From: a bacterium
Lineage (GTDB): Bacteria > Patescibacteriota > Patescibacteriia > UBA2196
Assembly (NCBI GenBank): GCA_035387885.1
Contig: DAOOOW010000003.1
Location: forward strand, 3,498 to 67,497
DNA: 64,000 nt
Reading direction: 5' to 3'
Shown here: positions 1-64,000 of the stretch, in pieces
Layout of the letters: every line of letters begins with the position of its first letter
Position numbering within the stretch: position 1 is the first letter of the stretch
Program-made: the position numbers and the translations under genes
The notes under the pieces: generated by a model
What the model saw: only the letters and a program-made list of their open reading frames with translations
Told to the model about the DNA's origin: nothing
Database searches by the model: none

Positions 1-134
1 TGCTGACGGTTATTAAAGGTCTTGATCAGGTAACAACTGATAGAATAATTGAATTGACGTAAAACATTTGTTTGGAGGAAGGAAAAAAGTGATTAGGTAC
101 AAGAAAAAGTATTCCTATTGGTGAGCTGGCGGTA

Positions 135-590
135 ATGGTTGGAAGTGCTATTGTTAAAGACGAAGCACTCAGCAGAAGAAACGTCAGAACCACCAAGGAT
201 GGAAAGATTGATGGAAGGGTATTTGTAAAAATCATTAAGATGGTAGCAGTTGAAGAGAATAACATGATTCATTATCTTGATGATGAGCTCAAAAGATGTG
301 TGATCCATCTAGAGTATTATAAAGGCGATAAAACAATCGGGGCATATGTTGGCTTAAGAATGGCAAAAGAGGAAAGTGGAGAATTGAGAGCTCCTAGAAA
401 AAAAATTCGTCAACAAGACGTTTCTTCAATCAGCGATGATATGGAGTTCGATCCAGACAGTATTTGTTGCGTAGCTGCATATATTTCTCGGACGCTTGAG
501 GAAAGAGGGGTAATTTTTACCAGAGAAGAATTTTCTGATTTTGCCATAGCTTTGAAACTTGAAGTATTTTCTGGAAAGGGAAAGAAATAA
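135..590 (+). CDS. hypothetical protein (151 aa)
   Basis: Intact ORF followed directly by a rho-independent terminator. I recognise no motif. Confidence 0.45.
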   Translation: MVGSAIVKDEALSRRNVRTTKDGKIDGRVFVKIIKMVAVEENNMIHYLDDELKRCVIHLEYYKGDKTIGAYVGLRMAKEESGELRAPRKKIRQQDVSSISDDMEFDPDSICCVAAYISRTLEERGVIFTREEFSDFAIALKLEVFSGKGKK

Positions 591-599
591 ATGCTTTTG

Positions 600-625
600 G
601 CCACACATCTGTGTGGCTTTTTTTT
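600..625 (+). terminator. rho-independent terminator
   Basis: Hairpin gccacaca-tc-tgtgtggc followed by a T9 run. Confidence 0.65.
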
Positions 626-666
626 GCCCAAAATTCCATTTTCTGTCATAATAATTTTAGAAAATT

Positions 667-1233
667 ATGCCTAAAATTCTCCTTCATTCCTGTTGCGCGC
701 CATGTGGCGGGCAAGTAATTAATGAATTAAAAGCGCAGGGCTTTGAGGTCACTGTCTTTTTTTATAATCCCAATATTTTCCCAATTGAAGAATATGAAAT
801 TAGAAAAAATGAAATAGAAAAATTTTGCCAAAGTCAAAACGTGGAATTTATAGCAGAGGATTACAATCATAAAAAGTGGCTAGAATTTATTAAAGGATTA
901 GAAAAAGAACCAGAAGGCGGACCTCGTTGTTTTAAATGCTATGAATTTCGTCTACAAGAAACAGCTAAATATGCTAAAGAAAATAATTTTGAATATTTTG
1001 CTTCCACACTTTCCATTTCGCCGCACAAAAATGCCGAAAAAATAAATGAAATCGGTAGGGAAGTTGTCTTCAGTCTCCTGACTGGAGACGTAATGCCTCA
1101 TTTAATTTTTTACGAAGCTGACTGGAAAAAACACGACGGCTTTAAAAAATCCTGCGAATTATCTAAAACTCATAATTTTTATCGCCAAAAATATTGTGGC
1201 TGTGAGTTTAGCTTTCATTTGTCTACGCTCTAA
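667..1233 (+). CDS. queH: epoxyqueuosine reductase QueH (DUF208)
   Basis: N-terminal LLHSCCAPC motif and Cys pattern typical of QueH, about 190 aa. It carries an in-frame palindromic insert at 1063-1096. Confidence 0.8.
   Translation: MPKILLHSCCAPCGGQVINELKAQGFEVTVFFYNPNIFPIEEYEIRKNEIEKFCQSQNVEFIAEDYNHKKWLEFIKGLEKEPEGGPRCFKCYEFRLQETAKYAKENNFEYFASTLSISPHKNAEKINEIGREVVFSLLTGDVMPHLIFYEADWKKHDGFKKSCELSKTHNFYRQKYCGCEFSFHLSTL
1063..1096. repeat. GC-rich palindromic mini-element (family B), in-frame inside queH
   Basis: gttgtcttcagtctcctgactggagacgtaatgc is near-identical to 27096-27129. It translates to VVFSLLTGDVMP. Confidence 0.6.
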
Positions 1234-1256
1234 AATATCTAATTAACGCTCCGGCG

Positions 1257-1277
1257 CCTGCCTGCCGGCGAGGCAGG
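1257..1277. repeat. GC-rich palindromic mini-element (family A core cctgcctgccggcgaggcagg)
   Basis: Perfect 7-bp stem cctgcct/aggcagg with a gccggcg centre. Copies sit at 23105-23125 (inverted) and 26089-26109. Confidence 0.7.
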
Positions 1278-1474
1278 GATAAATTCCAGTATTTTAATTT
1301 TGTTTGTAAAGTGCTATACTTTAAATATAAAAACCTGCTCGCCGTAGTGATAATTAGTCGTTATGGAGCGAAGGCGGGTACTTAAATATGACTCATGATA
1401 AATGACTAGATTTAAAAGATAAAATTAGCTCTAATTTTAAAATTGAAGAGTCTAAAAAAGAAACATTAGAAAAT

Positions 1475-1711
1475 GTGTCAGATTCTGTTTGCGAAACTTT
1501 GATTTTTAACGGTCCAAATGGTAAAATAAAGTTAGAGTGGATATCTAAACCCAAAATTTTGGGTGAAAAAACTTTGTATTCCGGTCGGGTGGGCGCTGAT
1601 GTTAAGGTTGAAAAAGTTTATAGTCAAGATGAAAAATCAGAATTTCTTAAGGCCTATCTTTTTAAAGATAATGATTGGCAAGAAATTAATACTCAAAATT
1701 TTAATTTTTAA
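1475..1711 (+). CDS. hypothetical small protein (78 aa)
   Basis: ORF only, no recognisable motif. Confidence 0.35.
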   Translation: MSDSVCETLIFNGPNGKIKLEWISKPKILGEKTLYSGRVGADVKVEKVYSQDEKSEFLKAYLFKDNDWQEINTQNFNF

Positions 1712-1728
1712 ATAATTATTTACTCATT

Positions 1729-1787
1729 AGTTTTGACTTTTGAGTTTTGACTTTTGAGTTTTGACTTTTGAGTTTTTTATTATGTTC
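1729..1787. repeat. tandem repeat, 14-bp unit ttttgagttttgac x about 4
   Basis: Directly visible tandem array immediately upstream of a small membrane-peptide ORF. Confidence 0.7.
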
Positions 1788-1934
1788 ATCGGCACAATTT
1801 TATTCATTACAGGTTTGGCGTTTTTGTTAAAAAATTTGGGCATCCTTTCTGGTGTTACCTGGTCATTTATTTGGCCAGTGGTTATTATGCTCATTGGTTT
1901 ATCCATGATTATTAACAAAAAGAAATTAGTCTAG
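1782..1934 (+). CDS. small hydrophobic peptide (50 aa, 2 predicted TM)
   Basis: ATG at 1782, sequence MFIGTILFITGLAFLLKNLGILSGVTWSFIWPVVIMLIGLSMIINKKKLV. It is not in the ORF track because it is under 60 aa. The antisense track ORF 1727..1918 is probably spurious. Confidence 0.35.
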   Translation: MFIGTILFITGLAFLLKNLGILSGVTWSFIWPVVIMLIGLSMIINKKKLV

Positions 1935-1991
1935 CTTATTTTTAAATTAATTTGTTAACTCGTTAATTAATTAACTTGTTAATTAAGTTTT

Positions 1992-3617
1992 ATGTTAGAT
2001 CAAAAAAATTTAGAAGCAGTACCTCAAAATACTGTTGGCTCAACAGTTAGTTCAGAAACCAACATACCTTTAAAAATAATCAAAGAACTTTTTAAAAATT
2101 CTATTGCTTTAACTTGGTTAAAAAAGTGGCGTTTTATTTTTTTAAATATCATTCCTAAATTAATAGGTTTTTTACCTTTTCTGTTTTTGGGGGTTATTTA
2201 TGCAATTCTAGTATTTCAAGTGGGTTTTTCCAAATCTCTCATCAGTATTTCTCTGGTAGCTGGTTTTTTAGCTATTTTTTGTTTACTTTTTTTAATATCT
2301 TGTGTGTTTTGGTCTCAAAACGCTTATATTAATTATTTACAAACTAATGAAGAATCAAAAAAAACAATTTTAAAAAATAGTCGTAAGAAAGTTTGGAAAT
2401 TTTTTTGGGTTAGTATTTTAAGTGGTTTTATGGCTTTTGGTTATTTAATTTTGTTTTTTATCGTTGCGCCATTATTTTATATTTTTGTATCAACAGCAAC
2501 TATTGGCCTAGTGATTGGCGGTATAGTGTTTTTGGTTTTATTGATTCATGGCATCATCAGGGCCATTAAATTTAGTTTAGCCCCTTTAGCTTATTTAATT
2601 GATGATAAAACTGGTATGTTGGCTATTAAACACAGTGAATTCTTAACTTCTGGTTATCGCTGGGCTATTTTTAAAAGAAGTTTGGTTTTTGGATATTTTC
2701 AATTTGTTATTCAAGTTCTTGTTGGTGTGTTGGTTGTATTGGTGGGTCTACTTTTAGGCTTGGGTGGTTTAATTGGTATTCTTGGCACGATATTAATAAT
2801 AGTTTTATCTTTCATTAATATTTTTATTGGTTTATTGTTGGAACCCTTGGGTTATGTATATAATTTTGATATTTATAATAATTTAAAATTAAATAAACAA
2901 ACTGGTGAATCAAAAGAAAAATATTCTTTAGGACAAAAAATAGTTGTTTTATTGTTAATGATTGTTTTGCCGATTATGGCTATTGGTTTTTCTTTGCTTT
3001 TAAATCTTATTAGTCCTGAAAAAGACAATTTAGATAATAATATTTTTTCTTCTTTTGTTAATCAAATAGCTCCAGGCACCATGGAAAATTCAGCCAATAT
3101 TTTAATTAATTTTGAAGAAGATGATTTAAACACTGTTAGCGATCAACAACAACAAGCCAACGATGAATTGTTAAAAACTCTCAATTCACTAACCGAGGCG
3201 GAGACTGTGACAGCTAACAATCTTTTTGTCAAAACTTATCGATCTATGATGAATGGAGAAAACATACCAGAATTTTCAGAAACAGAATTTCAGTTTTTAA
3301 TTATTATGCAGGGTCTTGATGCCACCCCAATTAATAATTTATCTTTAGAAAAAAAGAAATTTATCTGGAATATTTTTTATGTTGATGGTTTAAAAGAACA
3401 AAATGAACAAATTGATTTAAATGATGATATTAATCAAAATGTCGTTCAAGATAATATCAATCAAGACGTTGATCAAGACGGTCTAACTGATGATTGGGAA
3501 AAATATTATAAAACAGATGTCAACAATCCTGATACAGATGGTGATGGTTATTTTGATGGCGACGAGGTGCAAAATGGTTATGATCCCGCTTTGCCTGGCG
3601 ATGCTAAATTAAAATAA
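1992..3617 (+). CDS. polytopic membrane protein with an acidic C-terminal tail of TSP3-like Ca-binding repeats (DxDxDG)
   Basis: Multiple hydrophobic segments. The C-terminus reads DQDGLTDDW...NPDTDGDGYFDGDE. Confidence 0.55.
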   Translation: MLDQKNLEAVPQNTVGSTVSSETNIPLKIIKELFKNSIALTWLKKWRFIFLNIIPKLIGFLPFLFLGVIYAILVFQVGFSKSLISISLVAGFLAIFCLLFLISCVFWSQNAYINYLQTNEESKKTILKNSRKKVWKFFWVSILSGFMAFGYLILFFIVAPLFYIFVSTATIGLVIGGIVFLVLLIHGIIRAIKFSLAPLAYLIDDKTGMLAIKHSEFLTSGYRWAIFKRSLVFGYFQFVIQVLVGVLVVLVGLLLGLGGLIGILGTILIIVLSFINIFIGLLLEPLGYVYNFDIYNNLKLNKQTGESKEKYSLGQKIVVLLLMIVLPIMAIGFSLLLNLISPEKDNLDNNIFSSFVNQIAPGTMENSANILINFEEDDLNTVSDQQQQANDELLKTLNSLTEAETVTANNLFVKTYRSMMNGENIPEFSETEFQFLIIMQGLDATPINNLSLEKKKFIWNIFYVDGLKEQNEQIDLNDDINQNVVQDNINQDVDQDGLTDDWEKYYKTDVNNPDTDGDGYFDGDEVQNGYDPALPGDAKLK

Positions 3618-3635
3618 AAAATAAAATAATATAAT

Positions 3636-4142
3636 ATGTTAAAAAAACAAAATCCCCATCAACATTTTAAAATGACCGAACGTGATGTCTCACATTTTTT
3701 TTCTTCTCGCAAAAATATAGCCATTTTTGTGGCGGTTGTAATTACGGTTTGCTTTAGCTCTTGGTTTTTAATTAATAATGATAAAACATCAAATTATCAG
3801 ATTGTCGTGCCCGCAGAAAAAAGTTTTAAAGAAAATCAAGATGACGTTAGTTTAAAAGAAAAATATCAAACAGAAGTCAAAAAAATAGTTTTAGACTATT
3901 TGGAGCAGAGAAAAAATATTGCTAAAAATGATTTAGACAATTGTCAGACAATTATTAAGCAAACAGCGGAAAAAATTATGCAGTTGATGGTACCGGCTGA
4001 GTTTAAAAAGTTTCATTTGGAATTAGTGATTGCTGTGGATAAAGAAAATAATTATTGTGTTGATCCGAAGGTTTTTGCCAACCCAGAATCTAATGTAGTT
4101 TGGGATGAATTAAAATTACAAAACGTTTGGTTAAGTCAATAA
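3636..4142 (+). CDS. hypothetical protein with an N-terminal TM anchor
   Basis: ORF in tight + strand operon spacing. One hydrophobic segment. Confidence 0.45.
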   Translation: MLKKQNPHQHFKMTERDVSHFFSSRKNIAIFVAVVITVCFSSWFLINNDKTSNYQIVVPAEKSFKENQDDVSLKEKYQTEVKKIVLDYLEQRKNIAKNDLDNCQTIIKQTAEKIMQLMVPAEFKKFHLELVIAVDKENNYCVDPKVFANPESNVVWDELKLQNVWLSQ

Positions 4143-4148
4143 AATTTT

Positions 4149-4913
4149 ATGCTTTTTTTAAGAAAAATATTTATTTATTTATTAAGTTTAAGTAATTTGT
4201 TATTGTTTTTTTTATTGATTTATAAACCAGAAAAAAATATTTATTGGTTGGGGTTATTTATCATTTTTTTATTTTTTTTAAATCGTTTAGCTAGCGGCAA
4301 TAAACTATCTTTAAAACAATTACTTTATTTTTTTTCTTTTAGTTTAATTTTTAGTTTGGTCAGTGTTATCTTTTTAAGCCTTTTGGAAAATATAATTTTG
4401 AGCTACATTTTTATTTTTTTTATAAATCTTTTTTTGTTATTTTATTTTATTATATTATATACCTATGTTTATCGCCCCGAAGATTATTTAGTGTTTAGTC
4501 TAGTTAATTTTATTAGTTATTTGTCTTTTTGGATTTTTTATTCTTTATTTACAGTTAGTTATGTGTTTGTCAATGTTTTAAATGCTTCCATTTGGTTGGT
4601 AGCTGTATTATTAGTCATATTTTCGTTGACAATTTTAGCTTATAATTTTTCTGTGGAAAATTTGAGTATTAAAAAAAATTGGCGTTATTTTTTAGTCTAT
4701 TCATGCTTAATTGGCGAGTTGAGTTGGTTAATTGCTTGGTTGCCTTGGAATTATTTTGTTAAAGGTTTTTGTTTGGCAACTATAGCCTATTTTGTTTTAT
4801 ATTATATTATTAAAAAAATTAAACATGATTGGTTGGCAAAAAATTTTATTTGGCAGACAGCAGTATTAATATTTTTGATGATTGTAATAGTAGCCACCAC
4901 TCGTTGGTTTTAA
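4149..4913 (+). CDS. polytopic membrane protein, hypothetical
   Basis: Very hydrophobic 254 aa, operonic. Confidence 0.5.
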   Translation: MLFLRKIFIYLLSLSNLLLFFLLIYKPEKNIYWLGLFIIFLFFLNRLASGNKLSLKQLLYFFSFSLIFSLVSVIFLSLLENIILSYIFIFFINLFLLFYFIILYTYVYRPEDYLVFSLVNFISYLSFWIFYSLFTVSYVFVNVLNASIWLVAVLLVIFSLTILAYNFSVENLSIKKNWRYFLVYSCLIGELSWLIAWLPWNYFVKGFCLATIAYFVLYYIIKKIKHDWLAKNFIWQTAVLIFLMIVIVATTRWF

Positions 4914-4928
4914 ATTTTTATATTTTTT

Positions 4929-6149
4929 ATGACACAAAAAAAATTTTCCACCAGAAAAATAAAAGACTGCGAACCATCAGAAAAAAAAGAAGCTTGCCCA
5001 GACGAAACACTAGAGAATTTTTATAATGAATTTCTAGAAAAACCTATTAGAAAAAAACAAATAAATTTAATTTGGTTTTTATTTTTAACTGTAATTTTAA
5101 GTTTTTTGGCTAGTATGACTATGTTTTTTTTGTTTCTTTCTGATACATTTTACGATTCCAAAATTTCTACTTGGTTGGGTGTTGAACCCGTAACCCACAA
5201 CAATATTGTAGTTGAAAAAAAAGAAACTTATAATATAGCTGAAGAAGAATATTTAACCAACTTGCTTAAAGAAATTAAGCCAACCAGTGTGGGCATTTTT
5301 TTGCAAGATACAAAGAATAAAACTGAATATTATCAAAATGCAAATTTTGTAGGCAGTGGTATGATTATGACTAGCGACGGCTGGATAGTTACGGCCAAAA
5401 GTCTCTTAAATACTAAAAATAGTTACGTGGTTATTGATCAAAATAGCAAAATTTATCAAGTTTTAGATATTAAAATTGATGAGACTTGGGAGGTGGCCTA
5501 TTTGAAAATCGAAGCTAATAATTTGCCGGTTATGTCTTTAGCAGAATTTAACAATGTGAACCAAGGCGATAGAGTTATTTTAATAACCGGAGTCAATGGT
5601 ATTAATAGTAAAACTATCACTAGTAGAATCGCTGATGCACGCTTAGTTTTAGATAAAGAATATATTCGAGAAACTGAAAAAAATTATTTATATTTTGAAT
5701 TGGCAAGCAAGAAAAATGAAAATATATTTGTTGGTGCGCCTGTAGTTAATTATAAAAAAGAAGTAGTAGGAATTTTATTAAATAACGGTGAAGTTGATTA
5801 TGTGTTACCGGCTAGTTATCTTAAAAAACATTTTAACATGTTATTAACGCTTAAAAAATACATTCCAGCTTTTTTAGGTTTGGAATACATAGATTTAGCG
5901 GCTAATCTTAATCAAGAAACACCCACAGGGGTTTTGGTTGTTAATGTAAAAAATAATTCTCCCTTACTTAAAACATCCATAACTAAAGGCACGATCATTT
6001 TGAAAGTAGGTGATGATTTGCTTAATGTTAATAATAATTTTTCTAATTTAATTCAAGAATATCGAGTGGGTGATAAAATTAATTTGACATATTTAGATAA
6101 AAATTCTGAATCTTCAGTAGAAAAAACTTTAGGTGTCGAACTAAAATAA
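4929..6149 (+). CDS. HtrA/DegP-like trypsin-fold protein with a C-terminal PDZ domain. Catalytic triad apparently lost.
   Basis: Block GSGMIMTSDGWIVTAKSLL aligns to HtrA GSGFII..GYILTNNHVV with H changed to K/S. EVAYLKIE stands in for DIAVLKI. FVGAPVVN stands in for GNSGGPLVN with the Ser lost. A PDZ-like stretch GVLVVNVKNNSPL follows. Confidence 0.55.
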   Translation: MTQKKFSTRKIKDCEPSEKKEACPDETLENFYNEFLEKPIRKKQINLIWFLFLTVILSFLASMTMFFLFLSDTFYDSKISTWLGVEPVTHNNIVVEKKETYNIAEEEYLTNLLKEIKPTSVGIFLQDTKNKTEYYQNANFVGSGMIMTSDGWIVTAKSLLNTKNSYVVIDQNSKIYQVLDIKIDETWEVAYLKIEANNLPVMSLAEFNNVNQGDRVILITGVNGINSKTITSRIADARLVLDKEYIRETEKNYLYFELASKKNENIFVGAPVVNYKKEVVGILLNNGEVDYVLPASYLKKHFNMLLTLKKYIPAFLGLEYIDLAANLNQETPTGVLVVNVKNNSPLLKTSITKGTIILKVGDDLLNVNNNFSNLIQEYRVGDKINLTYLDKNSESSVEKTLGVELK

Positions 6150-6155
6150 TTTTTT

Positions 6156-7073
6156 ATGGTTAATAAAAAAAATAAAATTTATCAATGGTTCTTGCCTCAC
6201 GAAGATAATGGTTATAAGCCACATTCTTTAAGACATAAAAGTTTGGCCATTTATTCTAGTATTTTGATAAGCGTGAAAATTTTAGTCGCTTTTATTCTTC
6301 TTTTAAGTTATCCAAGTCCAGCGGAATTTTCCACCATTACCATTAATAGGATAGTCGAATTAACCAATCAAGAAAGAATAAAAAATGGTTTGCCGGCTTT
6401 AGAACATAATTCTGTTTTGAATTTGGCAGCTGATAAAAAAGCGCAAGACATGTTGCAAAATAATTATTTTGCTCACACATCACCTGCAGGAATTAAACCC
6501 TGGTTTTGGTTTAATGAGGTTAAATATAATTATACATATGCTGGAGAGAATTTGGCCATGAATTTTATTGAAGCCGAAGATGCTCTTGGGGCCTGGATGA
6601 ATTCTCCAAGTCATAGGGAAAATATTTTGTCAAAAAATTTTGAAGATATTGGCATTGGAGTAGCGGTTGGACAAATTAATGGTATGGAAACAACTATTGT
6701 GGTGCAAATGTTTGGTAAAACTTATACTAAAGTAGCTGGTGAATCTTTTGTGCCGACTTCAGAACCGAATCCTGTAGAACAAATAACTGGCCAGCCCACT
6801 TTGGGCGAAGAAGCCTCACAAAAAGAAGTGCGATTAGAAGCCGTTAATAATCAAGGCTGGATGACTAAATTAATTTATTATTCCGAAAGATTTTTTATAG
6901 TTTTCTTGGCCTTTATTTTAATTAATTTGTTGTTGACAATTATTGTCAGAGTGGAAATTCAACATAAACCAATAATTTTACACAGTTTGTTTGTAATTTT
7001 ATTGGCTTTAGTTATGATTTTTATTAAATTTCATTTTATAGAACAGATAGGGCGTGATTTAAATATCATATAA
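6156..7073 (+). CDS. CAP/SCP (PR-1, YkwD-like) domain protein with N- and C-terminal TM segments
   Basis: Motifs HRENIL, GENLA and FAHTSP are typical of the CAP domain. Confidence 0.7.
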   Translation: MVNKKNKIYQWFLPHEDNGYKPHSLRHKSLAIYSSILISVKILVAFILLLSYPSPAEFSTITINRIVELTNQERIKNGLPALEHNSVLNLAADKKAQDMLQNNYFAHTSPAGIKPWFWFNEVKYNYTYAGENLAMNFIEAEDALGAWMNSPSHRENILSKNFEDIGIGVAVGQINGMETTIVVQMFGKTYTKVAGESFVPTSEPNPVEQITGQPTLGEEASQKEVRLEAVNNQGWMTKLIYYSERFFIVFLAFILINLLLTIIVRVEIQHKPIILHSLFVILLALVMIFIKFHFIEQIGRDLNII

Positions 7074-7090
7074 ATAATAATATAATATTT

Positions 7091-8365
7091 ATGCTTAAAA
7101 GTAACAAAGTTTTAAAGATGCCAGATGGTTTTTTATGGGGTACAGCCACGGCTGCTCACCAAGTGGAAGGTAATAATATTAATTCTGATTGGTGGCAATG
7201 GGAACAAAAAAATGTCGGTAAAATTTTAGATGTTAAAGAAAAAAAATTCCGTAACAAAAAATTTGAACCATCAGGACTTGCTTGTGATCACTATAGTCGC
7301 TTTGAAGAAGATTTTAAATTAATTGAAGAATTGGGCAATAATGCTCATAGATTATCAATCGAATGGGCTAGAATAGAGGCCGAAGAAGGTAAATTGAATT
7401 TAGCAGAATTAGAACATTACCGACAAGTTTTAGAATCTTTAAAAAATAAAAAAATTAAAGTCATGTTAACCTTAAATCATTTTACTTTGCCCTCATGGTT
7501 AGCTGATAAGGGTGGTTGGACTAATTTTAAATCACCTTTTTATTTTAATCGATACGCAACTTTTGTGGCTAAAAATTTAGGACATCTAGTAGATTTTTGG
7601 ATTACTATTAATGAACCAGAAATTTATATGGACATGAGTTATATGTCAGGGTTTTGGCCACCACAAAAAAAAGATATTAAATTAGCTGGTTGGGTTTATT
7701 TTAATATGGCCAGAGCGCATAAAAAAGTTTATAAAAATATTCATAAAATTTTAGATAAAAAAGGACATAAAACTCAAGTTGGTTTTTCTATGAACGTGAT
7801 GTCTTTTGCTTCTTATCGCAAGCATAATTTTTGGGAATTATTTTTTGTGCATGCCGCTGATAGAATTGTTAATCATTCGTTTTATGATTTAACAAAAAAA
7901 TCTCACGATTTTTTGGGTGTTAATTATTATTTTAGGGTTAGACTTAAAAAAAATGAAGGCAGTTTAATACCCGCAGTTGATGAAGTGCATGAAGATGAAA
8001 GTGAACTTAGTGACATGGGGTGGGTGGTGTACTCTCATGGAATTTTTGATGTCTTGATGGATTTTAAAGATTTTAATTTACCAATTTATATCACAGAAAA
8101 TGGCATTGCCACTGAAGATGAAGACCAGCGAGCTAAATTTATTAGTAATCATTTGGCTGAAATTCATCATGCTATTCAAGCGGGTGTGGATGTACGAGGA
8201 TATTTTTATTGGTCGCTTTTAGATAATTTTGAGTGGGATAAGAGTTTTGGACCAAAATTTGGTTTAGTGGCAGTTGATCGGAAAAAAAAGACTCGAAAAC
8301 CCAAAGAAAGTTTTTATGCTTATCAAAAAATATGTCAAACTAATACCGTGAGGCCGGTTGCTTAA
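7091..8365 (+). CDS. glycoside hydrolase family 1 beta-glucosidase
   Basis: Motifs FLWGTATAAHQVEG, TINEP (acid/base) and ITENG (nucleophile). Confidence 0.85.
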   Translation: MLKSNKVLKMPDGFLWGTATAAHQVEGNNINSDWWQWEQKNVGKILDVKEKKFRNKKFEPSGLACDHYSRFEEDFKLIEELGNNAHRLSIEWARIEAEEGKLNLAELEHYRQVLESLKNKKIKVMLTLNHFTLPSWLADKGGWTNFKSPFYFNRYATFVAKNLGHLVDFWITINEPEIYMDMSYMSGFWPPQKKDIKLAGWVYFNMARAHKKVYKNIHKILDKKGHKTQVGFSMNVMSFASYRKHNFWELFFVHAADRIVNHSFYDLTKKSHDFLGVNYYFRVRLKKNEGSLIPAVDEVHEDESELSDMGWVVYSHGIFDVLMDFKDFNLPIYITENGIATEDEDQRAKFISNHLAEIHHAIQAGVDVRGYFYWSLLDNFEWDKSFGPKFGLVAVDRKKKTRKPKESFYAYQKICQTNTVRPVA

Positions 8366-8367
8366 TT

Positions 8368-9636
8368 ATGAAAAAAAATATTCAGAAAATACTTTATTTA
8401 TTAGCTAAAAAAATATTAAAAATATATCAGCCACAAATAATTGCCATAACTGGTTCAGTTGGTAAAACTTCTGTTAAGGAAGCAGTTTATTTGGTACTTA
8501 AAGATAATTTTTCGGTAGCGACTAACATTAAAAATTATAATACAGAATTTGGTGTACCTTTAACAATTATCAAAGCTAAGAGTGGTGGTAAAAATATTTT
8601 GAAGTGGTTAACGGTGATTTTAAAAGCTTTAAAAAAAATTATTTGTAAAGATAAAAAATATCCGAAGATATTAATTTTAGAAATGGCTGCTGATCATCCT
8701 GGGGATATTGAATATTTAGTTAAATTAGCTCAACCTAATCTAGCCATTATTACAGCTATTGGACCAGCTCATATGGAATTTTTTGGTTCTTTGGAAAATA
8801 TCATTAAAGAAAAACAAACTTTAATTACTAAATTAAATAAAGACGCTCAGGCTATTTTAAACGCTGATGACAATTTGGTCTTAGCTATGAAAAATAAAAC
8901 TGAGGCCCAAGTTTTAACTTATGGTTTAGGTGAAAATGCTCTAGTTAGGGCGACAAATATTAGATATGAAGATGATGGTAGCGGCATCTATTGTACTATT
9001 AATTATGGTCAAGAAACTGCTGAAGCTCATTTTAAAAATGTTTTGGCTTTAACTCAAATAGGTTCTCTAATGGCAGCTATTACAGTTGGTCTGATTTATC
9101 AAATGTCTTTAGAAAATATAATTAAAAAATTAATTGATTTTAAATTCCCGGCTGGTAGATTGCAATTTTTAGCTGGTATTAAACAGACCCAAATTATAGA
9201 TGATACTTATAATTCTTCTCCTAAAGCAGTTAAAGTGGCTTTAGAAGTTTTGTCTAGAGTTGCTTGTGCATCCAGACGTTTTGCTGTTTTAGGAGATATG
9301 TTGGAGTTGGGTAATTATTCCGAAACTGCCCATGCGGAAGTGGGCGAGTGGGTTAAAGAATATAAAATTGATATTTTAATTGCCGTTGGCCAAAGTTCTA
9401 AAAAAACAGCTGAAGTGGCTGAAATAAATGGTTTAGCCAGAGAGCATGTTTTGGTTTTTGACACAGCTTTTGAGGCTGGTAAATTTTTGCAAAATGAAAT
9501 TGTTCAAGGCGATTTAATTTTAGTTAAAGGCTCGCAAAGCATGAGGATGGAAAGAGTGGTTAAAGAAATTATGGCCGAACCGAACCGTGCCGAGGAATTG
9601 CTTGTGCGTCAAAGTGAGGGTTGGTTAACTAAATAA
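8368..9636 (+). CDS. murF: UDP-MurNAc-pentapeptide synthetase MurF with a short N-terminal domain
   Basis: AITGSVGKTS P-loop, EMAADHPGDI, and a C-terminal LVKGSQSMRMERVV stretch that aligns closely to MurF. Confidence 0.75.
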   Translation: MKKNIQKILYLLAKKILKIYQPQIIAITGSVGKTSVKEAVYLVLKDNFSVATNIKNYNTEFGVPLTIIKAKSGGKNILKWLTVILKALKKIICKDKKYPKILILEMAADHPGDIEYLVKLAQPNLAIITAIGPAHMEFFGSLENIIKEKQTLITKLNKDAQAILNADDNLVLAMKNKTEAQVLTYGLGENALVRATNIRYEDDGSGIYCTINYGQETAEAHFKNVLALTQIGSLMAAITVGLIYQMSLENIIKKLIDFKFPAGRLQFLAGIKQTQIIDDTYNSSPKAVKVALEVLSRVACASRRFAVLGDMLELGNYSETAHAEVGEWVKEYKIDILIAVGQSSKKTAEVAEINGLAREHVLVFDTAFEAGKFLQNEIVQGDLILVKGSQSMRMERVVKEIMAEPNRAEELLVRQSEGWLTK

Positions 9637-9704
9637 AATATTGTTTGATAAAAGGCAAGAGCACAATTTTTATGCTAATATGTTAAAATGTTATATATGA
9701 TTTT

Positions 9705-10406
9705 ATGTTAGTTTATATTATTATTCCGACCTATAATGAAAAGGAAAACCTGGCTAATTTAATTCCAGCCATTGCTGAAAATTTAAAAAATTTCGATTAC
9801 AAAATTTTAGTTGTTGATGATAATTCGCCAGATGATACTGGTAAATTAGCAGAAAAGTTAGCCGAAAATTTTCCTATTGAAGTTTTGCATCGCATTGGTA
9901 AATTCGGTTTAGGTTCGGCTTATATTATGGGATTTAAAAAAGCGCTTGCCAATGGCGCTGATTTAATTTTTGAAATGGATGCGGATTTTTCTCATGATCC
10001 CAAAGACTTGCCACACCTGATTGAAGCCGTGAGTCATGCTGATTTAGTAATTGGCTCGCGTAAAATAAAAAATGGCAAAATAATAGGCTGGAATTTTTTA
10101 CGCCATTTTTATTCCAATGGCGCAATGTTTTTTGCTCGGTTGATTTTAGGTTTAAAAACACATGATGTGACGGCTGGATTTCGTTGTTATAAACGTGAAG
10201 TTTTAGAAAAAATAAATTTAGATCAAATTAAATCTAATGGTTATGCTTTTCAAGAGGAAATGCTTTTTCACGTTGAAAAAAATAATTTTAAAATTAAAGA
10301 AGTCCCTGTGGTTTTTCAAGATAGAAAAGTGGGACAGTCCAAATTAAACAAAAAAGATATTTTAGAATTTTTTAAAACAATTTTAAGATTGAGATTGAAG
10401 AAATAA
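9705..10406 (+). CDS. GT2 polyprenyl-phosphate glycosyltransferase (Dpm1/GtrB-like)
   Basis: IIIPTYNEKENL ... VVDDNSPDDT ... DADFSHDP. Confidence 0.8.
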   Translation: MLVYIIIPTYNEKENLANLIPAIAENLKNFDYKILVVDDNSPDDTGKLAEKLAENFPIEVLHRIGKFGLGSAYIMGFKKALANGADLIFEMDADFSHDPKDLPHLIEAVSHADLVIGSRKIKNGKIIGWNFLRHFYSNGAMFFARLILGLKTHDVTAGFRCYKREVLEKINLDQIKSNGYAFQEEMLFHVEKNNFKIKEVPVVFQDRKVGQSKLNKKDILEFFKTILRLRLKK

Positions 10407-10409
10407 ATT

Positions 10410-11141
10410 ATGTCTATTTTTTTTAAAAATAATCAAGAACAACGTCAATATGTTAAAAATAAATTGTCTAAACTATATCCCAATTTTAAAACTGGTGGAG
10501 ATTATTTTGTAGATTTTTTAAGCGGTCATTTAGAGCAAAATTCTCTTATCGTAGATGCGGGGTGTGGCGAGGGTGGTGATATAATGAGTAAATATCAAGG
10601 CAGGGTTAGCTCAATTATTGGCTTAGATATAGACAGTGAAAGTTTAGAAAAAAATCAAAATGTAGATCAAAAAATAGTGGCCAATTTAGAACAAATTTCT
10701 TTAGAAGATAATACAATAGATATTGTGGTGGCAATTTTTGTGTTGGAACATTTAAAAAATCCTTTGGAAGTTTTCAAAGAAATTAGGCGGGTGCTTAAAA
10801 AAGATGGAGTTTTGATATTTTTAACACCAAATTTGTTTAATCCAATAATGTTTTTTAGCAAAATTTCGCCATATTTTATTCATAAAATTTTAAGAAAATA
10901 TATTTTAAAAAATCCAGAGAAGGCTTATAAAACTTTTTATAAAATTAATACCAAATCCAAGTTAGTCTCTTTATTAAAACAAGCAAACTTTACCACCATG
11001 CAGATAAAAAGAGCTGGTAATCCAGAATATTTGGGTTTTTGTAAGCCTTTGGTTGGAGTAGCTATTTTTTGGGAAAAAATAATTGCTAGTAGATTTTTGA
11101 ATTTCTTAAAAATGTATTTAATTGGCAAAGCTATAAAATAA
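10410..11141 (+). CDS. class I SAM-dependent methyltransferase
   Basis: Motif I VDAGCGEGGD, LKKDGVLIF. Confidence 0.65.
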   Translation: MSIFFKNNQEQRQYVKNKLSKLYPNFKTGGDYFVDFLSGHLEQNSLIVDAGCGEGGDIMSKYQGRVSSIIGLDIDSESLEKNQNVDQKIVANLEQISLEDNTIDIVVAIFVLEHLKNPLEVFKEIRRVLKKDGVLIFLTPNLFNPIMFFSKISPYFIHKILRKYILKNPEKAYKTFYKINTKSKLVSLLKQANFTTMQIKRAGNPEYLGFCKPLVGVAIFWEKIIASRFLNFLKMYLIGKAIK

Positions 11142-11176
11142 TTTTTAAATTAAGATTGACAAGAATTTAATTTTTT

Positions 11177-12556
11177 ATGTTAATTAAATTTATAAAAAAT
11201 AATATTTATAAGATTTTTTTAATTTTATTTTTTTTAATAATCATATTTTTTCGTTTTAATAATGTCCTAAATTATAATTCTTACTGGGGCTATGATGGTG
11301 CTAAGCACATGGAATATATTGATTCTATAGAAGATAAATACAGGTTACCAACATTTACAGAAAATTATTTAGCCTGGCACGAACCTTTATATTATTTTGT
11401 CTTTGCAGTTTTTGGTTTTATTTATAAATTTATTACCAACAGTAATAATTTTATTTTGATGATTAAATCTTTACAAATTTTGACTGCATTTTTAGATGTG
11501 ATTTTTTTATTTATTTTTTATAAAACCCTTTCTTTATTAACGGAAAACAAAAGTCTTAAATTATTAACTCTTTTAACCACAGGTTTTTTTACGCCTTTAA
11601 TTTTAATTAATAATTACTTAACCAACGAATTATTTTTATATTGGTTAATAATTTTATGTTTTTATTTTATTGTTAAATTTGATAAAACTGGTTGGAATTA
11701 TCAAAAAATAATTTTGGTGGCTTTTTTATCTAGCTTAGCACTTTTAACTAAACTTTCTGCCATAATTTTTATTTTTTGCTTCATTATTTGGTTTTTATAT
11801 CAAACAATTTATTTTAAAACAAAAATTTATTATAAATATTTATTACTTTTTATCGGTCTAGTTTTTATCATCAACCTGCCTTGGCAAATTTATCGAGCGA
11901 AAAACTTGGGTGGCATTTTCACAATTAATAATTACGAACTTTTGCAAGAGCAGGAAATACCGCAAACAAAAGATATCACCAATAAATTTTGGTTTAATTT
12001 TGATACGCATATTTTTAATAATCCTTTCTGGCAAACTGGCAGAAATTCTTTTTGGTCCATTATTTTTAGTCAAACTTTTATAGATTATGATAATATTGGA
12101 GGCAATGTAGACTTAAACAATGTCCAAAAACAGGTCAAAACAGGTAACGGACGGTATTTGAGCTTTAAAACCTTTAATTGGGCTAAAATAGCCCTTAAAA
12201 ACGGTTTTTTAATGCTTCTGGTTGTGTTATTTGGTTATGCACTTGAGATTAAAAACTCTTTTAAAAATAAATTTATACCAGATGTAAATTTATTTTTAAA
12301 TTTGTTTATTAGTGCTTCTTTTTTGGCTTTAATTTTTAATGTGCTCAAAAATCCTTTTATTGAAAGGGGGACTTTAAAACTTATCTTTATTATCTCGGCT
12401 TTTCCTTGGTTTTTTTTCTTAAGTTATAAAAACATTAATAATTTTTTACAAAATAAAAAAATAAAATTTATTTGGCTTTTTATTTTAGGCACAGTTATAT
12501 TTTATAGTTTTATATCATTAAAAATAAATTGGGTTAGTGCATTGCCAAGAATATAG
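11177..12556 (+). CDS. polytopic membrane protein, probable GT-C fold glycosyltransferase (ArnT/PMT-like)
   Basis: About 12 hydrophobic segments plus glycan-locus context. Family assignment is tentative. Confidence 0.4.
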   Translation: MLIKFIKNNIYKIFLILFFLIIIFFRFNNVLNYNSYWGYDGAKHMEYIDSIEDKYRLPTFTENYLAWHEPLYYFVFAVFGFIYKFITNSNNFILMIKSLQILTAFLDVIFLFIFYKTLSLLTENKSLKLLTLLTTGFFTPLILINNYLTNELFLYWLIILCFYFIVKFDKTGWNYQKIILVAFLSSLALLTKLSAIIFIFCFIIWFLYQTIYFKTKIYYKYLLLFIGLVFIINLPWQIYRAKNLGGIFTINNYELLQEQEIPQTKDITNKFWFNFDTHIFNNPFWQTGRNSFWSIIFSQTFIDYDNIGGNVDLNNVQKQVKTGNGRYLSFKTFNWAKIALKNGFLMLLVVLFGYALEIKNSFKNKFIPDVNLFLNLFISASFLALIFNVLKNPFIERGTLKLIFIISAFPWFFFLSYKNINNFLQNKKIKFIWLFILGTVIFYSFISLKINWVSALPRI

Positions 12557-12563
12557 AAAAATT

Positions 12564-13535
12564 ATGGAAATCAAAAAATGTAAAATTTGTAATCAGGAAA
12601 TTGGCGACAAATCATATTTGGTGCCAGAGATGATGTTTGGAATGGAAGAAAAGTTTATATATCTTGAGTGCCAAAAATGTGGTTGTTTACAAATTAAAGA
12701 ACCTCTAACAGATCTTAGTAAATATTATCCAGTTAATTATTATTCATTTCATAATATAATTTCTAAATTTGATTTTTTAATCTCTTTTTTAAGGCGACAA
12801 ATGGCCAAATATTATATTTTTGAAAAAAATAATATTTTGGGTATGTTTTTAATAATTTTTTTTGGTATACCGGATTTTTTTCACTGGTTTAAAAAAATAA
12901 AATTAAATTCTCAAGCCAAAATTTTAGACGTGGGTTGTGGCATTGGCCACCTGCTTGTCGGTTTAAAAAGAGCTGGCTTTGCAAATTTAACTGGCGTAGA
13001 CGCATATATTGAAAAAGACATTTTTTATTATAATAAACAAATCAAGATATTTAAAGAAGATGTTTTTGGGTTAAATGAAAAATTTGATTTTATCATTTTA
13101 AATCATAGTTTTGAGCACATGTTAGATCCTCAAATAGTAATTAAAAAACTATTCAATTTATTAAATAATGGCGGACGTCTTTTAATTAGAGTTCCTGTGG
13201 TTTCTTCTTATGCTTGGCAACATTACGGAGTAAATTGGGTGCAACTCGATGCACCAAGACATGTTTTTATTCCTTCATTTAAAAGTATGGAAATACTAGC
13301 AAATGTGGGCAACTTTGATTCAATGGATGTTGTTTTTGAATCTTGGGATTTTCAATTTTGGGGTAGTGAGCAATATTTAAGAAATATTCCTTTAAGAAGT
13401 TTTCAATCTTACGCAGAGAATCCTAAAAAATCTATTTTTACAAAATCTCAAATTAAAAAATTTAAAATCCAGTCAAAAGAATTGAATCTAAAAGGGCAAG
13501 GTGATACGGCTAGTTTTTATTTTTATAAAAAATAA
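12564..13535 (+). CDS. class I SAM-dependent methyltransferase with an N-terminal Zn-ribbon (CxxC..CxxC)
   Basis: CKICNQ...CQKCGC followed by LDVGCGIGH motif I. Start chosen at MEIKKC just after the upstream stop. Confidence 0.65.
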   Translation: MEIKKCKICNQEIGDKSYLVPEMMFGMEEKFIYLECQKCGCLQIKEPLTDLSKYYPVNYYSFHNIISKFDFLISFLRRQMAKYYIFEKNNILGMFLIIFFGIPDFFHWFKKIKLNSQAKILDVGCGIGHLLVGLKRAGFANLTGVDAYIEKDIFYYNKQIKIFKEDVFGLNEKFDFIILNHSFEHMLDPQIVIKKLFNLLNNGGRLLIRVPVVSSYAWQHYGVNWVQLDAPRHVFIPSFKSMEILANVGNFDSMDVVFESWDFQFWGSEQYLRNIPLRSFQSYAENPKKSIFTKSQIKKFKIQSKELNLKGQGDTASFYFYKK

Positions 13536-13538
13536 TTT

Positions 13539-15125
13539 TTATTTATAGATTTTCTGTAATAAATAAATTTTTACTTTTTTAAATAAAAAATAATTATAAT
13601 ATTCCTCTTCGGCAATTGTTTTATAATTTGATAATTCTGAAAAAGAAATCACATATTCCATAGTATTTTTAGGAAATAAACGATTAATATACCACGGTCT
13701 GCTTAAATCAATTAAAATTGGTATATTTTTCATTACCTCATACGTGTATTGTCCATTAAGTTCATAACCACCATCTATTTGATAATATAATTTATTTTTT
13801 GCTGTTTCCTGATAAAAATAACTTCTGATTCTATTCCAATCCATATAATTTCTTTCTAGGGTAATAGAGAAAAAAGCAAAAAATAATAAAAAAATTATTG
13901 GTAATATAAAATTTTTTTTTGTTACAAACATTTCTGGCTCGGTGGCAGTTATCAAAATAAAAATTAAAGGCAATAATAATAAATAATAACGATCAAAACT
14001 TATAAAAACCAAAATTAGCATTAACTGCAAAATAAAGTTTATAAAAATAAATTTTAGAAAAATATTAGACCATATTTTTTTAAAGTTTAAAATAAAAAAC
14101 AATAACAAAAGCGCTCCGCCTAAAGAAGCGCCCAAATTAACTATAATTTTTAATGTTGCTGTAAAAACAATAGCTGGTATGCCCATCAGGACTTCTGTAT
14201 TTGGTCCCAGTCCGTAATCATTAATAATATTTTGAATATAGGGAAAATTTGCGCCGATAGTTTTGTTTAAACCAAACAATATAATAAAAAATAATAAAAA
14301 TAAAAATATTTTTTTCTTTGCAAAAAGTTTTTTTTGGTAAATTATAAGCAGGGGCAAAGAAAATAAACCTAGGTATTGAATAGAATAAAAAAGCCAACGC
14401 CCAATATTTTCTAGTAAATTTTTTTCTAAAAGATGGGTTTGCCCTTCGCTAATATTAATATAATTTTTAAATAATATATATCCAATAACTATCAAAAGAG
14501 AGGTTACAAAAGTAAGAATTAAAAAATCTTTTTTAAATTTGATTTTTTTATAAGATAAAAGAAAAAATAAGCATAAAGAGCCTAAAAGTAAAATTCCATT
14601 TTGTCTAATAAAAAAAGCAATAAGCGTGGATAAAAAACCTAATCCTAAATTTAATTCTCTAGACTTATCAAAATATTTTTCAAATTGCCAAAGGGCGAAT
14701 AAGTAAAAAAATAAAAAAGGCACGTCAGTTAAAAAAGTAAAAGAGGTGTTAATTAAAATTGGATTAAATAAAAACATTAAACAGGCAAAAAGATTTATTT
14801 TTTTATCAACTTTATTTTTTTCTAAAATTAAATATAAAATAATTACGCTTAAAATAGAAAAAAATAGACTTGATAATCTTAAAAAATTATAAGAAAAACC
14901 GGTTATTAAACTTATAATAAATCCATAAAATGTTTGAGCAATTAAAATTGGCCCAGTAAATTCATAAAAATCCAATTTATGTTCATAAAGCAGACTTTGA
15001 ACCGTGTGCCCATGCACCCAATCATCATTCAAAGGAAAATTGCCCTGCGGATTTACTAATAAAATGATTATCAAAAAAACGGTAATTATTATAATTAAAT
15101 GTTTTAAACGGCTTGTCATAGTCAT
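13539..15125 (-). CDS. polytopic membrane protein, probable GT-C glycosyltransferase (family 39/83-like)
   Basis: 528 aa and highly hydrophobic, with NDDWVHGH in the first loop. Confidence 0.4.
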   Translation of the reverse strand: MTMTSRLKHLIIIITVFLIIILLVNPQGNFPLNDDWVHGHTVQSLLYEHKLDFYEFTGPILIAQTFYGFIISLITGFSYNFLRLSSLFFSILSVIILYLILEKNKVDKKINLFACLMFLFNPILINTSFTFLTDVPFLFFYLFALWQFEKYFDKSRELNLGLGFLSTLIAFFIRQNGILLLGSLCLFFLLSYKKIKFKKDFLILTFVTSLLIVIGYILFKNYINISEGQTHLLEKNLLENIGRWLFYSIQYLGLFSLPLLIIYQKKLFAKKKIFLFLLFFIILFGLNKTIGANFPYIQNIINDYGLGPNTEVLMGIPAIVFTATLKIIVNLGASLGGALLLLFFILNFKKIWSNIFLKFIFINFILQLMLILVFISFDRYYLLLLPLIFILITATEPEMFVTKKNFILPIIFLLFFAFFSITLERNYMDWNRIRSYFYQETAKNKLYYQIDGGYELNGQYTYEVMKNIPILIDLSRPWYINRLFPKNTMEYVISFSELSNYKTIAEEEYYNYFLFKKVKIYLLQKIYK

Positions 15126-15175
15126 ATAAAATATGATAACATCTAACTTAGAAAAAATAAAATTAATTTTACTTT

Positions 15176-15835
15176 ATGGACATTCAAGAAAAAATCAATC
15201 AGCAAATCGCCAGTTTAAACGAGGCTTTGGATTTTAAGGAATATTTTAAACTGCAACGAGAAATTAATCATGAATATCTGCGCACATGGGATTATGCTGA
15301 ATTTTTTTTAAAAAAAGACGCTTTTGTCCAATATGAATTATTGATCAAAAGTTTTGATGAAAAATTAAAAATAGATCAGGAAAAATCCGCGGAAGAAAAG
15401 GCTAAACAGGGTTTAGATGATAAAAAATTAGAAACCATGAAAAAATTTAACGAACAGGTTTTAGCCAGTTTATCTACTAAAGATTATCAAAAAACTTCCG
15501 AACAAATGTTTTATGTGATTTTGGGCAATGTTATCGAGCACGCGGAGTTAAAAGATATTGATTTAACAAAATTTGATTTAGCTAAAGATTTGTATCCCAA
15601 ACTTAAAGCGCCGCTTTCTTTGGCTGTTTTTCTTTTTCAAAATTTAACTTTTGGCCCTATTGCTTTAAAAATAAATTCTTTAAGCTCGGAATATTTGCAA
15701 AAATATTGTGCCTTGTTTTTATGCCTCTGGCGTTCTGTTTTTGATTTTATGGCTTACGAAAGGATGCAAGAACAACAAAAACAAAATCAATCTGTCAATC
15801 ACGAACATAATCATCAACATGGTAAGGGCGAATAA
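15176..15835 (+). CDS. hypothetical protein with a His-rich C-terminus (NHEHNHQHGKGE)
   Basis: ORF only. Confidence 0.4.
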   Translation: MDIQEKINQQIASLNEALDFKEYFKLQREINHEYLRTWDYAEFFLKKDAFVQYELLIKSFDEKLKIDQEKSAEEKAKQGLDDKKLETMKKFNEQVLASLSTKDYQKTSEQMFYVILGNVIEHAELKDIDLTKFDLAKDLYPKLKAPLSLAVFLFQNLTFGPIALKINSLSSEYLQKYCALFLCLWRSVFDFMAYERMQEQQKQNQSVNHEHNHQHGKGE

Positions 15836-15839
15836 TTCG

Positions 15840-16032
15840 CTCCTACGAGCAAATGGAACATCAAAAACCATTGGCGCTATTGTTCGCGACTATAAAATCG
15901 GTGTAACCAAATGGACGCGTGCCAATAGCAATATTATGGCAACGTAATTATTTTGAACACATTATTAGATCAGAAAGATCTTTATTTGATATTCGTAATT
16001 ATATTTTAAATAATCCCTATAATTGGGCATAG
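15840..16032 (+). pseudogene. IS200/IS605-family (RAYT-like, COG1943) tyrosine transposase C-terminal remnant, frameshifted
   Basis: Frame 0 reads KTIGAIVRDYKIGVTKWTR, then a +1 shift gives WQRNYFEHIIRSERSLFDIRNYILNNPYNW. This is the conserved RAYT/TnpA(IS200) C-terminal signature. The N-terminal catalytic half is missing. Confidence 0.6.
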
Positions 16033-16059
16033 AGTGTTTGTATTGTAGGGGCGCCCTTT

Positions 16060-17511
16060 GTGGGTGCCCAAAATATTATGAAAATTGATTTTAAAAAAAA
16101 ATTTTTACAAATAAAAAAATATTTAGATAAACACTTTTTTGTTTTTTCTTTTATTATATTATTGGTGGTTGGAATTTTAATATATTTACCAACCCTGCAA
16201 ATTGATTTTTTATCAGACGATTGGGGCTATGCTTATTTAGCTAAAAACAACGCCCCACAAGATGCTCTTAAATATTTTTATCAAACAGATATTGATGGTA
16301 ACGGCATTGGTAATTTTAGACCACTAGAAAGTTTTTTGGTTATTCTTGTATGGAAACCATTTCTTAATAATCCTTATTTTATACATTTAATGGCAATTAT
16401 TATGCATATAATAGTTGCTTTTTTAGTTGGTTTTTTATTTCATATAATTTTTAAAGATAAAAAAAGCAGTTTAATAAGTGCTTTTTTATTTTTACTCTTT
16501 CCCTTAAACATGGAAGTGGTTTGTTGGTTGTGTAGCAGTTGGAACACTTTGCCAGCTATTATTTTTTTATTATTGTCCATAATTTTTTATTGTCGAGACG
16601 GTGCTACAAAACATAAAATTATTTTTATGTATTTTTTTGTTATTTTGTCACTTTTAGCTAAAGAGTTTGCTTTATTAATACCCATAATTACTTTTTTCAT
16701 AGATTTATTGTTAAAAAGAAAACCTCATTGGCTACTTATTATTAGTTTTGTAATTTTAGATTTAATATATTTTTTTGCTCGCTTTTTATATCTGGGTCAG
16801 TTGGGTGGCTATACTGATCTTGGGGGTCAATCTTTACATACTCAATTTAGCTTAATAGGTTTAGTTTCATTTATAAAATTACCAATAGTTTATGTTGTTA
16901 ACTTTTTTAATTGGCTACTGGTGCCAGGATGGTTAAAATATTCAGCTGCAATTTTAATTTTTATTTTAATTTTATATTTTATAATTTTATTTTTTACAAA
17001 AAAAGATATTAATAAAAAACAAATCTTAAAAAATATTTTTATTTTATTTATACTTATTTATATTGGATCGGCGTTAGCCTGGAATTTAATCAACCCATTA
17101 TCTAAAATCAATATTCATTCCCGCCTTTATTATTTAAGCAACGTTTGGTTTGTGTTTTTATTGGGTTATTTATTTTTGATTATGAAAAATAATAAGATTT
17201 TTAAAACTTTATATATTTTATATTTAATATGTTTAATAAGTATAAGTTATTATCAAATGCAGCCATGGTTAATAGCTAATGAAAAAACTAAGGAAATAAA
17301 TTTTCTTATAAATAATGTTTTAAAAAATAATGAATCGAAAAAAAAACTGGAGATTATAAATTTGTCAGATGCTTATCAAAATGCTTATATTTATCGCAAC
17401 GGCATAGATTCGGCAGTTGCTTTAATTAATAATTATAAAAAAGATGATATAATTATAGAAAAGAAAATGCAAGCATCAGTTGATTTACCAATAATAGTAA
17501 ATATAAAATAA
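16060..17511 (+). CDS. polytopic membrane protein, possible GT-C-type glycosyltransferase
   Basis: 483 aa and very hydrophobic, with an FLSDDWGYAY loop. The true start is probably MKIDF at 16078. Confidence 0.4.
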   Translation: MGAQNIMKIDFKKKFLQIKKYLDKHFFVFSFIILLVVGILIYLPTLQIDFLSDDWGYAYLAKNNAPQDALKYFYQTDIDGNGIGNFRPLESFLVILVWKPFLNNPYFIHLMAIIMHIIVAFLVGFLFHIIFKDKKSSLISAFLFLLFPLNMEVVCWLCSSWNTLPAIIFLLLSIIFYCRDGATKHKIIFMYFFVILSLLAKEFALLIPIITFFIDLLLKRKPHWLLIISFVILDLIYFFARFLYLGQLGGYTDLGGQSLHTQFSLIGLVSFIKLPIVYVVNFFNWLLVPGWLKYSAAILIFILILYFIILFFTKKDINKKQILKNIFILFILIYIGSALAWNLINPLSKINIHSRLYYLSNVWFVFLLGYLFLIMKNNKIFKTLYILYLICLISISYYQMQPWLIANEKTKEINFLINNVLKNNESKKKLEIINLSDAYQNAYIYRNGIDSAVALINNYKKDDIIIEKKMQASVDLPIIVNIK

Positions 17512-17525
17512 AAATATAATTAATT

Positions 17526-17549
17526 TTAATCAATAAAATTATTGATTAA
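17526..17549. promoter_or_regulatory. perfect 11-2-11 inverted repeat ttaatcaataa-aa-ttattgattaa upstream of mscL
   Basis: Seen directly. It ends 12 nt before the mscL ATG. Confidence 0.3.
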
Positions 17550-17560
17550 CTACAAAACTT

Positions 17561-17863
17561 ATGAAAGGCTTTATAAATTTTATTAGAGAACAAGGAGTCG
17601 TGGGTTTGGCTGTTGGTTTTATACTTGGTGGCGCAGTTTCTAAAGTGGTTTCTTCATTGGTCACCGACATTATCAATCCAATTCTGGGCATTATTCTTGG
17701 AACTGCCGGCGGATTAAAAAATGCTGTCTGGAAAGTTGGTTCCATAAGTATTTTGTATGGTGATTTGATTGCTGTGATTATTGATTTTTTGGTTATAGCT
17801 TTTGTGGTTTATTTCGGGGTTAAAATGTTAGGTATTGATAAATGGGACAAAAAGAAAGAATAG
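17561..17863 (+). CDS. mscL: large-conductance mechanosensitive channel MscL
   Basis: FINFIREQGVVGLAVGFILGGAVSKVVSSLVTDIINP aligns to the MscL TM1 and N-terminal region. Confidence 0.85.
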   Translation: MKGFINFIREQGVVGLAVGFILGGAVSKVVSSLVTDIINPILGIILGTAGGLKNAVWKVGSISILYGDLIAVIIDFLVIAFVVYFGVKMLGIDKWDKKKE

Positions 17864-17894
17864 TTTTTTGTTTAAGAATTAAAAAAATGTTTTT

Positions 17895-17923
17895 TTGACA
17901 AAATCTTTTCTTTTTGGTATAAT
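17895..17923 (+). promoter_or_regulatory. sigma70-type promoter for rnpB (TTGACA-17-TGgTATAAT)
   Basis: Consensus -35 and extended -10 with a 17-nt spacer, about 10 nt upstream of the RNase P RNA 5' end. Confidence 0.55.
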
Positions 17924-17933
17924 AAAAATCGTT

Positions 17934-18329
17934 CAAGGCGGGTGAACGGCTGCCCCGATGAGCGCAAGCAATATTGGGGAGGAAAGTCCGGACATTATAA
18001 AAAATGGTAGTCGCGAAATGCGACCAGGCATAAGAATTACTAAAAAAATAAATCACGATCGTGTTATTTTTTAAGGACAAATTCAAAACCTCGAGACAGT
18101 GCCACAGAGACAATAATAGTCCCGCATTTGCGGGATCAAAGGTGAAAAGTGAATTGGTGTTGATTTTAATCAGCTACAATTCTCGCCCAATGGTGACATT
18201 GGTGCGTGGCAAACCTTACCTAATGCAATCCCTATGGGGAGCTTAGATAGATAGTCGTATTTATTCGTAATATTCGCTTTTATTAGCAATATTCGAATAA
18301 AACAGAATCCGGCTTATGATCCCGCCTTG
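17934..18329 (+). ncRNA. rnpB: RNase P RNA (bacterial type A)
   Basis: GGGAGGAAAGTCCGGAC P4 strand. AGTGCCACAGAGACA...GCGGGATCAAAGGTGAAA matches the E. coli J11-12/P12 region. 3' ACAGAATCCGGCTTAT P4 strand. P1 pairing caaggcggg/cccgccttg. Confidence 0.85.
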
Positions 18330-18346
18330 GACAAATAAAATTTAAT

Positions 18347-19735
18347 ATGAAGAAATCAGACCTTATATTTTCAGCAATTTTAGTCCCTCTAGATTATGTG
18401 ATGACAATCTTGGCGGCTTTGACGGCCTATAGTTTGCGTTATGTTGATTGGGTTAAAGAGATTCGTCCGGTAGCTTTTAATTTGCAGTTTAATCAATATT
18501 TTAACTATGTTTGGCCCATAGCTTTGGGTTGGATAATAATTTTTAGCATTGCTGGATTATATAGAATTTCTGGTTCCAAAAGTTTGTTTGATGAAATAGG
18601 TAAAATATTTTTAGCTTGTTCCACAGCCATGTTGACGGTAATTGTCGGCGCTTTTTTTTCTCGCGAACTTTTTAATTCGCGTTTTATTTTGCTTTTCGCT
18701 TGGGTTTTGGCCATCGTATATGTGGTTTTTGTGCGTTTAATTATTAGGGGTATTCAAAGACTATTATACGGTCAAGGATTGGGCATCAATCGTATAATTT
18801 TAATTGGAGCGGATAATTCGTCAGAAGATATTGCCCAAGAAATTTATCGTAATAAAAAACTTGGTTATCAAATAGTTGCTCGTTTAGAAAATTATAATAA
18901 TAATCAAGAAAAAATCGTATCTCTTTTTAAAACTAAAGGTTTTGAAGAAATTTGGCAGACAGATTCTAACTTGAGTCGCAAAGAAAATGTGGCCTTATTA
19001 GATTTTGCCAATGAACATCATCTGATTTTTAAATATGTGGCGGATTTTTTTGCCACTCAAAGTTTAAAATTTGATATTTATACTTTAGCGGGCATACCAT
19101 TAGTGGAAGTTAAGCGTACGTCTTTAGATGGTTGGGGTAAAATTTTAAAAAGATTATTTGATATAATTTTGTCTGTTTTTTTGTTAATTATTTTTTCACC
19201 AGTTTTTTTGATTTTAGCTTTATTGATAAAAATAGATTCCAGGGGGTCAGTATTTTATGGGGCTAAAAGAATTGGTGCCAATGGTCGTGAAATTAAAATC
19301 TGGAAATTTAGATCCATGATTGTTAATGCAGATAAAATTAAGAAAAAATTATTAGATAAAAACGAAAGAGAAGACGGTCCTTTATTTAAAATGGAAAATG
19401 ATCCGCGAGTAACTCGAGTTGGTAAATTTATTCGTAAATGGAGTTTGGATGAATTGCCCCAATTTTACAATGCTTTTAATGGCAGTATGAGTTTGGTTGG
19501 CCCAAGGCCACACGAACCAGGTGAAGTTAAACAATATAAAACACATCATCAAAAATTATTAAATATTAAACCAGGTATTACAGGTATGGCGCAAGTTTCT
19601 GGTCGTTCAGATTTAGAATTTGAAGAAGAAGTTCGCTTGGATACGTTTTATATTGAAAATTGGTCAATGTGGTTAGATTTAGTTATTTTAATAAAAACCC
19701 CTTTGATTGTTTTTTTGCGTAAGGGTGCTAAATAA
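18347..19735 (+). CDS. polyprenyl-phosphate hexose-1-phosphate transferase (WbaP/WcaJ-type bacterial sugar transferase)
   Basis: N-terminal TM/CoA-binding-like region and a C-terminal bacterial sugar transferase domain (DELPQF...SLVGPRP...GITGMAQV). Confidence 0.85.
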   Translation: MKKSDLIFSAILVPLDYVMTILAALTAYSLRYVDWVKEIRPVAFNLQFNQYFNYVWPIALGWIIIFSIAGLYRISGSKSLFDEIGKIFLACSTAMLTVIVGAFFSRELFNSRFILLFAWVLAIVYVVFVRLIIRGIQRLLYGQGLGINRIILIGADNSSEDIAQEIYRNKKLGYQIVARLENYNNNQEKIVSLFKTKGFEEIWQTDSNLSRKENVALLDFANEHHLIFKYVADFFATQSLKFDIYTLAGIPLVEVKRTSLDGWGKILKRLFDIILSVFLLIIFSPVFLILALLIKIDSRGSVFYGAKRIGANGREIKIWKFRSMIVNADKIKKKLLDKNEREDGPLFKMENDPRVTRVGKFIRKWSLDELPQFYNAFNGSMSLVGPRPHEPGEVKQYKTHHQKLLNIKPGITGMAQVSGRSDLEFEEEVRLDTFYIENWSMWLDLVILIKTPLIVFLRKGAK

Positions 19736-19753
19736 AATTAAAATTAGTGTTAA

Positions 19754-19781
19754 AAAAACGGTTTTAAATACCGTTTTTTTG
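19754..19781 (+). terminator. rho-independent terminator
   Basis: aaaacggt-tttaaat-accgtttt followed by a T-run. Confidence 0.6.
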
Positions 19782-19864
19782 CCTTTTGTTTACTCTCTTG
19801 CTAAGATAAAATAAGTTTTCCACAACAATAATCTTAATATTCTGACACTTTTTAACACTACTTT

Positions 19865-20944
19865 ATGAAAGTCGCTCTCATCAACGACATGCTTGTTCAA
19901 GAAGGCGGACAAGAAAGAGTTCTGCGCGCCTTGCAAGAAATATTTCCAGAAAGTCCAACCTTTGTGTTGTTTTATGATGTTAAAAATAAAGAAAGATATT
20001 ATCAAAAAAAAGAAATTGTTTCCAGTTTTTTGCAAAGATTTCCTCAAATAGAAACCAGATATCAGTGGATGTTGCCCTTAATGTCCACGGCTATTGAATC
20101 TTTAGATTTAAGAGAATATGATTTAATTATTTCTTCAAGCTCTTCTTTTGCTAAAGGAGTTTTGGTAAAACCTGAAGCTAAACATATTTGTTATTGTCAT
20201 ACGCCGACGAGATTTTTATGGTCAGAGTGGCATGAATATATTGGCGATTTGCGCTATCCTAAATTTATTAAAAAAATATTGCCATTTTATTTATCACAAT
20301 TACGCAGTTGGGATTATAATGCAGCTCAAAGAGTAGATTATTTTTTAGCTAATTCCAAAACCGTAGCCGATAGAATAAAAAAATATTATAATCAAGATTC
20401 CGCCATAATTTTTCCACCAGTAGATACTGAAAAATATTTTATTGCCGAGCCTAAAAATTATTATTTAATTGGCGGTAGGCTTGTGCCTTACAAAAGATAC
20501 GACTTAGCTGTCAAAGCTTTTAATAAGTTAAACATACCTTTAAAAATTTTTGGCCTAGGATCAGAATATGCTTATTTAAAATCTATTGCTAAAAATAATA
20601 TTGAATTTTTGGGTGAAGTTTCTGAAAACGAAAAAATTCGCCTTTATAGCGAAGCTCTTGCTTTTCTAAATCCCGGTGAAGAAGATTTTGGTATAACTAT
20701 GATTGAATCTTTAGCTTCTGGTCGACCAGTCATTGCCTATAATAAAGGCGGGGCAAAAGAAACAATTAAAGCAGGGGAGACTGGAGTTTTTTTTAATCAC
20801 CAAACCTGGGAAAGTTTGGCTAATACCATTATTCATTTTCAACCAGAAAAATTTAATAGCCAACAAATTAAACTTCACGCCGAACAGTTTAATAAAAAAA
20901 GATTTAAAAATGAAATGAAATCTTTTCTTGACAAGATTATTTAA
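19865..20944 (+). CDS. GT4 family glycosyltransferase
   Basis: C-terminal EDFGITMIESLASGRPVIA...GETG motif (GT-B, GT4). Confidence 0.8.
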   Translation: MKVALINDMLVQEGGQERVLRALQEIFPESPTFVLFYDVKNKERYYQKKEIVSSFLQRFPQIETRYQWMLPLMSTAIESLDLREYDLIISSSSSFAKGVLVKPEAKHICYCHTPTRFLWSEWHEYIGDLRYPKFIKKILPFYLSQLRSWDYNAAQRVDYFLANSKTVADRIKKYYNQDSAIIFPPVDTEKYFIAEPKNYYLIGGRLVPYKRYDLAVKAFNKLNIPLKIFGLGSEYAYLKSIAKNNIEFLGEVSENEKIRLYSEALAFLNPGEEDFGITMIESLASGRPVIAYNKGGAKETIKAGETGVFFNHQTWESLANTIIHFQPEKFNSQQIKLHAEQFNKKRFKNEMKSFLDKII

Positions 20945-20956
20945 TTATATACAACT

Positions 20957-21403
20957 TCACCTCTCGGCTTTATCAATAAAAAGCACTCCGTCTAAATGAT
21001 CAATTTCGTGTTGAAAAACCCTAGCCAGTAAATCCTTGGCTTTTATTTTTTGCTTTTTTGCTTCTAAATTTAAAAATTCTACTTCCACTCCATAATGTCT
21101 TTTAACCAACATAAAAATATCTGGCAAAGACAAACAACCTTCTTCGCCAATTTTTTTACGCCAAGATTTTTTTAAAATTTTAGGATTAATAAAAGCCATC
21201 ACCCCATCTTCAGAATTAACCACAATTAAGCGGATGTTTTTGCCAACCTGTGGCGCGGCCAAACCCACGCCATCTTTTTCTAACATGGTTTTGGCCATAT
21301 CTTTGACCAATTTTTTAAAATCTGCACGCAAAATCTCTTCATGTTTTATTTCACGAGATTTTTTTCTCAAAATTGGATTGGGGTGAGTGATTATTTTTAA
21401 CAT
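20957..21403 (-). CDS. def: peptide deformylase
   Basis: GLAAPQVG, EGCLS and HEIDHLDG motifs. Confidence 0.9.
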   Translation of the reverse strand: MLKIITHPNPILRKKSREIKHEEILRADFKKLVKDMAKTMLEKDGVGLAAPQVGKNIRLIVVNSEDGVMAFINPKILKKSWRKKIGEEGCLSLPDIFMLVKRHYGVEVEFLNLEAKKQKIKAKDLLARVFQHEIDHLDGVLFIDKAER

Positions 21404-21408
21404 GTCCG

Positions 21409-21539
21409 TAGTTTATCCCGAGCGATTAGTCGAGGGATCTCATTTAGAATTAAAAGTGATTTGTAATTAATGTATTTTTTATGCAGAACACGGGATCCCT
21501 CGGCTCATAACGACCAAAAAAGTCGCTCGGGATAAACTA
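21409..21539. repeat. MITE-like element with perfect 17-bp terminal inverted repeats (tagtttatcccgagcga / tcgctcgggataaacta) and an inner IR cgagggatc/gatccctcg
   Basis: Seen directly. 131 bp lying between the priA stop and the def start. Confidence 0.55.
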
Positions 21540-21545
21540 AAAAAA

Positions 21546-23471
21546 TTAATTTATTTTCTCAGGATTTATATCTAGCATAACATTTTTTGGCAGATTATTC
21601 AAAATTTTATCCAAAGTAATATCTAATGGAATTTTGGCAATCAAATTAAATTTAAAGTTTTTGTTTTGATGAGTATCTGGCAATGGTCCAAGAAGTTCTA
21701 TTTTTTCATCAATATTTTTAATAAATTCCGATATTTTTTTTAAAGAATTTTTTACTAATAATTCTTTTTTATCAGTGGCTATAAATTTAACCAATTGCGA
21801 AAATGGTGGATAATTAAAGTCTTGTCTAGTTTGCAATTCAGAATTATAAAATATTTCTGGCTTATTTTCTTTAATACTTTGGATGACTAAATTTTCTGGT
21901 ATATTAGTTTGTAAAACAAAATCAGCGTTATTATGAGCCGAAAAAATATTATAAAACAGCTGATAAGCCTTTTCCTCGGCTCGAAAATCACCAATATTTA
22001 ACAATTGATCAAAATTAATAAAAGCAATCAAAGCAAATTCCTTTAAATCTATTTTATTAATAACAAATCTGGTGCCAATAATTATCTGGTAATCAGCTGT
22101 TGTTTTGTGTTCCAACTTATCCAACTCTAAAATCTTGGCTTCTGGCAAAAGTTTTTGTAATTCACTTTTAACTTTTTGTGTACCCGCGCCCTTAAAATTT
22201 ATATTAATCCCGGAACATTTTGGACAAAATGGTGACATGTCTTCATGGTATTTACACCAAGAACAAACCAATTGCTTTTTTTTATTTTCATAAGCCAAAT
22301 TATTAGCACATTTTGGACATTTAAAAACATATTCACAATCTTGACAATTGACTAATTTAGCAAAACCAATACGATTATGAAACAAAAATATTTTCTGCTT
22401 ATTATTTAGTTTTTCTTTTATATTTGCTAATAATTTATCAGAAATGGGATTATAATTGCCACCCTGTCTTTCATTTTTTAAATTGACTATGCTGACAACT
22501 GCCTTTGGCCCAATGTTGCCACCTTTTTTGTCATCCTCGCGGAAGCGAGAACCCAGAAATTTTATTTTATTTGCAAATTTTTTTTTCTGGATTCCAGCTT
22601 TCGCTGGAATGACAGCCAAATTGTAAGTTTCTAAATTTGGTGCTGTCGTAGTCAAAACTAATTCCGCTCCAAAATTTTCCGCTAGCCATTCTGCCACATC
22701 TCTGGCGTCAAATCTTGGATTTGCTTCAGATTGTTTGTGATTCCAACTCTCGGCGTTTAAAATTATAAGATGTTTTAAATTAACAAACGGTAAAAAAACA
22801 GCAATTTTTGTCCCGATAATAATTTTATTTTTATTATTTAAAACATTTTGCCAAGTCTGGAAATAATCTGATTTTTTAATTTGACTATGAACAATAGCCA
22901 CATCTTTTTCTTTTACAGAACAATTGATTATTATTTTTTTAATTAAAGAAATTTCTGGTATTAAAATTAAAATTTGTTCTTTATTTTTTAAAGCCAATTT
23001 TATTTTTTCTTTAATTAAATTTTCTACTTCTGAAATATCCCGATACCATAATAATTGTGCTTTCTTTTTATTGTTTTTAATTTTTATATTTTTTTTCTGA
23101 TTTCCCTGCCTCGCCAGCAGGCAGGTGCTGGCGTATTTTGAATTTTTTTTAGGTAGATTCGGTACTAATGTTTTGGCTAAGCCAGTTAAAGAGCTGCCGG
23201 TTGATTGAGCTATAAATTTTATTAATTCAATTTGTTTGGCATTAATAATTGGTAATAGAGTAATAATTTTTATAATTTTTTTTAATTTAAAATGATAAAT
23301 TGGTTTTTTATTTTCTAAACCAATTATTAAACCATTAATTTTTTTATGCCCAAAATCTATAGCTACAATTTGGCCCAAAGAAATTACATTTTCCAATTCT
23401 AAAGGCACGGTATAGGAAAAAAAATCCAAACTGGCTGGTAATTTTAAAAGTGGAATAATTTGTGCTATCAT
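21546..23471 (-). CDS. priA: primosomal protein N' (PriA) homolog with degenerate helicase motifs
   Basis: PriA Cys-rich zinc region CQDCEYVFKCPKCAN...CSWC...CPKCSG. ILILIPEISL aligns to VMVPEIGL and IIGTKIAVFLPF to IGTRSALFTPF. Walker A is replaced by YRDISEVENLI and DEEHD by NAESWN. Confidence 0.8.
   Translation of the reverse strand: MIAQIIPLLKLPASLDFFSYTVPLELENVISLGQIVAIDFGHKKINGLIIGLENKKPIYHFKLKKIIKIITLLPIINAKQIELIKFIAQSTGSSLTGLAKTLVPNLPKKNSKYASTCLLARQGNQKKNIKIKNNKKKAQLLWYRDISEVENLIKEKIKLALKNKEQILILIPEISLIKKIIINCSVKEKDVAIVHSQIKKSDYFQTWQNVLNNKNKIIIGTKIAVFLPFVNLKHLIILNAESWNHKQSEANPRFDARDVAEWLAENFGAELVLTTTAPNLETYNLAVIPAKAGIQKKKFANKIKFLGSRFREDDKKGGNIGPKAVVSIVNLKNERQGGNYNPISDKLLANIKEKLNNKQKIFLFHNRIGFAKLVNCQDCEYVFKCPKCANNLAYENKKKQLVCSWCKYHEDMSPFCPKCSGININFKGAGTQKVKSELQKLLPEAKILELDKLEHKTTADYQIIIGTRFVINKIDLKEFALIAFINFDQLLNIGDFRAEEKAYQLFYNIFSAHNNADFVLQTNIPENLVIQSIKENKPEIFYNSELQTRQDFNYPPFSQLVKFIATDKKELLVKNSLKKISEFIKNIDEKIELLGPLPDTHQNKNFKFNLIAKIPLDITLDKILNNLPKNVMLDINPEKIN
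22530..22613. repeat. 84-bp palindromic element (gtcatcc family) inserted in-frame in priA
   Basis: Arms gtcatcctcgcggaagcgagaacccagaaa and tttctggattccagctttcgctggaatgac. Translates to ...IPAKAGIQKKKFANKIKFLGSRFREDDKKGG... Confidence 0.6.
23105..23125. repeat. family A palindromic mini-element (inverted copy) in-frame in priA
   Basis: cctgcctcgccagcaggcagg. The extended 33-bp match to 1246-1278 is in reverse orientation. Translates to TCLLARQGNQ. Confidence 0.65.
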
Positions 23472-23772
23472 AAAATTATCTTATCGTGTTTGTTGGTTTA
23501 ATGGCTCTGCCTGCCCCGCATCTGCGGTGGCCTTGAACCATTTTGTTCCTTCAGTAAAACTCGTTTATTACTTTGAGGCATTAAGGTTCAAAGTAGAGCT
23601 TTGAATCAACGTTGAGGTGGTTATGCTTTGCCGATAGGCGTTATTTACTATTCCAATTTTAACATTTTACAGCTAACTTGTATAATGGTATAATATAAAC
23701 AATTCTTAATTATTAATTTTGAATTTTGAATGTCATGGTTTATTTTTATTAAAAATTAAAAATTATAATTAT

Positions 23773-24789
23773 ATGCCTACAAAAAAACCCATCCGCCTAG
23801 CTATTAATGGTTTTGGTCGTATTGGCCGAGCCGCTTTTAAAATCGCTTTGGAAAACCTCAAGTTTCAAGTGGTGGCTATTAATGATCTAACAGATAATGC
23901 CACTTTGGCCCATTTATTAAAATATGATTCTGTCTATGGTGTTTATAATCACGAGATTAAAAGTGATGAGGACAATATTTATGTTGACCAAGTTAAATAT
24001 CCCTCTTTTTCCATAAAAGATTTAGAACAATTATCTTGGCAAGATTTGCAAGTGGACGTGGTTTTAGAATGCACTGGAAAATTTGTTAAAGATAGTGTGG
24101 CTTCTGGTCATATTAAGGCTGGTGCTAAAAAAGTTATTTTATCAGCTCCGTCAAAAGGCACGCCCAAAGCACCAACCTATTTAATCGGTGTTAATGAAGA
24201 TAAATATAAAGGCGAGAGTGTTATTTCCAATGCATCTTGCACCACCAATTGTATTGCCCCAGTGACTAAAGTTATTTTAGATAATTTTGGTATAAAAAAA
24301 GCTTTTCTAAATACTATTCATTCCTATACTGCAGATCAAAATTTGGTTGATGGTCCACATAAAGATTTGCGTCGTGCTCGTAGCGCTGCTTACAATATTA
24401 TACCAACTTCTACTGGCGCGGCTATTGCGGTGACAGAAGTTTTGCCAGAATTAAAAGGTAAATTTGACGGCGTGGCTTTGCGGGTGCCTACAATTTGCGG
24501 TTCTATTTCAGACATTACTTATGTTTTAAAAAAGAAAGCTACCGTTGATAGTGTTAATAAAGCCCTTAAAAAAGCTTCTCTCGCTGCTAAAATGAAAAAT
24601 ATTTTAACAGTTAGTAATGAGCCATTGGTTTCTAGTGATATTATTGGTAATCCAGCTTCTGTAGTTGTGGATTTAGAATCCACCATGATGTTGGGTGAAG
24701 ATTATTTAAAAATTTTAGCTTGGTATGATAATGAATGGGGTTATTCATGTCGCCTTGTTGAAATGGCCGAAGTGGTCATGAAGAAATAG
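23773..24789 (+). CDS. gap: glyceraldehyde-3-phosphate dehydrogenase
   Basis: INGFGRIGR Rossmann motif and SNASCTTNCIAP active site. Start taken at MPTKKP. The track ORF has a spurious 5' extension. Confidence 0.9.
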   Translation: MPTKKPIRLAINGFGRIGRAAFKIALENLKFQVVAINDLTDNATLAHLLKYDSVYGVYNHEIKSDEDNIYVDQVKYPSFSIKDLEQLSWQDLQVDVVLECTGKFVKDSVASGHIKAGAKKVILSAPSKGTPKAPTYLIGVNEDKYKGESVISNASCTTNCIAPVTKVILDNFGIKKAFLNTIHSYTADQNLVDGPHKDLRRARSAAYNIIPTSTGAAIAVTEVLPELKGKFDGVALRVPTICGSISDITYVLKKKATVDSVNKALKKASLAAKMKNILTVSNEPLVSSDIIGNPASVVVDLESTMMLGEDYLKILAWYDNEWGYSCRLVEMAEVVMKK

Positions 24790-24799
24790 TCCTTTGTTT

Positions 24800-24853
24800 G
24801 TCATCCCCGCCGGTCTCGCCATGAATCAGGCACACAGAGCTGGGATCCCGTGA
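24800..24853. repeat. GC-rich palindromic element (gtcatcc...gggatcc family) just 3' of gap
   Basis: gtcatccccgccgg...gggatcccgtgaa. Related to 27055-27091. Confidence 0.5.
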
Positions 24854-24872
24854 ATATAACATGGAGGTTAAT

Positions 24873-25037
24873 ATGTTTTATATAGCATATTATTTATTAA
24901 TTTTGGTTGTTTGTTGCATTATTTTTTTGATTATGATTTTTGGTATTATGTTTTGGAGGTTTAAAATAGCCAAAACACAAACGGAAAAAATTTTTTCACT
25001 AAAAAAGCCACTCAGCAGAGTGGCTTTTTATGTCTAA
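24873..25037 (+). CDS. small hydrophobic peptide (54 aa, one TM, basic C-terminus)
   Basis: GGAGG RBS 6 nt upstream. MFYIAYYLLILVVCCIIFLIMIFGIMFWRFKIAKTQ... The 3' end runs through hairpin DR1. Confidence 0.3.
   Translation: MFYIAYYLLILVVCCIIFLIMIFGIMFWRFKIAKTQTEKIFSLKKPLSRVAFYV
25005..25026. repeat. hairpin direct repeat DR1 (aagccact-cagcag-agtggctt)
   Basis: 8-bp stem, 6-nt loop, followed by a T-run. Near-identical copy at 25511-25532. Confidence 0.7.
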
Positions 25038-25073
25038 CTTTAGCTAAAATATTTTGCTATACATAACTTTTGC

Positions 25074-25100
25074 TTGACAAATCTCTCTCTCTGCTATAAT
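25074..25100 (+). promoter_or_regulatory. near-consensus sigma70 promoter TTGACA-N15-TGcTATAAT with a (CT)5 spacer
   Basis: Seen directly. A GGGAGGG Shine-Dalgarno sits at 25164-25170. Confidence 0.6.
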
Positions 25101-25173
25101 GGAAATATCAAAAAAGATATACATTGTTACAGTAAATGCAATGAGCAATAAATCTAACTCCTAGGGAGGGATT

Positions 25174-25497
25174 ATGTCAAAAGTGAAAGCAAGAGAGGTG
25201 TTGTCAGTAAGTAAACACGGTCCTGACTACCACTGGTTTCATCTGGTAGTCAACGGGCTGCAAACACTGACGGTTTCTGATGCTGCAGCGGTATGGATCG
25301 TAGATGATACGGTTCATAAGACCACTGCAATTATCACCAGAGCTTGGGAAAAGTATGATGATCAAAAAGATCTCGTTGTTAAACGGGCTAAAATCACTGG
25401 CCCGGAGTTTCAAATCCTGAATCTTCTAAGTAGCCTTGGGATGGGGACTCCTGAAGTCGCAGCTATTCCTTGGCAAAAAAATGAAGATGCTGTGTAA
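25174..25497 (+). CDS. hypothetical protein (107 aa) on a compositionally foreign cassette
   Basis: GC is about 45-50% against about 28% in the flanks. Codon usage differs (ctg/ggc/acg rich). Strong promoter and RBS. Flanked by hairpin direct repeats. Confidence 0.6.
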   Translation: MSKVKAREVLSVSKHGPDYHWFHLVVNGLQTLTVSDAAAVWIVDDTVHKTTAIITRAWEKYDDQKDLVVKRAKITGPEFQILNLLSSLGMGTPEVAAIPWQKNEDAV

Positions 25498-25510
25498 TCT
25501 TCGTCTTGAA

Positions 25511-25532
25511 AAGCCACTCAACAGAGTGGCTT
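25511..25532. repeat. hairpin direct repeat DR2 (aagccact-caacag-agtggctt)
   Basis: Differs from DR1 by one loop base. Also serves as a bidirectional terminator between the cassette and the convergent GT gene. Confidence 0.7.
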
Positions 25533-25548
25533 TTGTATTTAATATTTT

Positions 25549-26736
25549 TTATTCCTGGTAGACTTTTTCCGTCTCTCTCAGCATTTTTTCCAAGCTAAAA
25601 TTTTTTATTTTTTCCAAATTATTGTGGCTGAATTTTTCTGCCAATTTTGGATCATCCAAAATTTTTTCTAAAGCCCTAGTAATTTCTCTGGGTTTTTCTT
25701 TGTTAACTATTAGACCATTAGCATCTTGTTCAACAATTTCTAACATGCCTCCAACAGAGGTGGCCACAACAGGTAATCCAGCAGCCATGGCTTCCATAAC
25801 AGAATAGGAAAAACCTTCTTTAACAGAGGGCAAACAAAAAATATCAAAAGCTTTTAAAAGTTCATAAGCTTTATCAATATTACCAACAAGAAAAAAAACA
25901 TTCTCTAAATTTAATTGCTTAATTTCACGTTCTAGGTTTTTTCTTTGTCCACCTTCACCAATAACTATAAAAATAACTTGTGGATTTTTTTCTTTTAAAA
26001 TTTTGGCTGCTCGAATTAAGTAAATTAGACCTTTGGTGGCATATAAATTGGCAATAGTGCCAATAAGTGGTGAGTAATCCCTAATTTGCCTGCCTGCCGG
26101 CGAGGCAGGTAATCTGTAATTGGTAATTAATGTTTTTCTAGCTTCAGATTTTTCTAAAAAATTTAATTTAGTTAAATCAATACCGTTGTGAATAGTAATA
26201 AATTTATGATGGGGAGCTATTTTGTGATTTAAACCAGTGATTTTATCTAATTCGGAAACACAAATGATTTTATCTTTAAAATGTCCAGATATTCTTTCAG
26301 ACCATTGGTAAAATAATTTTCTACCAAGAGATATTGGTTCGTTAAACACAAAACCATGAACAGTATAAATTATTTTGACTTTTTTACCACTTATCTTTTT
26401 ATAAAGCCAGCCCATAACTGCGCCGGTCGAGCCAATTTTACTGGAATTTAAATGAATAATATCTGGTTGAGATTTTTCAAGTAGCCGATAAATTTCTAAG
26501 CCTGATAAAAAATCATGCCAGAGATTTATTTCTCTGACAACATGTTTAAGTCGCCAAACTTTAAAACCCTTTTGAGACAAACTTTCTAGCCAATCAACAA
26601 CGGGGTGTTCTTTTTTTTCTCCGACCGCAATTTCTATAATATATTTATTAGCAGGTAAATTTTCTGCCAAATCAATAATATATTTTTGGGCGCCACCAAA
26701 TTCACTTTGAGTGACAAGATAGAGAATTTTAATCAT
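25549..26736 (-). CDS. GT4 family glycosyltransferase
   Basis: GT-B N-terminal GGAQ motif and C-terminal EGFSYSVMEAMAAGLPVVAT. In-frame family A element at 26089-26109 (PASPAGRQ). Confidence 0.8.
   Translation of the reverse strand: MIKILYLVTQSEFGGAQKYIIDLAENLPANKYIIEIAVGEKKEHPVVDWLESLSQKGFKVWRLKHVVREINLWHDFLSGLEIYRLLEKSQPDIIHLNSSKIGSTGAVMGWLYKKISGKKVKIIYTVHGFVFNEPISLGRKLFYQWSERISGHFKDKIICVSELDKITGLNHKIAPHHKFITIHNGIDLTKLNFLEKSEARKTLITNYRLPASPAGRQIRDYSPLIGTIANLYATKGLIYLIRAAKILKEKNPQVIFIVIGEGGQRKNLEREIKQLNLENVFFLVGNIDKAYELLKAFDIFCLPSVKEGFSYSVMEAMAAGLPVVATSVGGMLEIVEQDANGLIVNKEKPREITRALEKILDDPKLAEKFSHNNLEKIKNFSLEKMLRETEKVYQE
26089..26109. repeat. family A palindromic mini-element, in-frame in a GT4 gene
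   Basis: cctgcctgccggcgaggcagg, identical to 1257-1277. Confidence 0.7.
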
Positions 26737-26792
26737 ATTTTATATTATATAACAAATTGCCATTTTGAGCAAAAAGAGCTAAAATAGAAAAT

Positions 26793-28022
26793 ATGCAACT
26801 CAAGCAGGAAAAACCCAAAATTTTAATTTTTTCTTTAGCTTATTTTCCATTTATTGGTGGTGCGGAAGTCGCGGTAAAAGAAATTATTACACGTTTACCG
26901 GAATTTGAATTTGACATGATTACTTGTAATTTAGATGGACAACAAAAAGCCGAAGAACAAATTAATAATATAAAAATTTATCGAGTTGGCAGAGGAAAAT
27001 TTGCTAAAATATTTTTTCCATTTTTGGCATACAAAAAAGCATGCTCTCTCTTTTGTCATCCCGACGATCCGCCAACCGGCGGACGGGATCCTTATGTTGT
27101 CTCCAGTCTCTTGACTGGAGACGCAATGCACTATCGCTCCAGTCAGGAGACTGGAGCGAACAACTATATTATCTGGTCCATCATGGCCAATCAAGCCGGT
27201 CTAGCTGCTTTATTTTTTAAGAAAAAATTTCCTCAAGTTAAATTTTTATTAACTTTGCAAGAAGGCGATTCTGTTTTTAATATTTGGAAAAAAACTTGGT
27301 ACATGCGCCCGCTTTATAAAGCCATTTATCATTCGGCTGATTGCATTCAAGCTATTAGTAATTTTTTAGCCAAGAGAGCTCTTAAATATGGTTACAAAGG
27401 ACCAATAGAAGTGATACCCAACGGAGTAGATTTAGAAAAATTTAAGTATCTTGAAAAAAATTTGCTTGATAAAAAAGACAAAGTAATTTTGACAGACTCT
27501 CGATTGGTGGAAAAAAATGGTGTGGAATATTTAATTAAAGCCATGATTCTAATTAATATTAAAATTAAATTATTAATTTTAGCTGATGGACCACTGAGAG
27601 AATATTTACAAAAACTGGTTGTTAATTTAAACTTGCAAGACAGAGTTGAATTTTTGGGTTTAATTCCTTATGATAATATTCAAAAATATTATGCCGAGGC
27701 AGATGTTTTTGTGCGGCCGTCATTAACAGAAGGTTTTGGTAATGTTTTTATTCAAGCTATGGCCGCTGGAATTCCAGTTATTGCCACACCAGTTGGCGGT
27801 ATTCCAGATTTTTTGAAAGCAGGGGAGACGGGATGGTTTTGTGAAGTAAAAAATCCACAAAGTATTGCCGAAAAAATAAATTATATTTTAGATGAAAAAA
27901 ATAAAGATGAAGTTGAACGAGTAGTGGCTAATGCCAAAAAGATGGTTGAAGAAAAATATACTTGGGAAATTGTGACTAAAAAAATGAAAAATATTTTTGT
28001 TTCCCTAATTTTTAATTTTTAA
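26793..28022 (+). CDS. GT4 family glycosyltransferase carrying an in-frame insert of about 105 nt
   Basis: C-terminal EGFGNVFIQAMAAGIPVIATPVGG. The insert encodes CHPDDPPTGGRDPYVVSSLLTGDAMHYRSSQETGAN. Confidence 0.8.
   Translation: MQLKQEKPKILIFSLAYFPFIGGAEVAVKEIITRLPEFEFDMITCNLDGQQKAEEQINNIKIYRVGRGKFAKIFFPFLAYKKACSLFCHPDDPPTGGRDPYVVSSLLTGDAMHYRSSQETGANNYIIWSIMANQAGLAALFFKKKFPQVKFLLTLQEGDSVFNIWKKTWYMRPLYKAIYHSADCIQAISNFLAKRALKYGYKGPIEVIPNGVDLEKFKYLEKNLLDKKDKVILTDSRLVEKNGVEYLIKAMILINIKIKLLILADGPLREYLQKLVVNLNLQDRVEFLGLIPYDNIQKYYAEADVFVRPSLTEGFGNVFIQAMAAGIPVIATPVGGIPDFLKAGETGWFCEVKNPQSIAEKINYILDEKNKDEVERVVANAKKMVEEKYTWEIVTKKMKNIFVSLIFNF
27055..27158. repeat. composite GC-rich palindromic insertion (gtcatcc...gggatcc unit plus a family B unit with two hairpins)
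   Basis: 27096-27129 matches 1063-1096 closely. Second hairpin cgctccagtcaggagactggagcg. Confidence 0.65.
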
Positions 28023-28033
28023 TTTTATTTTGT

Positions 28034-28462
28034 ATGTTTCAAAAAATCGGCGATCTATTTTTAAAATTATTTTGGCAGCACCTTACAGAAAAAATTCGGC
28101 AATTTTTTATTTATTGTGTTGGTGGCGGATTGGCTTTTATTATTGATATTTTAGGTTTGTATCTTTTGACCGAATACCTGCACGTTTGGTATTTGTTTTC
28201 TGCCACAATGTCTTTTATTCTGGCCGCCATTTTTAACTATCTTTTTCAAAGATTTATCACTTTTCAATCCACTGACAAAAATATTACTCGGCAATTTATT
28301 TTTTTTGTTATTATCGCTGTTATTGGTCTTTTAATTAATAATACTTTACTATATTTATTGGTAGAATTAGCTGGCGTGTGGTATATTTTTGCCAAAACTC
28401 TTGCCGCGGCCATTGTTTTGGTGTGGAATTTTATAGCTAATAAAAAATTTACTTTTAAATAA
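28034..28462 (+). CDS. GtrA-family membrane protein (polysaccharide synthesis/flippase accessory)
   Basis: Four TM segments, a YCVGGG N-terminal motif and a C-terminal WNFIANKKFTF, all typical of PF04138. Confidence 0.7.
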   Translation: MFQKIGDLFLKLFWQHLTEKIRQFFIYCVGGGLAFIIDILGLYLLTEYLHVWYLFSATMSFILAAIFNYLFQRFITFQSTDKNITRQFIFFVIIAVIGLLINNTLLYLLVELAGVWYIFAKTLAAAIVLVWNFIANKKFTFK

Positions 28463-28476
28463 TTTTTTTCTAGTAT

Positions 28477-29640
28477 ATGACAGTCTTAATTGCTACGGGC
28501 ATTTTTCCTCCCGATATTGGCGGTCCAGCCACTATGCTCCAATCTCTAGCCAAGAGTTTGGTTGAGCGTGGATTTAAAATAAAAATTATTACTTATAGTC
28601 AGGTTTCTAGACATAATTTAGATAATGAATTGGATATTTATCGGGTTAATAAAAATTTGCCTCTTGGATTAAGTAAAATTTTTTATTTTTTAAAACTTTG
28701 GCGTTTATCCAAAAAAGCAGATTTAATTTATGCCGCCGATACATACAGTGTCGGTTATTTTTCTTATCTTTTAAAAAAAATATTTAATAAAAAATATATC
28801 CTTCGCTTTACTGGTGACAGCGCTTGGGAAAATGCTCGTGCTAAAAATTTGCTTCAAGATGATTTGTTAACTTTTCAAAAAACTGTTTATAATTCTGATA
28901 TTGAAAAAATAAAATCGCGTCGCCAAAAAATTTTATTATTTGCTGATAAAATTATTGTTGATTGCGAGTTTAACAAAAAAATAGCCGAAGAGATCGGTGT
29001 TTTAAATAATAAAATTTTTGTTATCTATAACAGTGTAGAAATCCCCACCCACATAAAGAGAGTTGAAGAGAAAACAAAAGAATTTAAACCAAAATATTCC
29101 TCCAATAATGAAAAAATTATTTTGACTTCCTGTCGCTTAACTTCTTGGAAGGGTGTAGATCAAATCATTGAAATTTTACCAGAACTTAAAAAACAGATTG
29201 GTCCTTTAAATTTTTTAATTATGGGTCTTGGTCCGGAAAAAGAAAATTTAGAAAAAATAGCCGAGCAATCTGGTGTTTTAGATGATGTTCGTTTTTTAGG
29301 TATTATTGCTCAAGAACATATTTTTGAATATTATAAAATCGCCGATGTTTTTATTTTAAATTCTCAATACGAAGGCATGTCTAATACTTTGTTAGAAGTT
29401 ATGGCAGCTGATGTGCCAATTATCGCCAGCAATTGTGGAGGTAATCCAGAATTAATTGAAAATAATAAAACTGGAATCTTGGTGAAATATGGTAATAAAA
29501 ATGATTTATTAAAATCGTTGGTCAAATTGTTAATAGATAAAATTTTAGCCAAGGAATTGGCTCAAAACGCCCAACAAAAAGTTCAACAATTTAATTTAGA
29601 TAAAATGATCACTAAAACAATAGATGTAATAAAAAAATAA
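28477..29640 (+). CDS. GT4 family glycosyltransferase
   Basis: GIFPPDIGGPA N-terminal motif and C-terminal EGMSNTLLEVMAADVPIIAS. Confidence 0.8.
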   Translation: MTVLIATGIFPPDIGGPATMLQSLAKSLVERGFKIKIITYSQVSRHNLDNELDIYRVNKNLPLGLSKIFYFLKLWRLSKKADLIYAADTYSVGYFSYLLKKIFNKKYILRFTGDSAWENARAKNLLQDDLLTFQKTVYNSDIEKIKSRRQKILLFADKIIVDCEFNKKIAEEIGVLNNKIFVIYNSVEIPTHIKRVEEKTKEFKPKYSSNNEKIILTSCRLTSWKGVDQIIEILPELKKQIGPLNFLIMGLGPEKENLEKIAEQSGVLDDVRFLGIIAQEHIFEYYKIADVFILNSQYEGMSNTLLEVMAADVPIIASNCGGNPELIENNKTGILVKYGNKNDLLKSLVKLLIDKILAKELAQNAQQKVQQFNLDKMITKTIDVIKK

Positions 29641-29647
29641 ATAAATC

Positions 29648-31099
29648 ATGAAAATACTTTTAATTAACCCACCTTTCAACATTCCCAAAGAAAATTACGA
29701 CAGCTCTGTTTCCGTTGGTCTTTTGTCAATTGCCAGTTTTTTAAAAAGCAATGGAGTTGGTGTTGAAATTATTGATGCTGTACGCCAGAAAGATTTTTTA
29801 AATTTAATTTCTAATCGCGCTAAAGAATATAATTTAATTGGTCTATCAGTTATGACCATGCAAATTAGTGAAGCTTTAAAAATTAGTCAATTAATAAGAA
29901 AAATAAATTCGCAGGCTAAAATTCTTTGGGGCGGTTCGCACCCAACTTTTTTTGTTAAAGAAACTATTGAGCATCCACTTGTGGATTTGGTTTGTTTTGG
30001 TGAAGGAGAAAAAGTTTGTTTAGATTTAATCCAAAATAAACCATTTGAGGAAATTTCAGGCTTAGCCTATAAAACAGAAAATAGCGAAATTAAAATCAAC
30101 CCCCATCAGCCCCTTCTTAAAAGAGAAGAACTGCCGGAATTTAATTGGAATTTGGTACCAGAAGAAATTCTTAATCATCTCTATTTAATTCCCTCACTAA
30201 CTTCCCGAGGTTGTCCACACCGTTGCACATTTTGTATTAATGCCATTTTAAAAAATCACTGGCGCGCCAAAAGTGCAGAACAAGTTTTGCATGATTTAGA
30301 AATAATTAAAAATAGACCAGAATTTCAAAATAAAAAAATTCGTTTTTGGGATGAAAATTTTTTTGTGGATATTGAACGCGCTAAAAAAATAATTTCTGGC
30401 ATGATTGAGAGAAATCTTGTTATGCCTTGGGAAACAACTATTAGAGCTAATTATTTAAATAATGACATGATTGATGATAATTTATTAAAACAAATGAAGA
30501 CTTCGGGTTGTTATTTATTATCTTTTGGAGCTGAATCTGGTTGTCCTAGAATTTTGAAAAAAATTAAAAAAGATGTTGATCCAGAAGAAATTTTAAATTC
30601 TGCTAAAATGGCTTTGCGCCATAATATTATTCCGCAATATTCTTTTATGATTGGTTTGCCAGGCGAAACCAGAAGCGACATGCACGCTACTTTAAAATTA
30701 ATTGATGATTTGCTAAAATTAAGTCCTAAGATTCAAATTTTGGGTCCGCAAGCTTTTCGGCCATATCCGGGTTCAGAATTATATGAAGAATGTTTGCAAG
30801 CTGGCTGGCAGGCGCCAAAAAATTTAGACGACTGGACACATCTAATTGAAAATCAATTAAATTATTTATCTGTTAAAAACTTTCCTTGGGTTGAAGACAA
30901 AGATAAAGATTTTGTGGAATCCATGGAAGCTTATGTACGTTTTGGTGCTCATTCCATTAGCAGTGCTATGGGCTCGAGCGTTAAAGCTAAAAAAAATCTT
31001 AAACTTGGTTTTGTGCTTCTGTGTCAATTACGTTGGAAATTAAAATTTTTTGCTTGGCCAATTGAATTTAAACTCGCGAAAAAATTTGTTAGTGGGTAA
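29648..31099 (+). CDS. B12-binding-domain radical SAM enzyme (class B)
   Basis: N-terminal MKILLINPP...GLSVMT...GGSHPT (B12-binding fold) followed by LTSRGCPHRCTFC (CxxxCxxC). Confidence 0.8.
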   Translation: MKILLINPPFNIPKENYDSSVSVGLLSIASFLKSNGVGVEIIDAVRQKDFLNLISNRAKEYNLIGLSVMTMQISEALKISQLIRKINSQAKILWGGSHPTFFVKETIEHPLVDLVCFGEGEKVCLDLIQNKPFEEISGLAYKTENSEIKINPHQPLLKREELPEFNWNLVPEEILNHLYLIPSLTSRGCPHRCTFCINAILKNHWRAKSAEQVLHDLEIIKNRPEFQNKKIRFWDENFFVDIERAKKIISGMIERNLVMPWETTIRANYLNNDMIDDNLLKQMKTSGCYLLSFGAESGCPRILKKIKKDVDPEEILNSAKMALRHNIIPQYSFMIGLPGETRSDMHATLKLIDDLLKLSPKIQILGPQAFRPYPGSELYEECLQAGWQAPKNLDDWTHLIENQLNYLSVKNFPWVEDKDKDFVESMEAYVRFGAHSISSAMGSSVKAKKNLKLGFVLLCQLRWKLKFFAWPIEFKLAKKFVSG

Positions 31100-31576
31100 A
31101 TTGGGTATTATTAGATTTCTACCTTTAAAGAGGGCAAAAAGGCGACAATAAAACTTAAAATAAAAAAGCCCACCGTGGTGGGCATTAAAAAAATTAGTTC
31201 GACGATTTGGAATCTTCAGGATGTTCTTTAATAGTTTTTGTGACAAGTAAAGACAAAAAAATATTACCAAAAAAAGATAAAATAAAAAGAAATTTCCAGG
31301 TGCGTTTACAAAGACATGAAAACCACAACAAAACCAGATTAAAAAACTGAAAACCATAAGAAGGGCTGTTGACTCATCACATTTTTTATGTATATCAATT
31401 GAATAAAAATTGGCTACCGCAGAAAGAAACCCTACCAAGGAAACAAAAAAGGTTGTTTTGATACCATGTTGTGGTATTTTAACAATATTTATTGCTAAAA
31501 AAATATCAATGACCGCGGAAATAAATGCTACAGCGTAGTAGAAACTAGCTTTTTCTAAGATTTGATTAATTTTCAT
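31040..31576 (-). CDS. hypothetical small membrane protein. 3' extent uncertain.
   Basis: AGGAG RBS 5 nt upstream of the ATG at 31576 and three hydrophobic segments in the first 110 aa. The last 45 codons cross a terminator hairpin and are low-complexity. Confidence 0.35.
   Translation of the reverse strand: MKINQILEKASFYYAVAFISAVIDIFLAINIVKIPQHGIKTTFFVSLVGFLSAVANFYSIDIHKKCDESTALLMVFSFLIWFCCGFHVFVNAPGNFFLFYLFLVIFFCLYLSQKLLKNILKIPNRRTNFFNAHHGGLFYFKFYCRLFALFKGRNLIIPNLPTNKFFREFKFNWPSKKF
31168..31183 (-). terminator. hairpin gcccaccgtggtgggc with the T-run on the minus strand
   Basis: Seen directly. It lies inside the 3' part of track ORF 31040..31576 (-). Confidence 0.45.
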
Positions 31577-31665
31577 TTTTCACTCCTGCTGTGAGTTTTA
31601 AGAGTTTTTAGAATTTATAATCAATTAAGATTAAATTAGCAAATATTTAATAAAATGTCAAGTCT

Positions 31666-32805
31666 ATGAAAATCCTAATGCTTTCCATTGACAAAGGCCT
31701 ACTTGGAAAAAATCCCATGGGCGATGTAATTGAGCGTCATAAAAAATATGGCGAGTTTTGTGAACAACTAGATATCGTTGTGTTTTCTAAGGTGCATTAT
31801 GAAAAACAAAAATTATCAAATAATGTTTTCGTATATTCTACTAATTCCCTAACTCGTTATAATTTTTTCTTTGATGCCTATAAAATTGGTAAAAAATTAT
31901 TTAAAGAAAATTATTACCAATTAATAATAGGAGATTTTTTTTCTGGCTTAAGCGCTTGGTGGCTTAAGAAAAAATTTAAAAGCAAATTATTATTAACTTT
32001 ACACGGTGATTTTTGGCACAACAAGGCTGGTTTACAATCTTTGTGGCATAATTATTTTTTATTGTTTTTTAATAAAATTTTATTAAAAAAAGTTGATAGT
32101 CTTAGAGTGGTTTCTAATAGTTTAAAAAATAAATTAATAAAAATGGGAGTAAATCCAGAAAAAGTTTGGGTCATTCCAGTAGCAGTTGATTGGCAAAAAA
32201 TAAATCAATTTGATCCGCAGATTAAAAAAGAAATAGAAAACAATTTTCCCGGTAAAATTATATTATTTATCGGACGCTTAGATGCAGTGAAAAATTTATC
32301 TTGGTTTTTGGATGTTTTTAAAAAAGTGGCCGAACAATATATTGGATCGGTAAAATTAGTTATAGCCGGTCAAGGTGTGGAAGAAAAAAAATTAAACGCA
32401 AAAGTCCAGCAACTTAATATTGAAGATAGAGTCAAATTTGTTGGGCAAATTCCGCACAATGAATTACCCAACTATTTGGCAGCCTGCAATATTTTGGTTT
32501 TGCCATCTTTATCCGAAAGTTTTGGCAAGGTTTTAATTGAGGCAGGAGCAGCTGGTAAACCAGTTGTGGCCACAATGACAACTGGAGCTAAAGAAATCGT
32601 AGAGAACGGTGTTACGGGCTTTTTAACACCTATTGGTGATGCCGAGGCTATGGCCGAAGCTATTTTAAAACTGTTAAATAATACAGATTTGGCAGAAAAA
32701 ATGGGCGCCCAAGCCAAAGAATATATTAAACAAAATTTTGATGGTAATGTTAATTTGCAAAAAATTAAAGAAATGTGGTCTAAAATAGTTAATGATAAAA
32801 CCTAA
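31666..32805 (+). CDS. GT4 family glycosyltransferase
   Basis: C-terminal ESFGKVLIEAGAAGKPVVAT...GVTG. Confidence 0.8.
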   Translation: MKILMLSIDKGLLGKNPMGDVIERHKKYGEFCEQLDIVVFSKVHYEKQKLSNNVFVYSTNSLTRYNFFFDAYKIGKKLFKENYYQLIIGDFFSGLSAWWLKKKFKSKLLLTLHGDFWHNKAGLQSLWHNYFLLFFNKILLKKVDSLRVVSNSLKNKLIKMGVNPEKVWVIPVAVDWQKINQFDPQIKKEIENNFPGKIILFIGRLDAVKNLSWFLDVFKKVAEQYIGSVKLVIAGQGVEEKKLNAKVQQLNIEDRVKFVGQIPHNELPNYLAACNILVLPSLSESFGKVLIEAGAAGKPVVATMTTGAKEIVENGVTGFLTPIGDAEAMAEAILKLLNNTDLAEKMGAQAKEYIKQNFDGNVNLQKIKEMWSKIVNDKT

Positions 32806-32828
32806 AACCAATCAAACAGGAGGAAAAA

Positions 32829-33020
32829 ATGAATTCAGCGAAAATCGTATCAATTAAAGAGCAAACAAGACTGGCTACATTTAAAGCAGAATTGAAAGAT
32901 GAAATCTTCTTTTCTGCCAATGAAGAAGGTTTTGACCGCTTTTTTTCTAGAGTTAGACGTTTGCTAGATAATCAAGAAAGAGAAGAGAGCCGTAGAAAAC
33001 TTCAGGAGTCTGAAGAATAA
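32829..33020 (+). CDS. hypothetical small charged protein (63 aa)
   Basis: AGGAGG RBS 6 nt upstream. GC elevated. Confidence 0.4.
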   Translation: MNSAKIVSIKEQTRLATFKAELKDEIFFSANEEGFDRFFSRVRRLLDNQEREESRRKLQESEE

Positions 33021-33065
33021 AAAGTGAGTATTAAAATAAACACAACAAACAACAGGGGGTAATTT

Positions 33066-33158
33066 ATGTTGACTGCCCAAGAGCTTCTAGAAGAGAGTTC
33101 TGAAATTTTAGAAGGTATTAATGATCCTGAAGAAAGAAGACTTGTGGAACTGTTGTAG
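33066..33158 (+). CDS. hypothetical acidic micro-ORF (30 aa)
   Basis: GGGGGT RBS. MLTAQELLEESSEILEGINDPEERRLVELL. Below the track cutoff. Confidence 0.2.
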   Translation: MLTAQELLEESSEILEGINDPEERRLVELL

Positions 33159-33185
33159 ATAGAAAAAGTCGATATTATATTAAAA

Positions 33186-33320
33186 ATGCGTCTTGACCAT
33201 ATTGAATCTTGGCCGTCTTTTTTAGACAGACTTGAAAGAATTTTAGAGTTTGCTAAATTGCACAGTTGGACTGCCCTTAAGGAGTATGAAACTAATTTGG
33301 CATTAAAAAAGAAAAAATAA
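33186..33320 (+). CDS. hypothetical micro-ORF (44 aa)
   Basis: MRLDHIESWPSFLDRLERILEFAKLHSWTALKEYETNLALKKKK. Weak RBS. Confidence 0.2.
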   Translation: MRLDHIESWPSFLDRLERILEFAKLHSWTALKEYETNLALKKKK

Positions 33321-33331
33321 GGTAAAAAAAC

Positions 33332-33360
33332 ACCCCGACAAGTCGTCGGGGTTTTGTTTT
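33332..33360. terminator. bidirectional rho-independent terminator (accccgac-aagtc-gtcggggt)
   Basis: GC-rich 8-bp stem with an A-run 5' and a T-run 3'. Confidence 0.7.
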
Positions 33361-33650
33361 TAATGTCCTGAACATTCTTTGCACCTCAAAGAGATCGATT
33401 CAAAATTAATAGGCCCTGTTAAACATTGTTCGCAAAAACCTTGCTGATGGAGCATGTAATTATGATCCAAGTTATACAAAGACACAATGTGAATGGTGTG
33501 CCTTCTGTGCTTGGCTAAATTAATCTGACACGTTCCTGTGCATTCTCCAATTACTTTATACCTTGCGCCATTAATTTTTAGTATTTCTCCATTTTTAGGC
33601 AAGTGATCACATTTCATTTTCAATCTCTCCTGTAATTGTGTTTTAGGCAT
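33360..33650 (-). CDS. Cys/His-rich small protein (96 aa), putative zinc-binding
   Basis: CxxxxxxxC, GECTGTC, HRRHTIH, CEQC and CKEC in sequence. GC about 38-40%. Confidence 0.45.
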   Translation of the reverse strand: MPKTQLQERLKMKCDHLPKNGEILKINGARYKVIGECTGTCQINLAKHRRHTIHIVSLYNLDHNYMLHQQGFCEQCLTGPINFESISLRCKECSGH

Positions 33651-33670
33651 TATTCATCTATAATTAAGAT

Positions 33671-34729
33671 ATGATTTTACTTTTTACCACTCGTAAAGTT
33701 GATAAAAATGACGAAAGAACTGGTTTTGTTTCTGGTTGGCTTTTAGAACTCTCTAAACATTTAAGCAAATTGATTGTAATTTGTCAAGAAAAAGGCGATA
33801 TTTCTGATCTGCCTAAAAATATTGAGGTTTACTCACTAGGCAAAGAAAAAGGCTATAATAAATTAAAACAAATTACTAATTTTCAATTTCTAATGGCTAA
33901 AAAAATAAAAGAGGTTAATGGTATATTTTCTCACATGGTGCCACATTATGCGGTTTTGGCCGGACCATGGTCTAAAATTTATCATAAAAAATTAGTTCAA
34001 TGGTATGTTCACAAAACAGTTTCACCTTGGTTAAAAATGGCTAATATGTTTGTGGATGAATATGTAACCACCAATCCAGAAAGTTTTCAATTAAAAACAA
34101 AAAAACCTATCAATTATTTTGGTCACGGTATTAATGTAAATAAATTTAAACCAATTACCAGTTACCAATTACCAATTACCAGTTTTATTATTCTCTCTAT
34201 TAGCCGCATTTCTCCTAGCAAAAACATTGACCTAATGATTAAAGCAATAGAAAAAATTTTAAATGAAAATCCAGAATTAAAAGATGTAATTCAATTACAA
34301 ATCATTGGCGGACCAGCTTTAAAAGAACAACAAAAATATTATGATTCACTGGCAGATTATATTGTTGAAAATAAATTAACCAATAATATTCAACTTCTTG
34401 GGCCAATGTCGCCAGAAAAAGTTTTGCCATATTATCAAAACTGCGATTTATTTTTAAATTTATCAGAAACTGGTTCAGTAGATAAAGCTGTGCTGGAAGC
34501 TATGGCATGCGAAAAAATAGTTTTAACAAGTAATGTAGCTTTTAAAAATATCGTGCCAGCTCAATTATTTTTAGCCGAAAAAAATATTGATTTACTGGCA
34601 AATAAAACTTTAGAAATATATAATTTATCGCAGGAAGAAAAAGGAAATTTGCAAAAGAAACTCAGACAAGAAATTGTCGATAATCATAATTTAAAAAATC
34701 TCGCACAAAAAATTATTAAGTTGTTTTAA
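33671..34729 (+). CDS. GT4 family glycosyltransferase
   Basis: C-terminal GSVDKAVLEAMACEKIVLTSN. Contains a heptanucleotide repeat at 34151-34185. Confidence 0.75.
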   Translation: MILLFTTRKVDKNDERTGFVSGWLLELSKHLSKLIVICQEKGDISDLPKNIEVYSLGKEKGYNKLKQITNFQFLMAKKIKEVNGIFSHMVPHYAVLAGPWSKIYHKKLVQWYVHKTVSPWLKMANMFVDEYVTTNPESFQLKTKKPINYFGHGINVNKFKPITSYQLPITSFIILSISRISPSKNIDLMIKAIEKILNENPELKDVIQLQIIGGPALKEQQKYYDSLADYIVENKLTNNIQLLGPMSPEKVLPYYQNCDLFLNLSETGSVDKAVLEAMACEKIVLTSNVAFKNIVPAQLFLAEKNIDLLANKTLEIYNLSQEEKGNLQKKLRQEIVDNHNLKNLAQKIIKLF

Positions 34730-34732
34730 AAT

Positions 34733-36013
34733 ATGAAAATTTGCATTATCGCCTATAAATTTGGCACTGAAAAAGAAATTGGGGAACATTTGGGCACTTA
34801 TCATTGGTTTATCGAATTTACCCGCCGTTTGGTTAAAGAAGGCCACGAAGTTGTTGTTGTAGCCCCCTGGATTTCTTTGTTTAAAAAAGGCAGTTTAGAA
34901 GTTAATGGAGTCAAAATTATTCGTTATTGGCCAAAATTTTGGTATCGTTTTTTGGCTTTTCCAATTAATAAAATTTGGCGCGCTATTTACATCTACGCAA
35001 CCAAAAAAAATGTTTTAAAAATATCTCAAAAAATTAAACCTGATATTTTTTTAGTTTGGCAGTCCAGAGAAACCGGTTATGCAATATCTCAAATTAAAGA
35101 AAAATTATCGGCGCCTGTTTTATTTCGTCAAATTGGTGCTTGGGCTTGGCATCTTAATCGTTCGGCTAAAGAGGTTTATGAAAAACGACCCTGGTATCAA
35201 ATTCTAAAAAAAGCTGGCCTTGATAAAATGGCCAATATCATTTTGGAATATTTATTAGATAAAAAAAATCAAAGAAAATTTGCTACAGCCATTTATAAAA
35301 AATTAGATCAAATTATTTTCGTTAGCCAGATTGCCACTTCCGAGGGACTGGCTTTAAATTTAGAAAAAGAAAAAATTGTTGTTCAACCAGTGACCATAGA
35401 AACAGAATTATTCTATCCTTTGGAAGATAAACAAAAAATACGGCAAGAGCTTGGTCTTCGGGGTGATAAAATTTTACTTTTTGTTGGGCGGTTAAATTTT
35501 GCCGAAAAGGGTCTAGGTTATTTATTAGAAGCTTTAAAAATTGCCAAAGAAAAAATTAGTGATTTGCAGTTGGTTATTATTGGCGCTGGCGGTGAACAAG
35601 AAAGAATGTTAAAAATGATTAAAGACCTGTTGTTGGAAAACAATGTGCAATGGGTTGGCAAAAAACCATTCAACGATTTAATAAAATATTTTAATGCCGC
35701 CGATGTTTTTATAATGAGTTCTATTTGGATGGAAACTTTTGGTCAAGTAACAATTGAAGCCATGGCTTGTGGGGTGCCAGTTATTGGTTTTAAAGCTGGG
35801 GCTACACCAGAAATTAATCTCCATGAAATTACTGGTTATAATGTAGAAAGTAAAAATAGTTTTTTAATGGCCGAAGCCATAGTTAAAATTTTTAATGATG
35901 AGGAGAAAAGAAAAAAGATGGGTGAAGCGGCGAGACAAAGAGTTGAAAAAAATTATACTTTTGAGGTTTTAATTAAAGATTTTATTAATTTGGTTAATCA
36001 AATAAAAAAATAA
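34733..36013 (+). CDS. GT4 family glycosyltransferase
   Basis: C-terminal ETFGQVTIEAMACGVPVIGFKAGATPE. Confidence 0.8.
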   Translation: MKICIIAYKFGTEKEIGEHLGTYHWFIEFTRRLVKEGHEVVVVAPWISLFKKGSLEVNGVKIIRYWPKFWYRFLAFPINKIWRAIYIYATKKNVLKISQKIKPDIFLVWQSRETGYAISQIKEKLSAPVLFRQIGAWAWHLNRSAKEVYEKRPWYQILKKAGLDKMANIILEYLLDKKNQRKFATAIYKKLDQIIFVSQIATSEGLALNLEKEKIVVQPVTIETELFYPLEDKQKIRQELGLRGDKILLFVGRLNFAEKGLGYLLEALKIAKEKISDLQLVIIGAGGEQERMLKMIKDLLLENNVQWVGKKPFNDLIKYFNAADVFIMSSIWMETFGQVTIEAMACGVPVIGFKAGATPEINLHEITGYNVESKNSFLMAEAIVKIFNDEEKRKKMGEAARQRVEKNYTFEVLIKDFINLVNQIKK

Positions 36014-36015
36014 AT

Positions 36016-36753
36016 ATGTTATTAAATAAAATAGTTTTAATCACTGGCGGTAATATGGGTATTGGACTTGCCACCGCCAAATATTTTGCTGAAAACAAGA
36101 TTACTGTTTTATATACTTATTTTGAAGATCAAAATAATAATGAGCAAATAAGTGTTGAATTAAAAAAAATGGGTGCTCCTGAAGTTGAAGGCTTTTTTTT
36201 AGATTTACAAGATGATGAAAATATCAAAAAAATAGCTTGGATAATTAAAGAAAAATATGGCCAAATAGATTATTTAATTAATAATGCGGCTCTCAAATTT
36301 AATGCTTTACTAGAAAATCAGTCTTTTAATATGATTAATAGTCAGTTAAGAGTGAATTTAGAAGGATTAATTAAACTAACTAAGGAATTTTTGCCTTTTA
36401 TTAAAGAGGTTATTATAAATATTGCCAGTGCTTTGGCATTAGAAGGAGCAAAGAAAGATTTAACTATCTATTGTGCCAGCAAATACGGGGTACGGGGATT
36501 TACAAAATCATTAGCTCGAGAATATCCTCAACTAAAAATTTATACGCTTAATCCTAGTTTAACAGCCACTCGTATGGGGCATTTTCAAGGGATGATGCCG
36601 GAAAAAACAGCGGAGATAGTCTTTAATACGGCCATGGGAAAATATCGCGTAAAATCTGGTGCTGACATAAATGTTCGAGATTATAAATATAATAAATTTA
36701 TTAAATTTTTTTTACCGATTTGGCGATTAATTAAAAAGATGATAAAGTTTTAA
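36016..36753 (+). CDS. short-chain dehydrogenase/reductase (SDR)
   Basis: TGGNMGIGLA Rossmann motif and a YCASK catalytic Y..K. Confidence 0.75.
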   Translation: MLLNKIVLITGGNMGIGLATAKYFAENKITVLYTYFEDQNNNEQISVELKKMGAPEVEGFFLDLQDDENIKKIAWIIKEKYGQIDYLINNAALKFNALLENQSFNMINSQLRVNLEGLIKLTKEFLPFIKEVIINIASALALEGAKKDLTIYCASKYGVRGFTKSLAREYPQLKIYTLNPSLTATRMGHFQGMMPEKTAEIVFNTAMGKYRVKSGADINVRDYKYNKFIKFFLPIWRLIKKMIKF

Positions 36754-36795
36754 GGTAAAAAATTAATAATTATTAAAATAATTAAAATAAAAAAT

Positions 36796-37917
36796 ATGAA
36801 AATTTTGAATTTTAATTCTGGTTTCTTGCCAGACAGGGGTGGGGTGGCGACCTATTCTTATGAGTTAACAAAATCTTTATCCGAAAACGACCAAGTAGAA
36901 AAAGTGCAAGTCATAGCTTTTAATGTCTCTGAAGCTGGCGAGGAAAAAGTTAATGACAAATATCATATCATTAGAATTAAGCGCGGAACGGTTGGTCTTT
37001 GGGCTATGGGCTTTATGATTTTAAAATATCTTTGGCAATATAGAGATTTTGATATTATTCATGCGACCAATATGTTTCCTGTGGGTTTTTGGGTGATGAT
37101 TTGGACAAAAATTTTAAGAAAAAAATATTTTATTACCATTTATGGCACCGATACTTTAACCAAACTTGGTTCAAAAAAGACTCGTTTAGCTAAAAAAATT
37201 ATAATGCAACAAGCTACCAAAGTTTTTAGTTTTAGTAATTCTACTACTCAAAAAACATTGGAAAAATATCAAATATCAGCTAAAAATTTTGTAACCATTT
37301 ATCCTGGAGTAACTGGTAATTTTAATAGTAAAATAAATTTTAATCTTAAAAACGAGCTTGGTTTCACTGGGGATGATTTTATTGTTTTAACTATTTGTCA
37401 TTTAGTAGCTCGCAAGGGAGTTGATGATGTAATAAGAGCTATTAGTATGATTGAGGATGAAAGAGTAAAATTAATTATTGGTGGTCAAGGCCCAGAAAAA
37501 GAAAATTTAGAAAATTTAGTTAAAGAATTAAAATTAGAAAAAAGAGTTAAGATTGTGGGTTTGATTCGCGATGTAGAATCATATTATAGAATATCTAATG
37601 TTTTTATTCTTGCTTCCTATTATGATAATACCGGCGATATTGAAGGTTTGGGGATTGTTTTAATTGAAGCGCAATTGAGTAATGTTCCCATAATTGGTAC
37701 TAATAGCGGTGGTATTCCGGAAACTATGCAAAATGGCGTGACCGGTTTTGTTGTTCCAGAACATGGGATAGAAGAAATAAAAGAGAAAATTTTATTTTTA
37801 AAAAATAATCCTGATATTTACCAAAAAATGAGTCAGACGGCTAAGGAATTTTCGATCAAAAATTTCAATTGGGTTAAAGTAGCAAAAGATTATATAAATT
37901 TTTATCAACAGAATTAA
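36796..37917 (+). CDS. GT4 family glycosyltransferase
   Basis: C-terminal EGLGIVLIEAQLSNVPIIGTNSGGIPE. Confidence 0.8.
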   Translation: MKILNFNSGFLPDRGGVATYSYELTKSLSENDQVEKVQVIAFNVSEAGEEKVNDKYHIIRIKRGTVGLWAMGFMILKYLWQYRDFDIIHATNMFPVGFWVMIWTKILRKKYFITIYGTDTLTKLGSKKTRLAKKIIMQQATKVFSFSNSTTQKTLEKYQISAKNFVTIYPGVTGNFNSKINFNLKNELGFTGDDFIVLTICHLVARKGVDDVIRAISMIEDERVKLIIGGQGPEKENLENLVKELKLEKRVKIVGLIRDVESYYRISNVFILASYYDNTGDIEGLGIVLIEAQLSNVPIIGTNSGGIPETMQNGVTGFVVPEHGIEEIKEKILFLKNNPDIYQKMSQTAKEFSIKNFNWVKVAKDYINFYQQN

Positions 37918-37920
37918 AAT

Positions 37921-38616
37921 ATGAATGATAAATTAATTTCTTTTTACAATAATTTATACAGTAAAAAACAGACAAACGCCATGAGACCTTTTAAAGAGTA
38001 TCAGTTTTTTTTAAATTTTTTAAAGCCTTTTGGAACAGATCAAAAAATTTTAGATGTTGCTTGTGGGACCGGTTTTTTGTTAAAAGCCGCGGTAGATGAT
38101 GGTTTAAAAACTTATGGCATAGATATTGCAAATGAAGCGGTTAAAATTTCTCAAAAAAATAGTCCGCAATCAGAAATTTTTTTGGGTTTGGCAGAAGAAT
38201 TGCCGTTCGCAAATAATTTTTTTGATTTTATTTATTGTTTGGGTAGCATTGAACATTTTTCTGATATTAACAAAGGCTTGCTTGAAATGTTAAGAGTTGG
38301 TAAAGAAAATGCTAAATATCTTTTGGTAGTACCCAATAAAAATTATTTTGCTTGGTGGTTTACCCAAAAAAAAGGAACACATCAACGTGATATTGGCGAA
38401 GAATTAAAATCGTTAAAAGAATGGGTTAGTCTTTTTGAAAGTGCTGGTTTTAGAATTATTAAAATTAAACAAGATAAGTGGCCCACTAGGTGCTTACCTT
38501 GGTTTTACAGTTTTAATCCATTAAAAATTTTTAAGAGATTATTTTTTAAGCTGATTTGGATGGTGTTACCTTTAAAATATACTTATCAATTTATAATCGT
38601 TGCTGAGAAAAAATAA
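37921..38616 (+). CDS. class I SAM-dependent methyltransferase
   Basis: LDVACGTGFLL motif I. Confidence 0.7.
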   Translation: MNDKLISFYNNLYSKKQTNAMRPFKEYQFFLNFLKPFGTDQKILDVACGTGFLLKAAVDDGLKTYGIDIANEAVKISQKNSPQSEIFLGLAEELPFANNFFDFIYCLGSIEHFSDINKGLLEMLRVGKENAKYLLVVPNKNYFAWWFTQKKGTHQRDIGEELKSLKEWVSLFESAGFRIIKIKQDKWPTRCLPWFYSFNPLKIFKRLFFKLIWMVLPLKYTYQFIIVAEKK

Positions 38617-38619
38617 TTT

Positions 38620-39234
38620 ATGACTTACTGGGAAATTTTTTTTAGAGAAAAAATTAAAAAGATATTTTTGGAAAAAAAGACCGTCATTGATATTGGCGGT
38701 GGTTTAAGAATTACATCAGAAAAAGGAAATCGTTATGATAAAGAGAGAGATTGGTTAAAGCCATACGCCGCAAAAGTTGATTATAAAATTTTGGATCCAG
38801 TGCCAGATTATAATCCCGATATAGTTGGCGATATACATAATTTGCCGTTTGAGGATAGTTCGGTTGATGCTATTGTTTGTTTAGCGGTCTTGGAACATGT
38901 GGAAAATCCGATTAAGGCAGTTTCTGAAATTAAGAGGGTTTTAAAACCAGGGGGCTTTTGTTTGGTTACGGTACCTTTTTTATATTACTATCACGCAGAG
39001 AAAGGTTATTATAAAGATTATTGGAGATTTACTGAGGATGCAGTGGAATTTATTTTTAAGGATTTTTCTAATATAGAAAAGATTAATATCCGGGGCGCTT
39101 TGTCAACTTGGGTAAAGATTTCTCCTTTAGGTAAATATAAATTATTTATAATAATAGCCGCTTTTTTCGATAAAATTTTTAAAAAAATAAATAGTAAACA
39201 AACCAGCGGTTATTGTATTTTTTTGACTAAATAA
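38620..39234 (+). CDS. class I SAM-dependent methyltransferase
   Basis: VIDIGGG motif I and LKPGGFCLVTVP. Confidence 0.7.
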   Translation: MTYWEIFFREKIKKIFLEKKTVIDIGGGLRITSEKGNRYDKERDWLKPYAAKVDYKILDPVPDYNPDIVGDIHNLPFEDSSVDAIVCLAVLEHVENPIKAVSEIKRVLKPGGFCLVTVPFLYYYHAEKGYYKDYWRFTEDAVEFIFKDFSNIEKINIRGALSTWVKISPLGKYKLFIIIAAFFDKIFKKINSKQTSGYCIFLTK

Positions 39235-39236
39235 TT

Positions 39237-40397
39237 ATGAAAATTTTATATTTTGCCAATTCTCGCATTCCTACAGAAAAGGCTTATGGACTGCAAATTA
39301 TGAAAACATGTGAAGCTTTGGCCGAAAATGGCGTGAGTGTAGATTTAATTTTGCCGACCAGAAAAAACAGGCCTTTTAAGGGCATAGACGTTTTTGAATA
39401 TTATGGGGTTAAAAAAAATTTTGAAATTAAGAGAATTTTAAGTCACGATCCAAATTGGCTTATGATTTTGCCAAATGGAATTTTTATCAAGGCGCAAATT
39501 TTTTTCTTTAGCCTTTCCTTGTTTTTATTTTTATTTTTTAAACAAAGCAAAAAAGATTTTATTTTTTATACCCGCGATGAATATCTTTTGCCAATATTAT
39601 TAAATTTTTCCAAAAAAGTTTTTTGGGAAGCGCACACTTTGCCACGAAACGGCAAGCATTACTTAAAATTTTGGCACAAATGTGTTGGAATTGTGGCAAT
39701 TACCGAAGGTTTGAAAAAAGATTTGATAAAATTGGGTTTGGAAGAAAATAAAATTATGGTGGCGCCGGATGGGGTGGATTTAAAAAATTTTGAATTAAGA
39801 ATTAAGAATTATGAATTAAGGGCGAGGTTTAACTTGCCGGCGGACAAAAAGATAGTGATGTATACGGGGCATCTTTATGATTGGAAAGGAACACAAACTT
39901 TGGCTGAGGCGGCGGAATTTTTGAATGATGACGCAATTGTTGTTTTTATTGGTGGAACGGATTTTGATTTGAAAAATTTTAAAAATAAAAATAGGGAATT
40001 GATTGAGAAAGGAAAAATTTTGCTTTTGGGCCAAAGGCCGCCAAGAGAAATCCCAGAATTTTTGGCCGTAGCTGATTGTTTGATTTTGCCAAATTCTGGT
40101 AAAGAGAATCGTTCAGAAAAATATACTTCACCCATGAAAATGTTTGAGTATTTGGCTGCAGGAAAGCCGATCGTGGCTTCAAATTTGCCTTCAATTAAAG
40201 AAATTTTAAATCAAGATAATGCTGTTTTGGTAGAAGCAGATAAACCCGAAGAATTTGCACGAGGAATTGTGAAAGTTTTGACCGATGACCCCGAGTGCTC
40301 AGGATTGGCACAAAAAATTTCAGCACAAGCCAAGGAAGACTCAAAAAAATATAGTTGGCTGAAAAGAGTAGAAAAAATTTTAAATTTTATCAGATAA
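39237..40397 (+). CDS. GT4 family glycosyltransferase
   Basis: GT-B C-terminal domain (YTSPMKMFEYLAAGKPIVASN). Heptanucleotide repeat at 39792-39820. Confidence 0.75.
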   Translation: MKILYFANSRIPTEKAYGLQIMKTCEALAENGVSVDLILPTRKNRPFKGIDVFEYYGVKKNFEIKRILSHDPNWLMILPNGIFIKAQIFFFSLSLFLFLFFKQSKKDFIFYTRDEYLLPILLNFSKKVFWEAHTLPRNGKHYLKFWHKCVGIVAITEGLKKDLIKLGLEENKIMVAPDGVDLKNFELRIKNYELRARFNLPADKKIVMYTGHLYDWKGTQTLAEAAEFLNDDAIVVFIGGTDFDLKNFKNKNRELIEKGKILLLGQRPPREIPEFLAVADCLILPNSGKENRSEKYTSPMKMFEYLAAGKPIVASNLPSIKEILNQDNAVLVEADKPEEFARGIVKVLTDDPECSGLAQKISAQAKEDSKKYSWLKRVEKILNFIR

Positions 40398-40404
40398 TTT
40401 TTTT

Positions 40405-41787
40405 ATGAAAATTTTTATCTTAAACCCATTGCTTTTTACCGATGAATTGCACGGAATTGCGCGCAAAAGACAGCCGTTGGAATTGGCCTATATGGCCAGT
40501 TTGTTTAGAGGAGAACACGAAGTTAAACTTTTGGATGCCAACGCTCTAAATTTGGATTTGGGACAAACAGTGGCCGAAATTAAAAATTTTCAGCCGGATA
40601 TTTTGATTTTGACTTCTACGCCATTGGATCGCTGGGAAGTGCCATCGCATTCACATATTAAATTGTTAATTAATAATTTAATTAAAACAATTAATGTTTT
40701 AGATATTCCGTATGTAATTTTGACCGGTGCGCACGGCACCATTATGCCGGAAAAAATGTTGAAAGAAACGAAAGTTAATTTTGTGGTGCGTGGTGAACCG
40801 GAGATGGTTGTAAAAGATTTGGTGGAAAAAATTTCAGTCGGTGAAAAAGATTATTCCGAAATTAAGGGAATTTCATATCTTCAAAATGGTGAAATAAAAA
40901 ATAACGCGGACGCGAAAAGAATTAAAAATTTGGACGAACTGCCGATGCCGGCGTATGATTTGTTGCCGATGGAAAAATATCGTTATACTTTTAACGATAT
41001 TCCCGAACCGTTTTCTTTAATGCTAACTTCCCGCGGGTGCCCCTTTAATTGTACCTATTGTTTGAAAGTGATGATGCCCGATTTTTATATTACACGCAGT
41101 CCTGAGAATGTGGCTGAAGAAATAAAATATTTAACAAAAAAATTTGGTGTTAAGGGAATTTATTTTCAGGATTGGGAGTTTTTGATTGATAAAAAAAGGA
41201 TAGCGACAATTTGTGATTTGATTTTGAAAGAAAATTTGGAAATTAAATGGGGTTGCAATGCGCGGGCGCCGGATGTAGACGAAGAAATTGTGAAGAAAAT
41301 GAAAGATGCCGGTTGTGTGCGAATTAATTTGGGTTTTGAAACGGGTTCGCAAAAAGTTTTGGATTTGGCGCAAAAAAAAGTGAAAGTTGAAGAAATGAAA
41401 AGAGCGTTTGAAATCTTAAAAAAATATGAAATAAATGTCGGGATTTATTCAATTTTAAATTTGCCGGGCGAGACAAGACAAACCATTGCGGAAACGGAAA
41501 ATTTTTTGGCGGAAAATGATTTGAAAACAATGTGCGCACCAAATTTGCCGATTCCATATCTTGGCACGCCACTTTATGAAATGTTAAAAAAGCAAGAAGG
41601 CAAGGAGGTGGCTTGGGAAGATTTAGATAAATATGCCGGTCGGGTGGGGGTGGTGCAAAGTCCGTTTTTAGCCAAAATTTATCGCTGGCATTACAAATAT
41701 AAATATAGCTTGGGCAGGTGGTATTTTTTAAAGCCAGAATTTTATGGGCATTTTTTAAAATTTATAAAAAATATATTAAAAATATGA
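40405..41787 (+). CDS. B12-binding-domain radical SAM enzyme (class B)
   Basis: MKIFILNP N-terminus and LTSRGCPFNCTYC. Confidence 0.8.
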   Translation: MKIFILNPLLFTDELHGIARKRQPLELAYMASLFRGEHEVKLLDANALNLDLGQTVAEIKNFQPDILILTSTPLDRWEVPSHSHIKLLINNLIKTINVLDIPYVILTGAHGTIMPEKMLKETKVNFVVRGEPEMVVKDLVEKISVGEKDYSEIKGISYLQNGEIKNNADAKRIKNLDELPMPAYDLLPMEKYRYTFNDIPEPFSLMLTSRGCPFNCTYCLKVMMPDFYITRSPENVAEEIKYLTKKFGVKGIYFQDWEFLIDKKRIATICDLILKENLEIKWGCNARAPDVDEEIVKKMKDAGCVRINLGFETGSQKVLDLAQKKVKVEEMKRAFEILKKYEINVGIYSILNLPGETRQTIAETENFLAENDLKTMCAPNLPIPYLGTPLYEMLKKQEGKEVAWEDLDKYAGRVGVVQSPFLAKIYRWHYKYKYSLGRWYFLKPEFYGHFLKFIKNILKI

Positions 41788-42929
41788 AAATAGCAATTTT
41801 TTCTTTTGACATTGATCGTGCTTATGGAACAGGTAATATTACTTATGAATTATGCGTGGAGCTTTATAAAAAAGGAGTCGATTTTACTTTGTTTTTACCA
41901 CAGATTAATAACCGTGACGGCAAACCAAACAGTGAAAAATGTGTCGGATTTCCTTTTACAATTAAATGTGTAATGCCACCCTATGTGTCTGGACTTGGTG
42001 AAATGATTAAAAAGAAACTGATTGTGCAATATTTAAAAACTTATAATTTAAAAGATTTTACTTTAGTTCATTGTTTGTTTGAATTTCCGCATTCATTTAT
42101 TACCGCCCGCTCGGCCAAAAAAAATAAATTGCCTTTTATTATGGGCGCGCAAGGAACCTATGGGGTTTTGCCTTTAACTAAAAGTGCCCGACCGTTTTTA
42201 AAGTGGTCTTATAGCCAAGCTAAAGAAATTATTGTGCCGAGCCAATTTACCAAAGAGATGATAAACAAATACGCTGGTGAAAATTATCCCATTTCCATAA
42301 TTCATAATGGTGTTAATTTTTCTCGTTTTGAAAAAGCACCAGACATTTCAGATTTACGAGAAAAATACAAAGGACAGAAAATTTTGTTGACAGTTGGTGG
42401 ATTAATTCCACGCAAAGGACAGGATTTGGTTATTCGGGCGTTGCCAAAAGTCGTGGCCAAGCATTCGAGTGTAAAATATATTTTAGCTGGCACCGGCCGA
42501 ATGCTAGAACCGTGGCAAAAAATGGCGGAAAGTTTGGGTCTGGCAAACAGGGTTGAATTTTTGGGGCGAGTTGAGGCGGACGATGTCAATCGGTGGTTTC
42601 ATTTTTGTGATATTTATGTTCATACACCAATTGTGGTTAATTTAAGTTTTGAAGGTTTCGGCATTGTTTATATCGAAGCTAGTGCTTGTGGCAAGCCGAT
42701 TGTTGCGAGCGACGCGGGTGGTATTCGTGACGCTATTATTGAGGGTAAAACCGGTTTAATCGCGCGCGATAGAAATATTAATGATATCGCTGATAAAATT
42801 ATTAAATTATTAGACAGCGAGGATTTGCGCCGTCAGATGGGCGAAGCAGGCAGACAATATGCCAAAGAGCACGACTGGTCAATTATTACTGATAAATTTA
42901 TTGAAAAGTACAAACAATATAGTTTATGA
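41784..42929 (+). CDS. GT4 family glycosyltransferase
   Basis: C-terminal EGFGIVYIEASACGKPIVASDAGG. Start taken at MKIAIFSF. The track ORF has a 5' extension overlapping the upstream gene. Confidence 0.8.
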   Translation: MKIAIFSFDIDRAYGTGNITYELCVELYKKGVDFTLFLPQINNRDGKPNSEKCVGFPFTIKCVMPPYVSGLGEMIKKKLIVQYLKTYNLKDFTLVHCLFEFPHSFITARSAKKNKLPFIMGAQGTYGVLPLTKSARPFLKWSYSQAKEIIVPSQFTKEMINKYAGENYPISIIHNGVNFSRFEKAPDISDLREKYKGQKILLTVGGLIPRKGQDLVIRALPKVVAKHSSVKYILAGTGRMLEPWQKMAESLGLANRVEFLGRVEADDVNRWFHFCDIYVHTPIVVNLSFEGFGIVYIEASACGKPIVASDAGGIRDAIIEGKTGLIARDRNINDIADKIIKLLDSEDLRRQMGEAGRQYAKEHDWSIITDKFIEKYKQYSL

Positions 42930-42946
42930 AATTTTGCAAAATAAAA

Positions 42947-42979
42947 ATGCCGACCTGATAGAAAGATCGGCGTTTTTTG
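42947..42979. terminator. bidirectional terminator (imperfect hairpin plus T6)
   Basis: gccgacctgatagaaagatcggc followed by tttttt, with an A-run on the other side. Confidence 0.45.
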
Positions 42980-42990
42980 ACGAATATTAT

Positions 42991-43659
42991 TTACTTTCTG
43001 GCAAGCCCATAGGCTTCCAGTGCCAACCTAGCAACCCTTTCTGGATACCAGTGTCCGCAGACACCGGGCACTAAGTCCTTAAGATCGAACAACCTTATTG
43101 CCGTATGATCGCTATCGTGGTACAGAGGTTGCTGGCCGTTATAGGTGGCAAGATAGCACAGGTTGATGGTGTCACATAATGTGCCGAGTGCCTCGGTATC
43201 TTCTGCGATCGTGCGATAGACGCCAATTAAAGTTACAATGGTTATATCCATACACGAATCCGAATCATCACGCAAGTTATTTTGCGTTATAAATTGTTCA
43301 ATCGACAACGATGTTAGACCACATTCTTTAGCTACTTTCCATAGAAGAAATTGCTTAACTGGGTAGAGAGTTAAAATTGTTCCACCCATAATCCACCAAC
43401 AATTTTTAAAAGGTGGTTTAGCACGAAGAATCATGGGAACCTTACCGTTTTCGATAATTACTGCATCAGCACAAGCCGACGTTAGTTTTGAACGATATAA
43501 TTTGTAAGTACTAACGCTCAGTCTATCTCTTGATATCTTAATAGATGGTTTAGTTATTAACAATAAATCTTGGCTAAACTTTTTTATCAAATTATCACCT
43601 AATTCAGTTATATTTTTTTCTATAATAATTGTGTCAAGCAAAATACCTGATTTGTTCAT
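42991..43659 (-). CDS. hypothetical protein with a Nudix-like fold and a degenerate Nudix box
   Basis: AVIIENGKVPMILRAKPPFKNCWWIMGGTI resembles a Nudix beta-strand and loop. The box is GGTILTLYPVKQFLLWKVAKECGL, missing the REx2EE glutamates. GC is elevated in the 3' half. Confidence 0.3.
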   Translation of the reverse strand: MNKSGILLDTIIIEKNITELGDNLIKKFSQDLLLITKPSIKISRDRLSVSTYKLYRSKLTSACADAVIIENGKVPMILRAKPPFKNCWWIMGGTILTLYPVKQFLLWKVAKECGLTSLSIEQFITQNNLRDDSDSCMDITIVTLIGVYRTIAEDTEALGTLCDTINLCYLATYNGQQPLYHDSDHTAIRLFDLKDLVPGVCGHWYPERVARLALEAYGLARK

Positions 43660-43791
43660 TTATAACCTCCTTTTTTTAAATTTGAAAGTTTTTATATTTT
43701 ATAACATAATTTTAAAATAACGTCAAGTTGACATAAAAAGCAAATAATATTAAGATAAAATAATTATAAATAATTTAAATTATATTTTTTT

Positions 43792-44763
43792 ATGAAACAT
43801 TTAGTTATTGGCGGTTGTGGTTTTATTGGCAGCAATTTAGCCACTTATCTTAATTCATTAGGCGAAGAAGTAACAGTTTTAGATAATCTTTCTAGAGTTG
43901 GTTCAGAAATAAATTTAAGGTGGTTAGAAAAAATGGGTGTCAAATCCATTAGGGCTGACGTTTTAGAGCAAGATATTTTTAATCCCGAGGATTTTGATGT
44001 GATATATATGTTAGCTGGACAAACAGCAGTTACTCATTCAGTTGAGAATCCGCGTCATGATTTTATGGTTAATGTAACTGGCGTATTTAATGTTTTAGAA
44101 ACCATTAGAAAATCAGTTAAAAAGCCACGTTTAGTTTTTGCTTCTACCAACAAAGTTTACGGTCATTTGCAAATAAATCAACCATGTGATGAATCAACTC
44201 CTTTAGATTTTTATACACCATATGGTTGTTCAAAAGGTACAGCTGATCAATATATTAGAGATTATGCTCGAATTTTTGATTTATGTACAACGGTTTTAAG
44301 ACAATCATGTATTTATGGTCATCGGCAATGGGGTACTGAAGATCAGGGTTGGTTGGCTTGGTTTGCTTTAAGAATTTTGCAAGAAAAAGAAATTACAATT
44401 TTTGGTGATGGTTCACAGGTTAGAGATTTGCTTTACATTAGTGATTTAGTAGAACTTTATTATAAAATTGCTAGCGCACCAAAAGAAATTGTTCAAGGAA
44501 AAATTTATAATGTGGGTGGCGGATTAGAAAATTCTAGAAGTTTGTCTGAAGCAATTTATGAAATTAATAAATATACAGGTAAAAATCCTAAATTAATATT
44601 TGCCCCAGAAAGACCTGGCGATCAGCCATATTTTGTAAGCGATAATACTAAACTTAAAAAAGAACTTAGTTGGGAGCCAAAAATTAATGTTAATCAGGGC
44701 TTATTAAAATTATTAACTTGGCTAGAAAAAGGAGCTATACCTTATTATAATCAAAAACAATAA
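43792..44763 (+). CDS. NAD-dependent sugar epimerase/dehydratase (SDR extended family, CDP-paratose/tyvelose epimerase-like)
   Basis: IGGCGFIGSNLA Rossmann motif and the YGCSK catalytic motif. Confidence 0.8.
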   Translation: MKHLVIGGCGFIGSNLATYLNSLGEEVTVLDNLSRVGSEINLRWLEKMGVKSIRADVLEQDIFNPEDFDVIYMLAGQTAVTHSVENPRHDFMVNVTGVFNVLETIRKSVKKPRLVFASTNKVYGHLQINQPCDESTPLDFYTPYGCSKGTADQYIRDYARIFDLCTTVLRQSCIYGHRQWGTEDQGWLAWFALRILQEKEITIFGDGSQVRDLLYISDLVELYYKIASAPKEIVQGKIYNVGGGLENSRSLSEAIYEINKYTGKNPKLIFAPERPGDQPYFVSDNTKLKKELSWEPKINVNQGLLKLLTWLEKGAIPYYNQKQ

Positions 44764-44775
44764 TAAATTTTTTTA

Positions 44776-44812
44776 AACGGTTTATTTATAATCAATAAAC
44801 CGTTTTTTCTTG
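44776..44812 (+). terminator. rho-independent terminator
   Basis: aaacggtttatt...aataaaccgttt followed by tttt. Confidence 0.6.
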
Positions 44813-44847
44813 TAATTTTTTAAAATTTTTATTATAATTAGATTAAG

Positions 44848-46170
44848 ATGATTAAAAAAATTAAGTCATTGTCTCAATCTAATTTTGTTAAAGACACAGC
44901 TATTTTGCAAGTCGGAACAATATTTTCTACCGGCTTGTCTTTTTTGGCATCTGTTATTTTTGCTCGCGTTTTGGGCCCAGAAAAATATGGTCAATACGCG
45001 CTTATTTTTTCTTTAACCGGTCTTTTTGGGATTTTTATGAATTGGGGCGCAGATTATGCTACCATTACTCTGTTAGCTGAAGCTTGGGCTAAACGTGATA
45101 AAGAAGAAATAAAGAATATTATTATTTTTTTTATAAAATTTAGTTTAATTGCTACTTTAACCGTTGGATTATTGGCTTTAATTTTTTCTCCGTTACTTGC
45201 CCAACATTTATATCATAACGAACAAATTGGACACTGGGCAAGAGTGGTTATATTAACCATTTGCTTTCAATTTATTTTCAGTTTACTAACCATTATTTTA
45301 CAGGCCGCTAGAAAAATTAAACACTTAACTATTTTAGAAAATATTAATAAAACCGCTGGTATTGTTATACCAACAATTTTTGTTTTAATTGGTTTGGGAC
45401 TTTATGGAATTGTCTGGGGTAATTTGTTAGCAGTTTTATTTTTTGTTTTTCTTTCTTTTTATATTTATCATGTGCTTTTAAAAAGAACTGAACTTTTACC
45501 AAGTTTTAAAATAATTTTATATGGTTTAAAAAATATTTCCACTAAAAAATATATTAAATTTGGTTTAACTATTGCTTTTGATAAAAATTTAGCCAATTTA
45601 AGCGCCGCTTTACCAATGATATTTTTAGGAATGACAGTTAGTCCAACACAAATTAGTTATTTTAAAATCGCCTTTGCCTATATTGGTTTGTCTTTAATTC
45701 TTTTAAAACCTATTTCTAGATTATTAATGGTACAACTACCTAAATCAAAAGTTATGGGTTATTCAATTCTTAAAGAACATTTTTTCAAAACGACCATTTA
45801 TTCTTTTTTAATAGTTTTAATTATTATTATTCCAATGTTGATTCTAGCCAAATTTTTAGTTTTGCTTGTCTATGGTGCTAATTATTTACCTTGTGTAAAA
45901 TTAATTTATTGGCTCTGGCCTTATGCCTTGATATCATCTTTGACAGTTGGTATTGGTACTTTTTATAGAACTATTAACAAAGTAAAAATGGCTGTCGTGG
46001 TTAATTTTTTAAATTTAATCATTGGTACGCCAATTTTTTATTGGTTAATTAAAAATTACGGTTTAACTGGAATGATCATAAGCGTTACTCTTTGTTTGGG
46101 CATTCCGGTTTTAATCATTTTGTGTTATATTAGTTATCAACTTAAAAAAATAAACATTCCAATAAATTAA
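44848..46170 (+). CDS. Wzx-type polysaccharide/O-unit flippase (MOP superfamily)
   Basis: About 12 TM segments. N-terminal KDTAILQVGTIFSTGLSFLASVIFARVLGPEKYG is typical of polysaccharide biosynthesis flippases. Confidence 0.7.
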   Translation: MIKKIKSLSQSNFVKDTAILQVGTIFSTGLSFLASVIFARVLGPEKYGQYALIFSLTGLFGIFMNWGADYATITLLAEAWAKRDKEEIKNIIIFFIKFSLIATLTVGLLALIFSPLLAQHLYHNEQIGHWARVVILTICFQFIFSLLTIILQAARKIKHLTILENINKTAGIVIPTIFVLIGLGLYGIVWGNLLAVLFFVFLSFYIYHVLLKRTELLPSFKIILYGLKNISTKKYIKFGLTIAFDKNLANLSAALPMIFLGMTVSPTQISYFKIAFAYIGLSLILLKPISRLLMVQLPKSKVMGYSILKEHFFKTTIYSFLIVLIIIIPMLILAKFLVLLVYGANYLPCVKLIYWLWPYALISSLTVGIGTFYRTINKVKMAVVVNFLNLIIGTPIFYWLIKNYGLTGMIISVTLCLGIPVLIILCYISYQLKKINIPIN

Positions 46171-46192
46171 AAAAATAATTATATTTAATAAT

Positions 46193-46645
46193 ATGTCAGA
46201 AAATAAAATTAAACTTGATCTTGGGTGTGGCAAAGAAAAAAAAGATGGTTTTATCGGTATTGATATTAATCCACAAAGTCAGGCCGATATTATTGCCTCT
46301 GCTTTAAATTTACCTTTTAAAGAAAATTCAGTCGATGAAATTTATTCCCGCCATGTGGGTGAACATTTTTCGCCGATTGAAATAGATATTTTTTTTAAGG
46401 AAATATATCGTGTATTAAAACCGGGCAGTAAAGCATTTTTAAAAATTGATCGCGATTGGAGTAAAAAAAGACTATTAAAAAAAGATAGCACACACGCTTA
46501 CCGTTATAGCACTGAAGAAATCAGGCAACATCTCAAAAATTTCAAATTTTCCAAAGTAAAAAATACTTTCTATTTTACCAAAACCCCTGATACTTTTTTG
46601 GGTTATACTTTTTATAACAAAATTTTTGTCTGGTTGGAAAAATAA
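46193..46645 (+). CDS. small class I SAM-dependent methyltransferase
   Basis: LDLGCGKEKKDGFIGID motif I and VLKPGS. Confidence 0.6.
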   Translation: MSENKIKLDLGCGKEKKDGFIGIDINPQSQADIIASALNLPFKENSVDEIYSRHVGEHFSPIEIDIFFKEIYRVLKPGSKAFLKIDRDWSKKRLLKKDSTHAYRYSTEEIRQHLKNFKFSKVKNTFYFTKTPDTFLGYTFYNKIFVWLEK

Positions 46646-46665
46646 GAAATATAAAAATATCTTTT

Positions 46666-47796
46666 ATGTCTTGGATTCAATACTTTAAATTATTACGCTT
46701 ATCAATTAAGCACCATTCCATCACCAAAAATAAATTTAAACATTGGTGGCAAAAAAAAATAGGTTTGTCGCAAAACTTTCCTAGTTTGGTGCGTTTTTTT
46801 CTTTTTTATGGTTGTAATTTACGATGTTTTATGTGTGGCCAGTGGGGAAAAACAGGTGTTTCTAAAACAGAAGAAGTTAAAAACTATTTACCAATAGAGA
46901 AATTAAAAACTTTAATTAATGAAATTGCGCCATATAAGTCAGAAATTTATATTTGGGGCGGGGAACCAACATTGCATCCGGATTTCGCGGAATTTATTAG
47001 TTATTTAAAAAATAAAAAATTAACTTGTACCATTAATACTAATGGAGTATTATTGGAAAGATATGCTGAAGAAATTGTAAAAAACAAAATTGATTCTTTG
47101 GATGTTTCTTTAATTGGTCCAGAGCAAATTCATAATAAAACTGTAGGAGTGCCTGATACTTTTAAACAAGTGCTTAAAGGATTAAAAAAGATCGAAGAAA
47201 AAAGATTGATATATAATTACAAACCCTTAATTAAAGCTATTATTACTATTAATTCTCTTAACATTGGAGAGATAGAGAGTTTGTTAAAGGAAATTGAAAA
47301 AAATTCTGCCATTGATTTGAGCATTATTCAATTAGGTTGGTTTACCACATCAAAAGTTGGAGAAATTTATGAAAAAAGAATGCAAAAAAGTTTTGATTTG
47401 GCAGCCAAAAGTTGGTCTGGTTTTTTAAATAGTTATGAAAAAAATTTTGCCTTGTCGGTGCAAAATTTAATCCAAAAAATTAGAGTTAATAAAGAATATA
47501 AAAAACCAATTCTTTTTTTCCCAAATATTAAAACCAAAGATGTGGCCAATTACTATTTAGATCACAGCAACAGTTTTGGTTATAAAAAATGTGGGGCTTT
47601 GGAAAGAGAAATTGATATTCGTCATAATGGTGATGTGGTGATTTGCGCGGATTTTCCAGATTATGTTATTGGAAATTTAAATGAAGAATCTATAAAAAAA
47701 ATTTGGCAGGGTGAAAAACTAAAAGAATTTCATGAAGATATTAAAAAAAATGGTCTTTTTTCAATTTGCAACCGCTGTTGTGGGTTGTTTAGGTAA
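46666..47796 (+). CDS. radical SAM protein with a Cys-rich C-terminal (SPASM/twitch-like) domain
   Basis: GCNLRCFMCG (CxxxCxxC) and a C-terminal CGALE...CADFP...CNRCCG. Confidence 0.65.
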   Translation: MSWIQYFKLLRLSIKHHSITKNKFKHWWQKKIGLSQNFPSLVRFFLFYGCNLRCFMCGQWGKTGVSKTEEVKNYLPIEKLKTLINEIAPYKSEIYIWGGEPTLHPDFAEFISYLKNKKLTCTINTNGVLLERYAEEIVKNKIDSLDVSLIGPEQIHNKTVGVPDTFKQVLKGLKKIEEKRLIYNYKPLIKAIITINSLNIGEIESLLKEIEKNSAIDLSIIQLGWFTTSKVGEIYEKRMQKSFDLAAKSWSGFLNSYEKNFALSVQNLIQKIRVNKEYKKPILFFPNIKTKDVANYYLDHSNSFGYKKCGALEREIDIRHNGDVVICADFPDYVIGNLNEESIKKIWQGEKLKEFHEDIKKNGLFSICNRCCGLFR

Positions 47797-47800
47797 GATA

Positions 47801-49270
47801 TTATAATGAACGACCGACAATCTTTTGCACTTCTTCTGGCGAAAGCTGCTCGGTTTTAACATAACACTTATTACCAGTAGCATACGTTAAAGTTGGATCG
47901 TAATCGGGCATAAGATAGTTGTTTTTAACACATAAATCATAAAGTTCTGTGTGGGGAAATGGTTGAAAAATAAATCTGATCACTCTATCGAAGTTAACCT
48001 CCTTGGCAAAACTTAAACTTTCTTCCATAGTTTTTACAGTTTCTCCTGGAATGCCAAAAATAAAAGCTCCTTCTGTAAAAATTCCTATTTTTTTACACAC
48101 GGCAACTATATCTTTAACCTTACTTAGATCAATATTTTTTTTAATAACATTATGCAATATATCAGAATTACCAGATTCAATACTCATTCTAATATAACTC
48201 ATGCCAGATTTTTTAAGCCATTCCAGAATTTCTTCATCAAGAGTCGGCACATATGATCCAGATGATGAAGAAAAAGTAATATTATAATTATTTTTAACAA
48301 TGCCCTGACAAATTTTTAAGACTCTTTCTTTGGAGGCATTAAAATTATCATCAACAAAATTGATATGTTTAGCACCACACTTTTTAACTAAATAATCAAT
48401 TTCTAATAACACACTTTCAGCAGAACGCATTCGCCAACGATGTCCCCAAATATTGTGAATTGCACAAAAGGTGCAGTGGTATGGACATCCCCGAGAAGTA
48501 ATTACTTCTGCTGCTGGCAATTTTTCCCTACCATGGCGATTATGTAAATAATAGTAAAAAAATGGCAAAAAAGGCAGGGAACTCATTTTTTCAGCTAAAA
48601 AAAGAACTATTTTTTCATTATTAAACATTTTTTTTAAACGCAAATAGAAAGCCCTGTACAAATTTTGTTTTGAATAATTATTACGAGAAGAGTAGTTTCT
48701 TTTAGGCAAAGGAAGTGTGTCGAGATTTTCTATAAAATTTCTTGGTTTATTAACAATAATTGATCCATTTTTTCTAAAAGCCAGACCATCAATTTTTTCT
48801 AAATTTTGACATTTGTTATCCATTAGTTCCTTCAAAGTTATCTCTCCTTCCCCATAAACAACCAGATTAATTTCTGAATTTTCTTTTAAAATTGCCCCCG
48901 GATCGGTCGACGGATGTGGTCCGCCAACAACAATCGTCACTTGTGTGTCTAATTGTCTAATAAGCTTTATAATTAAATTTATACTTTCGTTTTGTGTAGA
49001 AAATAACCAAGAAATACCAATAATATCTGGCTGGCTATTTTTAATTTTTTTTAATATTTTTTTAAGGCTTAAACCCTGAAACACCGTAGTCGGATATTCA
49101 TCATTTTCCCAATATTTATTCCACCCTTCGGCCACCGTATCTAAAATTTTCACTTCATGAAATGGTTCAATAAAAGCAGCCAAAGATTCAATACCTAAAG
49201 ATTCATTAATAAATCTTGGAAAATAAAATTTTTTTACAGCAAAAGGTGGTCGAATAAGCAAAATTTTCAT
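47801..49270 (-). CDS. B12-binding-domain radical SAM enzyme (class B)
   Basis: MKILLIRPPF N-terminus and ITSRGCPYHCTFC. Confidence 0.8.
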   Translation of the reverse strand: MKILLIRPPFAVKKFYFPRFINESLGIESLAAFIEPFHEVKILDTVAEGWNKYWENDEYPTTVFQGLSLKKILKKIKNSQPDIIGISWLFSTQNESINLIIKLIRQLDTQVTIVVGGPHPSTDPGAILKENSEINLVVYGEGEITLKELMDNKCQNLEKIDGLAFRKNGSIIVNKPRNFIENLDTLPLPKRNYSSRNNYSKQNLYRAFYLRLKKMFNNEKIVLFLAEKMSSLPFLPFFYYYLHNRHGREKLPAAEVITSRGCPYHCTFCAIHNIWGHRWRMRSAESVLLEIDYLVKKCGAKHINFVDDNFNASKERVLKICQGIVKNNYNITFSSSSGSYVPTLDEEILEWLKKSGMSYIRMSIESGNSDILHNVIKKNIDLSKVKDIVAVCKKIGIFTEGAFIFGIPGETVKTMEESLSFAKEVNFDRVIRFIFQPFPHTELYDLCVKNNYLMPDYDPTLTYATGNKCYVKTEQLSPEEVQKIVGRSL

Positions 49271-49299
49271 ACCTTAATTTAAATTAATTTTTATTTTAT

Positions 49300-51018
49300 A
49301 TGTTTTATTTTAACAAAAAAATAAAAGAAAATCAATTATTTAGAAAAAGCATATTTCCAGTTTTGCTTTTACTTTTTTTAATTTTAGCTATTGGTGTTTG
49401 GTATAGTCCAATCGTTTTTAAAGGTTATCCAGCCAATTCTTTGCCAGCCAATTTAATCTTGGCAAAAAATTTGGCTACTAACAATCTTTACGGTATGGAA
49501 AGCAAAATAGGAGTTGTTTTATCAAGTAACCTGCTTAATCAAGAAGCCACGGAGTCAAGTTTAGGAAACAAGTTAACCTCAATAATTTATAGTCAAATTT
49601 TTAAAAATTTCAGATTATTAAATATCAACAAACTATTATTTCTTTCTTGCTTTCTTTATGCTCTATCTCTTATTTTTTTCATGTTAACAGTTAAGAAAAT
49701 ATTTGATAAAAAAATATCCATATTTTTTGGATTGGTGTATATTTTTATACCCGTTCAATGGGCTTTGCCCTTATCCCATTTTATTAGCTATGAATTTGCA
49801 ACTTTGTTTTTTTCTGTTTTTATTTTTTTATATTTTACTGGTTTGGGAAAAAAGAAAGAAAAAATTTATTTAATTAGCTCTGGAGTTTTTTTAGCTCTAT
49901 CTGCTATGGCCAAAGAAGTTTTTCTGTTATTCATACCAGTCTTTATTATCTATTTATTTATCATTAAAAAACGTCGGGAATTAATCTATTTTACTGGCGC
50001 TCTCATTGTACTTTTAGGTGTCTTTTGGTTACCAAATTTGTTTAACAATGTCTATTTTGGGCACTTAAACGACAAACTTCAAGAGACAACCATGAGCAAG
50101 GACTTTGAAATATATGGTGAATTTTTTGCTGATCCTTATTCTTATTATTTTCAAAAAGATGAAATATTAGCTAATGTTAAAATTGAAAAAAGTTTTAATC
50201 CTTTAAAACAATTACAACCAATTAAACTCCTATCTAATGTTGGTATTCGTACTCCCAGTATTTATGAACGGTTATTTATTGGAACATTTTTATTTTTCAA
50301 ACAAAATTTTAAAATATTATCTTTAGAACAAACAGGCGGGCCGCTAATTTTTATCATTTTTCTCGGTGGTGTGCTCTATTTATGGAAACAAGAAAGAGAA
50401 AAAATACTTTTTTTTATTGGTTGGATTTTAGGTATGTCGTTGATGCTTTCCTATATTGTATTGGGGAGTCGTTCACATCTTATGGATATTATTTTCCCCA
50501 TTTGTCTTTTGATTGCTTTGGGTATTAACAATCTATTTGTAATGATTGAACAAAATATTCTTATTAAGAAAAAAATATTAATCGTCTTAGAAACAACTAT
50601 TTTATTGTTAATAGTATACAATTTTGTTCAAACCAGTCATCTAACTTTAAACAGACTCTATAGTAATCCAATTGTTCTAAAAATAGAAGCTTACGCTAAA
50701 ATAATTCAAACCAAAAACAATATTTCCGATAATGATGTTATTGCGGTTAACGATAGGCAAGAGGCGTATCAGTTAAATTACATGACAAACAAATCTTTGG
50801 TTATTTTTAAAGATCAAACTTTAGAGAAACTACTGGTTGATAATAAACTACAGACAGTATTTGATCAATATAATGTCCGTTATCTTATTGGTTATAACAA
50901 AGAATTATCAGAAAAAATTATTAAAACAACAAATGTAACCATTTTATCAGAAGATATATCAGCATCAGAGCCAGAACCTTCTAATGTTAAAAAACAATTT
51001 TTAAACTTTTTTAGATAA
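49300..51018 (+). CDS. polytopic membrane protein, probable GT-C glycosyltransferase (ArnT/PMT-like)
   Basis: 572 aa with more than 10 hydrophobic segments, in glycan-locus context. Confidence 0.4.
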   Translation: MFYFNKKIKENQLFRKSIFPVLLLLFLILAIGVWYSPIVFKGYPANSLPANLILAKNLATNNLYGMESKIGVVLSSNLLNQEATESSLGNKLTSIIYSQIFKNFRLLNINKLLFLSCFLYALSLIFFMLTVKKIFDKKISIFFGLVYIFIPVQWALPLSHFISYEFATLFFSVFIFLYFTGLGKKKEKIYLISSGVFLALSAMAKEVFLLFIPVFIIYLFIIKKRRELIYFTGALIVLLGVFWLPNLFNNVYFGHLNDKLQETTMSKDFEIYGEFFADPYSYYFQKDEILANVKIEKSFNPLKQLQPIKLLSNVGIRTPSIYERLFIGTFLFFKQNFKILSLEQTGGPLIFIIFLGGVLYLWKQEREKILFFIGWILGMSLMLSYIVLGSRSHLMDIIFPICLLIALGINNLFVMIEQNILIKKKILIVLETTILLLIVYNFVQTSHLTLNRLYSNPIVLKIEAYAKIIQTKNNISDNDVIAVNDRQEAYQLNYMTNKSLVIFKDQTLEKLLVDNKLQTVFDQYNVRYLIGYNKELSEKIIKTTNVTILSEDISASEPEPSNVKKQFLNFFR

Positions 51019-51966
51019 TGTTTTAAAATTTATAGGATTAAAAATCCAATAAAAAAATCCAATAATTGCCGCAGAAAAAACTGTAAATAATTGTAAAATA
51101 CCCAAAGCGGTTGCTTTTTCTGGCGAGAGATTAATTAAGCCAAAAAAGAAAATGAATACCGCTTCGCGCGTTCCCAGACCGTTAAAACTTATTGGCAACA
51201 GATCAGTTGCGTTCGCCACAGCAATCATCGGAATTAAATAAAAAATATTTAATCGCAGTCCCAAAGCTAAACTTAAAAAATAAATTTGTACTAAATAAAC
51301 CAACCAGGCTAAAAAAGTTGCTCCAAATCCTAATAAATAATTTTTATAATTATATTTTTTAAAGTTATCTTTAAAATCCTGTAAATGTATAAAGATATTT
51401 TCGTGATGTTTTTGTGGCACAAAAAAATAAATTAATTTAAGATATATCTTTGTTTTTAAAATGAAATAAAATAAGATAACACAAATTAAAATTATTAAGC
51501 ACAAATAAATGATTTCACTAAAAAATATTTGAATAAAAATTAAAAAACCAATTAAAATTAAAAAAATAAGGAAAAGAAAATCAAAAATTCTATCAATTAT
51601 AATGGTAACTAAAGATTTATTGATAGAATGGCCATCGTTTTGTAAATAAAATATCTTAACAATTTCTCCTATTTTACCCGGGGTTGCTAGACTTAAAAAA
51701 GATGCCACTGAATAGAATGAAAAAGATTTTTTAAACGAATATTCTATTTCTTGTTTTTTCATCAACATTTTCCAACGCCAAGCTTTAAAACCTAATAATA
51801 AAAAAGTCAAAAAAAATACAGGCACCAGGTACCAATAATTTACTTTTTTAAAAATATTAAAAAGAATTTTTACATCAACTAAATAAAAAATAATAAATAA
51901 AAAAATTAAACAACCTATTATGGGGAGTAAAATATTTTTTATTTTTTTTTTAATTTTAATTTTCAC
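51001..51966 (-). CDS. flippase-like / lysylphosphatidylglycerol-synthase-TM-region family membrane protein (UPF0104)
   Basis: KVNYWYLVPVFFLTFLLLGFKAWRWKML signature. Eight TM segments. Confidence 0.6.
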   Translation of the reverse strand: MKIKIKKKIKNILLPIIGCLIFLFIIFYLVDVKILFNIFKKVNYWYLVPVFFLTFLLLGFKAWRWKMLMKKQEIEYSFKKSFSFYSVASFLSLATPGKIGEIVKIFYLQNDGHSINKSLVTIIIDRIFDFLFLIFLILIGFLIFIQIFFSEIIYLCLIILICVILFYFILKTKIYLKLIYFFVPQKHHENIFIHLQDFKDNFKKYNYKNYLLGFGATFLAWLVYLVQIYFLSLALGLRLNIFYLIPMIAVANATDLLPISFNGLGTREAVFIFFFGLINLSPEKATALGILQLFTVFSAAIIGFFYWIFNPINFKTLSKKV

Positions 51967-51973
51967 AATACTT

Positions 51974-53386
51974 TTAAACTTTTAATAATTTTAACGCCAT
52001 TATAGATTTTGTTATTAATTCTTTAAACGATTTAATTTTTAATAATCTTCTTAATATATAATTGGGTCTAAAATAAAACGATCTATAAGCTCTTTGTAAC
52101 ATTTTGACTAATTCTTCTTTAGTTAGATTTTCCTCCCAAACTTGGGCTTCAAAATCGCAGGTTGGATTCTTGGCAAATTCTTTCCAATAATCATTTTTAA
52201 TAATCCCTTGATCTAATCCCATTAAATAGAGCTCGGTTGCAGGATAAGGTGTTGTAATTGTAAAATGAGCATAATCTGGTTGCATTTTTTTTGCTATCTT
52301 AATGGTTTTTAAAATATCCTCTTTAGTTTCTGTAGGTGAACCCATCATAAAATACCCCAGAGTTTGTATACCAGCTTTCCTAGCCAATTTAAAAGCCTTT
52401 TTTGCCATATCTAATGTAATACCCTTACGCAAGACTTTTAATATTTTTTCTGTTCCAGCTTCTACACCAAAATGAATTCTTTGACAACCAGCATCTTTTA
52501 AAATTGCTAAAATTTCTTCGTCAACGGTATTAACCCTTGTTCTTATATCCCAGCTAATATCTATTTTTTTTTCTTTAATTAATTTGCATATATCCAACAC
52601 TCTTTGCCTGTCTACAGCAAAAGTATCATCATAAATAAATATTTCTTTAATACCCAACTTAACACATTCTTCCAATTCGCTAACCACACTCTTGGCAGAG
52701 CGGGCACGAAAATTTTTACCTAAATGTGGCCTGTCACAAAAAAGACATTTATAAGGACAACCCCGACTAGTAAACATGGTCGTCACAGGAAATTTTGTAG
52801 CCATGCTTGATGAATATTTTTTATAAGGTGTCAATTCTCTGGCTGGGAAAGGTAACTCATCTAAGTTTTGAATTAAATCTCTTATCCCGACATTAACTAT
52901 ATTTCCATCATTTTTAAAAACCAAATTACTTATATTCTGCCATTCTTTAGGATTGTCTAAATTATCTATCAGCTCTTTAAATGCTTTTTCTCCCTCCCCA
53001 AGTACGCAAAAATCTACTCCCGGTAAATTTATTGTCTCTTCTGGAAAAATGTGTGGGTGCGGGCCACCCAAAACAATTTTTGCATTTGGTTTGATCGATT
53101 TAACTGTTTTTATTGTTTCTAAAACATCCAACAACGTAAAAGTCATGGTTGTAATGCCAACCACTTCTGGATTTTCCTTTTCAACATAATCTTTTATTTG
53201 TTCTAAATTAATTTTTTCAACCTGGCAATCTAAAATTTGAACATCATAATTTGATTCTCTTTTTAAATAACCAGCTAAATACATTAAACCAAGTGGTGGC
53301 ATTGGATCTTCATCTGATAAAAGAACCTCTGGCAAACTTGGATCAATTACATGAGAAATTGGTGGATTGATAAGTAATATTTTCAT
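51974..53386 (-). CDS. B12-binding-domain radical SAM enzyme (class B)
   Basis: MKILLINPP N-terminus and FTSRGCPYKCLFC. Confidence 0.8.
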   Translation of the reverse strand: MKILLINPPISHVIDPSLPEVLLSDEDPMPPLGLMYLAGYLKRESNYDVQILDCQVEKINLEQIKDYVEKENPEVVGITTMTFTLLDVLETIKTVKSIKPNAKIVLGGPHPHIFPEETINLPGVDFCVLGEGEKAFKELIDNLDNPKEWQNISNLVFKNDGNIVNVGIRDLIQNLDELPFPARELTPYKKYSSSMATKFPVTTMFTSRGCPYKCLFCDRPHLGKNFRARSAKSVVSELEECVKLGIKEIFIYDDTFAVDRQRVLDICKLIKEKKIDISWDIRTRVNTVDEEILAILKDAGCQRIHFGVEAGTEKILKVLRKGITLDMAKKAFKLARKAGIQTLGYFMMGSPTETKEDILKTIKIAKKMQPDYAHFTITTPYPATELYLMGLDQGIIKNDYWKEFAKNPTCDFEAQVWEENLTKEELVKMLQRAYRSFYFRPNYILRRLLKIKSFKELITKSIMALKLLKV

Positions 53387-53391
53387 ATATC

Positions 53392-55290
53392 TTAATAAGT
53401 TTTAGGAGCGTTATTTATTGTTTTTATTGTTTCATTAAAATCTAAACCAACTGTTTCGCAATACCATTGTAATCCATTAGGACGTGGTTTGTTTTCCTCT
53501 TTTACTAATTCCAAAGCCTCTGCGCGTGTTATCAAACCTTCACGAATTTGATTACTACGAAAAGTATCATTTTCAGTAAAACCAGCCATAGTGTAGTAAA
53601 TATAATTATAAAAAGGCGCTGTGCCATCTCCAATTCTCCAAGTGGAATTTGTATCAGGGGCGAGTTCCCAATTATATTCATTTTTTAAAATTTGATTAAT
53701 TTCCTTTTCATTCCATTTGACATAGTTAAATAAATTTAAATAATCATGTGGAAAAATATAACAAGAAATATAAGCCCCGATAGTATCAATCAAAGATGTA
53801 TTTAAATAGCTTGGATTAATCATATATTGTTTTAAATAATGACCAATCATTTTCAATTGATTAAAAAAATTTAATCCATAAAATAACCCTTTTTCTTTGC
53901 CAGGTTTAACACTGGCAAAAAGGGTTTTGAAATTTGTTTTTTCTAAATGATTTTCGCCAAGTATTAATAAATCCAAATTCATCTGCTTTTTAAGTTTATA
54001 AGCATGATAAAAATATTGCTTATCACCAGCCATAAAAAGTGGTACTACACCTAAATCTGGTTTTTTAAGCCAAGCTAAAACATTTTTTCTAATATTCTCG
54101 CGTTTCTTTTTAATATCGGCTGAAATAATTATCTGTTCCACACCCAGTTTAGCACAAAGTTTTGCCTGATTACGTCTGGCTAAGTCAGTTACCATGCCCC
54201 AGTCATAAGAAAAAACTACGGGATTCAATTTTAAAATATTTTTAACATAATGCAAAGCAAAAGAACTATCTCTTCCTCCACTAAAAGCAATTAAACAGTT
54301 GGGTTGTCGTCCAATCACAACTTTTTTTTCTAATTCTTGTTTCATAAGTTCTTCTGGTAAAACACTGTTTTTTTTATAATCTCTACAAAAATTACAAACT
54401 CCTTCACCATCAAATTCAATCCCTGGAAAAGACTCTGGCAAAATACACTTTGAGCACCTCTTAAGGTGTTCATTCAAATCATATTTTAACAAACTAAAAT
54501 CAGGACTTATTTTTTTGTTATTAAAGGGTTGCCCGGATATTTCTAATTCGCCTCTAAAAATAATATCTTTTTTGTTTTGCAAATCTAAATTTATTATTCT
54601 TTTTTCATAAGGTTTAATTTGCTCCAAAGTTTCTCGAACTAAAAAACTATTTTTTTTAATTATTTGTTCTAAAATATATTTTTCTGAGGCAAAAACCATG
54701 ATCTTTCTACTTTTATCAAAACAAATATAAATAGAACCTGTGTTAGTCGTTAATAATAAATAGGGAAGCGAATCAAATAAAATAGCCGTGGAAATCGTGC
54801 CCTCCACCTCTAAAAAAACTTTATCAATGGCTGTTTCAAGATTGTCTCCGGTTATCAGATATTTTTTTAATAAAAATAATACTATTTCAGTGTCCACTTC
54901 ATACATTCTATTTAATTCACCAAATTTCTGCCACAACAAATCAACATTGGTGACAATACCGTTATGCACCCCCACCAAACTATCTTTAACCACTGGTTGA
55001 TTATTAGTATTGTCAGCCAAATCCAAACCATTAGTAGCTAATCGCGTGTGTCCAATTAAACAATTGATATTTTTTAAGGTAAATAATTGTTTATATTTTT
55101 TTTCTTTAAGTAATTTTCTGGCTTTAATTGGTTTTTTATAAACATAAATTTTATCGCTCATTAACGCAATTCCGGAAGCTTCTTTACCGCGAGATTCTGA
55201 TAATTTAAACAACTCGTCAGTTAATTGACGAATTTTTTTATTGGAAATATTACAACCTTGGTGAATTGTTATACCAAAAATTCCACACAT
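53392..55290 (-). CDS. Ntn-glutamine amidotransferase fused to a PP-loop N-acetyl-sugar amidotransferase (asparagine-synthetase-like; WbpG/LfnA-type)
   Basis: MCGIFGI N-terminal nucleophile, a CSKC...CNFC Zn-ribbon, and an SGGRDSS PP-loop. Confidence 0.7.
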   Translation of the reverse strand: MCGIFGITIHQGCNISNKKIRQLTDELFKLSESRGKEASGIALMSDKIYVYKKPIKARKLLKEKKYKQLFTLKNINCLIGHTRLATNGLDLADNTNNQPVVKDSLVGVHNGIVTNVDLLWQKFGELNRMYEVDTEIVLFLLKKYLITGDNLETAIDKVFLEVEGTISTAILFDSLPYLLLTTNTGSIYICFDKSRKIMVFASEKYILEQIIKKNSFLVRETLEQIKPYEKRIINLDLQNKKDIIFRGELEISGQPFNNKKISPDFSLLKYDLNEHLKRCSKCILPESFPGIEFDGEGVCNFCRDYKKNSVLPEELMKQELEKKVVIGRQPNCLIAFSGGRDSSFALHYVKNILKLNPVVFSYDWGMVTDLARRNQAKLCAKLGVEQIIISADIKKKRENIRKNVLAWLKKPDLGVVPLFMAGDKQYFYHAYKLKKQMNLDLLILGENHLEKTNFKTLFASVKPGKEKGLFYGLNFFNQLKMIGHYLKQYMINPSYLNTSLIDTIGAYISCYIFPHDYLNLFNYVKWNEKEINQILKNEYNWELAPDTNSTWRIGDGTAPFYNYIYYTMAGFTENDTFRSNQIREGLITRAEALELVKEENKPRPNGLQWYCETVGLDFNETIKTINNAPKTY

Positions 55291-55293
55291 ACA

Positions 55294-56160
55294 TTAATTC
55301 TTTAAACTAATTTCTCTTCTTAAAGCTGCAATTTGATCAGCAATCAACCCAAACAAAAATATTAAAATAGAAGTAATTAAAATAAAAATAGTGCCTTCTG
55401 AAATATTTACCATAGTTAAATCATAAATCAAATAGATCAAGCCCACTCCAAACAAAAACCCGCTCACCGGTAAAAATATACGCAAAGGAGAAAAAAGCAT
55501 CACTAAACGAAAAATTAACATTAAATAAACAAAAGCCTGACGTGGTTTAACCATGCTTTTACCGCCAGCCCGTTTATTAATAGTTAGAGGCACAAATTTA
55601 ATATTTAATTTTTCTTTTAAAAAAGCAAAGACTGTAGTTGTGGAAATAGAAAAACCATCGGGAAAAAGATGGCTGAATCTTAAAAATTCATGTTTTTTAA
55701 CTAAACGAAAACCACAATTAACATCATTAATTTTTATTTTAAATAAATATTTAACTAGCCAATTGATAAATCTTTTACCAGGTTGACGAATCCAGGGTCC
55801 TTTATAGCCAATTCTTTCACCAGACACCAAATCAAAATTTTGGGTGTATGGTAAAAAATCTTTTAAATATTCTGGTTTATGCTGACCATCAGCATCATAA
55901 AACATCAGCCAATCATAAACAGCTTGTTTGGCGCCTGTTTTTAAGGCTGCCCCATAACCCTTATTGTATGGCTGGGTAATAATTTTTATATTTTCAATAG
56001 TTTTTAAAATTTCAGCTGTGGCATCTGTCGAGCAATCATTAATAACTAAAATTTCATAATTAGTTAAATTTAAATTAAGCAGTTCGTTTTGTAAACCGCT
56101 GATAACACTTTTTATGGTTTCTGCTTCGTTAAAAACAGGTATTAAAATAGATAAATTCAT
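55294..56160 (-). CDS. GT2 polyprenyl-phosphate glycosyltransferase (GtrB-like, two C-terminal TM segments)
   Basis: ILIPVFNEAETI...VINDCSTDAT...YDADGQH. Confidence 0.8.
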   Translation of the reverse strand: MNLSILIPVFNEAETIKSVISGLQNELLNLNLTNYEILVINDCSTDATAEILKTIENIKIITQPYNKGYGAALKTGAKQAVYDWLMFYDADGQHKPEYLKDFLPYTQNFDLVSGERIGYKGPWIRQPGKRFINWLVKYLFKIKINDVNCGFRLVKKHEFLRFSHLFPDGFSISTTTVFAFLKEKLNIKFVPLTINKRAGGKSMVKPRQAFVYLMLIFRLVMLFSPLRIFLPVSGFLFGVGLIYLIYDLTMVNISEGTIFILITSILIFLFGLIADQIAALRREISLKN

Positions 56161-56221
56161 ACATCTAATTTAAACATAATTTACTAATTTTAGCAAACTT
56201 GATTCTAATTTTAAATATGTT

Positions 56222-57117
56222 AACATATTGACATATGAAAAATACTAAAATTCTTTTAATTGTGCCACCAAACAGTCTGGAAGAACGTTATGGCAAGCTT
56301 AAATGATTTTGGTAAAAACCGCCAAATGTGTGTGCACATTACCCTGTTCTTGTCACAAAACTTTTGGCAGAAGTTATCGTTTTATGAGCACCGCTCGAGT
56401 AATTGAGGAAATAAAATATTTAATTAAAAATTATCAAATTGATGGCTTGCATTTTTATGACGACACTTTAACCGTTAATAAGCCACGGATTATTGAGCTG
56501 TGCAACCAAATGATTGAAGAAAAAATTAATTTGCCTTGGGCTTGTTTTACTCGAGTTGATTGTGTGGATGAAGAAATTTTAAAAAAAATGGCCGAGGCTA
56601 ATTGTTATCAAATTTTTTATGGGGTTGAAGCTGGCAATCAAAGAATGCTTGATGTGATGAACAAGGGGATTACTATTGAACAAATAAAAAAAGCTTTTGC
56701 TTTAACGAGAAAATATAAAATTGAAGCTCTGGCTAGTTTTATTATTGGCGTACCCACCGAAACTCTTGAAGACACTAAAGAATCTTTAAAATTTGCCAAA
56801 GAAATTAAAGCAGATTTTGCTCATTGGGAAATTTATACTCCGCATCCCGGCACTATTTATATAATATTGCTATTGAGCATGGGGATCTTTTGACCAAGGA
56901 TTTAAATAAATACAGCCCTTGGAGCGATGAACCAGTTTATGCGGCTCATGGCCGCACGGTTGAAGAATTAAAGAAAACCAAAGAACTTGTTTATCGTTCA
57001 TTTTATATGCGCCCACTTTTTATTTTAAAAAGATTGCGCAACCTTCTTCGTCTACCACCGGGAAGAATTTTAAAATTAATTCATAGTGGCTTAGTAATGA
57101 CCTTTAGTAAAAATTAA
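56222..57117 (+). pseudogene. decayed B12-binding radical SAM paralog (internal deletion, damaged Cys motif, frameshift)
   Basis: MKNTKILLIVPP start, then a stop after about 23 codons. The B12 domain is absent. CTLPCSC is CxxxCxC instead of CxxxCxxC. A frame switch near 56865 joins YTPHPGT to LYNIAIEHGDLL...YRSFYMRPLFILKRL, which matches the intact paralog at 51974..53386 (ORF end) to (ORF start). Confidence 0.65.
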
Positions 57118-57126
57118 AACAATTAA

Positions 57127-57160
57127 AAAAACCGTTCCGCAGTCGCGAAACGGTTTTTGG
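57127..57160. terminator. bidirectional rho-independent terminator
   Basis: aaaccgtt...aacggttt with an A-run 5' and a T-run 3'. Confidence 0.6.
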
Positions 57161-57163
57161 CGT

Positions 57164-57673
57164 TTATTTCAAATGCGCTAAAATTTCTTTGTTAAAACAT
57201 ATCTTTCGAAACCATAGAAAATAATTCCATAAAAAAATATGAATTCCAGTTGGCAATGGCGACACCAACGGCACCCGTTGATTATCGCAATCCAAAGGAT
57301 CAATTCCAAGGATGTGTAACCAGTTAATCAAGAGACAACACGCACCGAGCAATTGATCCGCCTGCATTATCACGATACCTGTAAACGTTAAAAGAAAAAA
57401 TCCTGGCAGTGAATGAAAAAAATTAACTTTGGCTGGATCAAGCTTGCCCAAAGTAATTTTTCCTTGCTTCAGACCCTGCCAAATTTCTCTGCGTCGTGCT
57501 TTGGCTTTTTTGCCAAGATAATGATCAACGTCAATAAAAACTCCACTGAACATTATCAGACAAAATCCTATTATTGCCAATGCCCACCGATCTTCAGTGA
57601 CACGCACACTAAAATAATATATTGCCGCTGAAAATGTCGGCAAAAAATGCAATACGCCTAAATGATAAATCAT
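57164..57673 (-). CDS. membrane protein, possibly DUF457/YdjM-like metal-dependent membrane hydrolase
   Basis: Four to five TM segments and an FIDVDHYL motif. GC about 40%. Confidence 0.3.
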   Translation of the reverse strand: MIYHLGVLHFLPTFSAAIYYFSVRVTEDRWALAIIGFCLIMFSGVFIDVDHYLGKKAKARRREIWQGLKQGKITLGKLDPAKVNFFHSLPGFFLLTFTGIVIMQADQLLGACCLLINWLHILGIDPLDCDNQRVPLVSPLPTGIHIFLWNYFLWFRKICFNKEILAHLK

Positions 57674-57698
57674 CCCTAACCTCCAAATTTTTAAACTG

Positions 57699-58358
57699 TT
57701 ATTTTTTCTCCTGCATTTTCTTTATCTCTGCAGCTAATCGATTCTTAAAACTATTCAACCTGTCCTGTAAAACACTAACATCAACACCCTTTGTCTTGGC
57801 TTCGCCAGCAGTTTCTTTAATTTCTGTCTTTATTTCTGCTAACGCTATTCGTGCCGCCCTTATTCTAGCATTTCTATTGTTTATTAGCTCGTAACCAATA
57901 ATGGTTACAGTTGCTTTTTTGTTTGCATATCTATTAGTGACCTTACGGGCTTCCATGCTACCGGTTACACAGATATCTATCTCATTACCAGAAATACCAC
58001 TGCCAACATCGCAGGCTAAAAAAATAATAGAATACCCATTTCTCTCATAACCATCAATAGTAAAAATCTTGCCCAGAGCAATAACTTTGGGATCAACCGC
58101 TGCCGAAACATAACTTCCTAAATAATACCCTTGTAAAGTACGTAAAGGTATTCCCCGGCGATCAAATCCGCCACCTTCTCTTTTTGCTTCTTCTTCTGTT
58201 TTATATCCTTCTGGTGGCGGTGGCCAATAACCTGTTGTGACCACATCTTTAATAACTATTCTTTCACTTTCATCATACAACTCATACTGAAAATCTTGGG
58301 CTACTACAACCGTAGTAACGATAAATGCTAATAACACAATTATTTTCCATTTACCCAT
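57699..58358 (-). CDS. secreted 3D-domain protein (MltA-like / YuiC-type cell-wall binding)
   Basis: Signal peptide. AAVDPKVIALGKIFTIDGY...ACDVGSGISGNEIDI matches the 3D domain consensus. GGAGG RBS. Confidence 0.65.
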   Translation of the reverse strand: MGKWKIIVLLAFIVTTVVVAQDFQYELYDESERIVIKDVVTTGYWPPPPEGYKTEEEAKREGGGFDRRGIPLRTLQGYYLGSYVSAAVDPKVIALGKIFTIDGYERNGYSIIFLACDVGSGISGNEIDICVTGSMEARKVTNRYANKKATVTIIGYELINNRNARIRAARIALAEIKTEIKETAGEAKTKGVDVSVLQDRLNSFKNRLAAEIKKMQEKK

Positions 58359-58509
58359 CTTGTCCTCCAGCTGTTTATATTTTTAATAATAATTTTTTCT
58401 TGAATATTCCAGCATATATTATCTATTAAAAAAAGTCAAGGAAACAAAAATAGACAGGTTTTAAACTTGTCTCTACCATCATACATTATTTATACCCCAT
58501 TATATAATT

Positions 58510-59889
58510 TTACTGTCCGCCTCCACTCAACACCGTTTTAATAGTCTTTAGAACAATAGATAAATCTAAAAGCATTGATCTGTTTTTAATATAATACAAA
58601 TCATATTGTAATTTTTCTAAGGCATCTGCTTCGCTTGAGCCGTAAGGAAAATTAATTTGTGCCCAACCAGTAAGCCCAGGTTTAATCAGTAATCTTTCGT
58701 TATAATAAGGAATTTTATTTTCTAGTTTTTCCACAAATTCTGGCCGCTCTGGCCGTGGCCCAATAAAACTCATTTCGCCACGCAAGATATTAATTAATTG
58801 AGGAATTTCATCAATTCGTGTTTTTCTAAAAAATTTACCACTTTTAGTAACTCGGGGGTCATTTTTAGTGGCCCACTGCGGTCCGTTAACTTCTGCATTT
58901 CTATGCATGGTGCGAATTTTAATAGCTAAAAATTTTTTACCAAGCTTGCCAGTTCTGGTTTGCATAAATAAAAAAGGTCCATGACTATTTAATTTAACAA
59001 TTAAATATAACAACGGTAAAAAAGGAATAGCCACAATTAAAATTATGAGAGCCAAAATAAGATCTAGACTTCTTTTACCTATTTCATAAACAGTTTTTTG
59101 ACTTTCTTTTAAATTTTCTAAAAACCAAATTTGCCCAATAGAATTAACCGGAATTTTACCAGTAAATTTTTCGATAAAACTTGGTAAATCAAAAAAATAT
59201 ATTTTTAAAGGAATACATTCATACAAACTATTGACTAATTCGGGATTGTGATGAGGATTTAAAGCTGTGATGATGGTTTTAATTTTTTTAATTTTTACTA
59301 AACCAGGCAAAGAATGTGGCGGGTTTAGAATTTCTATATCTAAAATTTTTTCCAGATCCATGTTTGTTCCACCTTCATTAATAATGCCCACAACTTTTAA
59401 GCCCAATTGCGGATTATCATTAATTTCTCTGGCCAAAGACAAAGTTTCTTGATTTAAGCCAATAATTAAAACATTATTTTGCCAAGGTTTAATTTTGACT
59501 AATAAATTAAAAATTTGTCGCCAAGCAAGAAACAAGATAGTTAAAAGCGCGAATTCCAGTAATAAATTGGTTTTAGGAGTAATACCTGGTCTGATAACAT
59601 AGAAAAAAGCCATGGAGACTCCTGCGCACCAAGCCAAACTTTTCATTAAAATAGTATAAAAAATTAAATTAGTTCTAGCAATTTGTAAACTGTAGATACC
59701 AGAGATGTAAAAAATAAGCATCCAAATGACAAAAATAAAACTAAAGGGCCAAAAATGTTGGGCCCATCTTTCTTCTATTTCTAAACTCTGATAACGAATT
59801 AACAGAGTTAAATAAAGCGAAAGATATAAAATACCAAGATCACCTAAAATCAAAATTACTTTTTTTATTTTAGTGAGAATATCAGACAT
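58510..59889 (-). CDS. polyprenyl-phosphate hexose-1-phosphate transferase (second WbaP/WcaJ-type paralog)
   Basis: C-terminal sugar transferase domain DEIPQLINILRGEMSFIGPRP...GLTGWAQI. Confidence 0.85.
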   Translation of the reverse strand: MSDILTKIKKVILILGDLGILYLSLYLTLLIRYQSLEIEERWAQHFWPFSFIFVIWMLIFYISGIYSLQIARTNLIFYTILMKSLAWCAGVSMAFFYVIRPGITPKTNLLLEFALLTILFLAWRQIFNLLVKIKPWQNNVLIIGLNQETLSLAREINDNPQLGLKVVGIINEGGTNMDLEKILDIEILNPPHSLPGLVKIKKIKTIITALNPHHNPELVNSLYECIPLKIYFFDLPSFIEKFTGKIPVNSIGQIWFLENLKESQKTVYEIGKRSLDLILALIILIVAIPFLPLLYLIVKLNSHGPFLFMQTRTGKLGKKFLAIKIRTMHRNAEVNGPQWATKNDPRVTKSGKFFRKTRIDEIPQLINILRGEMSFIGPRPERPEFVEKLENKIPYYNERLLIKPGLTGWAQINFPYGSSEADALEKLQYDLYYIKNRSMLLDLSIVLKTIKTVLSGGGQ

Positions 59890-59989
59890 AAATCAAGATG
59901 CTTTTATTATACTTATTTTTAACAAATTTGGCAAATTGTGTTAATATCTAAGATGGATTATAATAAATACTATAATAAATAATTAAAAT

Positions 59990-62206
59990 ATGACCAACAA
60001 AAAAGTTCCTCTCTATTTTGCTTATGCCCTTAAAACAGTTTTATATTTAATTTTAATAACTCCGATTTTAATTTCTTCAAAATATCTTTTTCCTTTTATT
60101 ACCACTAAAACTATTTATTTTAGATTGATGGTGGAAATTGCTTTGGTTTTATATTTAATTTTACTTTTTATAACTAATGAGTTTAAGCCCAAAATGAACA
60201 AACTTTCTTGGAGCGTGGTTATTTTTGGTGGTGTAATTTTTTTAACAGGTATTACCGGAATGGATTTTTATCGGACTTTTTGGGGCACAATTGAAAGGGG
60301 AGAAGGCTTTTTAACTATTAGCCATTTGATGATTTATTTTTTGTTATTAACTTGGGTTTTTAAAAGTAAAAAAGATTGGCTTAATTATATAAGCGCTTTA
60401 ATTGGCGTGGGCTTAATGGTTGATTTATACGCGATTTTACAAAAAGCTCAAGTAGAAAATTTTTTCTTGTTTGGCCGGGTTATTAATTCTGGCGGTCGTT
60501 TGACAGCTACTTTGGGTAACGCGGCTTTCTTGGGCGCTTTTACTTTAGCCCAATTCTTTTTATCTCTTTTAATTGTTTTAAAAAGGAATCATTGGGGCTG
60601 GAAAATTTTAGGCGCCTCGGGGGCTTTAATAAATTTATACGTACTTTTTCAAACTCAAACCAGAGGTGCGGGCATTGCTCTGGCTATAGTTTTAATTATT
60701 GGTAGCCTATTTTTTGCTCTTAAGATTAGAGAGAAAAAATTAAAATTTATGGCTCTTGGTTTTTTTATTTTAATAATTGCCTCGATTATTTTGATTTTTA
60801 CTTTTAAAAACAGTTCTTTGGTGCAAAATAATCCCATGCTTTATCGTTTGGTTAGTATTTCCAAAACAGATATTACCACTGAATCGCGTTTATTAGCCTG
60901 GGACACCTCTTGGAAGGGTTGGCAAGATAGATTTATTTTTGGTTATGGCTGGGAAAATTACAATATAGCTTTTAATAAATATTTTCACGCGGAAATTTTT
61001 AAAGACGCTGGTTCGCAATTATGGTTTGATCGAGCCCACAATACAATTTTTGATGTGGCTGTGGCTACTGGTTTAATTGGTTTAATTAATTATTTAACAA
61101 TTTTTGGTTTAGCTCTTTATTATTTATATAAAAAATTGGCTAAAGATTTTTATTTAAGTTTTATTTTAATGTGTTCGCTGGTGGCGCATTTTATACAAAA
61201 TATTTTTGTTTTTGATGTCTTATCAACCTATGTGATTTTATATACTGTTTTGGCTTTAATAACATTTATAAATTTTGAAGAGGAAGAAAATCCCAATAAA
61301 AATAATCCTAAAAAAGATTTTAATATTATTTTATTAATCGGCCTTATTTTGATCATAACTTTTCTGGCTTATATTTTTAATTGCAAACCTTTGCAAGCCA
61401 ATAAAATTGGTATTCAAGCACTTTCTTTGGCTGGCAGTGATGAAAAACAAACAGTTAAATTGTTTGAAGAAGGTATTGCTTTAAATACTTATCAAACCAT
61501 GGAATTAAGACAAAAATTAGCTGATAACATCTTGGCTGTTAACAGGACAAAAAATGGTTTAACCCAAGATGATGTCAATAATAATTATCAAATTAGCATT
61601 AAAGAAATTAAAAAAAATATTGAAGAGCACCCCAATGATGTGCAAAATCATTTATATTTAATGGCTTTAAATAATCAATATGGTTCTTCCAATAAACAAG
61701 CTTATGGCGAAGTTTTGATTTGGGGGGAGAAGGCTTTAAGACTTTCTCCAACTAGACCGCAAATTTATTTTGAAATGGGACAGGCTAGCATTAATTTAGG
61801 TAATTTTACAGACGGCATCACTTATTTTAAAAAAGCTTTAGCTCTTAATGAAGAAGCTCAAGAATCTCATTGGAATCTGTTTGCTGCTTATTCCTTAATT
61901 AAAAAAAATGAATTAGCTGATGCTGAAATAAAATGGCTAGAAAATAATGGTTTTGACTTTACTTCTTCACAAAATTTAAATCGTTTGTATACTATTTATA
62001 TGTTGTCTGATCGCAAAGAAAAAATGGTGGAAACTTTAGAAAAACTTATTGATCTTGAACCAAACGCAGATAATTATGCTAAAATAGCCGCTGCCTATAA
62101 AGAAGTGGGACAATTTGATAAAGCGCGCGCTGCAGTTAATAAAGCCGTGGAATTAAATCCAGAACTGCAAGCCGAAGCAGTTAAATTTTTACAACTCTTA
62201 AAGTAG
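59990..62206 (+). CDS. O-antigen ligase/polymerase-like (Wzy_C) membrane domain fused to C-terminal TPR repeats
   Basis: About 11 TM segments with a large periplasmic loop near RGAGIALAIVL, then about 300 aa of TPR-like repeats. Confidence 0.65.
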   Translation: MTNKKVPLYFAYALKTVLYLILITPILISSKYLFPFITTKTIYFRLMVEIALVLYLILLFITNEFKPKMNKLSWSVVIFGGVIFLTGITGMDFYRTFWGTIERGEGFLTISHLMIYFLLLTWVFKSKKDWLNYISALIGVGLMVDLYAILQKAQVENFFLFGRVINSGGRLTATLGNAAFLGAFTLAQFFLSLLIVLKRNHWGWKILGASGALINLYVLFQTQTRGAGIALAIVLIIGSLFFALKIREKKLKFMALGFFILIIASIILIFTFKNSSLVQNNPMLYRLVSISKTDITTESRLLAWDTSWKGWQDRFIFGYGWENYNIAFNKYFHAEIFKDAGSQLWFDRAHNTIFDVAVATGLIGLINYLTIFGLALYYLYKKLAKDFYLSFILMCSLVAHFIQNIFVFDVLSTYVILYTVLALITFINFEEEENPNKNNPKKDFNIILLIGLILIITFLAYIFNCKPLQANKIGIQALSLAGSDEKQTVKLFEEGIALNTYQTMELRQKLADNILAVNRTKNGLTQDDVNNNYQISIKEIKKNIEEHPNDVQNHLYLMALNNQYGSSNKQAYGEVLIWGEKALRLSPTRPQIYFEMGQASINLGNFTDGITYFKKALALNEEAQESHWNLFAAYSLIKKNELADAEIKWLENNGFDFTSSQNLNRLYTIYMLSDRKEKMVETLEKLIDLEPNADNYAKIAAAYKEVGQFDKARAAVNKAVELNPELQAEAVKFLQLLK

Positions 62207-62274
62207 CGCGAATTGTGCGAATTAAAATTGCGAATTAATTGCGAATAATTTAAAGTGCGAATCCCTATAGGGAC
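62207..62274 (+). promoter_or_regulatory. array of five TGCGAAT direct repeats plus palindrome tccctataggga upstream of the subtilase gene
   Basis: Seen directly. Spacings are 9, 13, 11 and 16 nt. The palindrome ends 13 nt before the ATG. Confidence 0.35.
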
Positions 62275-62287
62275 AAATGTCTAAATT

Positions 62288-64000
62288 ATGAAAATAAAAA
62301 AAATAAAATTTTTATTACCCTATTGCCTGATTATAATATTACTAATTTTAGGTAATTTTTTTTCTATTCCTGTAAAAGCAATTTCTGCCAGCAATATTTT
62401 ACCTCCGCATCAATCCGGTGAACTTCTTATTAAACTTAAAAATAGCCAACAAATTTATAAATTTAAATTTCAAAACGATAATGAATTACAAGAATTAATA
62501 AAATTTTATCAAGAACAAAAAGATGTTGAATTAGTAGAACCCAATTATCTCTATCAAGCTGCACTCATTCCCAATGATCAATATTATGATGAACAATGGT
62601 ATTTGGAAAAAATTCAAGCGCCCAATGCTTGGAATATAACTACTGGCACCAATCTGCCAATCATTGCTATTATAGATTCTGGGGTGGATATTGATCATCC
62701 AGATTTAAAAAATAATATTTGGACAAATTCTAAAGAAATTGCTAATAACGGTATTGACGATGATCAAAATGGTTTTACAGATGATTTTTACGGTTGGGAT
62801 TTTGTAGACAATAACAACAATGTTAAACCAACTATTAAAGAACCATATTCTGATATAGGTTTAAAACACGGCACGGTTGTAGCTGGAGTGGTGGCTGCTG
62901 AAGGTGGTAATAAGGAAGGTGTTGCTGGAATATCTTGGCATGCCAAAATTATGGTTATTAAAGCTTTGGACAATGCCGGCGTTGGTGACACATTAACTGT
63001 ATCCAAAGCTATTGATTATGCCAGAGTTATGGGTGCTAATATTATTAATTTAAGTTTTGTGGGTGAAGGTAATAGTCAAACTTTAGAAACAGCTATTAAA
63101 CAAGCTTATGAAGCAGACATTATGGTTGTAGCAGCGGCCGGTAACGAAGTTAAGGATGGTGTTAATATGAATACCAGCCCCAGATATCCAGCTTGTCATA
63201 ATGGACCCAATGGTGACAATTGGGTTATAGCTGTGGGCTCTTTAGATGCCAATGATGTTAAAGCCAGTTTTTCTAATTATGGTTCCAACTGTTTAGATAT
63301 TTCAGCGCCTGGAGTAGGAATTTTTAGTACAGTATATTATAATAACAATAATGATAAATATAAAAAATATTATGAACGCGGTTGGACAGGTACTTCTGTC
63401 TCAGCGCCACAAATTGCTGGAGCGGCTGCATTAATTAAATCCTTAAGACCAGAATTGCCTTTTAATCAAATCAAAAAAATAATTTTACAAAATACTGATA
63501 ATATTGATGAGACTAATAAAAATTTAAAAGGATTTTTGGGTAATGGCCGTTTAAATTTAATTAAAAGTATTTCTAATGCTTTAATGGCCACACCAGAAAC
63601 TTCCATTCAACCGAAAAGAATTATCACTTCGCCTGTCTCGGCTGGAGGCCCACATATTAAAATTTTTAGAAAAGGAATTTTGGAACAGCAATTTTTTGCT
63701 CATGATGAAAAATTTCGTGGTGGTTTAAGTTTAGCTGGTTATACTACTAATGAACAACTAAAAATTGTGGTTGGTTTGGGCAAAGGCACATACCCGTGGA
63801 TAAAGATATTTTCTAATACCAATACTTTAATAGAAAAGATGTCCGCATTTGCAGAAAATTTTCGTGGCGGTGTTGAAGTGACGGCGGGTCAAGTAAACGC
63901 GGACAAAGAAATAGAAATAGTGGCAACAGCAGGAGTAAGTGGCGGACCACAAATAAGAATTTTTAATGAATTGGGGTTAGTTAAAAGCAGTTGGTTTGCT
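62288..64000 (+). CDS. subtilisin-like serine protease (S8 family), 3' partial at window edge
   Basis: Signal/TM N-terminus. Asp IAIIDSGVD, His HGTVVAG, Ser GTSVSAPQIAGAAAL. C-terminal repeated AGGPHIKIF and SGGPQIRIF modules. The ORF is open to the window end. Confidence 0.8.
   Translation, partial: MKIKKIKFLLPYCLIIILLILGNFFSIPVKAISASNILPPHQSGELLIKLKNSQQIYKFKFQNDNELQELIKFYQEQKDVELVEPNYLYQAALIPNDQYYDEQWYLEKIQAPNAWNITTGTNLPIIAIIDSGVDIDHPDLKNNIWTNSKEIANNGIDDDQNGFTDDFYGWDFVDNNNNVKPTIKEPYSDIGLKHGTVVAGVVAAEGGNKEGVAGISWHAKIMVIKALDNAGVGDTLTVSKAIDYARVMGANIINLSFVGEGNSQTLETAIKQAYEADIMVVAAAGNEVKDGVNMNTSPRYPACHNGPNGDNWVIAVGSLDANDVKASFSNYGSNCLDISAPGVGIFSTVYYNNNNDKYKKYYERGWTGTSVSAPQIAGAAALIKSLRPELPFNQIKKIILQNTDNIDETNKNLKGFLGNGRLNLIKSISNALMATPETSIQPKRIITSPVSAGGPHIKIFRKGILEQQFFAHDEKFRGGLSLAGYTTNEQLKIVVGLGKGTYPWIKIFSNTNTLIEKMSAFAENFRGGVEVTAGQVNADKEIEIVATAGVSGGPQIRIFNELGLVKSSWFA

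Follow-up and report, generated by a model that had tools for sequence, protein, structure and literature searches.

REP-type palindromic repeats in frame within protein-coding genes of a member of the Patescibacteria

RESULTS

In-frame hairpins in queH and a glycosyltransferase gene

The stretch of patescibacterial DNA analysed (64 kb, hereafter the window) carries on its plus strand queH (667–1233), encoding epoxyqueuosine reductase QueH (Pfam PF02677, E = 5e-66), and a gene for a GT4-family glycosyltransferase (26793–28022; Pfam Glycos_transf_1 and Glyco_transf_4), and on its minus strand priA (21546–23471; Pfam PriA_3primeBD and PriA_C), encoding primosomal protein N′. An initial annotation of the window had proposed that queH and the GT4 gene share a short hairpin, and this was borne out, as the 34-nt plus-strand segments 1063–1096 (queH) and 27096–27129 (GT4) are identical at 31 of 34 positions, with 0.00 such matches expected by chance. 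These units, termed family B, have a 10-bp stem and a 4-nt loop and lie in frame in both genes, where they encode VVFSLLTGDVMP and VVSSLLTGDAMH. The queH unit, a singlet delimited by sequence, fold and ortholog alignment, consists of a GTT tag, the stem GTCTTCAGTC/GACTGGAGAC with one G·T pair, the loop TCCT and the tail GTAATGC, and its conceptual translation is VVFSLLTGDVM. Because the segment directly following it, CCTCATTTAAT, is similar to the spacer of family-B doublets, the queH copy is probably a doublet truncated at its 3′ end.

In the GT4 gene, sequence and fold define two family-B units. Unit 1 (27096–27129, plus strand) reads GTTGT CTCCAGTC tctt GACTGGAG AC GCAATGC and is translated VVSSLLTGDAM, and the inverted unit 2 (27127–27164, minus strand) reads GTTGTTCG CTCCAGTC tcct GACTGGAG CG ATAGTGCA on its own strand and (H)YRSSQETGANN in the plus-strand translation. 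Their tails overlap, and together they form a REPIN-like doublet with the ends GTTGT...ACAAC, the hairpins of which are perfect and without decay. As had been suggested, this copy belongs to a composite insert, which spans 105 nt (27055–27159) or, with the terminal ACAAC counted in, runs on to 27164 (105–110 nt), and which is made up of a TGTC-tagged hairpin (27054–27092) and the two inverted family-B hairpins. Folded as single-stranded DNA, the composite reaches −37.2 kcal/mol (z = −8.8).

TGTC-tagged units in the GT4 gene, 3′ of gap and in priA

The first hairpin of the composite, 'unit C' (27054–27092, plus strand; assigned by sequence and fold), comprises TGTC, the arms and loop ATCCCG-acga-TCCGCC aacc GGCGGA-CGGGAT, and CCT, and is translated CHPDDPPTGGRDP. 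Its termini recur in an ortholog, L006, at the identical codon position around a different interior. It had been claimed that this GTCATCC unit is also present just 3′ of gap and, as an 84-bp inverted-repeat version, inside priA, and each of these claims held in part. The pattern GTCATCC...GGGATCC does occur twice (0.00 expected), but the GT4 and gap copies have only their termini in common. The gap copy is an intergenic plus-strand singlet with a long decayed interior (24799–24848), which begins 10 nt beyond the stop codon of gap, and forms no stable hairpin (24800–24848, z = +0.8). It is a real member of the family, since its interior is homologous with the left arm of a complete dimer that a relative carries (L071, 3391–3502).

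The inverted repeat in priA is likewise real (z about −4), in frame and translated into the peptide originally given, but it is not a sequence version of the GT4 unit, with which it shares the TGTC tag, a stem beginning with AT and a CC tail. Sequence, fold and ortholog alignment define it as a dimer with its tags pointing outwards (22529–22614, with no strand assigned), in which the right arm, read on the minus strand, has the canonical form (tgtc ATTCCAGC gaaa GCTGGAAT ccag) and the left arm is degenerate, with six of eight pairs retained (tgtc ATCCTCGC ggaa GCGAGAAC ccag). Between the arms lies an A/T spacer of 26 nt, and the element is translated VIPAKAGIQKKKFANKIKFLGSRFREDD. The priA element and the GTCATCC units form one superfamily and not one family. 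A second in-frame insert in priA belongs to another family, A.

The published CGTC superfamily is defined by Di Nocera et al. 2013 (PMC3733652) by a CGTC or TGTC tag (CCTC is also frequent), an 8–9-bp stem starting from AT, a 4–5-nt loop and a tail with the consensus CCA. The stem follows a TGTC tag in both priA arms, in the GT4 and gap-3′ units and in the L006, L068 and L071 copies. The priA right arm (ATTCCAGC gaaa GCTGGAAT), L068 (ATTCCCGC gaag GCGGGAAT) and L071 have the full 8-bp stem from AT with a 4-nt loop, and the AT start is retained in the GT4 unit, with its bulged 6+6-bp stem, and in the gap-3′ unit, which has no stable stem. The tails read CCAG in both priA arms and L068, CCCG in one L071 arm and CCCAG in the other, CCA in L006, CCT in the GT4 unit and CCC in the gap-3′ unit. 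TGTC repeats occupy three loci in the window (one dimer and two singlets), and a further dimer lies on another contig of the same MAG (L068, 851–1008). The priA element and the GTCATCC units match the published superfamily, and it is only as members of it that they are related.

Ortholog alignments and predicted structures

Ortholog alignments of the three genes show clean, lineage-specific indels exactly at the elements, in agreement with the original proposal of foreign insertions. The queH insert represents a net gain of 7 aa, and these residues are missing from the closest homologs (75–78% identity) and from Thermotoga maritima QueH (PDB 7LC5); the GT4 insert adds 33 aa that the closest homologs lack in the alignment, and the priA insert adds about 27 aa in a hypervariable linker which is empty in the closest homologs. 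The opposite case, that the peptides are ancestral, had been named at the outset, and distant orthologs were found to be without them. As the same insert sequences are present in at least four independent assemblies, they are no artefact. They are fixed and almost invariant across the assemblies that we examined, differing by one SNP only, and among assemblies of the window organism we saw no presence/absence polymorphism and so nothing that would directly indicate recent movement.

Elements related to those of the window are found at identical nucleotide positions in orthologs placed apart from it in trees, which random insertion alone does not predict. Insert-free orthologs group with the window and insert-bearing ones fall outside, with bootstrap values of 59–74%. 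The DNA sequence of the termini is conserved at these sites, rare codons (CCC and CGG) among it, and the interiors are unrelated.

Structure prediction of the hosts placed the inserts in loops, the location that the initial annotation had raised. In the AlphaFold2 model of QueH the insert comprises the end of helix 123–137 and the loop 138–146 (pLDDT 80–89), such that the helix is extended into the loop, and the GT4 insert lies between a helix and a strand in a segment predicted to be disordered (pLDDT < 50). Every genic copy has a net length that is a multiple of three, is free of stop codons and uses a single shared frame. The translated family-B doublet is a stop-free cassette, always in one frame, giving small polar S-S-x-x-T-G turns, and in the subfamily found in the window's genome the hairpin spacing is also divisible by three (36 or 48 nt), intergenic copies included. 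Judging from the intact open reading frames, the inserts are presumably translated, and the use of one frame suggests selection on the encoded peptide.

Family B as a repeat family and its link to a RAYT gene

The family-B consensus consists of GTT, two variable paired bases, CTCCAGTC-TCYY-GACTGGAG and a T/A-rich tail ending in TG. A scan of AT-rich metagenome contigs yielded 42 related copies with shared flanks, where roughly four would be expected by chance according to our estimate from the information content of the pattern. Approximately 30 of 40 copies are intergenic, and about one third of those in the metagenome contigs have an inverted partner hairpin 13–45 nt downstream; the family occurs both as singlets and as inverted doublets, the latter being seen in the window's GT4 gene and in L005, L067, L068 and L069. 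Copies beyond the window are present on other contigs of its MAG and in related organisms, mostly between genes. Judged from their HPA25xxx accession series, L067, L068 and L069 come from the same NCBI MAG as the window; they hold further doublets, including one that lies in frame within the gene for a Wzy_C membrane protein.

Across the family-B alignment 99.5% of cells are paired, and 16 cells are changed on both sides. The search pattern fixes the inner 8 bp, so that only the outer two pairs are informative for covariation; these do covary (GC/CG/AU and GC/UA/AU/GU), with a score that none of 500 shuffles reached, and six of their 82 cells are G·T (G·U) pairs. The GTT tag is present in 33 of the 42 units and the fourth base varies with the stem. 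A classical GTAG REP was considered and set aside on account of this tag (GTTG is one base off GTAG), and we describe the family as RAYT-associated and REP-like. Nor does a classical MITE fit, with its terminal inverted repeats and target-site duplication derived from an IS element, since comparison of filled and empty sites in queH and the GT4 gene revealed no duplicated flank but the replacement of a few host bases. We saw no parent IS element for the inserts.

A 179-aa open reading frame on a related contig, L046, matches the NCBIfam model NF047646 (REP-associated tyrosine transposase; cut-off 80) with 102.7 bits, and its best PDB match is TnpArep (4ER8), to which its HUH and Y motifs align. 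On either side of this RAYT gene, 17–25 nt from its ends, lie family-B hairpins in inverted orientation, and family B is thus associated with a RAYT in an organism that is presumably related. In L033/L035, repeats are found inside a RAYT gene's own coding sequence, and L064, of the same subfamily as L046, is tied to Candidatus Paceibacterota through the name of its 90%-identity cluster. Family B would, on these features, be a REP/REPIN-type repeat linked to RAYT in the related contig.

DISCUSSION

The inserts described here, in three housekeeping genes of a candidate phyla radiation bacterium, are lineage-specific, multicopy, structurally constrained, as the covariation demonstrates, and located in loops. 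We consider it probable that they are REP-type palindromes in patescibacterial AT-rich coding DNA, retained where they are in frame and a loop tolerates them, and translated, with a RAYT the likeliest mobiliser of family B. Such repeats, in which a conserved single-stranded tag adjoins a short GC-rich stem-loop, would enter AT-rich coding DNA, and only insertions that preserve the frame and land in a tolerant loop would survive, giving rise to extra peptide loops. The priA element and the GTCATCC units would belong to the CGTC/TGTC-tagged superfamily. For family B, the RAYT gene flanked on both sides by its hairpins in the related contig points to such an HUH/Y1 enzyme, which would cut and rejoin single-stranded hairpin DNA. 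As no RAYT or other transposase was found in the 64-kb window, mobility by this route in the window's own genome is something we infer. A more specific version, in which patescibacterial REPINs have adapted to intragenic life by site-directed, homing-like insertion in genomes with almost no intergenic space, is suggested by the one-frame, stop-free cassette, the multiple-of-three spacing and insertion into the same loop at the same position across lineages, although we regard it as rather doubtful.

The age of the insertions is a separate matter. They could be old, immobile relics, each site having received one ancient insertion that was inherited vertically, decayed in place and was cleanly lost in some lineages. 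The fixed, near-identical inserts (one SNP in all assemblies), the truncated appearance of the queH doublet, the lost folding of the gap-3′ copy, a window without a transposase and the related elements at the same sites in relatives would all agree with this, and REPIN populations are reported to be vertically inherited and long-lived. The grouping of insert-free orthologs with the window would, however, require several exact losses that restored the ancestral length, and the termini conserved at the DNA level down to rare codons around unrelated interiors also speak against it, as do the perfect, undecayed hairpins of the GT4 doublet. We therefore hold this history to be possible but not the likely one; it concerns timing alone and does not contradict an origin by REP insertion.

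What is selected might also be the nucleic acid, either as an RNA structure that pauses ribosomes, stabilizes the mRNA or recruits a nuclease or as a DNA site for gyrase or recombination, with the peptide a by-product. Di Nocera et al. 2013 (PMC3733652) take G·U pairs such as those in the outer stem of family B to indicate an RNA-level function and describe REPs between genes, where most of our copies lie, as acting on mRNA and DNA topology. The host genes are nevertheless unrelated and their closest orthologs function without the hairpin, no Rfam family was matched, and the gap-3′ and queH copies form weak or partial hairpins; moreover, one frame for all genic copies indicates a constraint on the peptide and not on the fold alone, and we find this reading unlikely. 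Still less probable, to the point of being very hard to credit, is that the inserts are absent from the mature protein through splicing or translational bypassing of the GC-rich 'byp' type of yeast mitochondria. Magnusiomyces mitochondria, where mobile GC-rich hairpins within AT-rich coding sequence are bypassed, provide a precedent, and the predicted disorder of the GT4 insert is compatible with removal. Bypassed or spliced elements, however, need not be multiples of three, stop-free or confined to one frame, as the genic copies are, and no intron or ribozyme family was detected.

Among known systems, the CGTC superfamily includes Rickettsia RPE-4 and RPE-6 and Neisseria dRS3, and its repeats are described as lying in frame inside genes, many of them for replication and repair, with no known transposase; the five phyla listed there do not include the Patescibacteria (Di Nocera et al. 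2013, PMC3733652). The priA, L068 and L071 copies share with it TGTC, the 8-bp stem starting with AT, the 4-nt loop, the CCA(G) tail and the inverted dimers, and the L068 copy reads ATTCCC-N8-GGGAAT. In contrast, the GT4, gap-3′ and L006 units, which retain the tag, the AT at the stem base and the CC tail, have long variable interiors (21–39 nt) in place of a simple 8–9-bp stem, and the host here is patescibacterial. Any link of the window's repeats to RPE-4 and RPE-6 follows from the equation of these with CGTC REPs in that source (PMC3733652).

With the REP/REPIN–RAYT systems (Nunvar 2010; Bertels and Rainey 2011, PMC3116915; E. coli TnpArep, PDB 4ER8), family B has in common a short tagged palindrome, singlets and inverted doublets that are mostly intergenic, subfamilies with compensatory stem changes, and, in L046, a single RAYT gene with inverted copies on both sides. 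It differs in its GTT tag (GTAG in those systems), in that intragenic, putatively translated copies make up half of those known from the window's genome, and in the RAYT gene of L033/L035 with repeats in its own coding sequence. Rickettsia palindromic elements of the RPE-1 type (Ogata et al. 2000; PMC10969869) are also GC-richer palindromes of an AT-rich, reduced genome, in frame in unrelated housekeeping genes, with a conserved peptide in one frame and a predicted location on the protein surface. RPE-1 elements are about 100–150 bp long and presumably unrelated in sequence, whereas the present units measure 24–38 nt (doublets 70–140 nt), are modular and nested, and include one family with a candidate transposase.

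Because Rickettsia and a few other bacteria also show in-frame, translated hairpin repeats, these comparisons point to a new host group and not to a new mechanism. What is new is the host phylum, the GTT-tagged family, the strict S-S-x-x-T-G frame and the fact that the same loops are used repeatedly. Palindromic 'selfish DNA in genes' of the in-frame kind, so far mainly a feature of Rickettsia, would thereby extend to the candidate phyla radiation, and would account for a class of odd GC-rich peptide inserts (CHP...RDP, VIPAKAGIQ, SSLLTG/SSQETG) that are set to confuse annotation, alignment and structure prediction in this group. The repeat family and its small RAYT form a testable pair from organisms that are not yet genetically tractable, and the single frame and reused loops bear on the persistence of REP-type elements where genomes are very compact. 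A further parallel is found in Opitutus terrae and other bacteria with intragenic GTAG REPs, which have another tag, belong to another phylum and, in the part of PMC3733652 that treats them, are not reported to keep a fixed frame; their dimers encode 20–30 aa in known genes, sometimes with two insertions in one gene, as is also the case for priA in the window.

Hairpins read in frame within queH, a GT4 gene and priA

The initial annotation had described a hairpin shared by queH (PF02677) and a GT4 glycosyltransferase gene, and the two 34-nt units concerned, at 1063-1096 and 27096-27129, are indeed identical at 31 of 34 positions, where chance would be expected to give no such match; the two (here termed family B) have a core stem of 10 bp closed by a loop of 4 nt. 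Both units are read in frame, as had been proposed, giving VVFSLLTGDVMP in queH and VVSSLLTGDAMH in the GT4 gene. In the latter, the unit is preceded on its 5' side by a hairpin at 27055-27091 (GTCATCCC...CGGGATCC) and followed on its 3' side by a second, inverted family-B hairpin (core 27137-27156), and the composite folds into three perfect hairpins (z = -8.8). The 84-bp inverted repeat at 22530-22613 in priA likewise gives the peptide assigned to it, VIPAKAGIQKKKFANKIKFLGSRFREDD, and a further unit, which begins 10 nt past the gap stop codon, has the same termini as the GTCATCCC...CGGGATCC hairpin of the GT4 gene. An Rfam search of the stretch returned RNase P only, with no family of known RNAs matching the hairpins.

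If these peptides were foreign insertions, as the same annotation held, clean indels against orthologs would be expected, and these were found. The queH product is 7 residues longer than its closest homologs (75-78% identity) at a conserved A-Q-K-H segment, and alignment with Thermotoga maritima QueH (7LC5) places a 7-residue gap exactly at LLTGDVM of the window protein. The GT4 protein is 33 residues longer than its closest homologs (73-74% identity), which read L-H-F-K-N-N-Y there. In priA, two conserved blocks are joined by a hypervariable linker, and the element is found here; most homologs have nothing in this linker, and others carry different GC-hairpin peptides in the same linker (CHSERSEES...LLRMT, CHPERSDGI...SDFGMT, VIIPAQAC... 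and LPASLAQVGQAG), indicating that this loop has been hit repeatedly across the group. AlphaFold2 models of the GT4 protein and QueH also place their inserts in loops: that of GT4, between the helix at 75-87 and the strand at 125-130, has pLDDT values below 50 with the remainder of the model near 90, and that of queH lengthens a helix and makes a loop with pLDDT 80-89, compared with 95-98 elsewhere. The original observation is thus real, and its interpretation as insertion is supported. In a more distant QueH homolog (P0070; columns 168-205 of the queH alignment, A1), the helix-strand junction that holds the insert in the window and in its relative L005 is occupied by a 38-aa insert of unrelated sequence, and this junction seems to be generally permissive.

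The window contig was recovered independently in ENA, JGI, NCBI and Logan assemblies, in which the insert sequences are identical but for one SNP, and this excludes an assembly artefact. Among the assemblies compared, no other strain polymorphism of the inserts was found. The single change, C to T, lies in the inner stem of the hairpin 5' of the GT4 family-B copy (L024 4469-4505, equivalent to window 27055-27091), leaves a T.G wobble in place of a C-G pair, and replaces proline by serine. Several short-read assemblies of this region (Logan; L023, L025, L026 and L028) break in the GT4 gene, approximately 30-40 codons 3' of the composite insert.

Family B is a dispersed, REPIN-like repeat

The family-B unit can be written as GTTNN-CTCCANNC-N4-GNNTGGAG-NN. 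A search pattern, validated on the window and known relatives and then used in one metagenome scan, returned 42 family-B loci, nearly all on contigs with 31-41% G+C. The copies are alike beyond this pattern, with a 5' GTT in 33 of 42 and a tail that is rich in T/A and ends in TG. In addition, the two variable bases after GTT pair with two bases past the stem and covary with them (GC 29, CG 8 and AU 1 at one position; GC 29, UA 4, AU 3 and GU 5 at the other), with a score that was reached by 0 of 500 shuffles. In approximately one-third of the copies, a partner hairpin in inverted orientation follows 13-45 nt downstream; it is often a compensated stem variant (CTCCACTC, CTCCATAC or CTCCAATC) followed by AACA, and the whole doublet, GTTnn...n'n'AAC, is REPIN-like. 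The GT4 copy is of this kind. The queH copy consists of one hairpin and a partial spacer, AATGCcTCATtTAAT, and therefore looks like a 3'-truncated doublet; in the full doublet at the same site in the queH of L005, the corresponding sequence is AATGCTCATTAAT.

Approximately 30 of 40 family-B copies are intergenic. Further copies were also located elsewhere in the genome, where the initial annotation had suggested searching: three loci (L067, L068 and L069) in the NCBI MAG of the window, as shown by protein accessions (HPA25332 and HPA25353 for the window, HPA25399 and HPA25446 for those loci), add two intergenic doublets and one in-frame doublet in a Wzy_C membrane protein. A scan of genome contigs with TTGTNNCTCCAGTC... 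gave two chance matches, in Nocardioides and Rhodoferax, with a pattern that misses the window copies too (GTTGT directly precedes CTCCAGTC there) and is uninformative on absence, and a scan of viral contigs with the bare hairpin gave 12 matches in unrelated contexts, at chance level. Two other identities were considered for the hairpins and rejected: the core sites are not oriented as in integron attC sites, and the target-site duplication of classical MITEs is absent.

Association of family B with a RAYT transposase

One genic family-B copy, found in L033 and L035, lies in a 211-aa ORF that scores 88.5 bits against NF047646, the NCBIfam model for REP-associated tyrosine transposases (RAYTs; cut-off 80 bits); without the insert, the score is 95.6 bits. 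In this RAYT gene (L033 1194-1826, equivalent to L035), two family-B-derived in-frame units (GLHYGSSPVNDEDLHYGSSRETGANG) stand directly past the HUH motif. An intact 179-aa homolog without the GLHYGSSPVNDEDLHYGSSRETGANG units, 73% identical to this ORF, is encoded on contig L046 and scores 102.7 bits. Among PDB entries it matches Escherichia coli TnpArep (4ER8) best, and the HUH and tyrosine motifs of the two align. The L046 gene is flanked by family-B hairpins in inverted orientation, 17-25 nt from each end, which is the classical REP-RAYT arrangement (PMC3116915, PMC3733652). By analogy with these systems, and from the layout of L046, a REP-RAYT mechanism is well supported for family B, and it may have operated in the genome of the window too. 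The window itself yielded no RAYT or other transposase by tblastn with the RAYT, Pfam scans or context tables. Locus L064, which belongs to the same commoner gg/cc repeat subfamily as L046, encodes a PEP synthase; the cluster into which this protein falls at 90% identity has a member labelled Candidatus Pacebacteria/Paceibacterota, and the hosts of this subfamily are therefore probably Patescibacteria too.

The TGTC units belong to the CGTC-tagged REP superfamily

In Di Nocera et al. (PMC3733652), CGTC-tagged REPs are described as having a CGTC, TGTC or CCTC tag, an 8-9 bp stem starting with A-T, a loop of 4-5 nt and a CCA tail; they occur mostly as inverted dimers, include Rickettsia RPE-4/RPE-6 and Neisseria dRS3, and have no known dedicated transposase. 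Three copies fit this definition exactly: the right arm of the priA element (tgtc ATTCCAGC gaaa GCTGGAAT ccag), a copy that the same MAG carries on a different contig, L068 (tgtc ATTCCCGC gaag GCGGGAAT ccag), and one from the relative L071. In comparison, the GT4 and gap-3' units and that of the relative L006 keep the tag, the A-T start of the stem and the CC tail, whereas their interiors are long and variable. The initial annotation had linked the priA element with the GT4 and gap units; membership of one superfamily holds, but no closer relation of the priA element to the other two was found. The gap-3' unit has an interior homologous to one of the arms of the L071 dimer and, judged by its sequence, is a real but decayed member of the TGTC family. 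Its terminal 11-mer, GGGATCCCGTG, recurs in a GC-rich island at 21481-21515, between def and priA, and this island may be another decayed TGTC-type copy.

These elements are thus of known kinds, i.e. RAYT-linked REP/REPIN-like repeats and CGTC/TGTC REPs. Intragenic, translated REPs were known earlier from the Rickettsia RPEs (reviewed in PMC10969869), and PMC3733652 reports that genes of Opitutus terrae, Rickettsia conorii and others contain GTAG or CGTC REPs, many of them in replication/repair genes, with dimers that encode 20-30 residues. We found no paper linking REPs or RAYTs with Patescibacteria in the literature covered, which was incomplete; such elements were previously undescribed in this phylum, and the share of translated copies is unusually high.

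Reading frame and elements at the same site

All nine independent genic family-B hairpins use one of the three frames, S-S-(L/Q/R)-(L/P/E)-T-G, although stop codons are absent from five or six of the six possible combinations of frame and orientation. By our own arithmetic, the chance of such single-frame use is approximately (1/3)^9; this use fits selection for a small polar turn.

The TGTC units in the GT4 genes of the window and L006 are located at one and the same nucleotide position; their termini are identical, down to the rare codons CCC and CGG, and their interiors are unrelated. In queH of the window and L005, family B lies in the same loop. Such same-site elements could have arisen by site-directed re-insertion, and an ancient insertion followed by clean losses is also possible. 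In neighbour-joining gene trees, from which the insert columns were left out and in which support was moderate (39-74%), the window clusters with orthologs that lack the insert (39-59% bootstrap), and those that carry it fall outside (74%, one split).

Other repeats and genomic context

Another family of GC-rich palindromes (family A; core CTGCCTGCCGGCGAGGCAGG) has copies just past the queH stop (1239-1287), inside the neighbouring GT4 gene (26078-26117; gene 25549-26736, minus strand) and in frame in priA (23097-23137), where the peptide ..STCLLARQGNQ.. represents an 8-aa window-specific insert in the priA alignment (A3). Together with the 84-bp repeat, this brings the repeat insertions in priA to two, of different kinds. 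Between priA and gap (23495-23540) lies a fourth type of hairpin, CCCCGCATCTGCGGTGG. In the queH of L005 (1530-1560), the loop of a second family-B hairpin holds a 19-nt hairpin that is identical to window 23506-23530 and is the reverse complement of the CCCCGCATCTGCGGTGG type, indicating that the repeats insert into one another; the elements are thus modular and nested.

The window has a G+C content of approximately 30%, and the best matches of its proteins are in Patescibacteria/candidate phyla radiation MAGs named Falkowbacteria, Kuenenbacteria and Buchananbacteria. Three GC-rich islands at 17934-18333 are accounted for by a bacterial RNase P RNA class A (131 bits, Rfam), and the 97-aa ORF at 17820-18113 (minus strand) is therefore spurious. 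The bulk of the window (18300-62300) is a very large cell-envelope glycosylation cluster, with at least ten GT4/GT2 glycosyltransferases, several B12-binding radical SAM enzymes, PMT-like mannosyltransferases, a Wzy_C-TPR protein, a flippase and sugar transferases.

Follow-up and report, generated by a model that had tools for sequence, protein, structure and literature searches.

Are the three short GC-rich hairpins found in a 64,000-nt stretch of AT-rich patescibacterial DNA (the window; 25–36% GC) chance palindromes, conserved parts of the genes in which two of them lie, or copies of a mobile element, and if the last, of which kind? The original prediction held that they were palindromic mini-elements inserted in frame in protein-coding genes, akin to Rickettsia palindromic elements (RPEs) and REP-type elements, and that a RAYT/IS200-like transposase remnant in the window was the kind of enzyme that mobilises such hairpins. 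The observation itself is correct. The 21-mer CCTGCCTGCCGGCGAGGCAGG occurs twice exactly and once with a single mismatch (C10>T); allowing up to three mismatches, three matches were recovered, against 0.00 in 100 dinucleotide-preserving shuffles, and a looser scan (up to seven mismatches against five subfamily consensi) found no further copy in the 64 kb. Positions of all features are given in Table 1. The copy in priA reads YASTCLLARQGNQ in translation and that in the GT4 gene RLPASPAGRQI, and the first two copies share an extended form, CGC(TC)CRGCR + core + GA.

Table 1. Hairpin copies, host genes and associated repeats in the window.
Position	Strand	Feature	Details
667–1233		queH	Pfam QueH
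1257–1277	+	Copy 1, exact 21-mer	Stem CCTGCCT, loop GCCGGCG, stem AGGCAGG; intergenic, 24 nt after the queH stop; extended 33-nt form at 1247–1279
about 15866–16032		RAYT-like fragment	Frameshifted, C-terminal
16048–16069		Different hairpin	Flanks the RAYT-like fragment
21546–23471	-	priA, host of copy 2	PriA_3primeBD, PriA_C, zinc ribbon
23105–23125	-	Copy 2, one mismatch	Loop GCTGGCG; in frame in the Lys-rich linker of priA after the 3'BD domain; extended 31-nt form at 23103–23133, the 5' extension CGCCAGCA of which pairs with the loop as an alternative hairpin
25549–26736	-	GT4 glycosyltransferase gene, host of copy 3	
26082–26130	+	Degenerate heptamer array interrupted in register by copy 3	TAATTTG, core, TAATCTG TAATTGG TAATTAA; in the sense of the gene, AATTACA GATTA^CA AATTAGG GATTAC
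26089–26109	+	Copy 3, exact 21-mer	Antisense to the GT4 gene; encodes PASPAGR (residues 210–216) in the interdomain linker; absent from the syntenic ortholog in L121
34150–34181	+	Unoccupied heptamer array	ACCAATT/ACCAGTT, 4.6 units; equivalent linker of a paralogous glycosyltransferase; the type of target that the family uses
39792–39820	+	Unoccupied heptamer array	GAATTAA, 4.1 units; linker of another glycosyltransferase paralog

The first alternative to insertion, that the motif is a conserved coding feature of PriA or GT4, or an assembly or sequencing artefact, had nothing in its favour beyond the in-frame position and is refuted. None of 19 priA orthologs has the motif, most GT4 orthologs lack it, and in L121, a locus with syntenic GT4-GAPDH, the sequence reads AAATTA/CAGATT where the window has exactly 21 additional nt. 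The motif is present in eight independent assemblies of this species and in cultured isolates. Both outcomes set beforehand as fatal to the insertion reading, namely conservation of the motif as a coding feature of these families and its confinement to these three places, were looked for and neither was found. A second locus, L123, carries a copy with a different loop (ACCGGCA) at the same nucleotide position of the GT4 gene, and a neighbour-joining tree places it in a distant clade among empty orthologs, indicating that two subfamilies entered this site independently. In the structural model the insert corresponds to a coil with pLDDT below 50 (residues 211–217) between the two Rossmann domains.

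Outside the window, the exact 21-mer was found with unrelated flanks in at least 120 genome contigs from Patescibacteria, including complete genomes, cultured Flavobacteriaceae (Dokdonia, Arenibacter, Zunongwangia and Aequorivita among the cultured carriers), Elusimicrobia, Omnitrophota, Planctomycetota and others. Complete genomes that carry the element include CP011215.1 and OY970292.1. Of 129 metagenomic CCTGCCT-N7-AGGCAGG sites, 91 had the loop RCCGGNN, falling into at least five subfamilies. The conserved unit is a 7-bp stem and 7-nt loop, CCTGCCT-RCCGGNN-AGGCAGG, and is stop-free in all six frames. Copy number per genome looks low, however, with usually one copy per 8-kb locus and three in this 64 kb. 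No exact copy was found in 72,556 plasmids, which gave only chance-level partial matches in GC-rich taxa, and only 3 hits were obtained in 2.9 million viral contigs. Literature searches for the exact 21-mer or its halves found no paper, and searches combining CPR/Patescibacteria with palindromic, in-frame or mobile elements returned nothing relevant.

The module prefers two kinds of target. Of 211 copies, 51 (24%) have 7 nt on the left that repeat the 7 nt on the right in exact register (4.4 expected), 35 of them matching at 6/7 or better (0.68 expected) and 14 exactly (0.07 expected), with no excess for periods 6, 8 or 9 or for shifted registers. In about 60% of these copies the flanks are multi-unit tandem heptamer arrays. 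The result was replicated in the independent metagenome set and was absent for 530 other GC-rich hairpins, so that heptamer association is not a general property of such hairpins. Other copies sit inside other palindromic repeats, the flanks forming a stem of 5 bp or more in 24 copies (7.7 expected), although 64% of copies have neither context. Insertion is polar: the base at -1 is G or A in 114 of 127 copies, the flanks being otherwise unconserved.

Roughly half of the copies (61 of 124) lie within open frames of 150 aa or more, in both orientations, with two of the six frames strongly preferred (22, 19, 6, 6, 5 and 3 copies; chi-square 32.5, p=5e-6). This sits poorly with the possibility that the hairpin is a functional cis-element (terminator, RNA-stability hairpin or protein-binding site) maintained by selection, with the intragenic copies accidental. 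An almost invariant stem, with variation clustered at loop positions 8, 13 and 14, and the location of copy 1 just after a stop codon could be read in favour of that view. However, no T-run follows any of the three copies, as an intrinsic terminator would require, folding energy is modest (-6 to -7 kcal/mol, z about -2), different hairpin families replace one another at the same GT4 site, and no Rfam family matched at or near the copies under gathering or permissive thresholds (only RNase P RNA was found elsewhere in the window). We consider this explanation very unlikely.

The interpretation offered in the original prediction was only partly supported: palindromic mini-insertions tolerated in frame, with many copies elsewhere and absent from orthologs, are borne out, whereas assignment to RPEs or REP-type elements, and mobilisation by the RAYT fragment, are not supported. 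In favour of a REP/REPIN element moved by a RAYT (HUH Y1 transposase) are the short GC-rich palindrome in an AT-rich genome, the RAYT-like fragment itself, the fact that REPs are dispersed, non-autonomous and sometimes intragenic in linkers (PMC3733652), and the polar flank, which would fit a strand-specific HUH nuclease. Against this, neither the 21-mer nor its flanks carry the GTAG or CGTC tag that defines the two REP superfamilies (PMC3733652), the copies are not predominantly extragenic, no inverted REPIN doublets were seen at the loci examined, and in-register heptamers are not a REP feature. The same sequence occurs in several phyla, whereas REP-RAYT pairs are lineage-specific and mostly vertically inherited (bioRxiv 10.1101/2022.05.22.493013). 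Orientation showed no bias against locus GC skew (83 vs 76), giving no support to lagging-strand ssDNA transposition. The fragment, the only RAYT-like sequence in the window, matches NCBIfam NF047646 (REP-associated tyrosine transposase) at E=3.8e-8 over profile positions 92–131 of 146, below the curated cut-off, and has no Pfam hit. It is present at 99% identity or more in eight independent assemblies of this species, and so is not an assembly artefact, but it is degenerate and flanked by different hairpins rather than by the 21-mer. A REP/RAYT origin is thus improbable. RPEs share palindromic insertion tolerated in frame inside essential genes, on surface loops, but RPE-1-type elements are about 100–150 nt and known only from Rickettsia, and the short RPE-4 and RPE-6 are CGTC REPs (PMC3733652).

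For a MITE, the 7-bp stems could be read as terminal inverted repeats and the 7-nt flanking repeats as a target-site duplication, although the flanks are usually multi-unit arrays, and a search for a parent IS bounded by CCTGCCT...AGGCAGG found only pairs of complete elements. The GT4 allele differs from its empty counterpart by +21 rather than +28 nt, arguing against duplication of a heptamer on insertion, but this is a single case. GC clusters and byp elements of yeast mitochondrial genomes are likewise small GC-rich palindromes that proliferate in an AT-rich genome and can sit inside coding sequence, but they are eukaryotic organellar elements of 30–55 nt and different sequence, and byps are bypassed by the ribosome whereas the present family is inferred to be read through in frame.

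The closest analogue in form and behaviour is provided by the small dispersed repeats SDR4/5/6 of Nostocaceae, which are 21–27 nt, hairpin-forming and inserted precisely at defined small targets, SDR5 lying between nt 3 and 4 of HIP1 (PMC4390886). SDRs are reported to be embedded in tandem heptameric repeats and nested within other repeats, with no encoded transposase or known mechanism (Elhai 2008). Length, hairpin, heptamer context, nesting and an empty orthologous site were all found here as well. SDRs were reported only in Nostocaceae (PMC5861425); the present family occurs with the same sequence in Patescibacteria, Bacteroidota and other phyla, with frequent in-frame intragenic copies and frame selection, and no cyanobacterial host appeared among 80 of the at least 120 genome hits.

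Taken together, we favour, with reasonable though not complete confidence, the view that the three copies belong to a widespread family of modules behaving as very small, non-autonomous mobile insertions. The analysis shows the exact 21-nt unit with unrelated flanks, the empty orthologous site, independent occupation of one site by different subfamilies, the polarity of insertion, and the preference for junctions between heptamer units, in exact register, and for the inside of other palindromes. It is inferred, rather than shown, that the module is inserted as a unit without net target duplication by an activity supplied in trans, which would recognise the hairpin and a structured or slipped single-stranded target; the degenerate RAYT fragment is unlikely to be the enzyme. 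In this view the module survives in genes because 21 nt is seven codons, because no frame contains a stop and because it lands in disordered linkers, selection then favouring the Pro/Ala/Ser/Gly-rich frames (LPAGEAG, PASPAGR). Some observations weigh against it: no mobilising gene was found near copies, no presence/absence polymorphism, and hence no recent movement, was seen among the eight strain-level assemblies at 99% identity or more, and identity of a 21-mer across phyla is hard to reconcile with an ordinary lineage-bound element.

That no dedicated enzyme is involved, the hairpin spreading passively by template switching or slipped-strand replication errors and by gene conversion between heptamer arrays and between copies of larger repeats already carrying it, is considered unlikely. 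Heptamer arrays are slippage-prone, 21 nt equals three heptamers, and composite forms recur, for example TACGCT[core]TTCGCGAAAGCGTA in several Flavobacteriaceae. The 21-mer is also carried inside larger local repeats (at the loci L001, L047 and L108), which contain no transposase, the neighbouring genes at L001 and L108 being only housekeeping or phage-like (Bro-N, SWIM, saccharopine dehydrogenase, PPDK). However, flanking heptamers differ completely between loci (gatattg, tccgtag, gaccttg, agtgaaa), so that flank homology cannot explain entry into new arrays, and the nucleotide-exact boundaries and purine at -1, the copies in neither context, and the lack of heptamer association in other GC-rich hairpins also weigh against it.

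Mobile DNA this small has been described essentially once, in Nostocaceae, and has not been explained. Finding the same behaviour, with exact boundaries, in-register heptamer arrays, nesting and independent hits on one site, in ultra-small Patescibacteria and cultivable marine Flavobacteriaceae shows the phenomenon to be general, offers culturable hosts in which the mechanism could be trapped, and links it to the unexplained excess of heptanucleotide repeats in bacterial genomes. For annotation, the modules create lineage-specific 7-aa inserts in essential proteins and seed spurious ‘hypothetical’ peptides in metagenome protein catalogues. A more far-reaching and only tentative reading is that these are ‘nano-transposons’ of 7+7+7 architecture, shared with identical sequence across at least two and probably eight or more phyla and inserted by a conserved but unidentified machinery specifically at array-unit junctions and inside other palindromes. 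If so, hairpin modules and heptamer arrays would be two products of one widespread process, which would also build disordered linkers in proteins and could explain why heptamers are the most over-represented long simple-sequence repeats in bacteria.

The idea that the core is much better conserved than its coding flanks at the shared GT4 site was not supported, a hand count giving 86–90% for the core against 74–78% for the flanks, too few sites to separate them. Period-7 arrays shared across phyla, sometimes inside ORFs at domain boundaries and of unexplained origin, are known as cyanobacterial STRR and as the TAACTGA arrays of Beggiatoaceae, Cyanobacteria and Bacteroidetes (PMC4679880, PMC4692102); these correspond to the target or context rather than to the hairpin itself, and the arrays in the window (TAACTGG/TAATTGG on the reverse strand) resemble TAACTGA.

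The 21-mer CCTGCCTGCCGGCGAGGCAGG was recovered twice in exact form and once, in the opposite orientation, with a single mismatch. Allowing up to three mismatches, three matches were found, compared with none in 100 dinucleotide-preserving shuffles, and a looser scan revealed no other copy in the window, which has 25–36% GC. The original prediction of three GC-rich hairpins, two of them in frame within genes, is therefore correct. The copy in priA is read as ...YASTCLLARQGNQ... and that in the GT4 glycosyltransferase gene as ...RLPASPAGRQI.... The first two copies share a longer form, of 33 and 31 nt respectively, the 5′ extension of which (CGCCRGC) can pair with the loop of the core hairpin; in the priA copy this alternative hairpin is the predicted minimum-energy fold. 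The window was identical to ENA contig ERZ27257431:k141_831755 over the 21 kb of that contig compared. Seven other assemblies of the same species (≥99% identity) include a Patescibacteria-like MAG, GCA_964498445.1; all of them carry the GT4 copy, and the three whose locus covers the whole of priA encode a priA of the same 641-aa length. Coordinates of these and other features are collected in the table.

Coordinates of the hairpin copies, heptamer arrays and neighbouring features (positions in the window unless stated; strand in parentheses where assigned)
Position	Feature	Context
1257-1277 (+)	21-mer, copy 1, exact	Follows queH
23105-23125 (-)	21-mer, copy 2, one mismatch	In frame in priA
26089-26109 (+)	21-mer, copy 3, exact	In frame in GT4 glycosyltransferase gene
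1731-1776	Heptamer array, TTTTGAC	Intergenic, unoccupied
28006-28026	Heptamer array, TAATTTT	
34150-34181	Heptamer array, ACCAATT	Unoccupied, in frame in interdomain linker of a glycosyltransferase paralog
39792-39820	Heptamer array, GAATTAA	Unoccupied, in frame in interdomain linker of a glycosyltransferase paralog
22530-22613 (-)	84-nt element unrelated to the 21-mer	Second insertion in priA
24801-24856 (+)	GC-rich element, GTCATCCC...GGGATCCC	Directly after the GAPDH stop codon
27055-27091 (+)	GTCATCCCGAC-type element with 16-nt nested hairpin	Inside glycosyltransferase gene 26793-28022
15866-16032 (+)	Frameshifted C-terminal fragment of a REP-associated tyrosine transposase	
16048-16069	Hairpin, GGGCGCCC/GGGTGCCC	Follows the transposase fragment
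17934-18333 (+)	Bacterial RNase P RNA class A	Overlaps a spurious ORF at 17820-18113 (-)
17936-17966	GC-rich island	Explained by the RNase P RNA
24987-25042 and 25495-25550	56-nt inverted repeat	Either side of small ORF 25174-25497
19865-43000	Cluster of at least seven GT4-type glycosyltransferase paralogs	With a radical SAM enzyme, GtrA and a sugar transferase
L169 124-241 and 3635-3752	Head-to-tail tandem copies of a 21-mer variant	Metagenome contig, 59% GC; present twice, in inverted orientation

To determine whether the copies are insertions, 22 GT4 orthologs and 20 priA orthologs were aligned. No priA ortholog has the motif, which in priA sits in a Lys-rich variable linker after the 3′BD domain. 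For GT4, DNA of syntenic orthologs (GT4-GAPDH-priA) was compared. In the sense of the gene, the window reads TAC AGA TTA [CCTGCCTCGCCGGCAGGCAGG] CAA ATT AGG GAT TAC at the site, whereas ortholog locus L121 reads GAT TAT AAA TTA / CAG ATT ACA GAT TAC, and so is empty and differs by exactly 21 nt. Among the other syntenic loci, L122 holds a decayed copy at the same position (CGGATTA[TCTGCCTCGTCGGCAGACAGG]CGGATTA), L123 is occupied at the same position by a loop-variant copy (CCTGCCTTGCCGGTAGGCAGG), in L124, L256 and L257 the hairpin is replaced by a different, larger palindromic element (CTGGATTCCCG...CGGGAATGAC), and L258 shows a clean array, ACAACCT x4, with no hairpin. An NJ tree, built without the linker columns, placed the L123 protein in a distant clade among orthologs without the hairpin; as its copy belongs to another loop subfamily, it is best read as an independent hit on the same nucleotide position. 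In the AlphaFold model (mean pLDDT 85) the insert (P210–R216) is predicted to lie in a coil with pLDDT below 50, residues 211–217, between the two Rossmann domains.

The priA gene contains a second, unrelated insertion, which has GTCATTCC...GGATGAC termini and an internal hairpin (ATTCCAGCGAAAGCTGGAAT), and which encodes VIPAKAGIQ...FLGSRFREDDK. In the same loop, orthologs carry other hairpin-derived peptides (CHSERSEES...LLRMT, LPASLAQVGQAGK) or nothing.

The 21-mer is widely distributed. A scan of one genome per GTDB species recovered at least 120 matches, and the hosts listed include many Patescibacteria classes (among them the complete genomes CP011215.1 and OY970292.1), cultured Flavobacteriaceae (Dokdonia ponticola, Arenibacter, Zunongwangia pacifica and Aequorivita capsosiphonis), Chitinophagaceae, Bacteroidales, Ignavibacteria, uncultured ‘Gammaproteobacteria’, Elusimicrobia, Omnitrophota, Planctomycetota and Acidobacteriota. 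Flanks are unrelated between loci, so the conserved unit is the 21-mer itself. A metagenome scan in which the loop was left free (CCTGCCT-N7-AGGCAGG), which like the genome scan yields a lower bound, gave 129 sites, of which 91 have loop RCCGGNN: ACCGGAC at 21 sites, GCCGGCA at 19, GCCGGAC and GCCGGCG at 14 each, ACCGGCA at 11 and GCCGGTC at five. The sequence in the window is therefore one subfamily of a larger family. No exact copy was found in plasmids, and only three were found in viral contigs.

Over 211 non-redundant copies, the 7 nt to the left of the element equalled the 7 nt to the right far more often than expected: an exact 7-nt direct repeat was seen in 14 copies (0.07 expected), at least 6/7 matching positions in 35 (0.68 expected), and at least 5/7 in 51 (4.4 expected). 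There was no excess for repeat lengths of 6, 8 or 9, or when either boundary was shifted by 1–3 nt. Of the 30 such copies in the genome set, 18 have a further heptamer unit on the left and 20 on the right, so the flanks are multi-unit degenerate arrays within which the element sits in register, as in attgcag attgcag attgtag [core] attgcag attgaaa.... The result was replicated in the metagenome set, and was not seen for 530 other GC-rich hairpins in the same DNA. Period-7 arrays are themselves over-represented in these loci (29, compared with 10 for period 6 and three for period 8), and unoccupied examples occur in the window, two of them in linkers of glycosyltransferase paralogs equivalent to that occupied in the GT4 gene. 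As single-unit slippage would shift the reading frame, the arrays in the window could act as phase-variation switches for surface glycosylation. Three linkers in the glycosyltransferase cluster (direct-repeat family D1 in the analysis of repeats) hold heptamer arrays or hairpin inserts. Passive spread, by template switching or by gene conversion among arrays and composite repeats, would explain local spread of the hairpin, but does not explain its entry into arrays of unrelated sequence.

A second enriched context is the inside of other palindromes, for example TACGCT[core]TTCGCGAAAGCGTA in several Flavobacteriaceae, GTCATTGCGAGCGA[core]AGCGAAGCAATC, and GTCATCCCGAC...[core]...GTCGGGATGAC. In the flavobacterial loci L038, L055, L112, L049 and L018 the 21-mer recurs inside the palindrome TACGCTTTCGCGAAAGCGTA at two fixed positions (after CGCT or after CGCG) at non-orthologous sites, suggesting either a preferred target or a composite unit that spreads as a whole. 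A GTCATCCCGAC-type element in the window (GTCATCCCGACGA[TCCGCCAACCGGCGGA]CGGGATCC) carries a 16-nt nested hairpin, whereas in two other loci, L026 and L006, the same outer element carries the 21-mer instead, so the hairpins look like interchangeable modules. Insertion is polar, base −1 being G or A in 114 of 127 copies of the main subfamily. The near flanks are richer in G than in C in the forward orientation of the element (100 vs 53 copies), but orientation is not correlated with locus GC skew (83 vs 76).

A 7-nt duplication on insertion would add 28 nt and break a reading frame. At the GT4 site, however, occupied and empty alleles differ by 21 nt and the heptamer array has the same length in both (27 nt), and most flanking repeats are multi-unit arrays. 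We therefore favour insertion between units of a pre-existing array without net duplication, although this rests on one clean case; it parallels the insertion of SDR5 between fixed nucleotides of HIP1 (PMC4390886).

The 21-mer is seven codons long and has no stop codon in any of the six frames. Of 124 exact copies, 61 lie inside open frames of 150 aa or more, with skewed frame usage (chi-square 32.5, p=5e-6): LPAGEAG in 22 copies, PASPAGR in 19, CLPARQ in six, LPRRQAG in six, CLAGRQ in five and PACRRGR in three. The skew favours small, flexible residues over Cys- and Arg-rich readings, which is the signature of a post-insertion filter.

The original prediction also likened the hairpins to Rickettsia RPEs and REP-type elements, and pointed to a RAYT remnant in the window as the kind of enzyme that mobilises such hairpins; this interpretation was only partly supported, in that the hairpins are insertions but are neither REPs nor RPEs. 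REPs fall into GTAG-tagged (RAYT-associated) and CGTC-tagged superfamilies and can be intragenic (PMC3733652), whereas the 21-mer family has neither tag, and no doublets and no linked RAYT were seen in the window and in the loci, rather than whole genomes, that were compared. The RAYT-like sequence is a frameshifted C-terminal fragment (NF047646, E=3.8e-8, profile positions 92–131 of 146) and lies next to a different hairpin, which may be its own REP-like partner. RPEs are much longer, and are not known outside Rickettsia. The closest analogue is provided by the cyanobacterial SDR elements, which are 21–27 nt long, hairpin-forming, precisely inserted and nested, and which are reportedly embedded in tandem heptameric repeats (Elhai 2008); SDR-like repeats were reported as absent outside Nostocaceae (PMC5861425). 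Heptanucleotide arrays are the most abundant long SSR class, and arrays of the same heptamer, TAACTGA, are shared by Beggiatoaceae, Cyanobacteria and Bacteroidetes without explanation (PMC4679880; PMC4692102); the arrays in the window (TAACTGG/TAATTGG on the reverse strand) are close to that unit.

Direct support from the data extends to a discrete 21-nt unit, its gain at orthologous sites, the recurrent use of one site, polar and structured targets, and a coding filter. That the unit is mobilised in trans, as a hairpin, by an as yet unidentified enzyme, into slipped or extruded single-stranded targets and without duplication, is our inference, no movement having been caught in the act. We thus regard the element as an SDR-like, very small mobile hairpin family with an unexpectedly broad, multi-phylum distribution; in the literature searched, no paper contained this sequence and no description of such elements outside cyanobacteria was found.

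The 21-mer can itself form tandem arrays: in metagenome contig L169 the variant CCTGCCTACCGGCAAGGCAGG occurs as head-to-tail tandem copies (3 plus 1), and locus L015 has two such units followed by the GCCGGCG form. Elsewhere in the window, the RNase P RNA matched Rfam RF00010 with 131 bits, and the core of the 56-nt inverted repeat, AAAAGCCACTC(A/AA)CAGAGTGGCTTTT, is a terminator-like hairpin.

Follow-up and report, generated by a model that had tools for sequence, protein, structure and literature searches.

What is the short coding-like interval that separates two genes at positions 15819-16032 of this genome piece, and do the hairpins at its two edges belong to it? The piece, a 64-kb stretch of AT-rich DNA (GC content 30%) referred to here as the window, was analysed as a whole. 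The earlier note on this DNA had read the interval as what is left, decayed and with a shifted frame, of the C-terminal part of an IS200/RAYT-type tyrosine transposase. Its origin from a RAYT-type Y1 (HUH) transposase gene was borne out by matches to a family HMM and to an NCBIfam model and by an intact orthologue in the contig L086. We concluded that the interval is very probably a dead pseudogene, the C-terminal ~40% of a RAYT (TnpA_REP) gene of subclass 2.4 (RAYT group 4). The remnant spans exactly the DNA from an internal REP to a 3' flanking REP, and the features of the locus are collected in Table 1.

Table 1. Features of the RAYT remnant and its two neighbouring genes, in window coordinates.
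Feature	Position	Strand	Description
Upstream 219-aa gene	15176..15835	+	No Pfam match; 3' end remodelled by deletion
Remnant, first reading frame (frame 3)	15819..15947	+	42-aa ORF MVRANNSLLRANGTSKTIGAIVRDYKIGVTKWTRANSNIMAT, then stop; HMM positions ~103-141
Internal REP	15822..15846	+	Degenerate 'double-foot' palindrome GTAAGGGCGAATAATTCGCTCCTAC; left edge of remnant
Frameshift site	15935..15936	+	+1 frame change; 8-nt deletion relative to the intact orthologue L086
Remnant, second reading frame (frame 1)	15937..16032	+	WQRNYFEHIIRSERSLFDIRNYILNNPYNWA, then stop; HMM positions 141-174
3' flanking REP	16045..16069	+	Foot GTAG 16045-16048, stem GGGCGCCC / GGGTGCCC, loop TTTGT
Downstream 477-aa membrane protein gene	16078..17511	+	No counterpart in L085, where the RAYT remnant has none either

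The family HMM comprised 181 positions and was built from 44 full-length relatives. Against the two frames of the remnant it gave E values of 6e-10 (positions 103-141) and 4.2e-14 (positions 141-174). When the 64 kb was translated in all six frames, positions 1-102, with the HUH at about 84-88, had zero matches, and the remnant was the single copy of the family in the window. Together the two frames encode the last ~72 of the ~181 RAYT/TnpA_REP positions, so that the similarity goes far beyond what chance would give and is not confined to a block of fewer than 15 residues. The NCBIfam model NF047646 (REP_Tyr_transpos) matched the fragment between profile positions 97 and 131 (of 146), with an E value of 2e-7 and a score of 31 bits. 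The equivalog cut-off of this model is 80 bits, and the full-length relatives, with 46-72 bits, lie under it just as the fragment does. The Pfam profile PF01797 (Y1_Tnp), which had been proposed as a check, left the fragment unmatched even at E 10. PF01797 is a weak model for subclass 2.4 even at full length: its gathering score is 23 bits, the family consensus reached 27.3 bits and two real full-length relatives reached 21.5 and 20 bits.

When the 70-aa fragment was searched against the PDB with phmmer, chance matches only were obtained. A profile of 21 full-length relatives detected E. coli TnpA_REP (4ER8, E 5.7e-5) as the sole solved relative. A scan of species-representative genomes yielded 579 confirmed relatives in many phyla, among them members of Bacteroidota, Pasteurellaceae, Deltaproteobacteria, Chloroflexota, Planctomycetota and Peribacteria. 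In the protein collection the 70-aa fusion query returned only proteins of 42-120 aa, as if fragments were in excess among the homologues. This was refuted by the full-length query, which gave at least 7898 proteins of 175-240 aa at E <= 1e-10, often named 'REP element-mobilizing transposase RayT'; the short matches of the 70-aa query were therefore a word-index effect.

Full-length relatives (175-240 aa) start with MKYNPxxHHRRSIRLKGYDYSQ..., followed by MPNH[IV]HGII, which contains the HUH. After the HUH comes a variable loop, typically VGAKNFSPL, then GTSKTIGSIVRGFKIGVTKW, and then VWQRNYYEHIIRNE...IRxYIxNNPxxW. The active site of E. coli TnpA_REP consists of H59-M60-H61, Y115, N119 and H123 (PMC3479197). 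In the alignment to 4ER8, PEHMH pairs with PNHVH, and Y115 and N119 pair with the Y and the second N of YILNNP; a single-sequence alignment to 4ER8 likewise pairs the Tyr of the remnant's RNYILNNP with Y115. The HUH (His-hydrophobic-His metal-binding motif), present as MPNHVHG in the orthologue L086, is lost from the window. A conserved motif upstream of the core (HHRRSIRLKGYDYS in relatives, THHRHSIRLSKCNY in L086, and present in 69 of the 77 surveyed copies) is deleted from it as well. Retained are the single catalytic Tyr (codon 16000-16002, the Y115 equivalent), which HUH Y1 transposases carry on helix alphaD, and the Asn (the N119 equivalent) at +4, the position of their polar metal ligand. 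The view that the catalytic N-terminal half is absent was thus correct for the N-terminal half with its HUH, but the catalytic Tyr and Asn lie in the piece that is left. The remnant cannot make a HUH nuclease. Taken together, the sequence features (the motifs, the internal REP and the double-foot REPs) point to subclass 2.4, and the assignment rests on them.

The opening codons of the first reading frame are supplied by the internal REP, which is translated as VRANNSLL, and the frame continues from this REP-coded loop into the region of helix alphaC; an identical 42-aa ORF (P0011) is present in public assemblies. The second frame carries the conserved W and the Y motif and reads ...LWQRNYFEHIIRSERSLFDIRNYILNNPYNWA up to a TAG stop codon at 16030-16032. 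The two peptides quoted in the earlier note, joined by a +1 shift, are both present as quoted, with the change of frame at 15935/15936. At the junction L086 reads AATATT-TATGAATT-ATGG and the window AATATT-ATGG, so that 8 nt are gone before TGG-CAA. The frameshift is identical in five assemblies (the window, L001, L002, L083 and L084). The remnant is base-for-base the same in the two independent assemblies L001 and L002, and the more distant strains L083 and L084 have one or two base differences from it, none of them at the shift. As the same sequence occurs in four other assemblies, the frameshift is real and not a sequencing error.

In L086, a metagenomic Logan contig of 2.2 kb, the upstream gene has 86% nucleotide identity to that of the window, and the contig carries an intact RAYT at the same locus, though it ends inside the RAYT gene. 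In L086 the stop codon of the upstream gene (1629-1631) is followed by an upstream REP, GTAGGGGCGAATAATCATTCGCCC, at 1637-1660 and by the ATG of the RAYT at 1693. The RAYT, which matches the NCBIfam RAYT model with an E value of 5e-12, runs through MPNHVHG and a post-HUH REP at 2017-2044 into a C-terminal half with 83% nucleotide identity to the window. Compared with L086, ~390-440 nt are missing from the window: 107 codons, the upstream REP and the final part of the upstream gene. At the junction CATCAACAT meets GGTAAGG, directly 5' of the internal REP. The left end of the deletion can be placed in two ways owing to a repetitive His-codon tail, and the exact junction and the original 3' flank are approximate because L086 is ~14% diverged and ends inside the RAYT. 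The window further lacks 2 nt of the internal-REP loop, and among its replacements is that of Gly by Asp in RG[FY]K (IVRGYK), which is near-invariant. The pN/pS ratio against L086 was 0.41 in the C-terminal half, on 57 codons only, and 0.11 in the flanking gene; on this small number of codons the raised ratio would fit relaxed constraint.

In addition, the L086 RAYT contains an extra in-frame double-foot REP in its N-terminal half (1834-1858, GTAGGGGCGAAAAATCTTTCGCCCCTAC, peptide IGRGEKSFAPTE). It occupies the spot where relatives have GEMxLNxAG, and none of 48 other full-length loci had a REP there.

From this comparison we infer both the direction and the order of events. An ancestor of the Patescibacteria-like genome would have had an intact RAYT between the 219-aa and the 477-aa genes. 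A deletion of ~390-440 nt, with its right edge directly 5' of the internal REP, would then have taken out the first ~107 codons with the HUH, along with the upstream REP and the end of the 219-aa gene. A second deletion of 8 nt would have shifted the frame before WQRNY. Point changes would have come afterwards, among them the exchange of the near-invariant Gly of IVRGYK for Asp and the loss of a REP stem base, and the remnant presumably no longer gives any product. This account rests on 64 kb of the genome, and an intact RAYT copy may lie outside the window. Simple homologous recombination between two REPs was considered as the mechanism of the large deletion and rejected, as the GTAA foot of the internal REP is preserved at the junction, whereas nothing of the upstream REP or its 5' spacer is left there.

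The deletion also left its mark on the upstream gene. The last codons of the 219-aa gene (GKGE and stop) are read from the internal REP, whose loop supplies the stop codon TAA (15833-15835); homologues of the gene come from Patescibacteria and have different, longer, His-rich tails in the relatives. In the NCBI annotation the 219-aa gene is HPA25347.1 and the downstream gene HPA25348.1, with one locus tag passed over between the two. For annotation we suggest the label RAYT pseudogene, with two REP hairpins, for 15819-16032, and a note that the C-terminus of the upstream gene was remodelled by deletion.

The internal REP is orthologous to the post-HUH REP of L086, GTAAGGGCGAATAATCATTCGCCCCTAC. 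It has the form GTAA...CTAC, with a canonical right foot and a mutated left foot, and the left mutation is found in L086 as well. As DNA it folds at -5.9 kcal/mol (z -2.8). The 3' REP, folded as single-stranded DNA, reaches -8.8 kcal/mol (z -2.9); its stem contains one G-T pair and has a GGG/CCC base, like the canonical long REPs of subclass 2.4 with their three basal G-C pairs. It stands 13 nt after the stop codon of the remnant, the ATG of the following gene lies 9 nt beyond it, and in relatives the same hairpin type lies 11-63 nt downstream of the stop. The earlier note had suggested a GC-rich palindrome downstream of the remnant as the sign of a REP/RAYT system. Such a hairpin exists, and its GTAG foot and its distance from the stop codon identify it as the cognate REP; it was, however, placed at 15990-16015, ~55 nt too far left of its actual position at 16049-16069 (with the foot at 16045-16048), and the second, related palindrome, the internal REP, had been overlooked. 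The 3' REP shares the GTAGGGGCG foot with the internal REP, and not the stem centre, so that its cognate status rests on foot and position. The 5' flanking REP, kept in L086, is gone from the window. The two hairpins that are left survive as passive DNA, one of them supplying the stop codon of the upstream gene. A role of the two REPs as terminators was rejected, since neither is followed by a T-run, and RNA genes did not explain the hairpins: there is no tRNA in the 64 kb, and the only RNA gene is that of RNase P RNA at 17934-18333.

At 15841, within the internal REP, L083 and L084 have C where the window has T, and C gives the better REP stem. Between 15760 and 16100 the window differs from L083/L084 by two substitutions only, both in REP stems, both C/T and each weakening the pairing; one is a T at 15841 that only the window has, the other a T at 16068 that only L084 has. 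That both differences in 341 nt fall in REP stems is a curiosity and not a test.

Two further relatives show the locus without a RAYT. In L085 a 228-aa gene is directly followed by mscL, and 15822-17502 of the window has no counterpart; in L088 the RNase P RNA directly follows the homologue of the 219-aa gene. From these two arrangements, the RAYT lies in a variable spot of a glycosyltransferase-rich region with mosaic strain divergence. In the window the order past the 219-aa gene is RAYT remnant, 477-aa gene, mscL and RNase P RNA, a small hypervariable spot; the RNase P RNA, of class A (bacterial; 131 bits), lies three genes downstream of the remnant. L083 and L084 share ~99.7% identity with the window outside sharply delimited patches, in which there are 15-35 differences per 100-200 nt; the genes affected by these patches (13561-14760 and 20139-20938) encode a PMT_2 membrane glycosyltransferase and a GT4 protein. 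The patchy divergence is a mosaic typical of recombination in surface-glycan loci. With 2 differences in 341 nt, against an overall 5% for L084, the remnant had seemed specially conserved, an idea that was dropped as the divergence is confined to the recombinant patches. The locus offers a small, clean case of RAYT gain and decay in the streamlined genome of a small, uncultured, Patescibacteria-like bacterium: relatives preserve the intact state and two RAYT-free arrangements, and the glycosyltransferase island around it recombines between strains.

The earlier note had also held the RAYT system responsible for the palindromic mini-elements of the window. This was not supported, since the other palindromes have unrelated stems and no RAYT foot. 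The RAYT-type foot GTRGGGGCG (at most 1 mismatch) had 7 matches in the 64 kb against 4.4 expected, and a hairpin was formed only by the 3 at the remnant; no dispersed cognate REPs were found in the window. Its other GC-rich palindromes lacked feet of the GT[AG]G or C[TC]AC type, and none of their stems resembled that of the RAYT REPs. They are a separate phenomenon that the RAYT pseudogene does not explain, and most of them lie inside ORFs and are read through in frame. The palindrome CCTGCCTGCCGGCGAGGCAGG (CCTGCCT-GCCGGCG-AGGCAGG) occurs in perfect or near-perfect form at 1257-1277, 23105-23125 and 26089-26109, with 0 copies expected.

Several details of these other repeats were recorded. The CCTGCCTGCCGGCGAGGCAGG copy at 1257-1277 stands just after the stop codon of the gene 667-1233, and copies are in frame in priA (peptide STCLLARQG) and in the GT4 glycosyltransferase gene 25549-26736 (peptide LPASPAGRQ). 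priA, on the minus strand, holds VIPAKAGIQ/SRFREDD-type sequences, and its second in-frame insert (22518-22613) reads VIPAKAGIQ...LGSRFREDDKKGG from two small palindromes (GTCATTCCAGCGAAAGCTGGAATCC and TTCTCGCTTCCGCGAGGAT-like). A GC-rich block of ~100 nt at 27057-27159, inside the glycosyltransferase ORF 26793-28022, contains the palindromes CATCCCGACGATCCGCCAACCGGCGGACGGGAT, GTCTCCAGTCTCTTGACTGGAGAC and TCGCTCCAGTCAGGAGACTGGAGCGA and is translated in frame as CHPDDPPTGGRDPYVVSSLLTGDAMHYRSSQETGA; a related SLLTGD peptide is found in the gene 667-1233. Two near-identical terminator-like hairpins, AAAAGCCACTCAxCAGAGTGGCTTTT, at 25005-25030 and 25510-25535 flank a small ORF (25174-25497).

An in-frame REP has been described as a 'unique feature' of TnpA_REP subclass 2.4 by Quentin, Siguier, Chandler & Fichant 2018 (BMC Genomics 19:475, PMC6006769), and this subclass equals RAYT group 4 of Bertels et al. 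2017 (PMC6006769). GTAG REPs and intragenic REPs in general were treated by Di Nocera et al. 2013 (PMC3733652), and REPtrons are documented in the literature for species without REP families. The order of an intact subclass 2.4 locus is upstream REP, N-terminal half with the HUH, in-frame GTAG-footed REP, C-terminal half with the catalytic Tyr, and downstream REP. The DNA that encodes the VGAKNFSPL loop is the palindrome GTAGGGGCGAAAAATTTTTCGCCCCTAC. In most relatives a GTAG...CTAC palindrome of this kind falls within the gene, around codons 88-125, and it often recurs immediately upstream of the gene and 11-63 nt downstream of it. The stem centre varies between species (GCGAAAAATTTTTCGC, GCACGATGCATCGTGC, GCGTATTGCAATACGC, GCTCAAAATTTTGAGC and others), whereas the complementarity and the GTAGGGGC foot are conserved. 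By a stricter hairpin definition a GT[AG]G hairpin was found between the HUH and the C-terminal half in 35 of 48 full-length loci, and within 300 nt of the gene in 18 of them.

We surveyed where the homology to the family HMM starts in 77 copies, leaving out copies cut by contig ends or gaps. It starts at positions 1-15 in 69 copies and at positions 90-114, the internal REP, in the other 8, with none at 16-88. Four of the eight truncated copies came from the unbiased genome scan (L019, L020, L033 and the second copy in L005), and the other four (L089-L092) were chosen as short ORFs. Several truncated copies resemble that of the window in that the end of an unrelated upstream gene coincides with the REP. 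We tentatively propose that the in-frame REP of subclass 2.4 genes might be a built-in break point, at which truncated copies in unrelated phyla start (8/8). The REP-bounded C-terminal half would then be a recurrent product of REP-directed excision or recombination, possibly by the RAYT acting on its own gene. The cause could be the simple fragility of a hairpin or cleavage near REPs by the enzyme itself, a mechanism that we can only conjecture from so small a sample. A search of the literature for C-half-only RAYT remnants or for such a break-point pattern found no report, and this is the only point that goes beyond the literature searched. A break at the internal REP, if general, would bear on how domesticated transposases die, and those C-half-only ORFs that are intact in other genomes might even serve as truncated regulators.

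Some of the truncated copies had distinctive surroundings. In L092 (2501-3431) a C-half-only copy (HMM positions 90-179), starting from a REP, stands in tandem before a full-length RAYT (HMM positions 9-179), a partial duplication bounded by REPs. In L019 (~2960-3010), L089 (~2372-2510) and L090 (~2440-2510), all of other phyla, the C-half-only remnants lie directly downstream of genes with a characteristic ending. The upstream neighbour ends in ...YGLTEEEIEIxE in L019 and L090, and in L089 it is an MmeI/Eco57I-type restriction-modification methylase with a TaqI_C domain. The shared neighbourhood may be coincidence or may be preferred.

Might the C-terminal half with its two bounding REPs be a REP-to-REP module, which arrived by RAYT mobilisation or was excised by the enzyme at its own internal REP, and not what an ordinary illegitimate deletion left behind? 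The start positions in the survey (8 of 77 copies at HMM positions 90-114, none at 16-88) would agree with this, as would the C-half-only copies that abut the stop codons of unrelated genes (L019, L089, L090 and L091) and the tandem in L092. Both ends of the deletion between the window and L086 lie just 5' of a REP foot, and E. coli TnpA_REP cleaves and rejoins single-stranded DNA beside REPs (PMC3479197). This enzymology is that of the E. coli enzyme, of subclass 2.2, however, half of the eight truncated copies had been picked as short ORFs, and hairpins are prone to deletion in general, with no enzyme needed. That L086 has an intact gene at this very locus argues for decay in place and against the arrival of a half gene, and we regard the module as improbable here.

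A remnant that is still functional, through programmed +1 frameshifting, as small proteins or regulators of 37-42 aa, or as promoter or 5' region of the 477-aa gene, is less plausible still and seems very improbable. Its near-identity in five assemblies would speak for it, but with only ~0.3% divergence among the strains outside recombinant patches this near-identity is uninformative on constraint, and the remnant is conserved no better than its surroundings. A promoter-like TTGATA-17-AATAAT stands at 15986-16014 upstream of the 477-aa gene; the count of such sites, however, is within about two standard deviations of shuffles. That C-half-only ORFs are intact in other phyla would likewise be in its favour. 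Here, however, the HUH is gone, the near-invariant Gly is replaced, pN/pS is raised and the shift is an 8-nt deletion that the orthologue L086 does not have. From the sequence, nothing suggested that any part of the remnant still works. That it derives from an IS200/IS605 insertion sequence with a mobile TnpA, as the label IS200/RAYT-type in the earlier note would allow, is hardly conceivable. Both groups share the Y1 HUH fold and COG1943, and the only relevant Pfam model is called 'Transposase IS200 like'. The best named model, however, is that of the REP-associated tyrosine transposases, the sole PDB relative is TnpA_REP, and the Y motif is Y-x3-N as in TnpA_REP and not Y-x3-Q as in IS608. 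The hairpin feet are GTAG, the window holds one copy, and no tnpB was recognized, the neighbouring genes being without a Pfam match. These are features of RAYT subclass 2.4 and not of an IS200 insertion sequence.

A RAYT gene that decayed in place thus remains the preferred reading, and as a pseudogene of a well-described RAYT subclass the remnant is nothing new in kind. It shares with subclass 2.4 (PMC6006769) the C-terminal block WQRNY...Y-x3-N without a C-terminal extension. Canonical and 'double-foot' GT[AG]G...C[TC]AC REPs, with a REP in frame between HuH and Y, are common to that subclass and to the remnant and its relatives, and the relatives found here have the same patchy spread over many phyla. 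It differs from the subclass in that nothing is left outside the segment between the internal REP and the 3' REP, which is moreover frameshifted, and in its host, a Patescibacteria-like MAG of a group not highlighted in that study.

Compared with E. coli TnpA_REP (RayT/YafM, 4ER8, subclass 2.2), the intact relatives have PNH[IV]H in alignment with the HUH residues H59 and H61, and the Y and N of YILNNP in the window align with Y115 and N119. The overall similarity is weak, as seen from the E value obtained with the profile. The E. coli enzyme has a C-terminal extension (with the ligand E161) and H123 where subclass 2.4 has W, and the E. coli REPs are imperfect, bulged and extragenic only, unlike those of subclass 2.4. 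The TnpA proteins of the IS200/IS605 family (IS608, ISDra2) have in common with RAYTs the HUH and the single-Tyr chemistry on single-stranded hairpin DNA, and their excision between two hairpin-guided cleavage sites is a model for the removal of a REP-to-REP segment. Those elements are mobile and multi-copy, with LE/RE ends, often tnpB, and Y-x3-Q, none of which was seen at the remnant. The intragenic REPs of Di Nocera et al. 2013 (PMC3733652) and the Rickettsia RPEs, which are in-frame palindromic insertions in genes, are similar in that a GC-rich palindrome is translated as a peptide loop (of the VGAKNFSPL type) while the protein stays intact. Here, by contrast, the host gene is the REP's own transposase, which is dead in the window.
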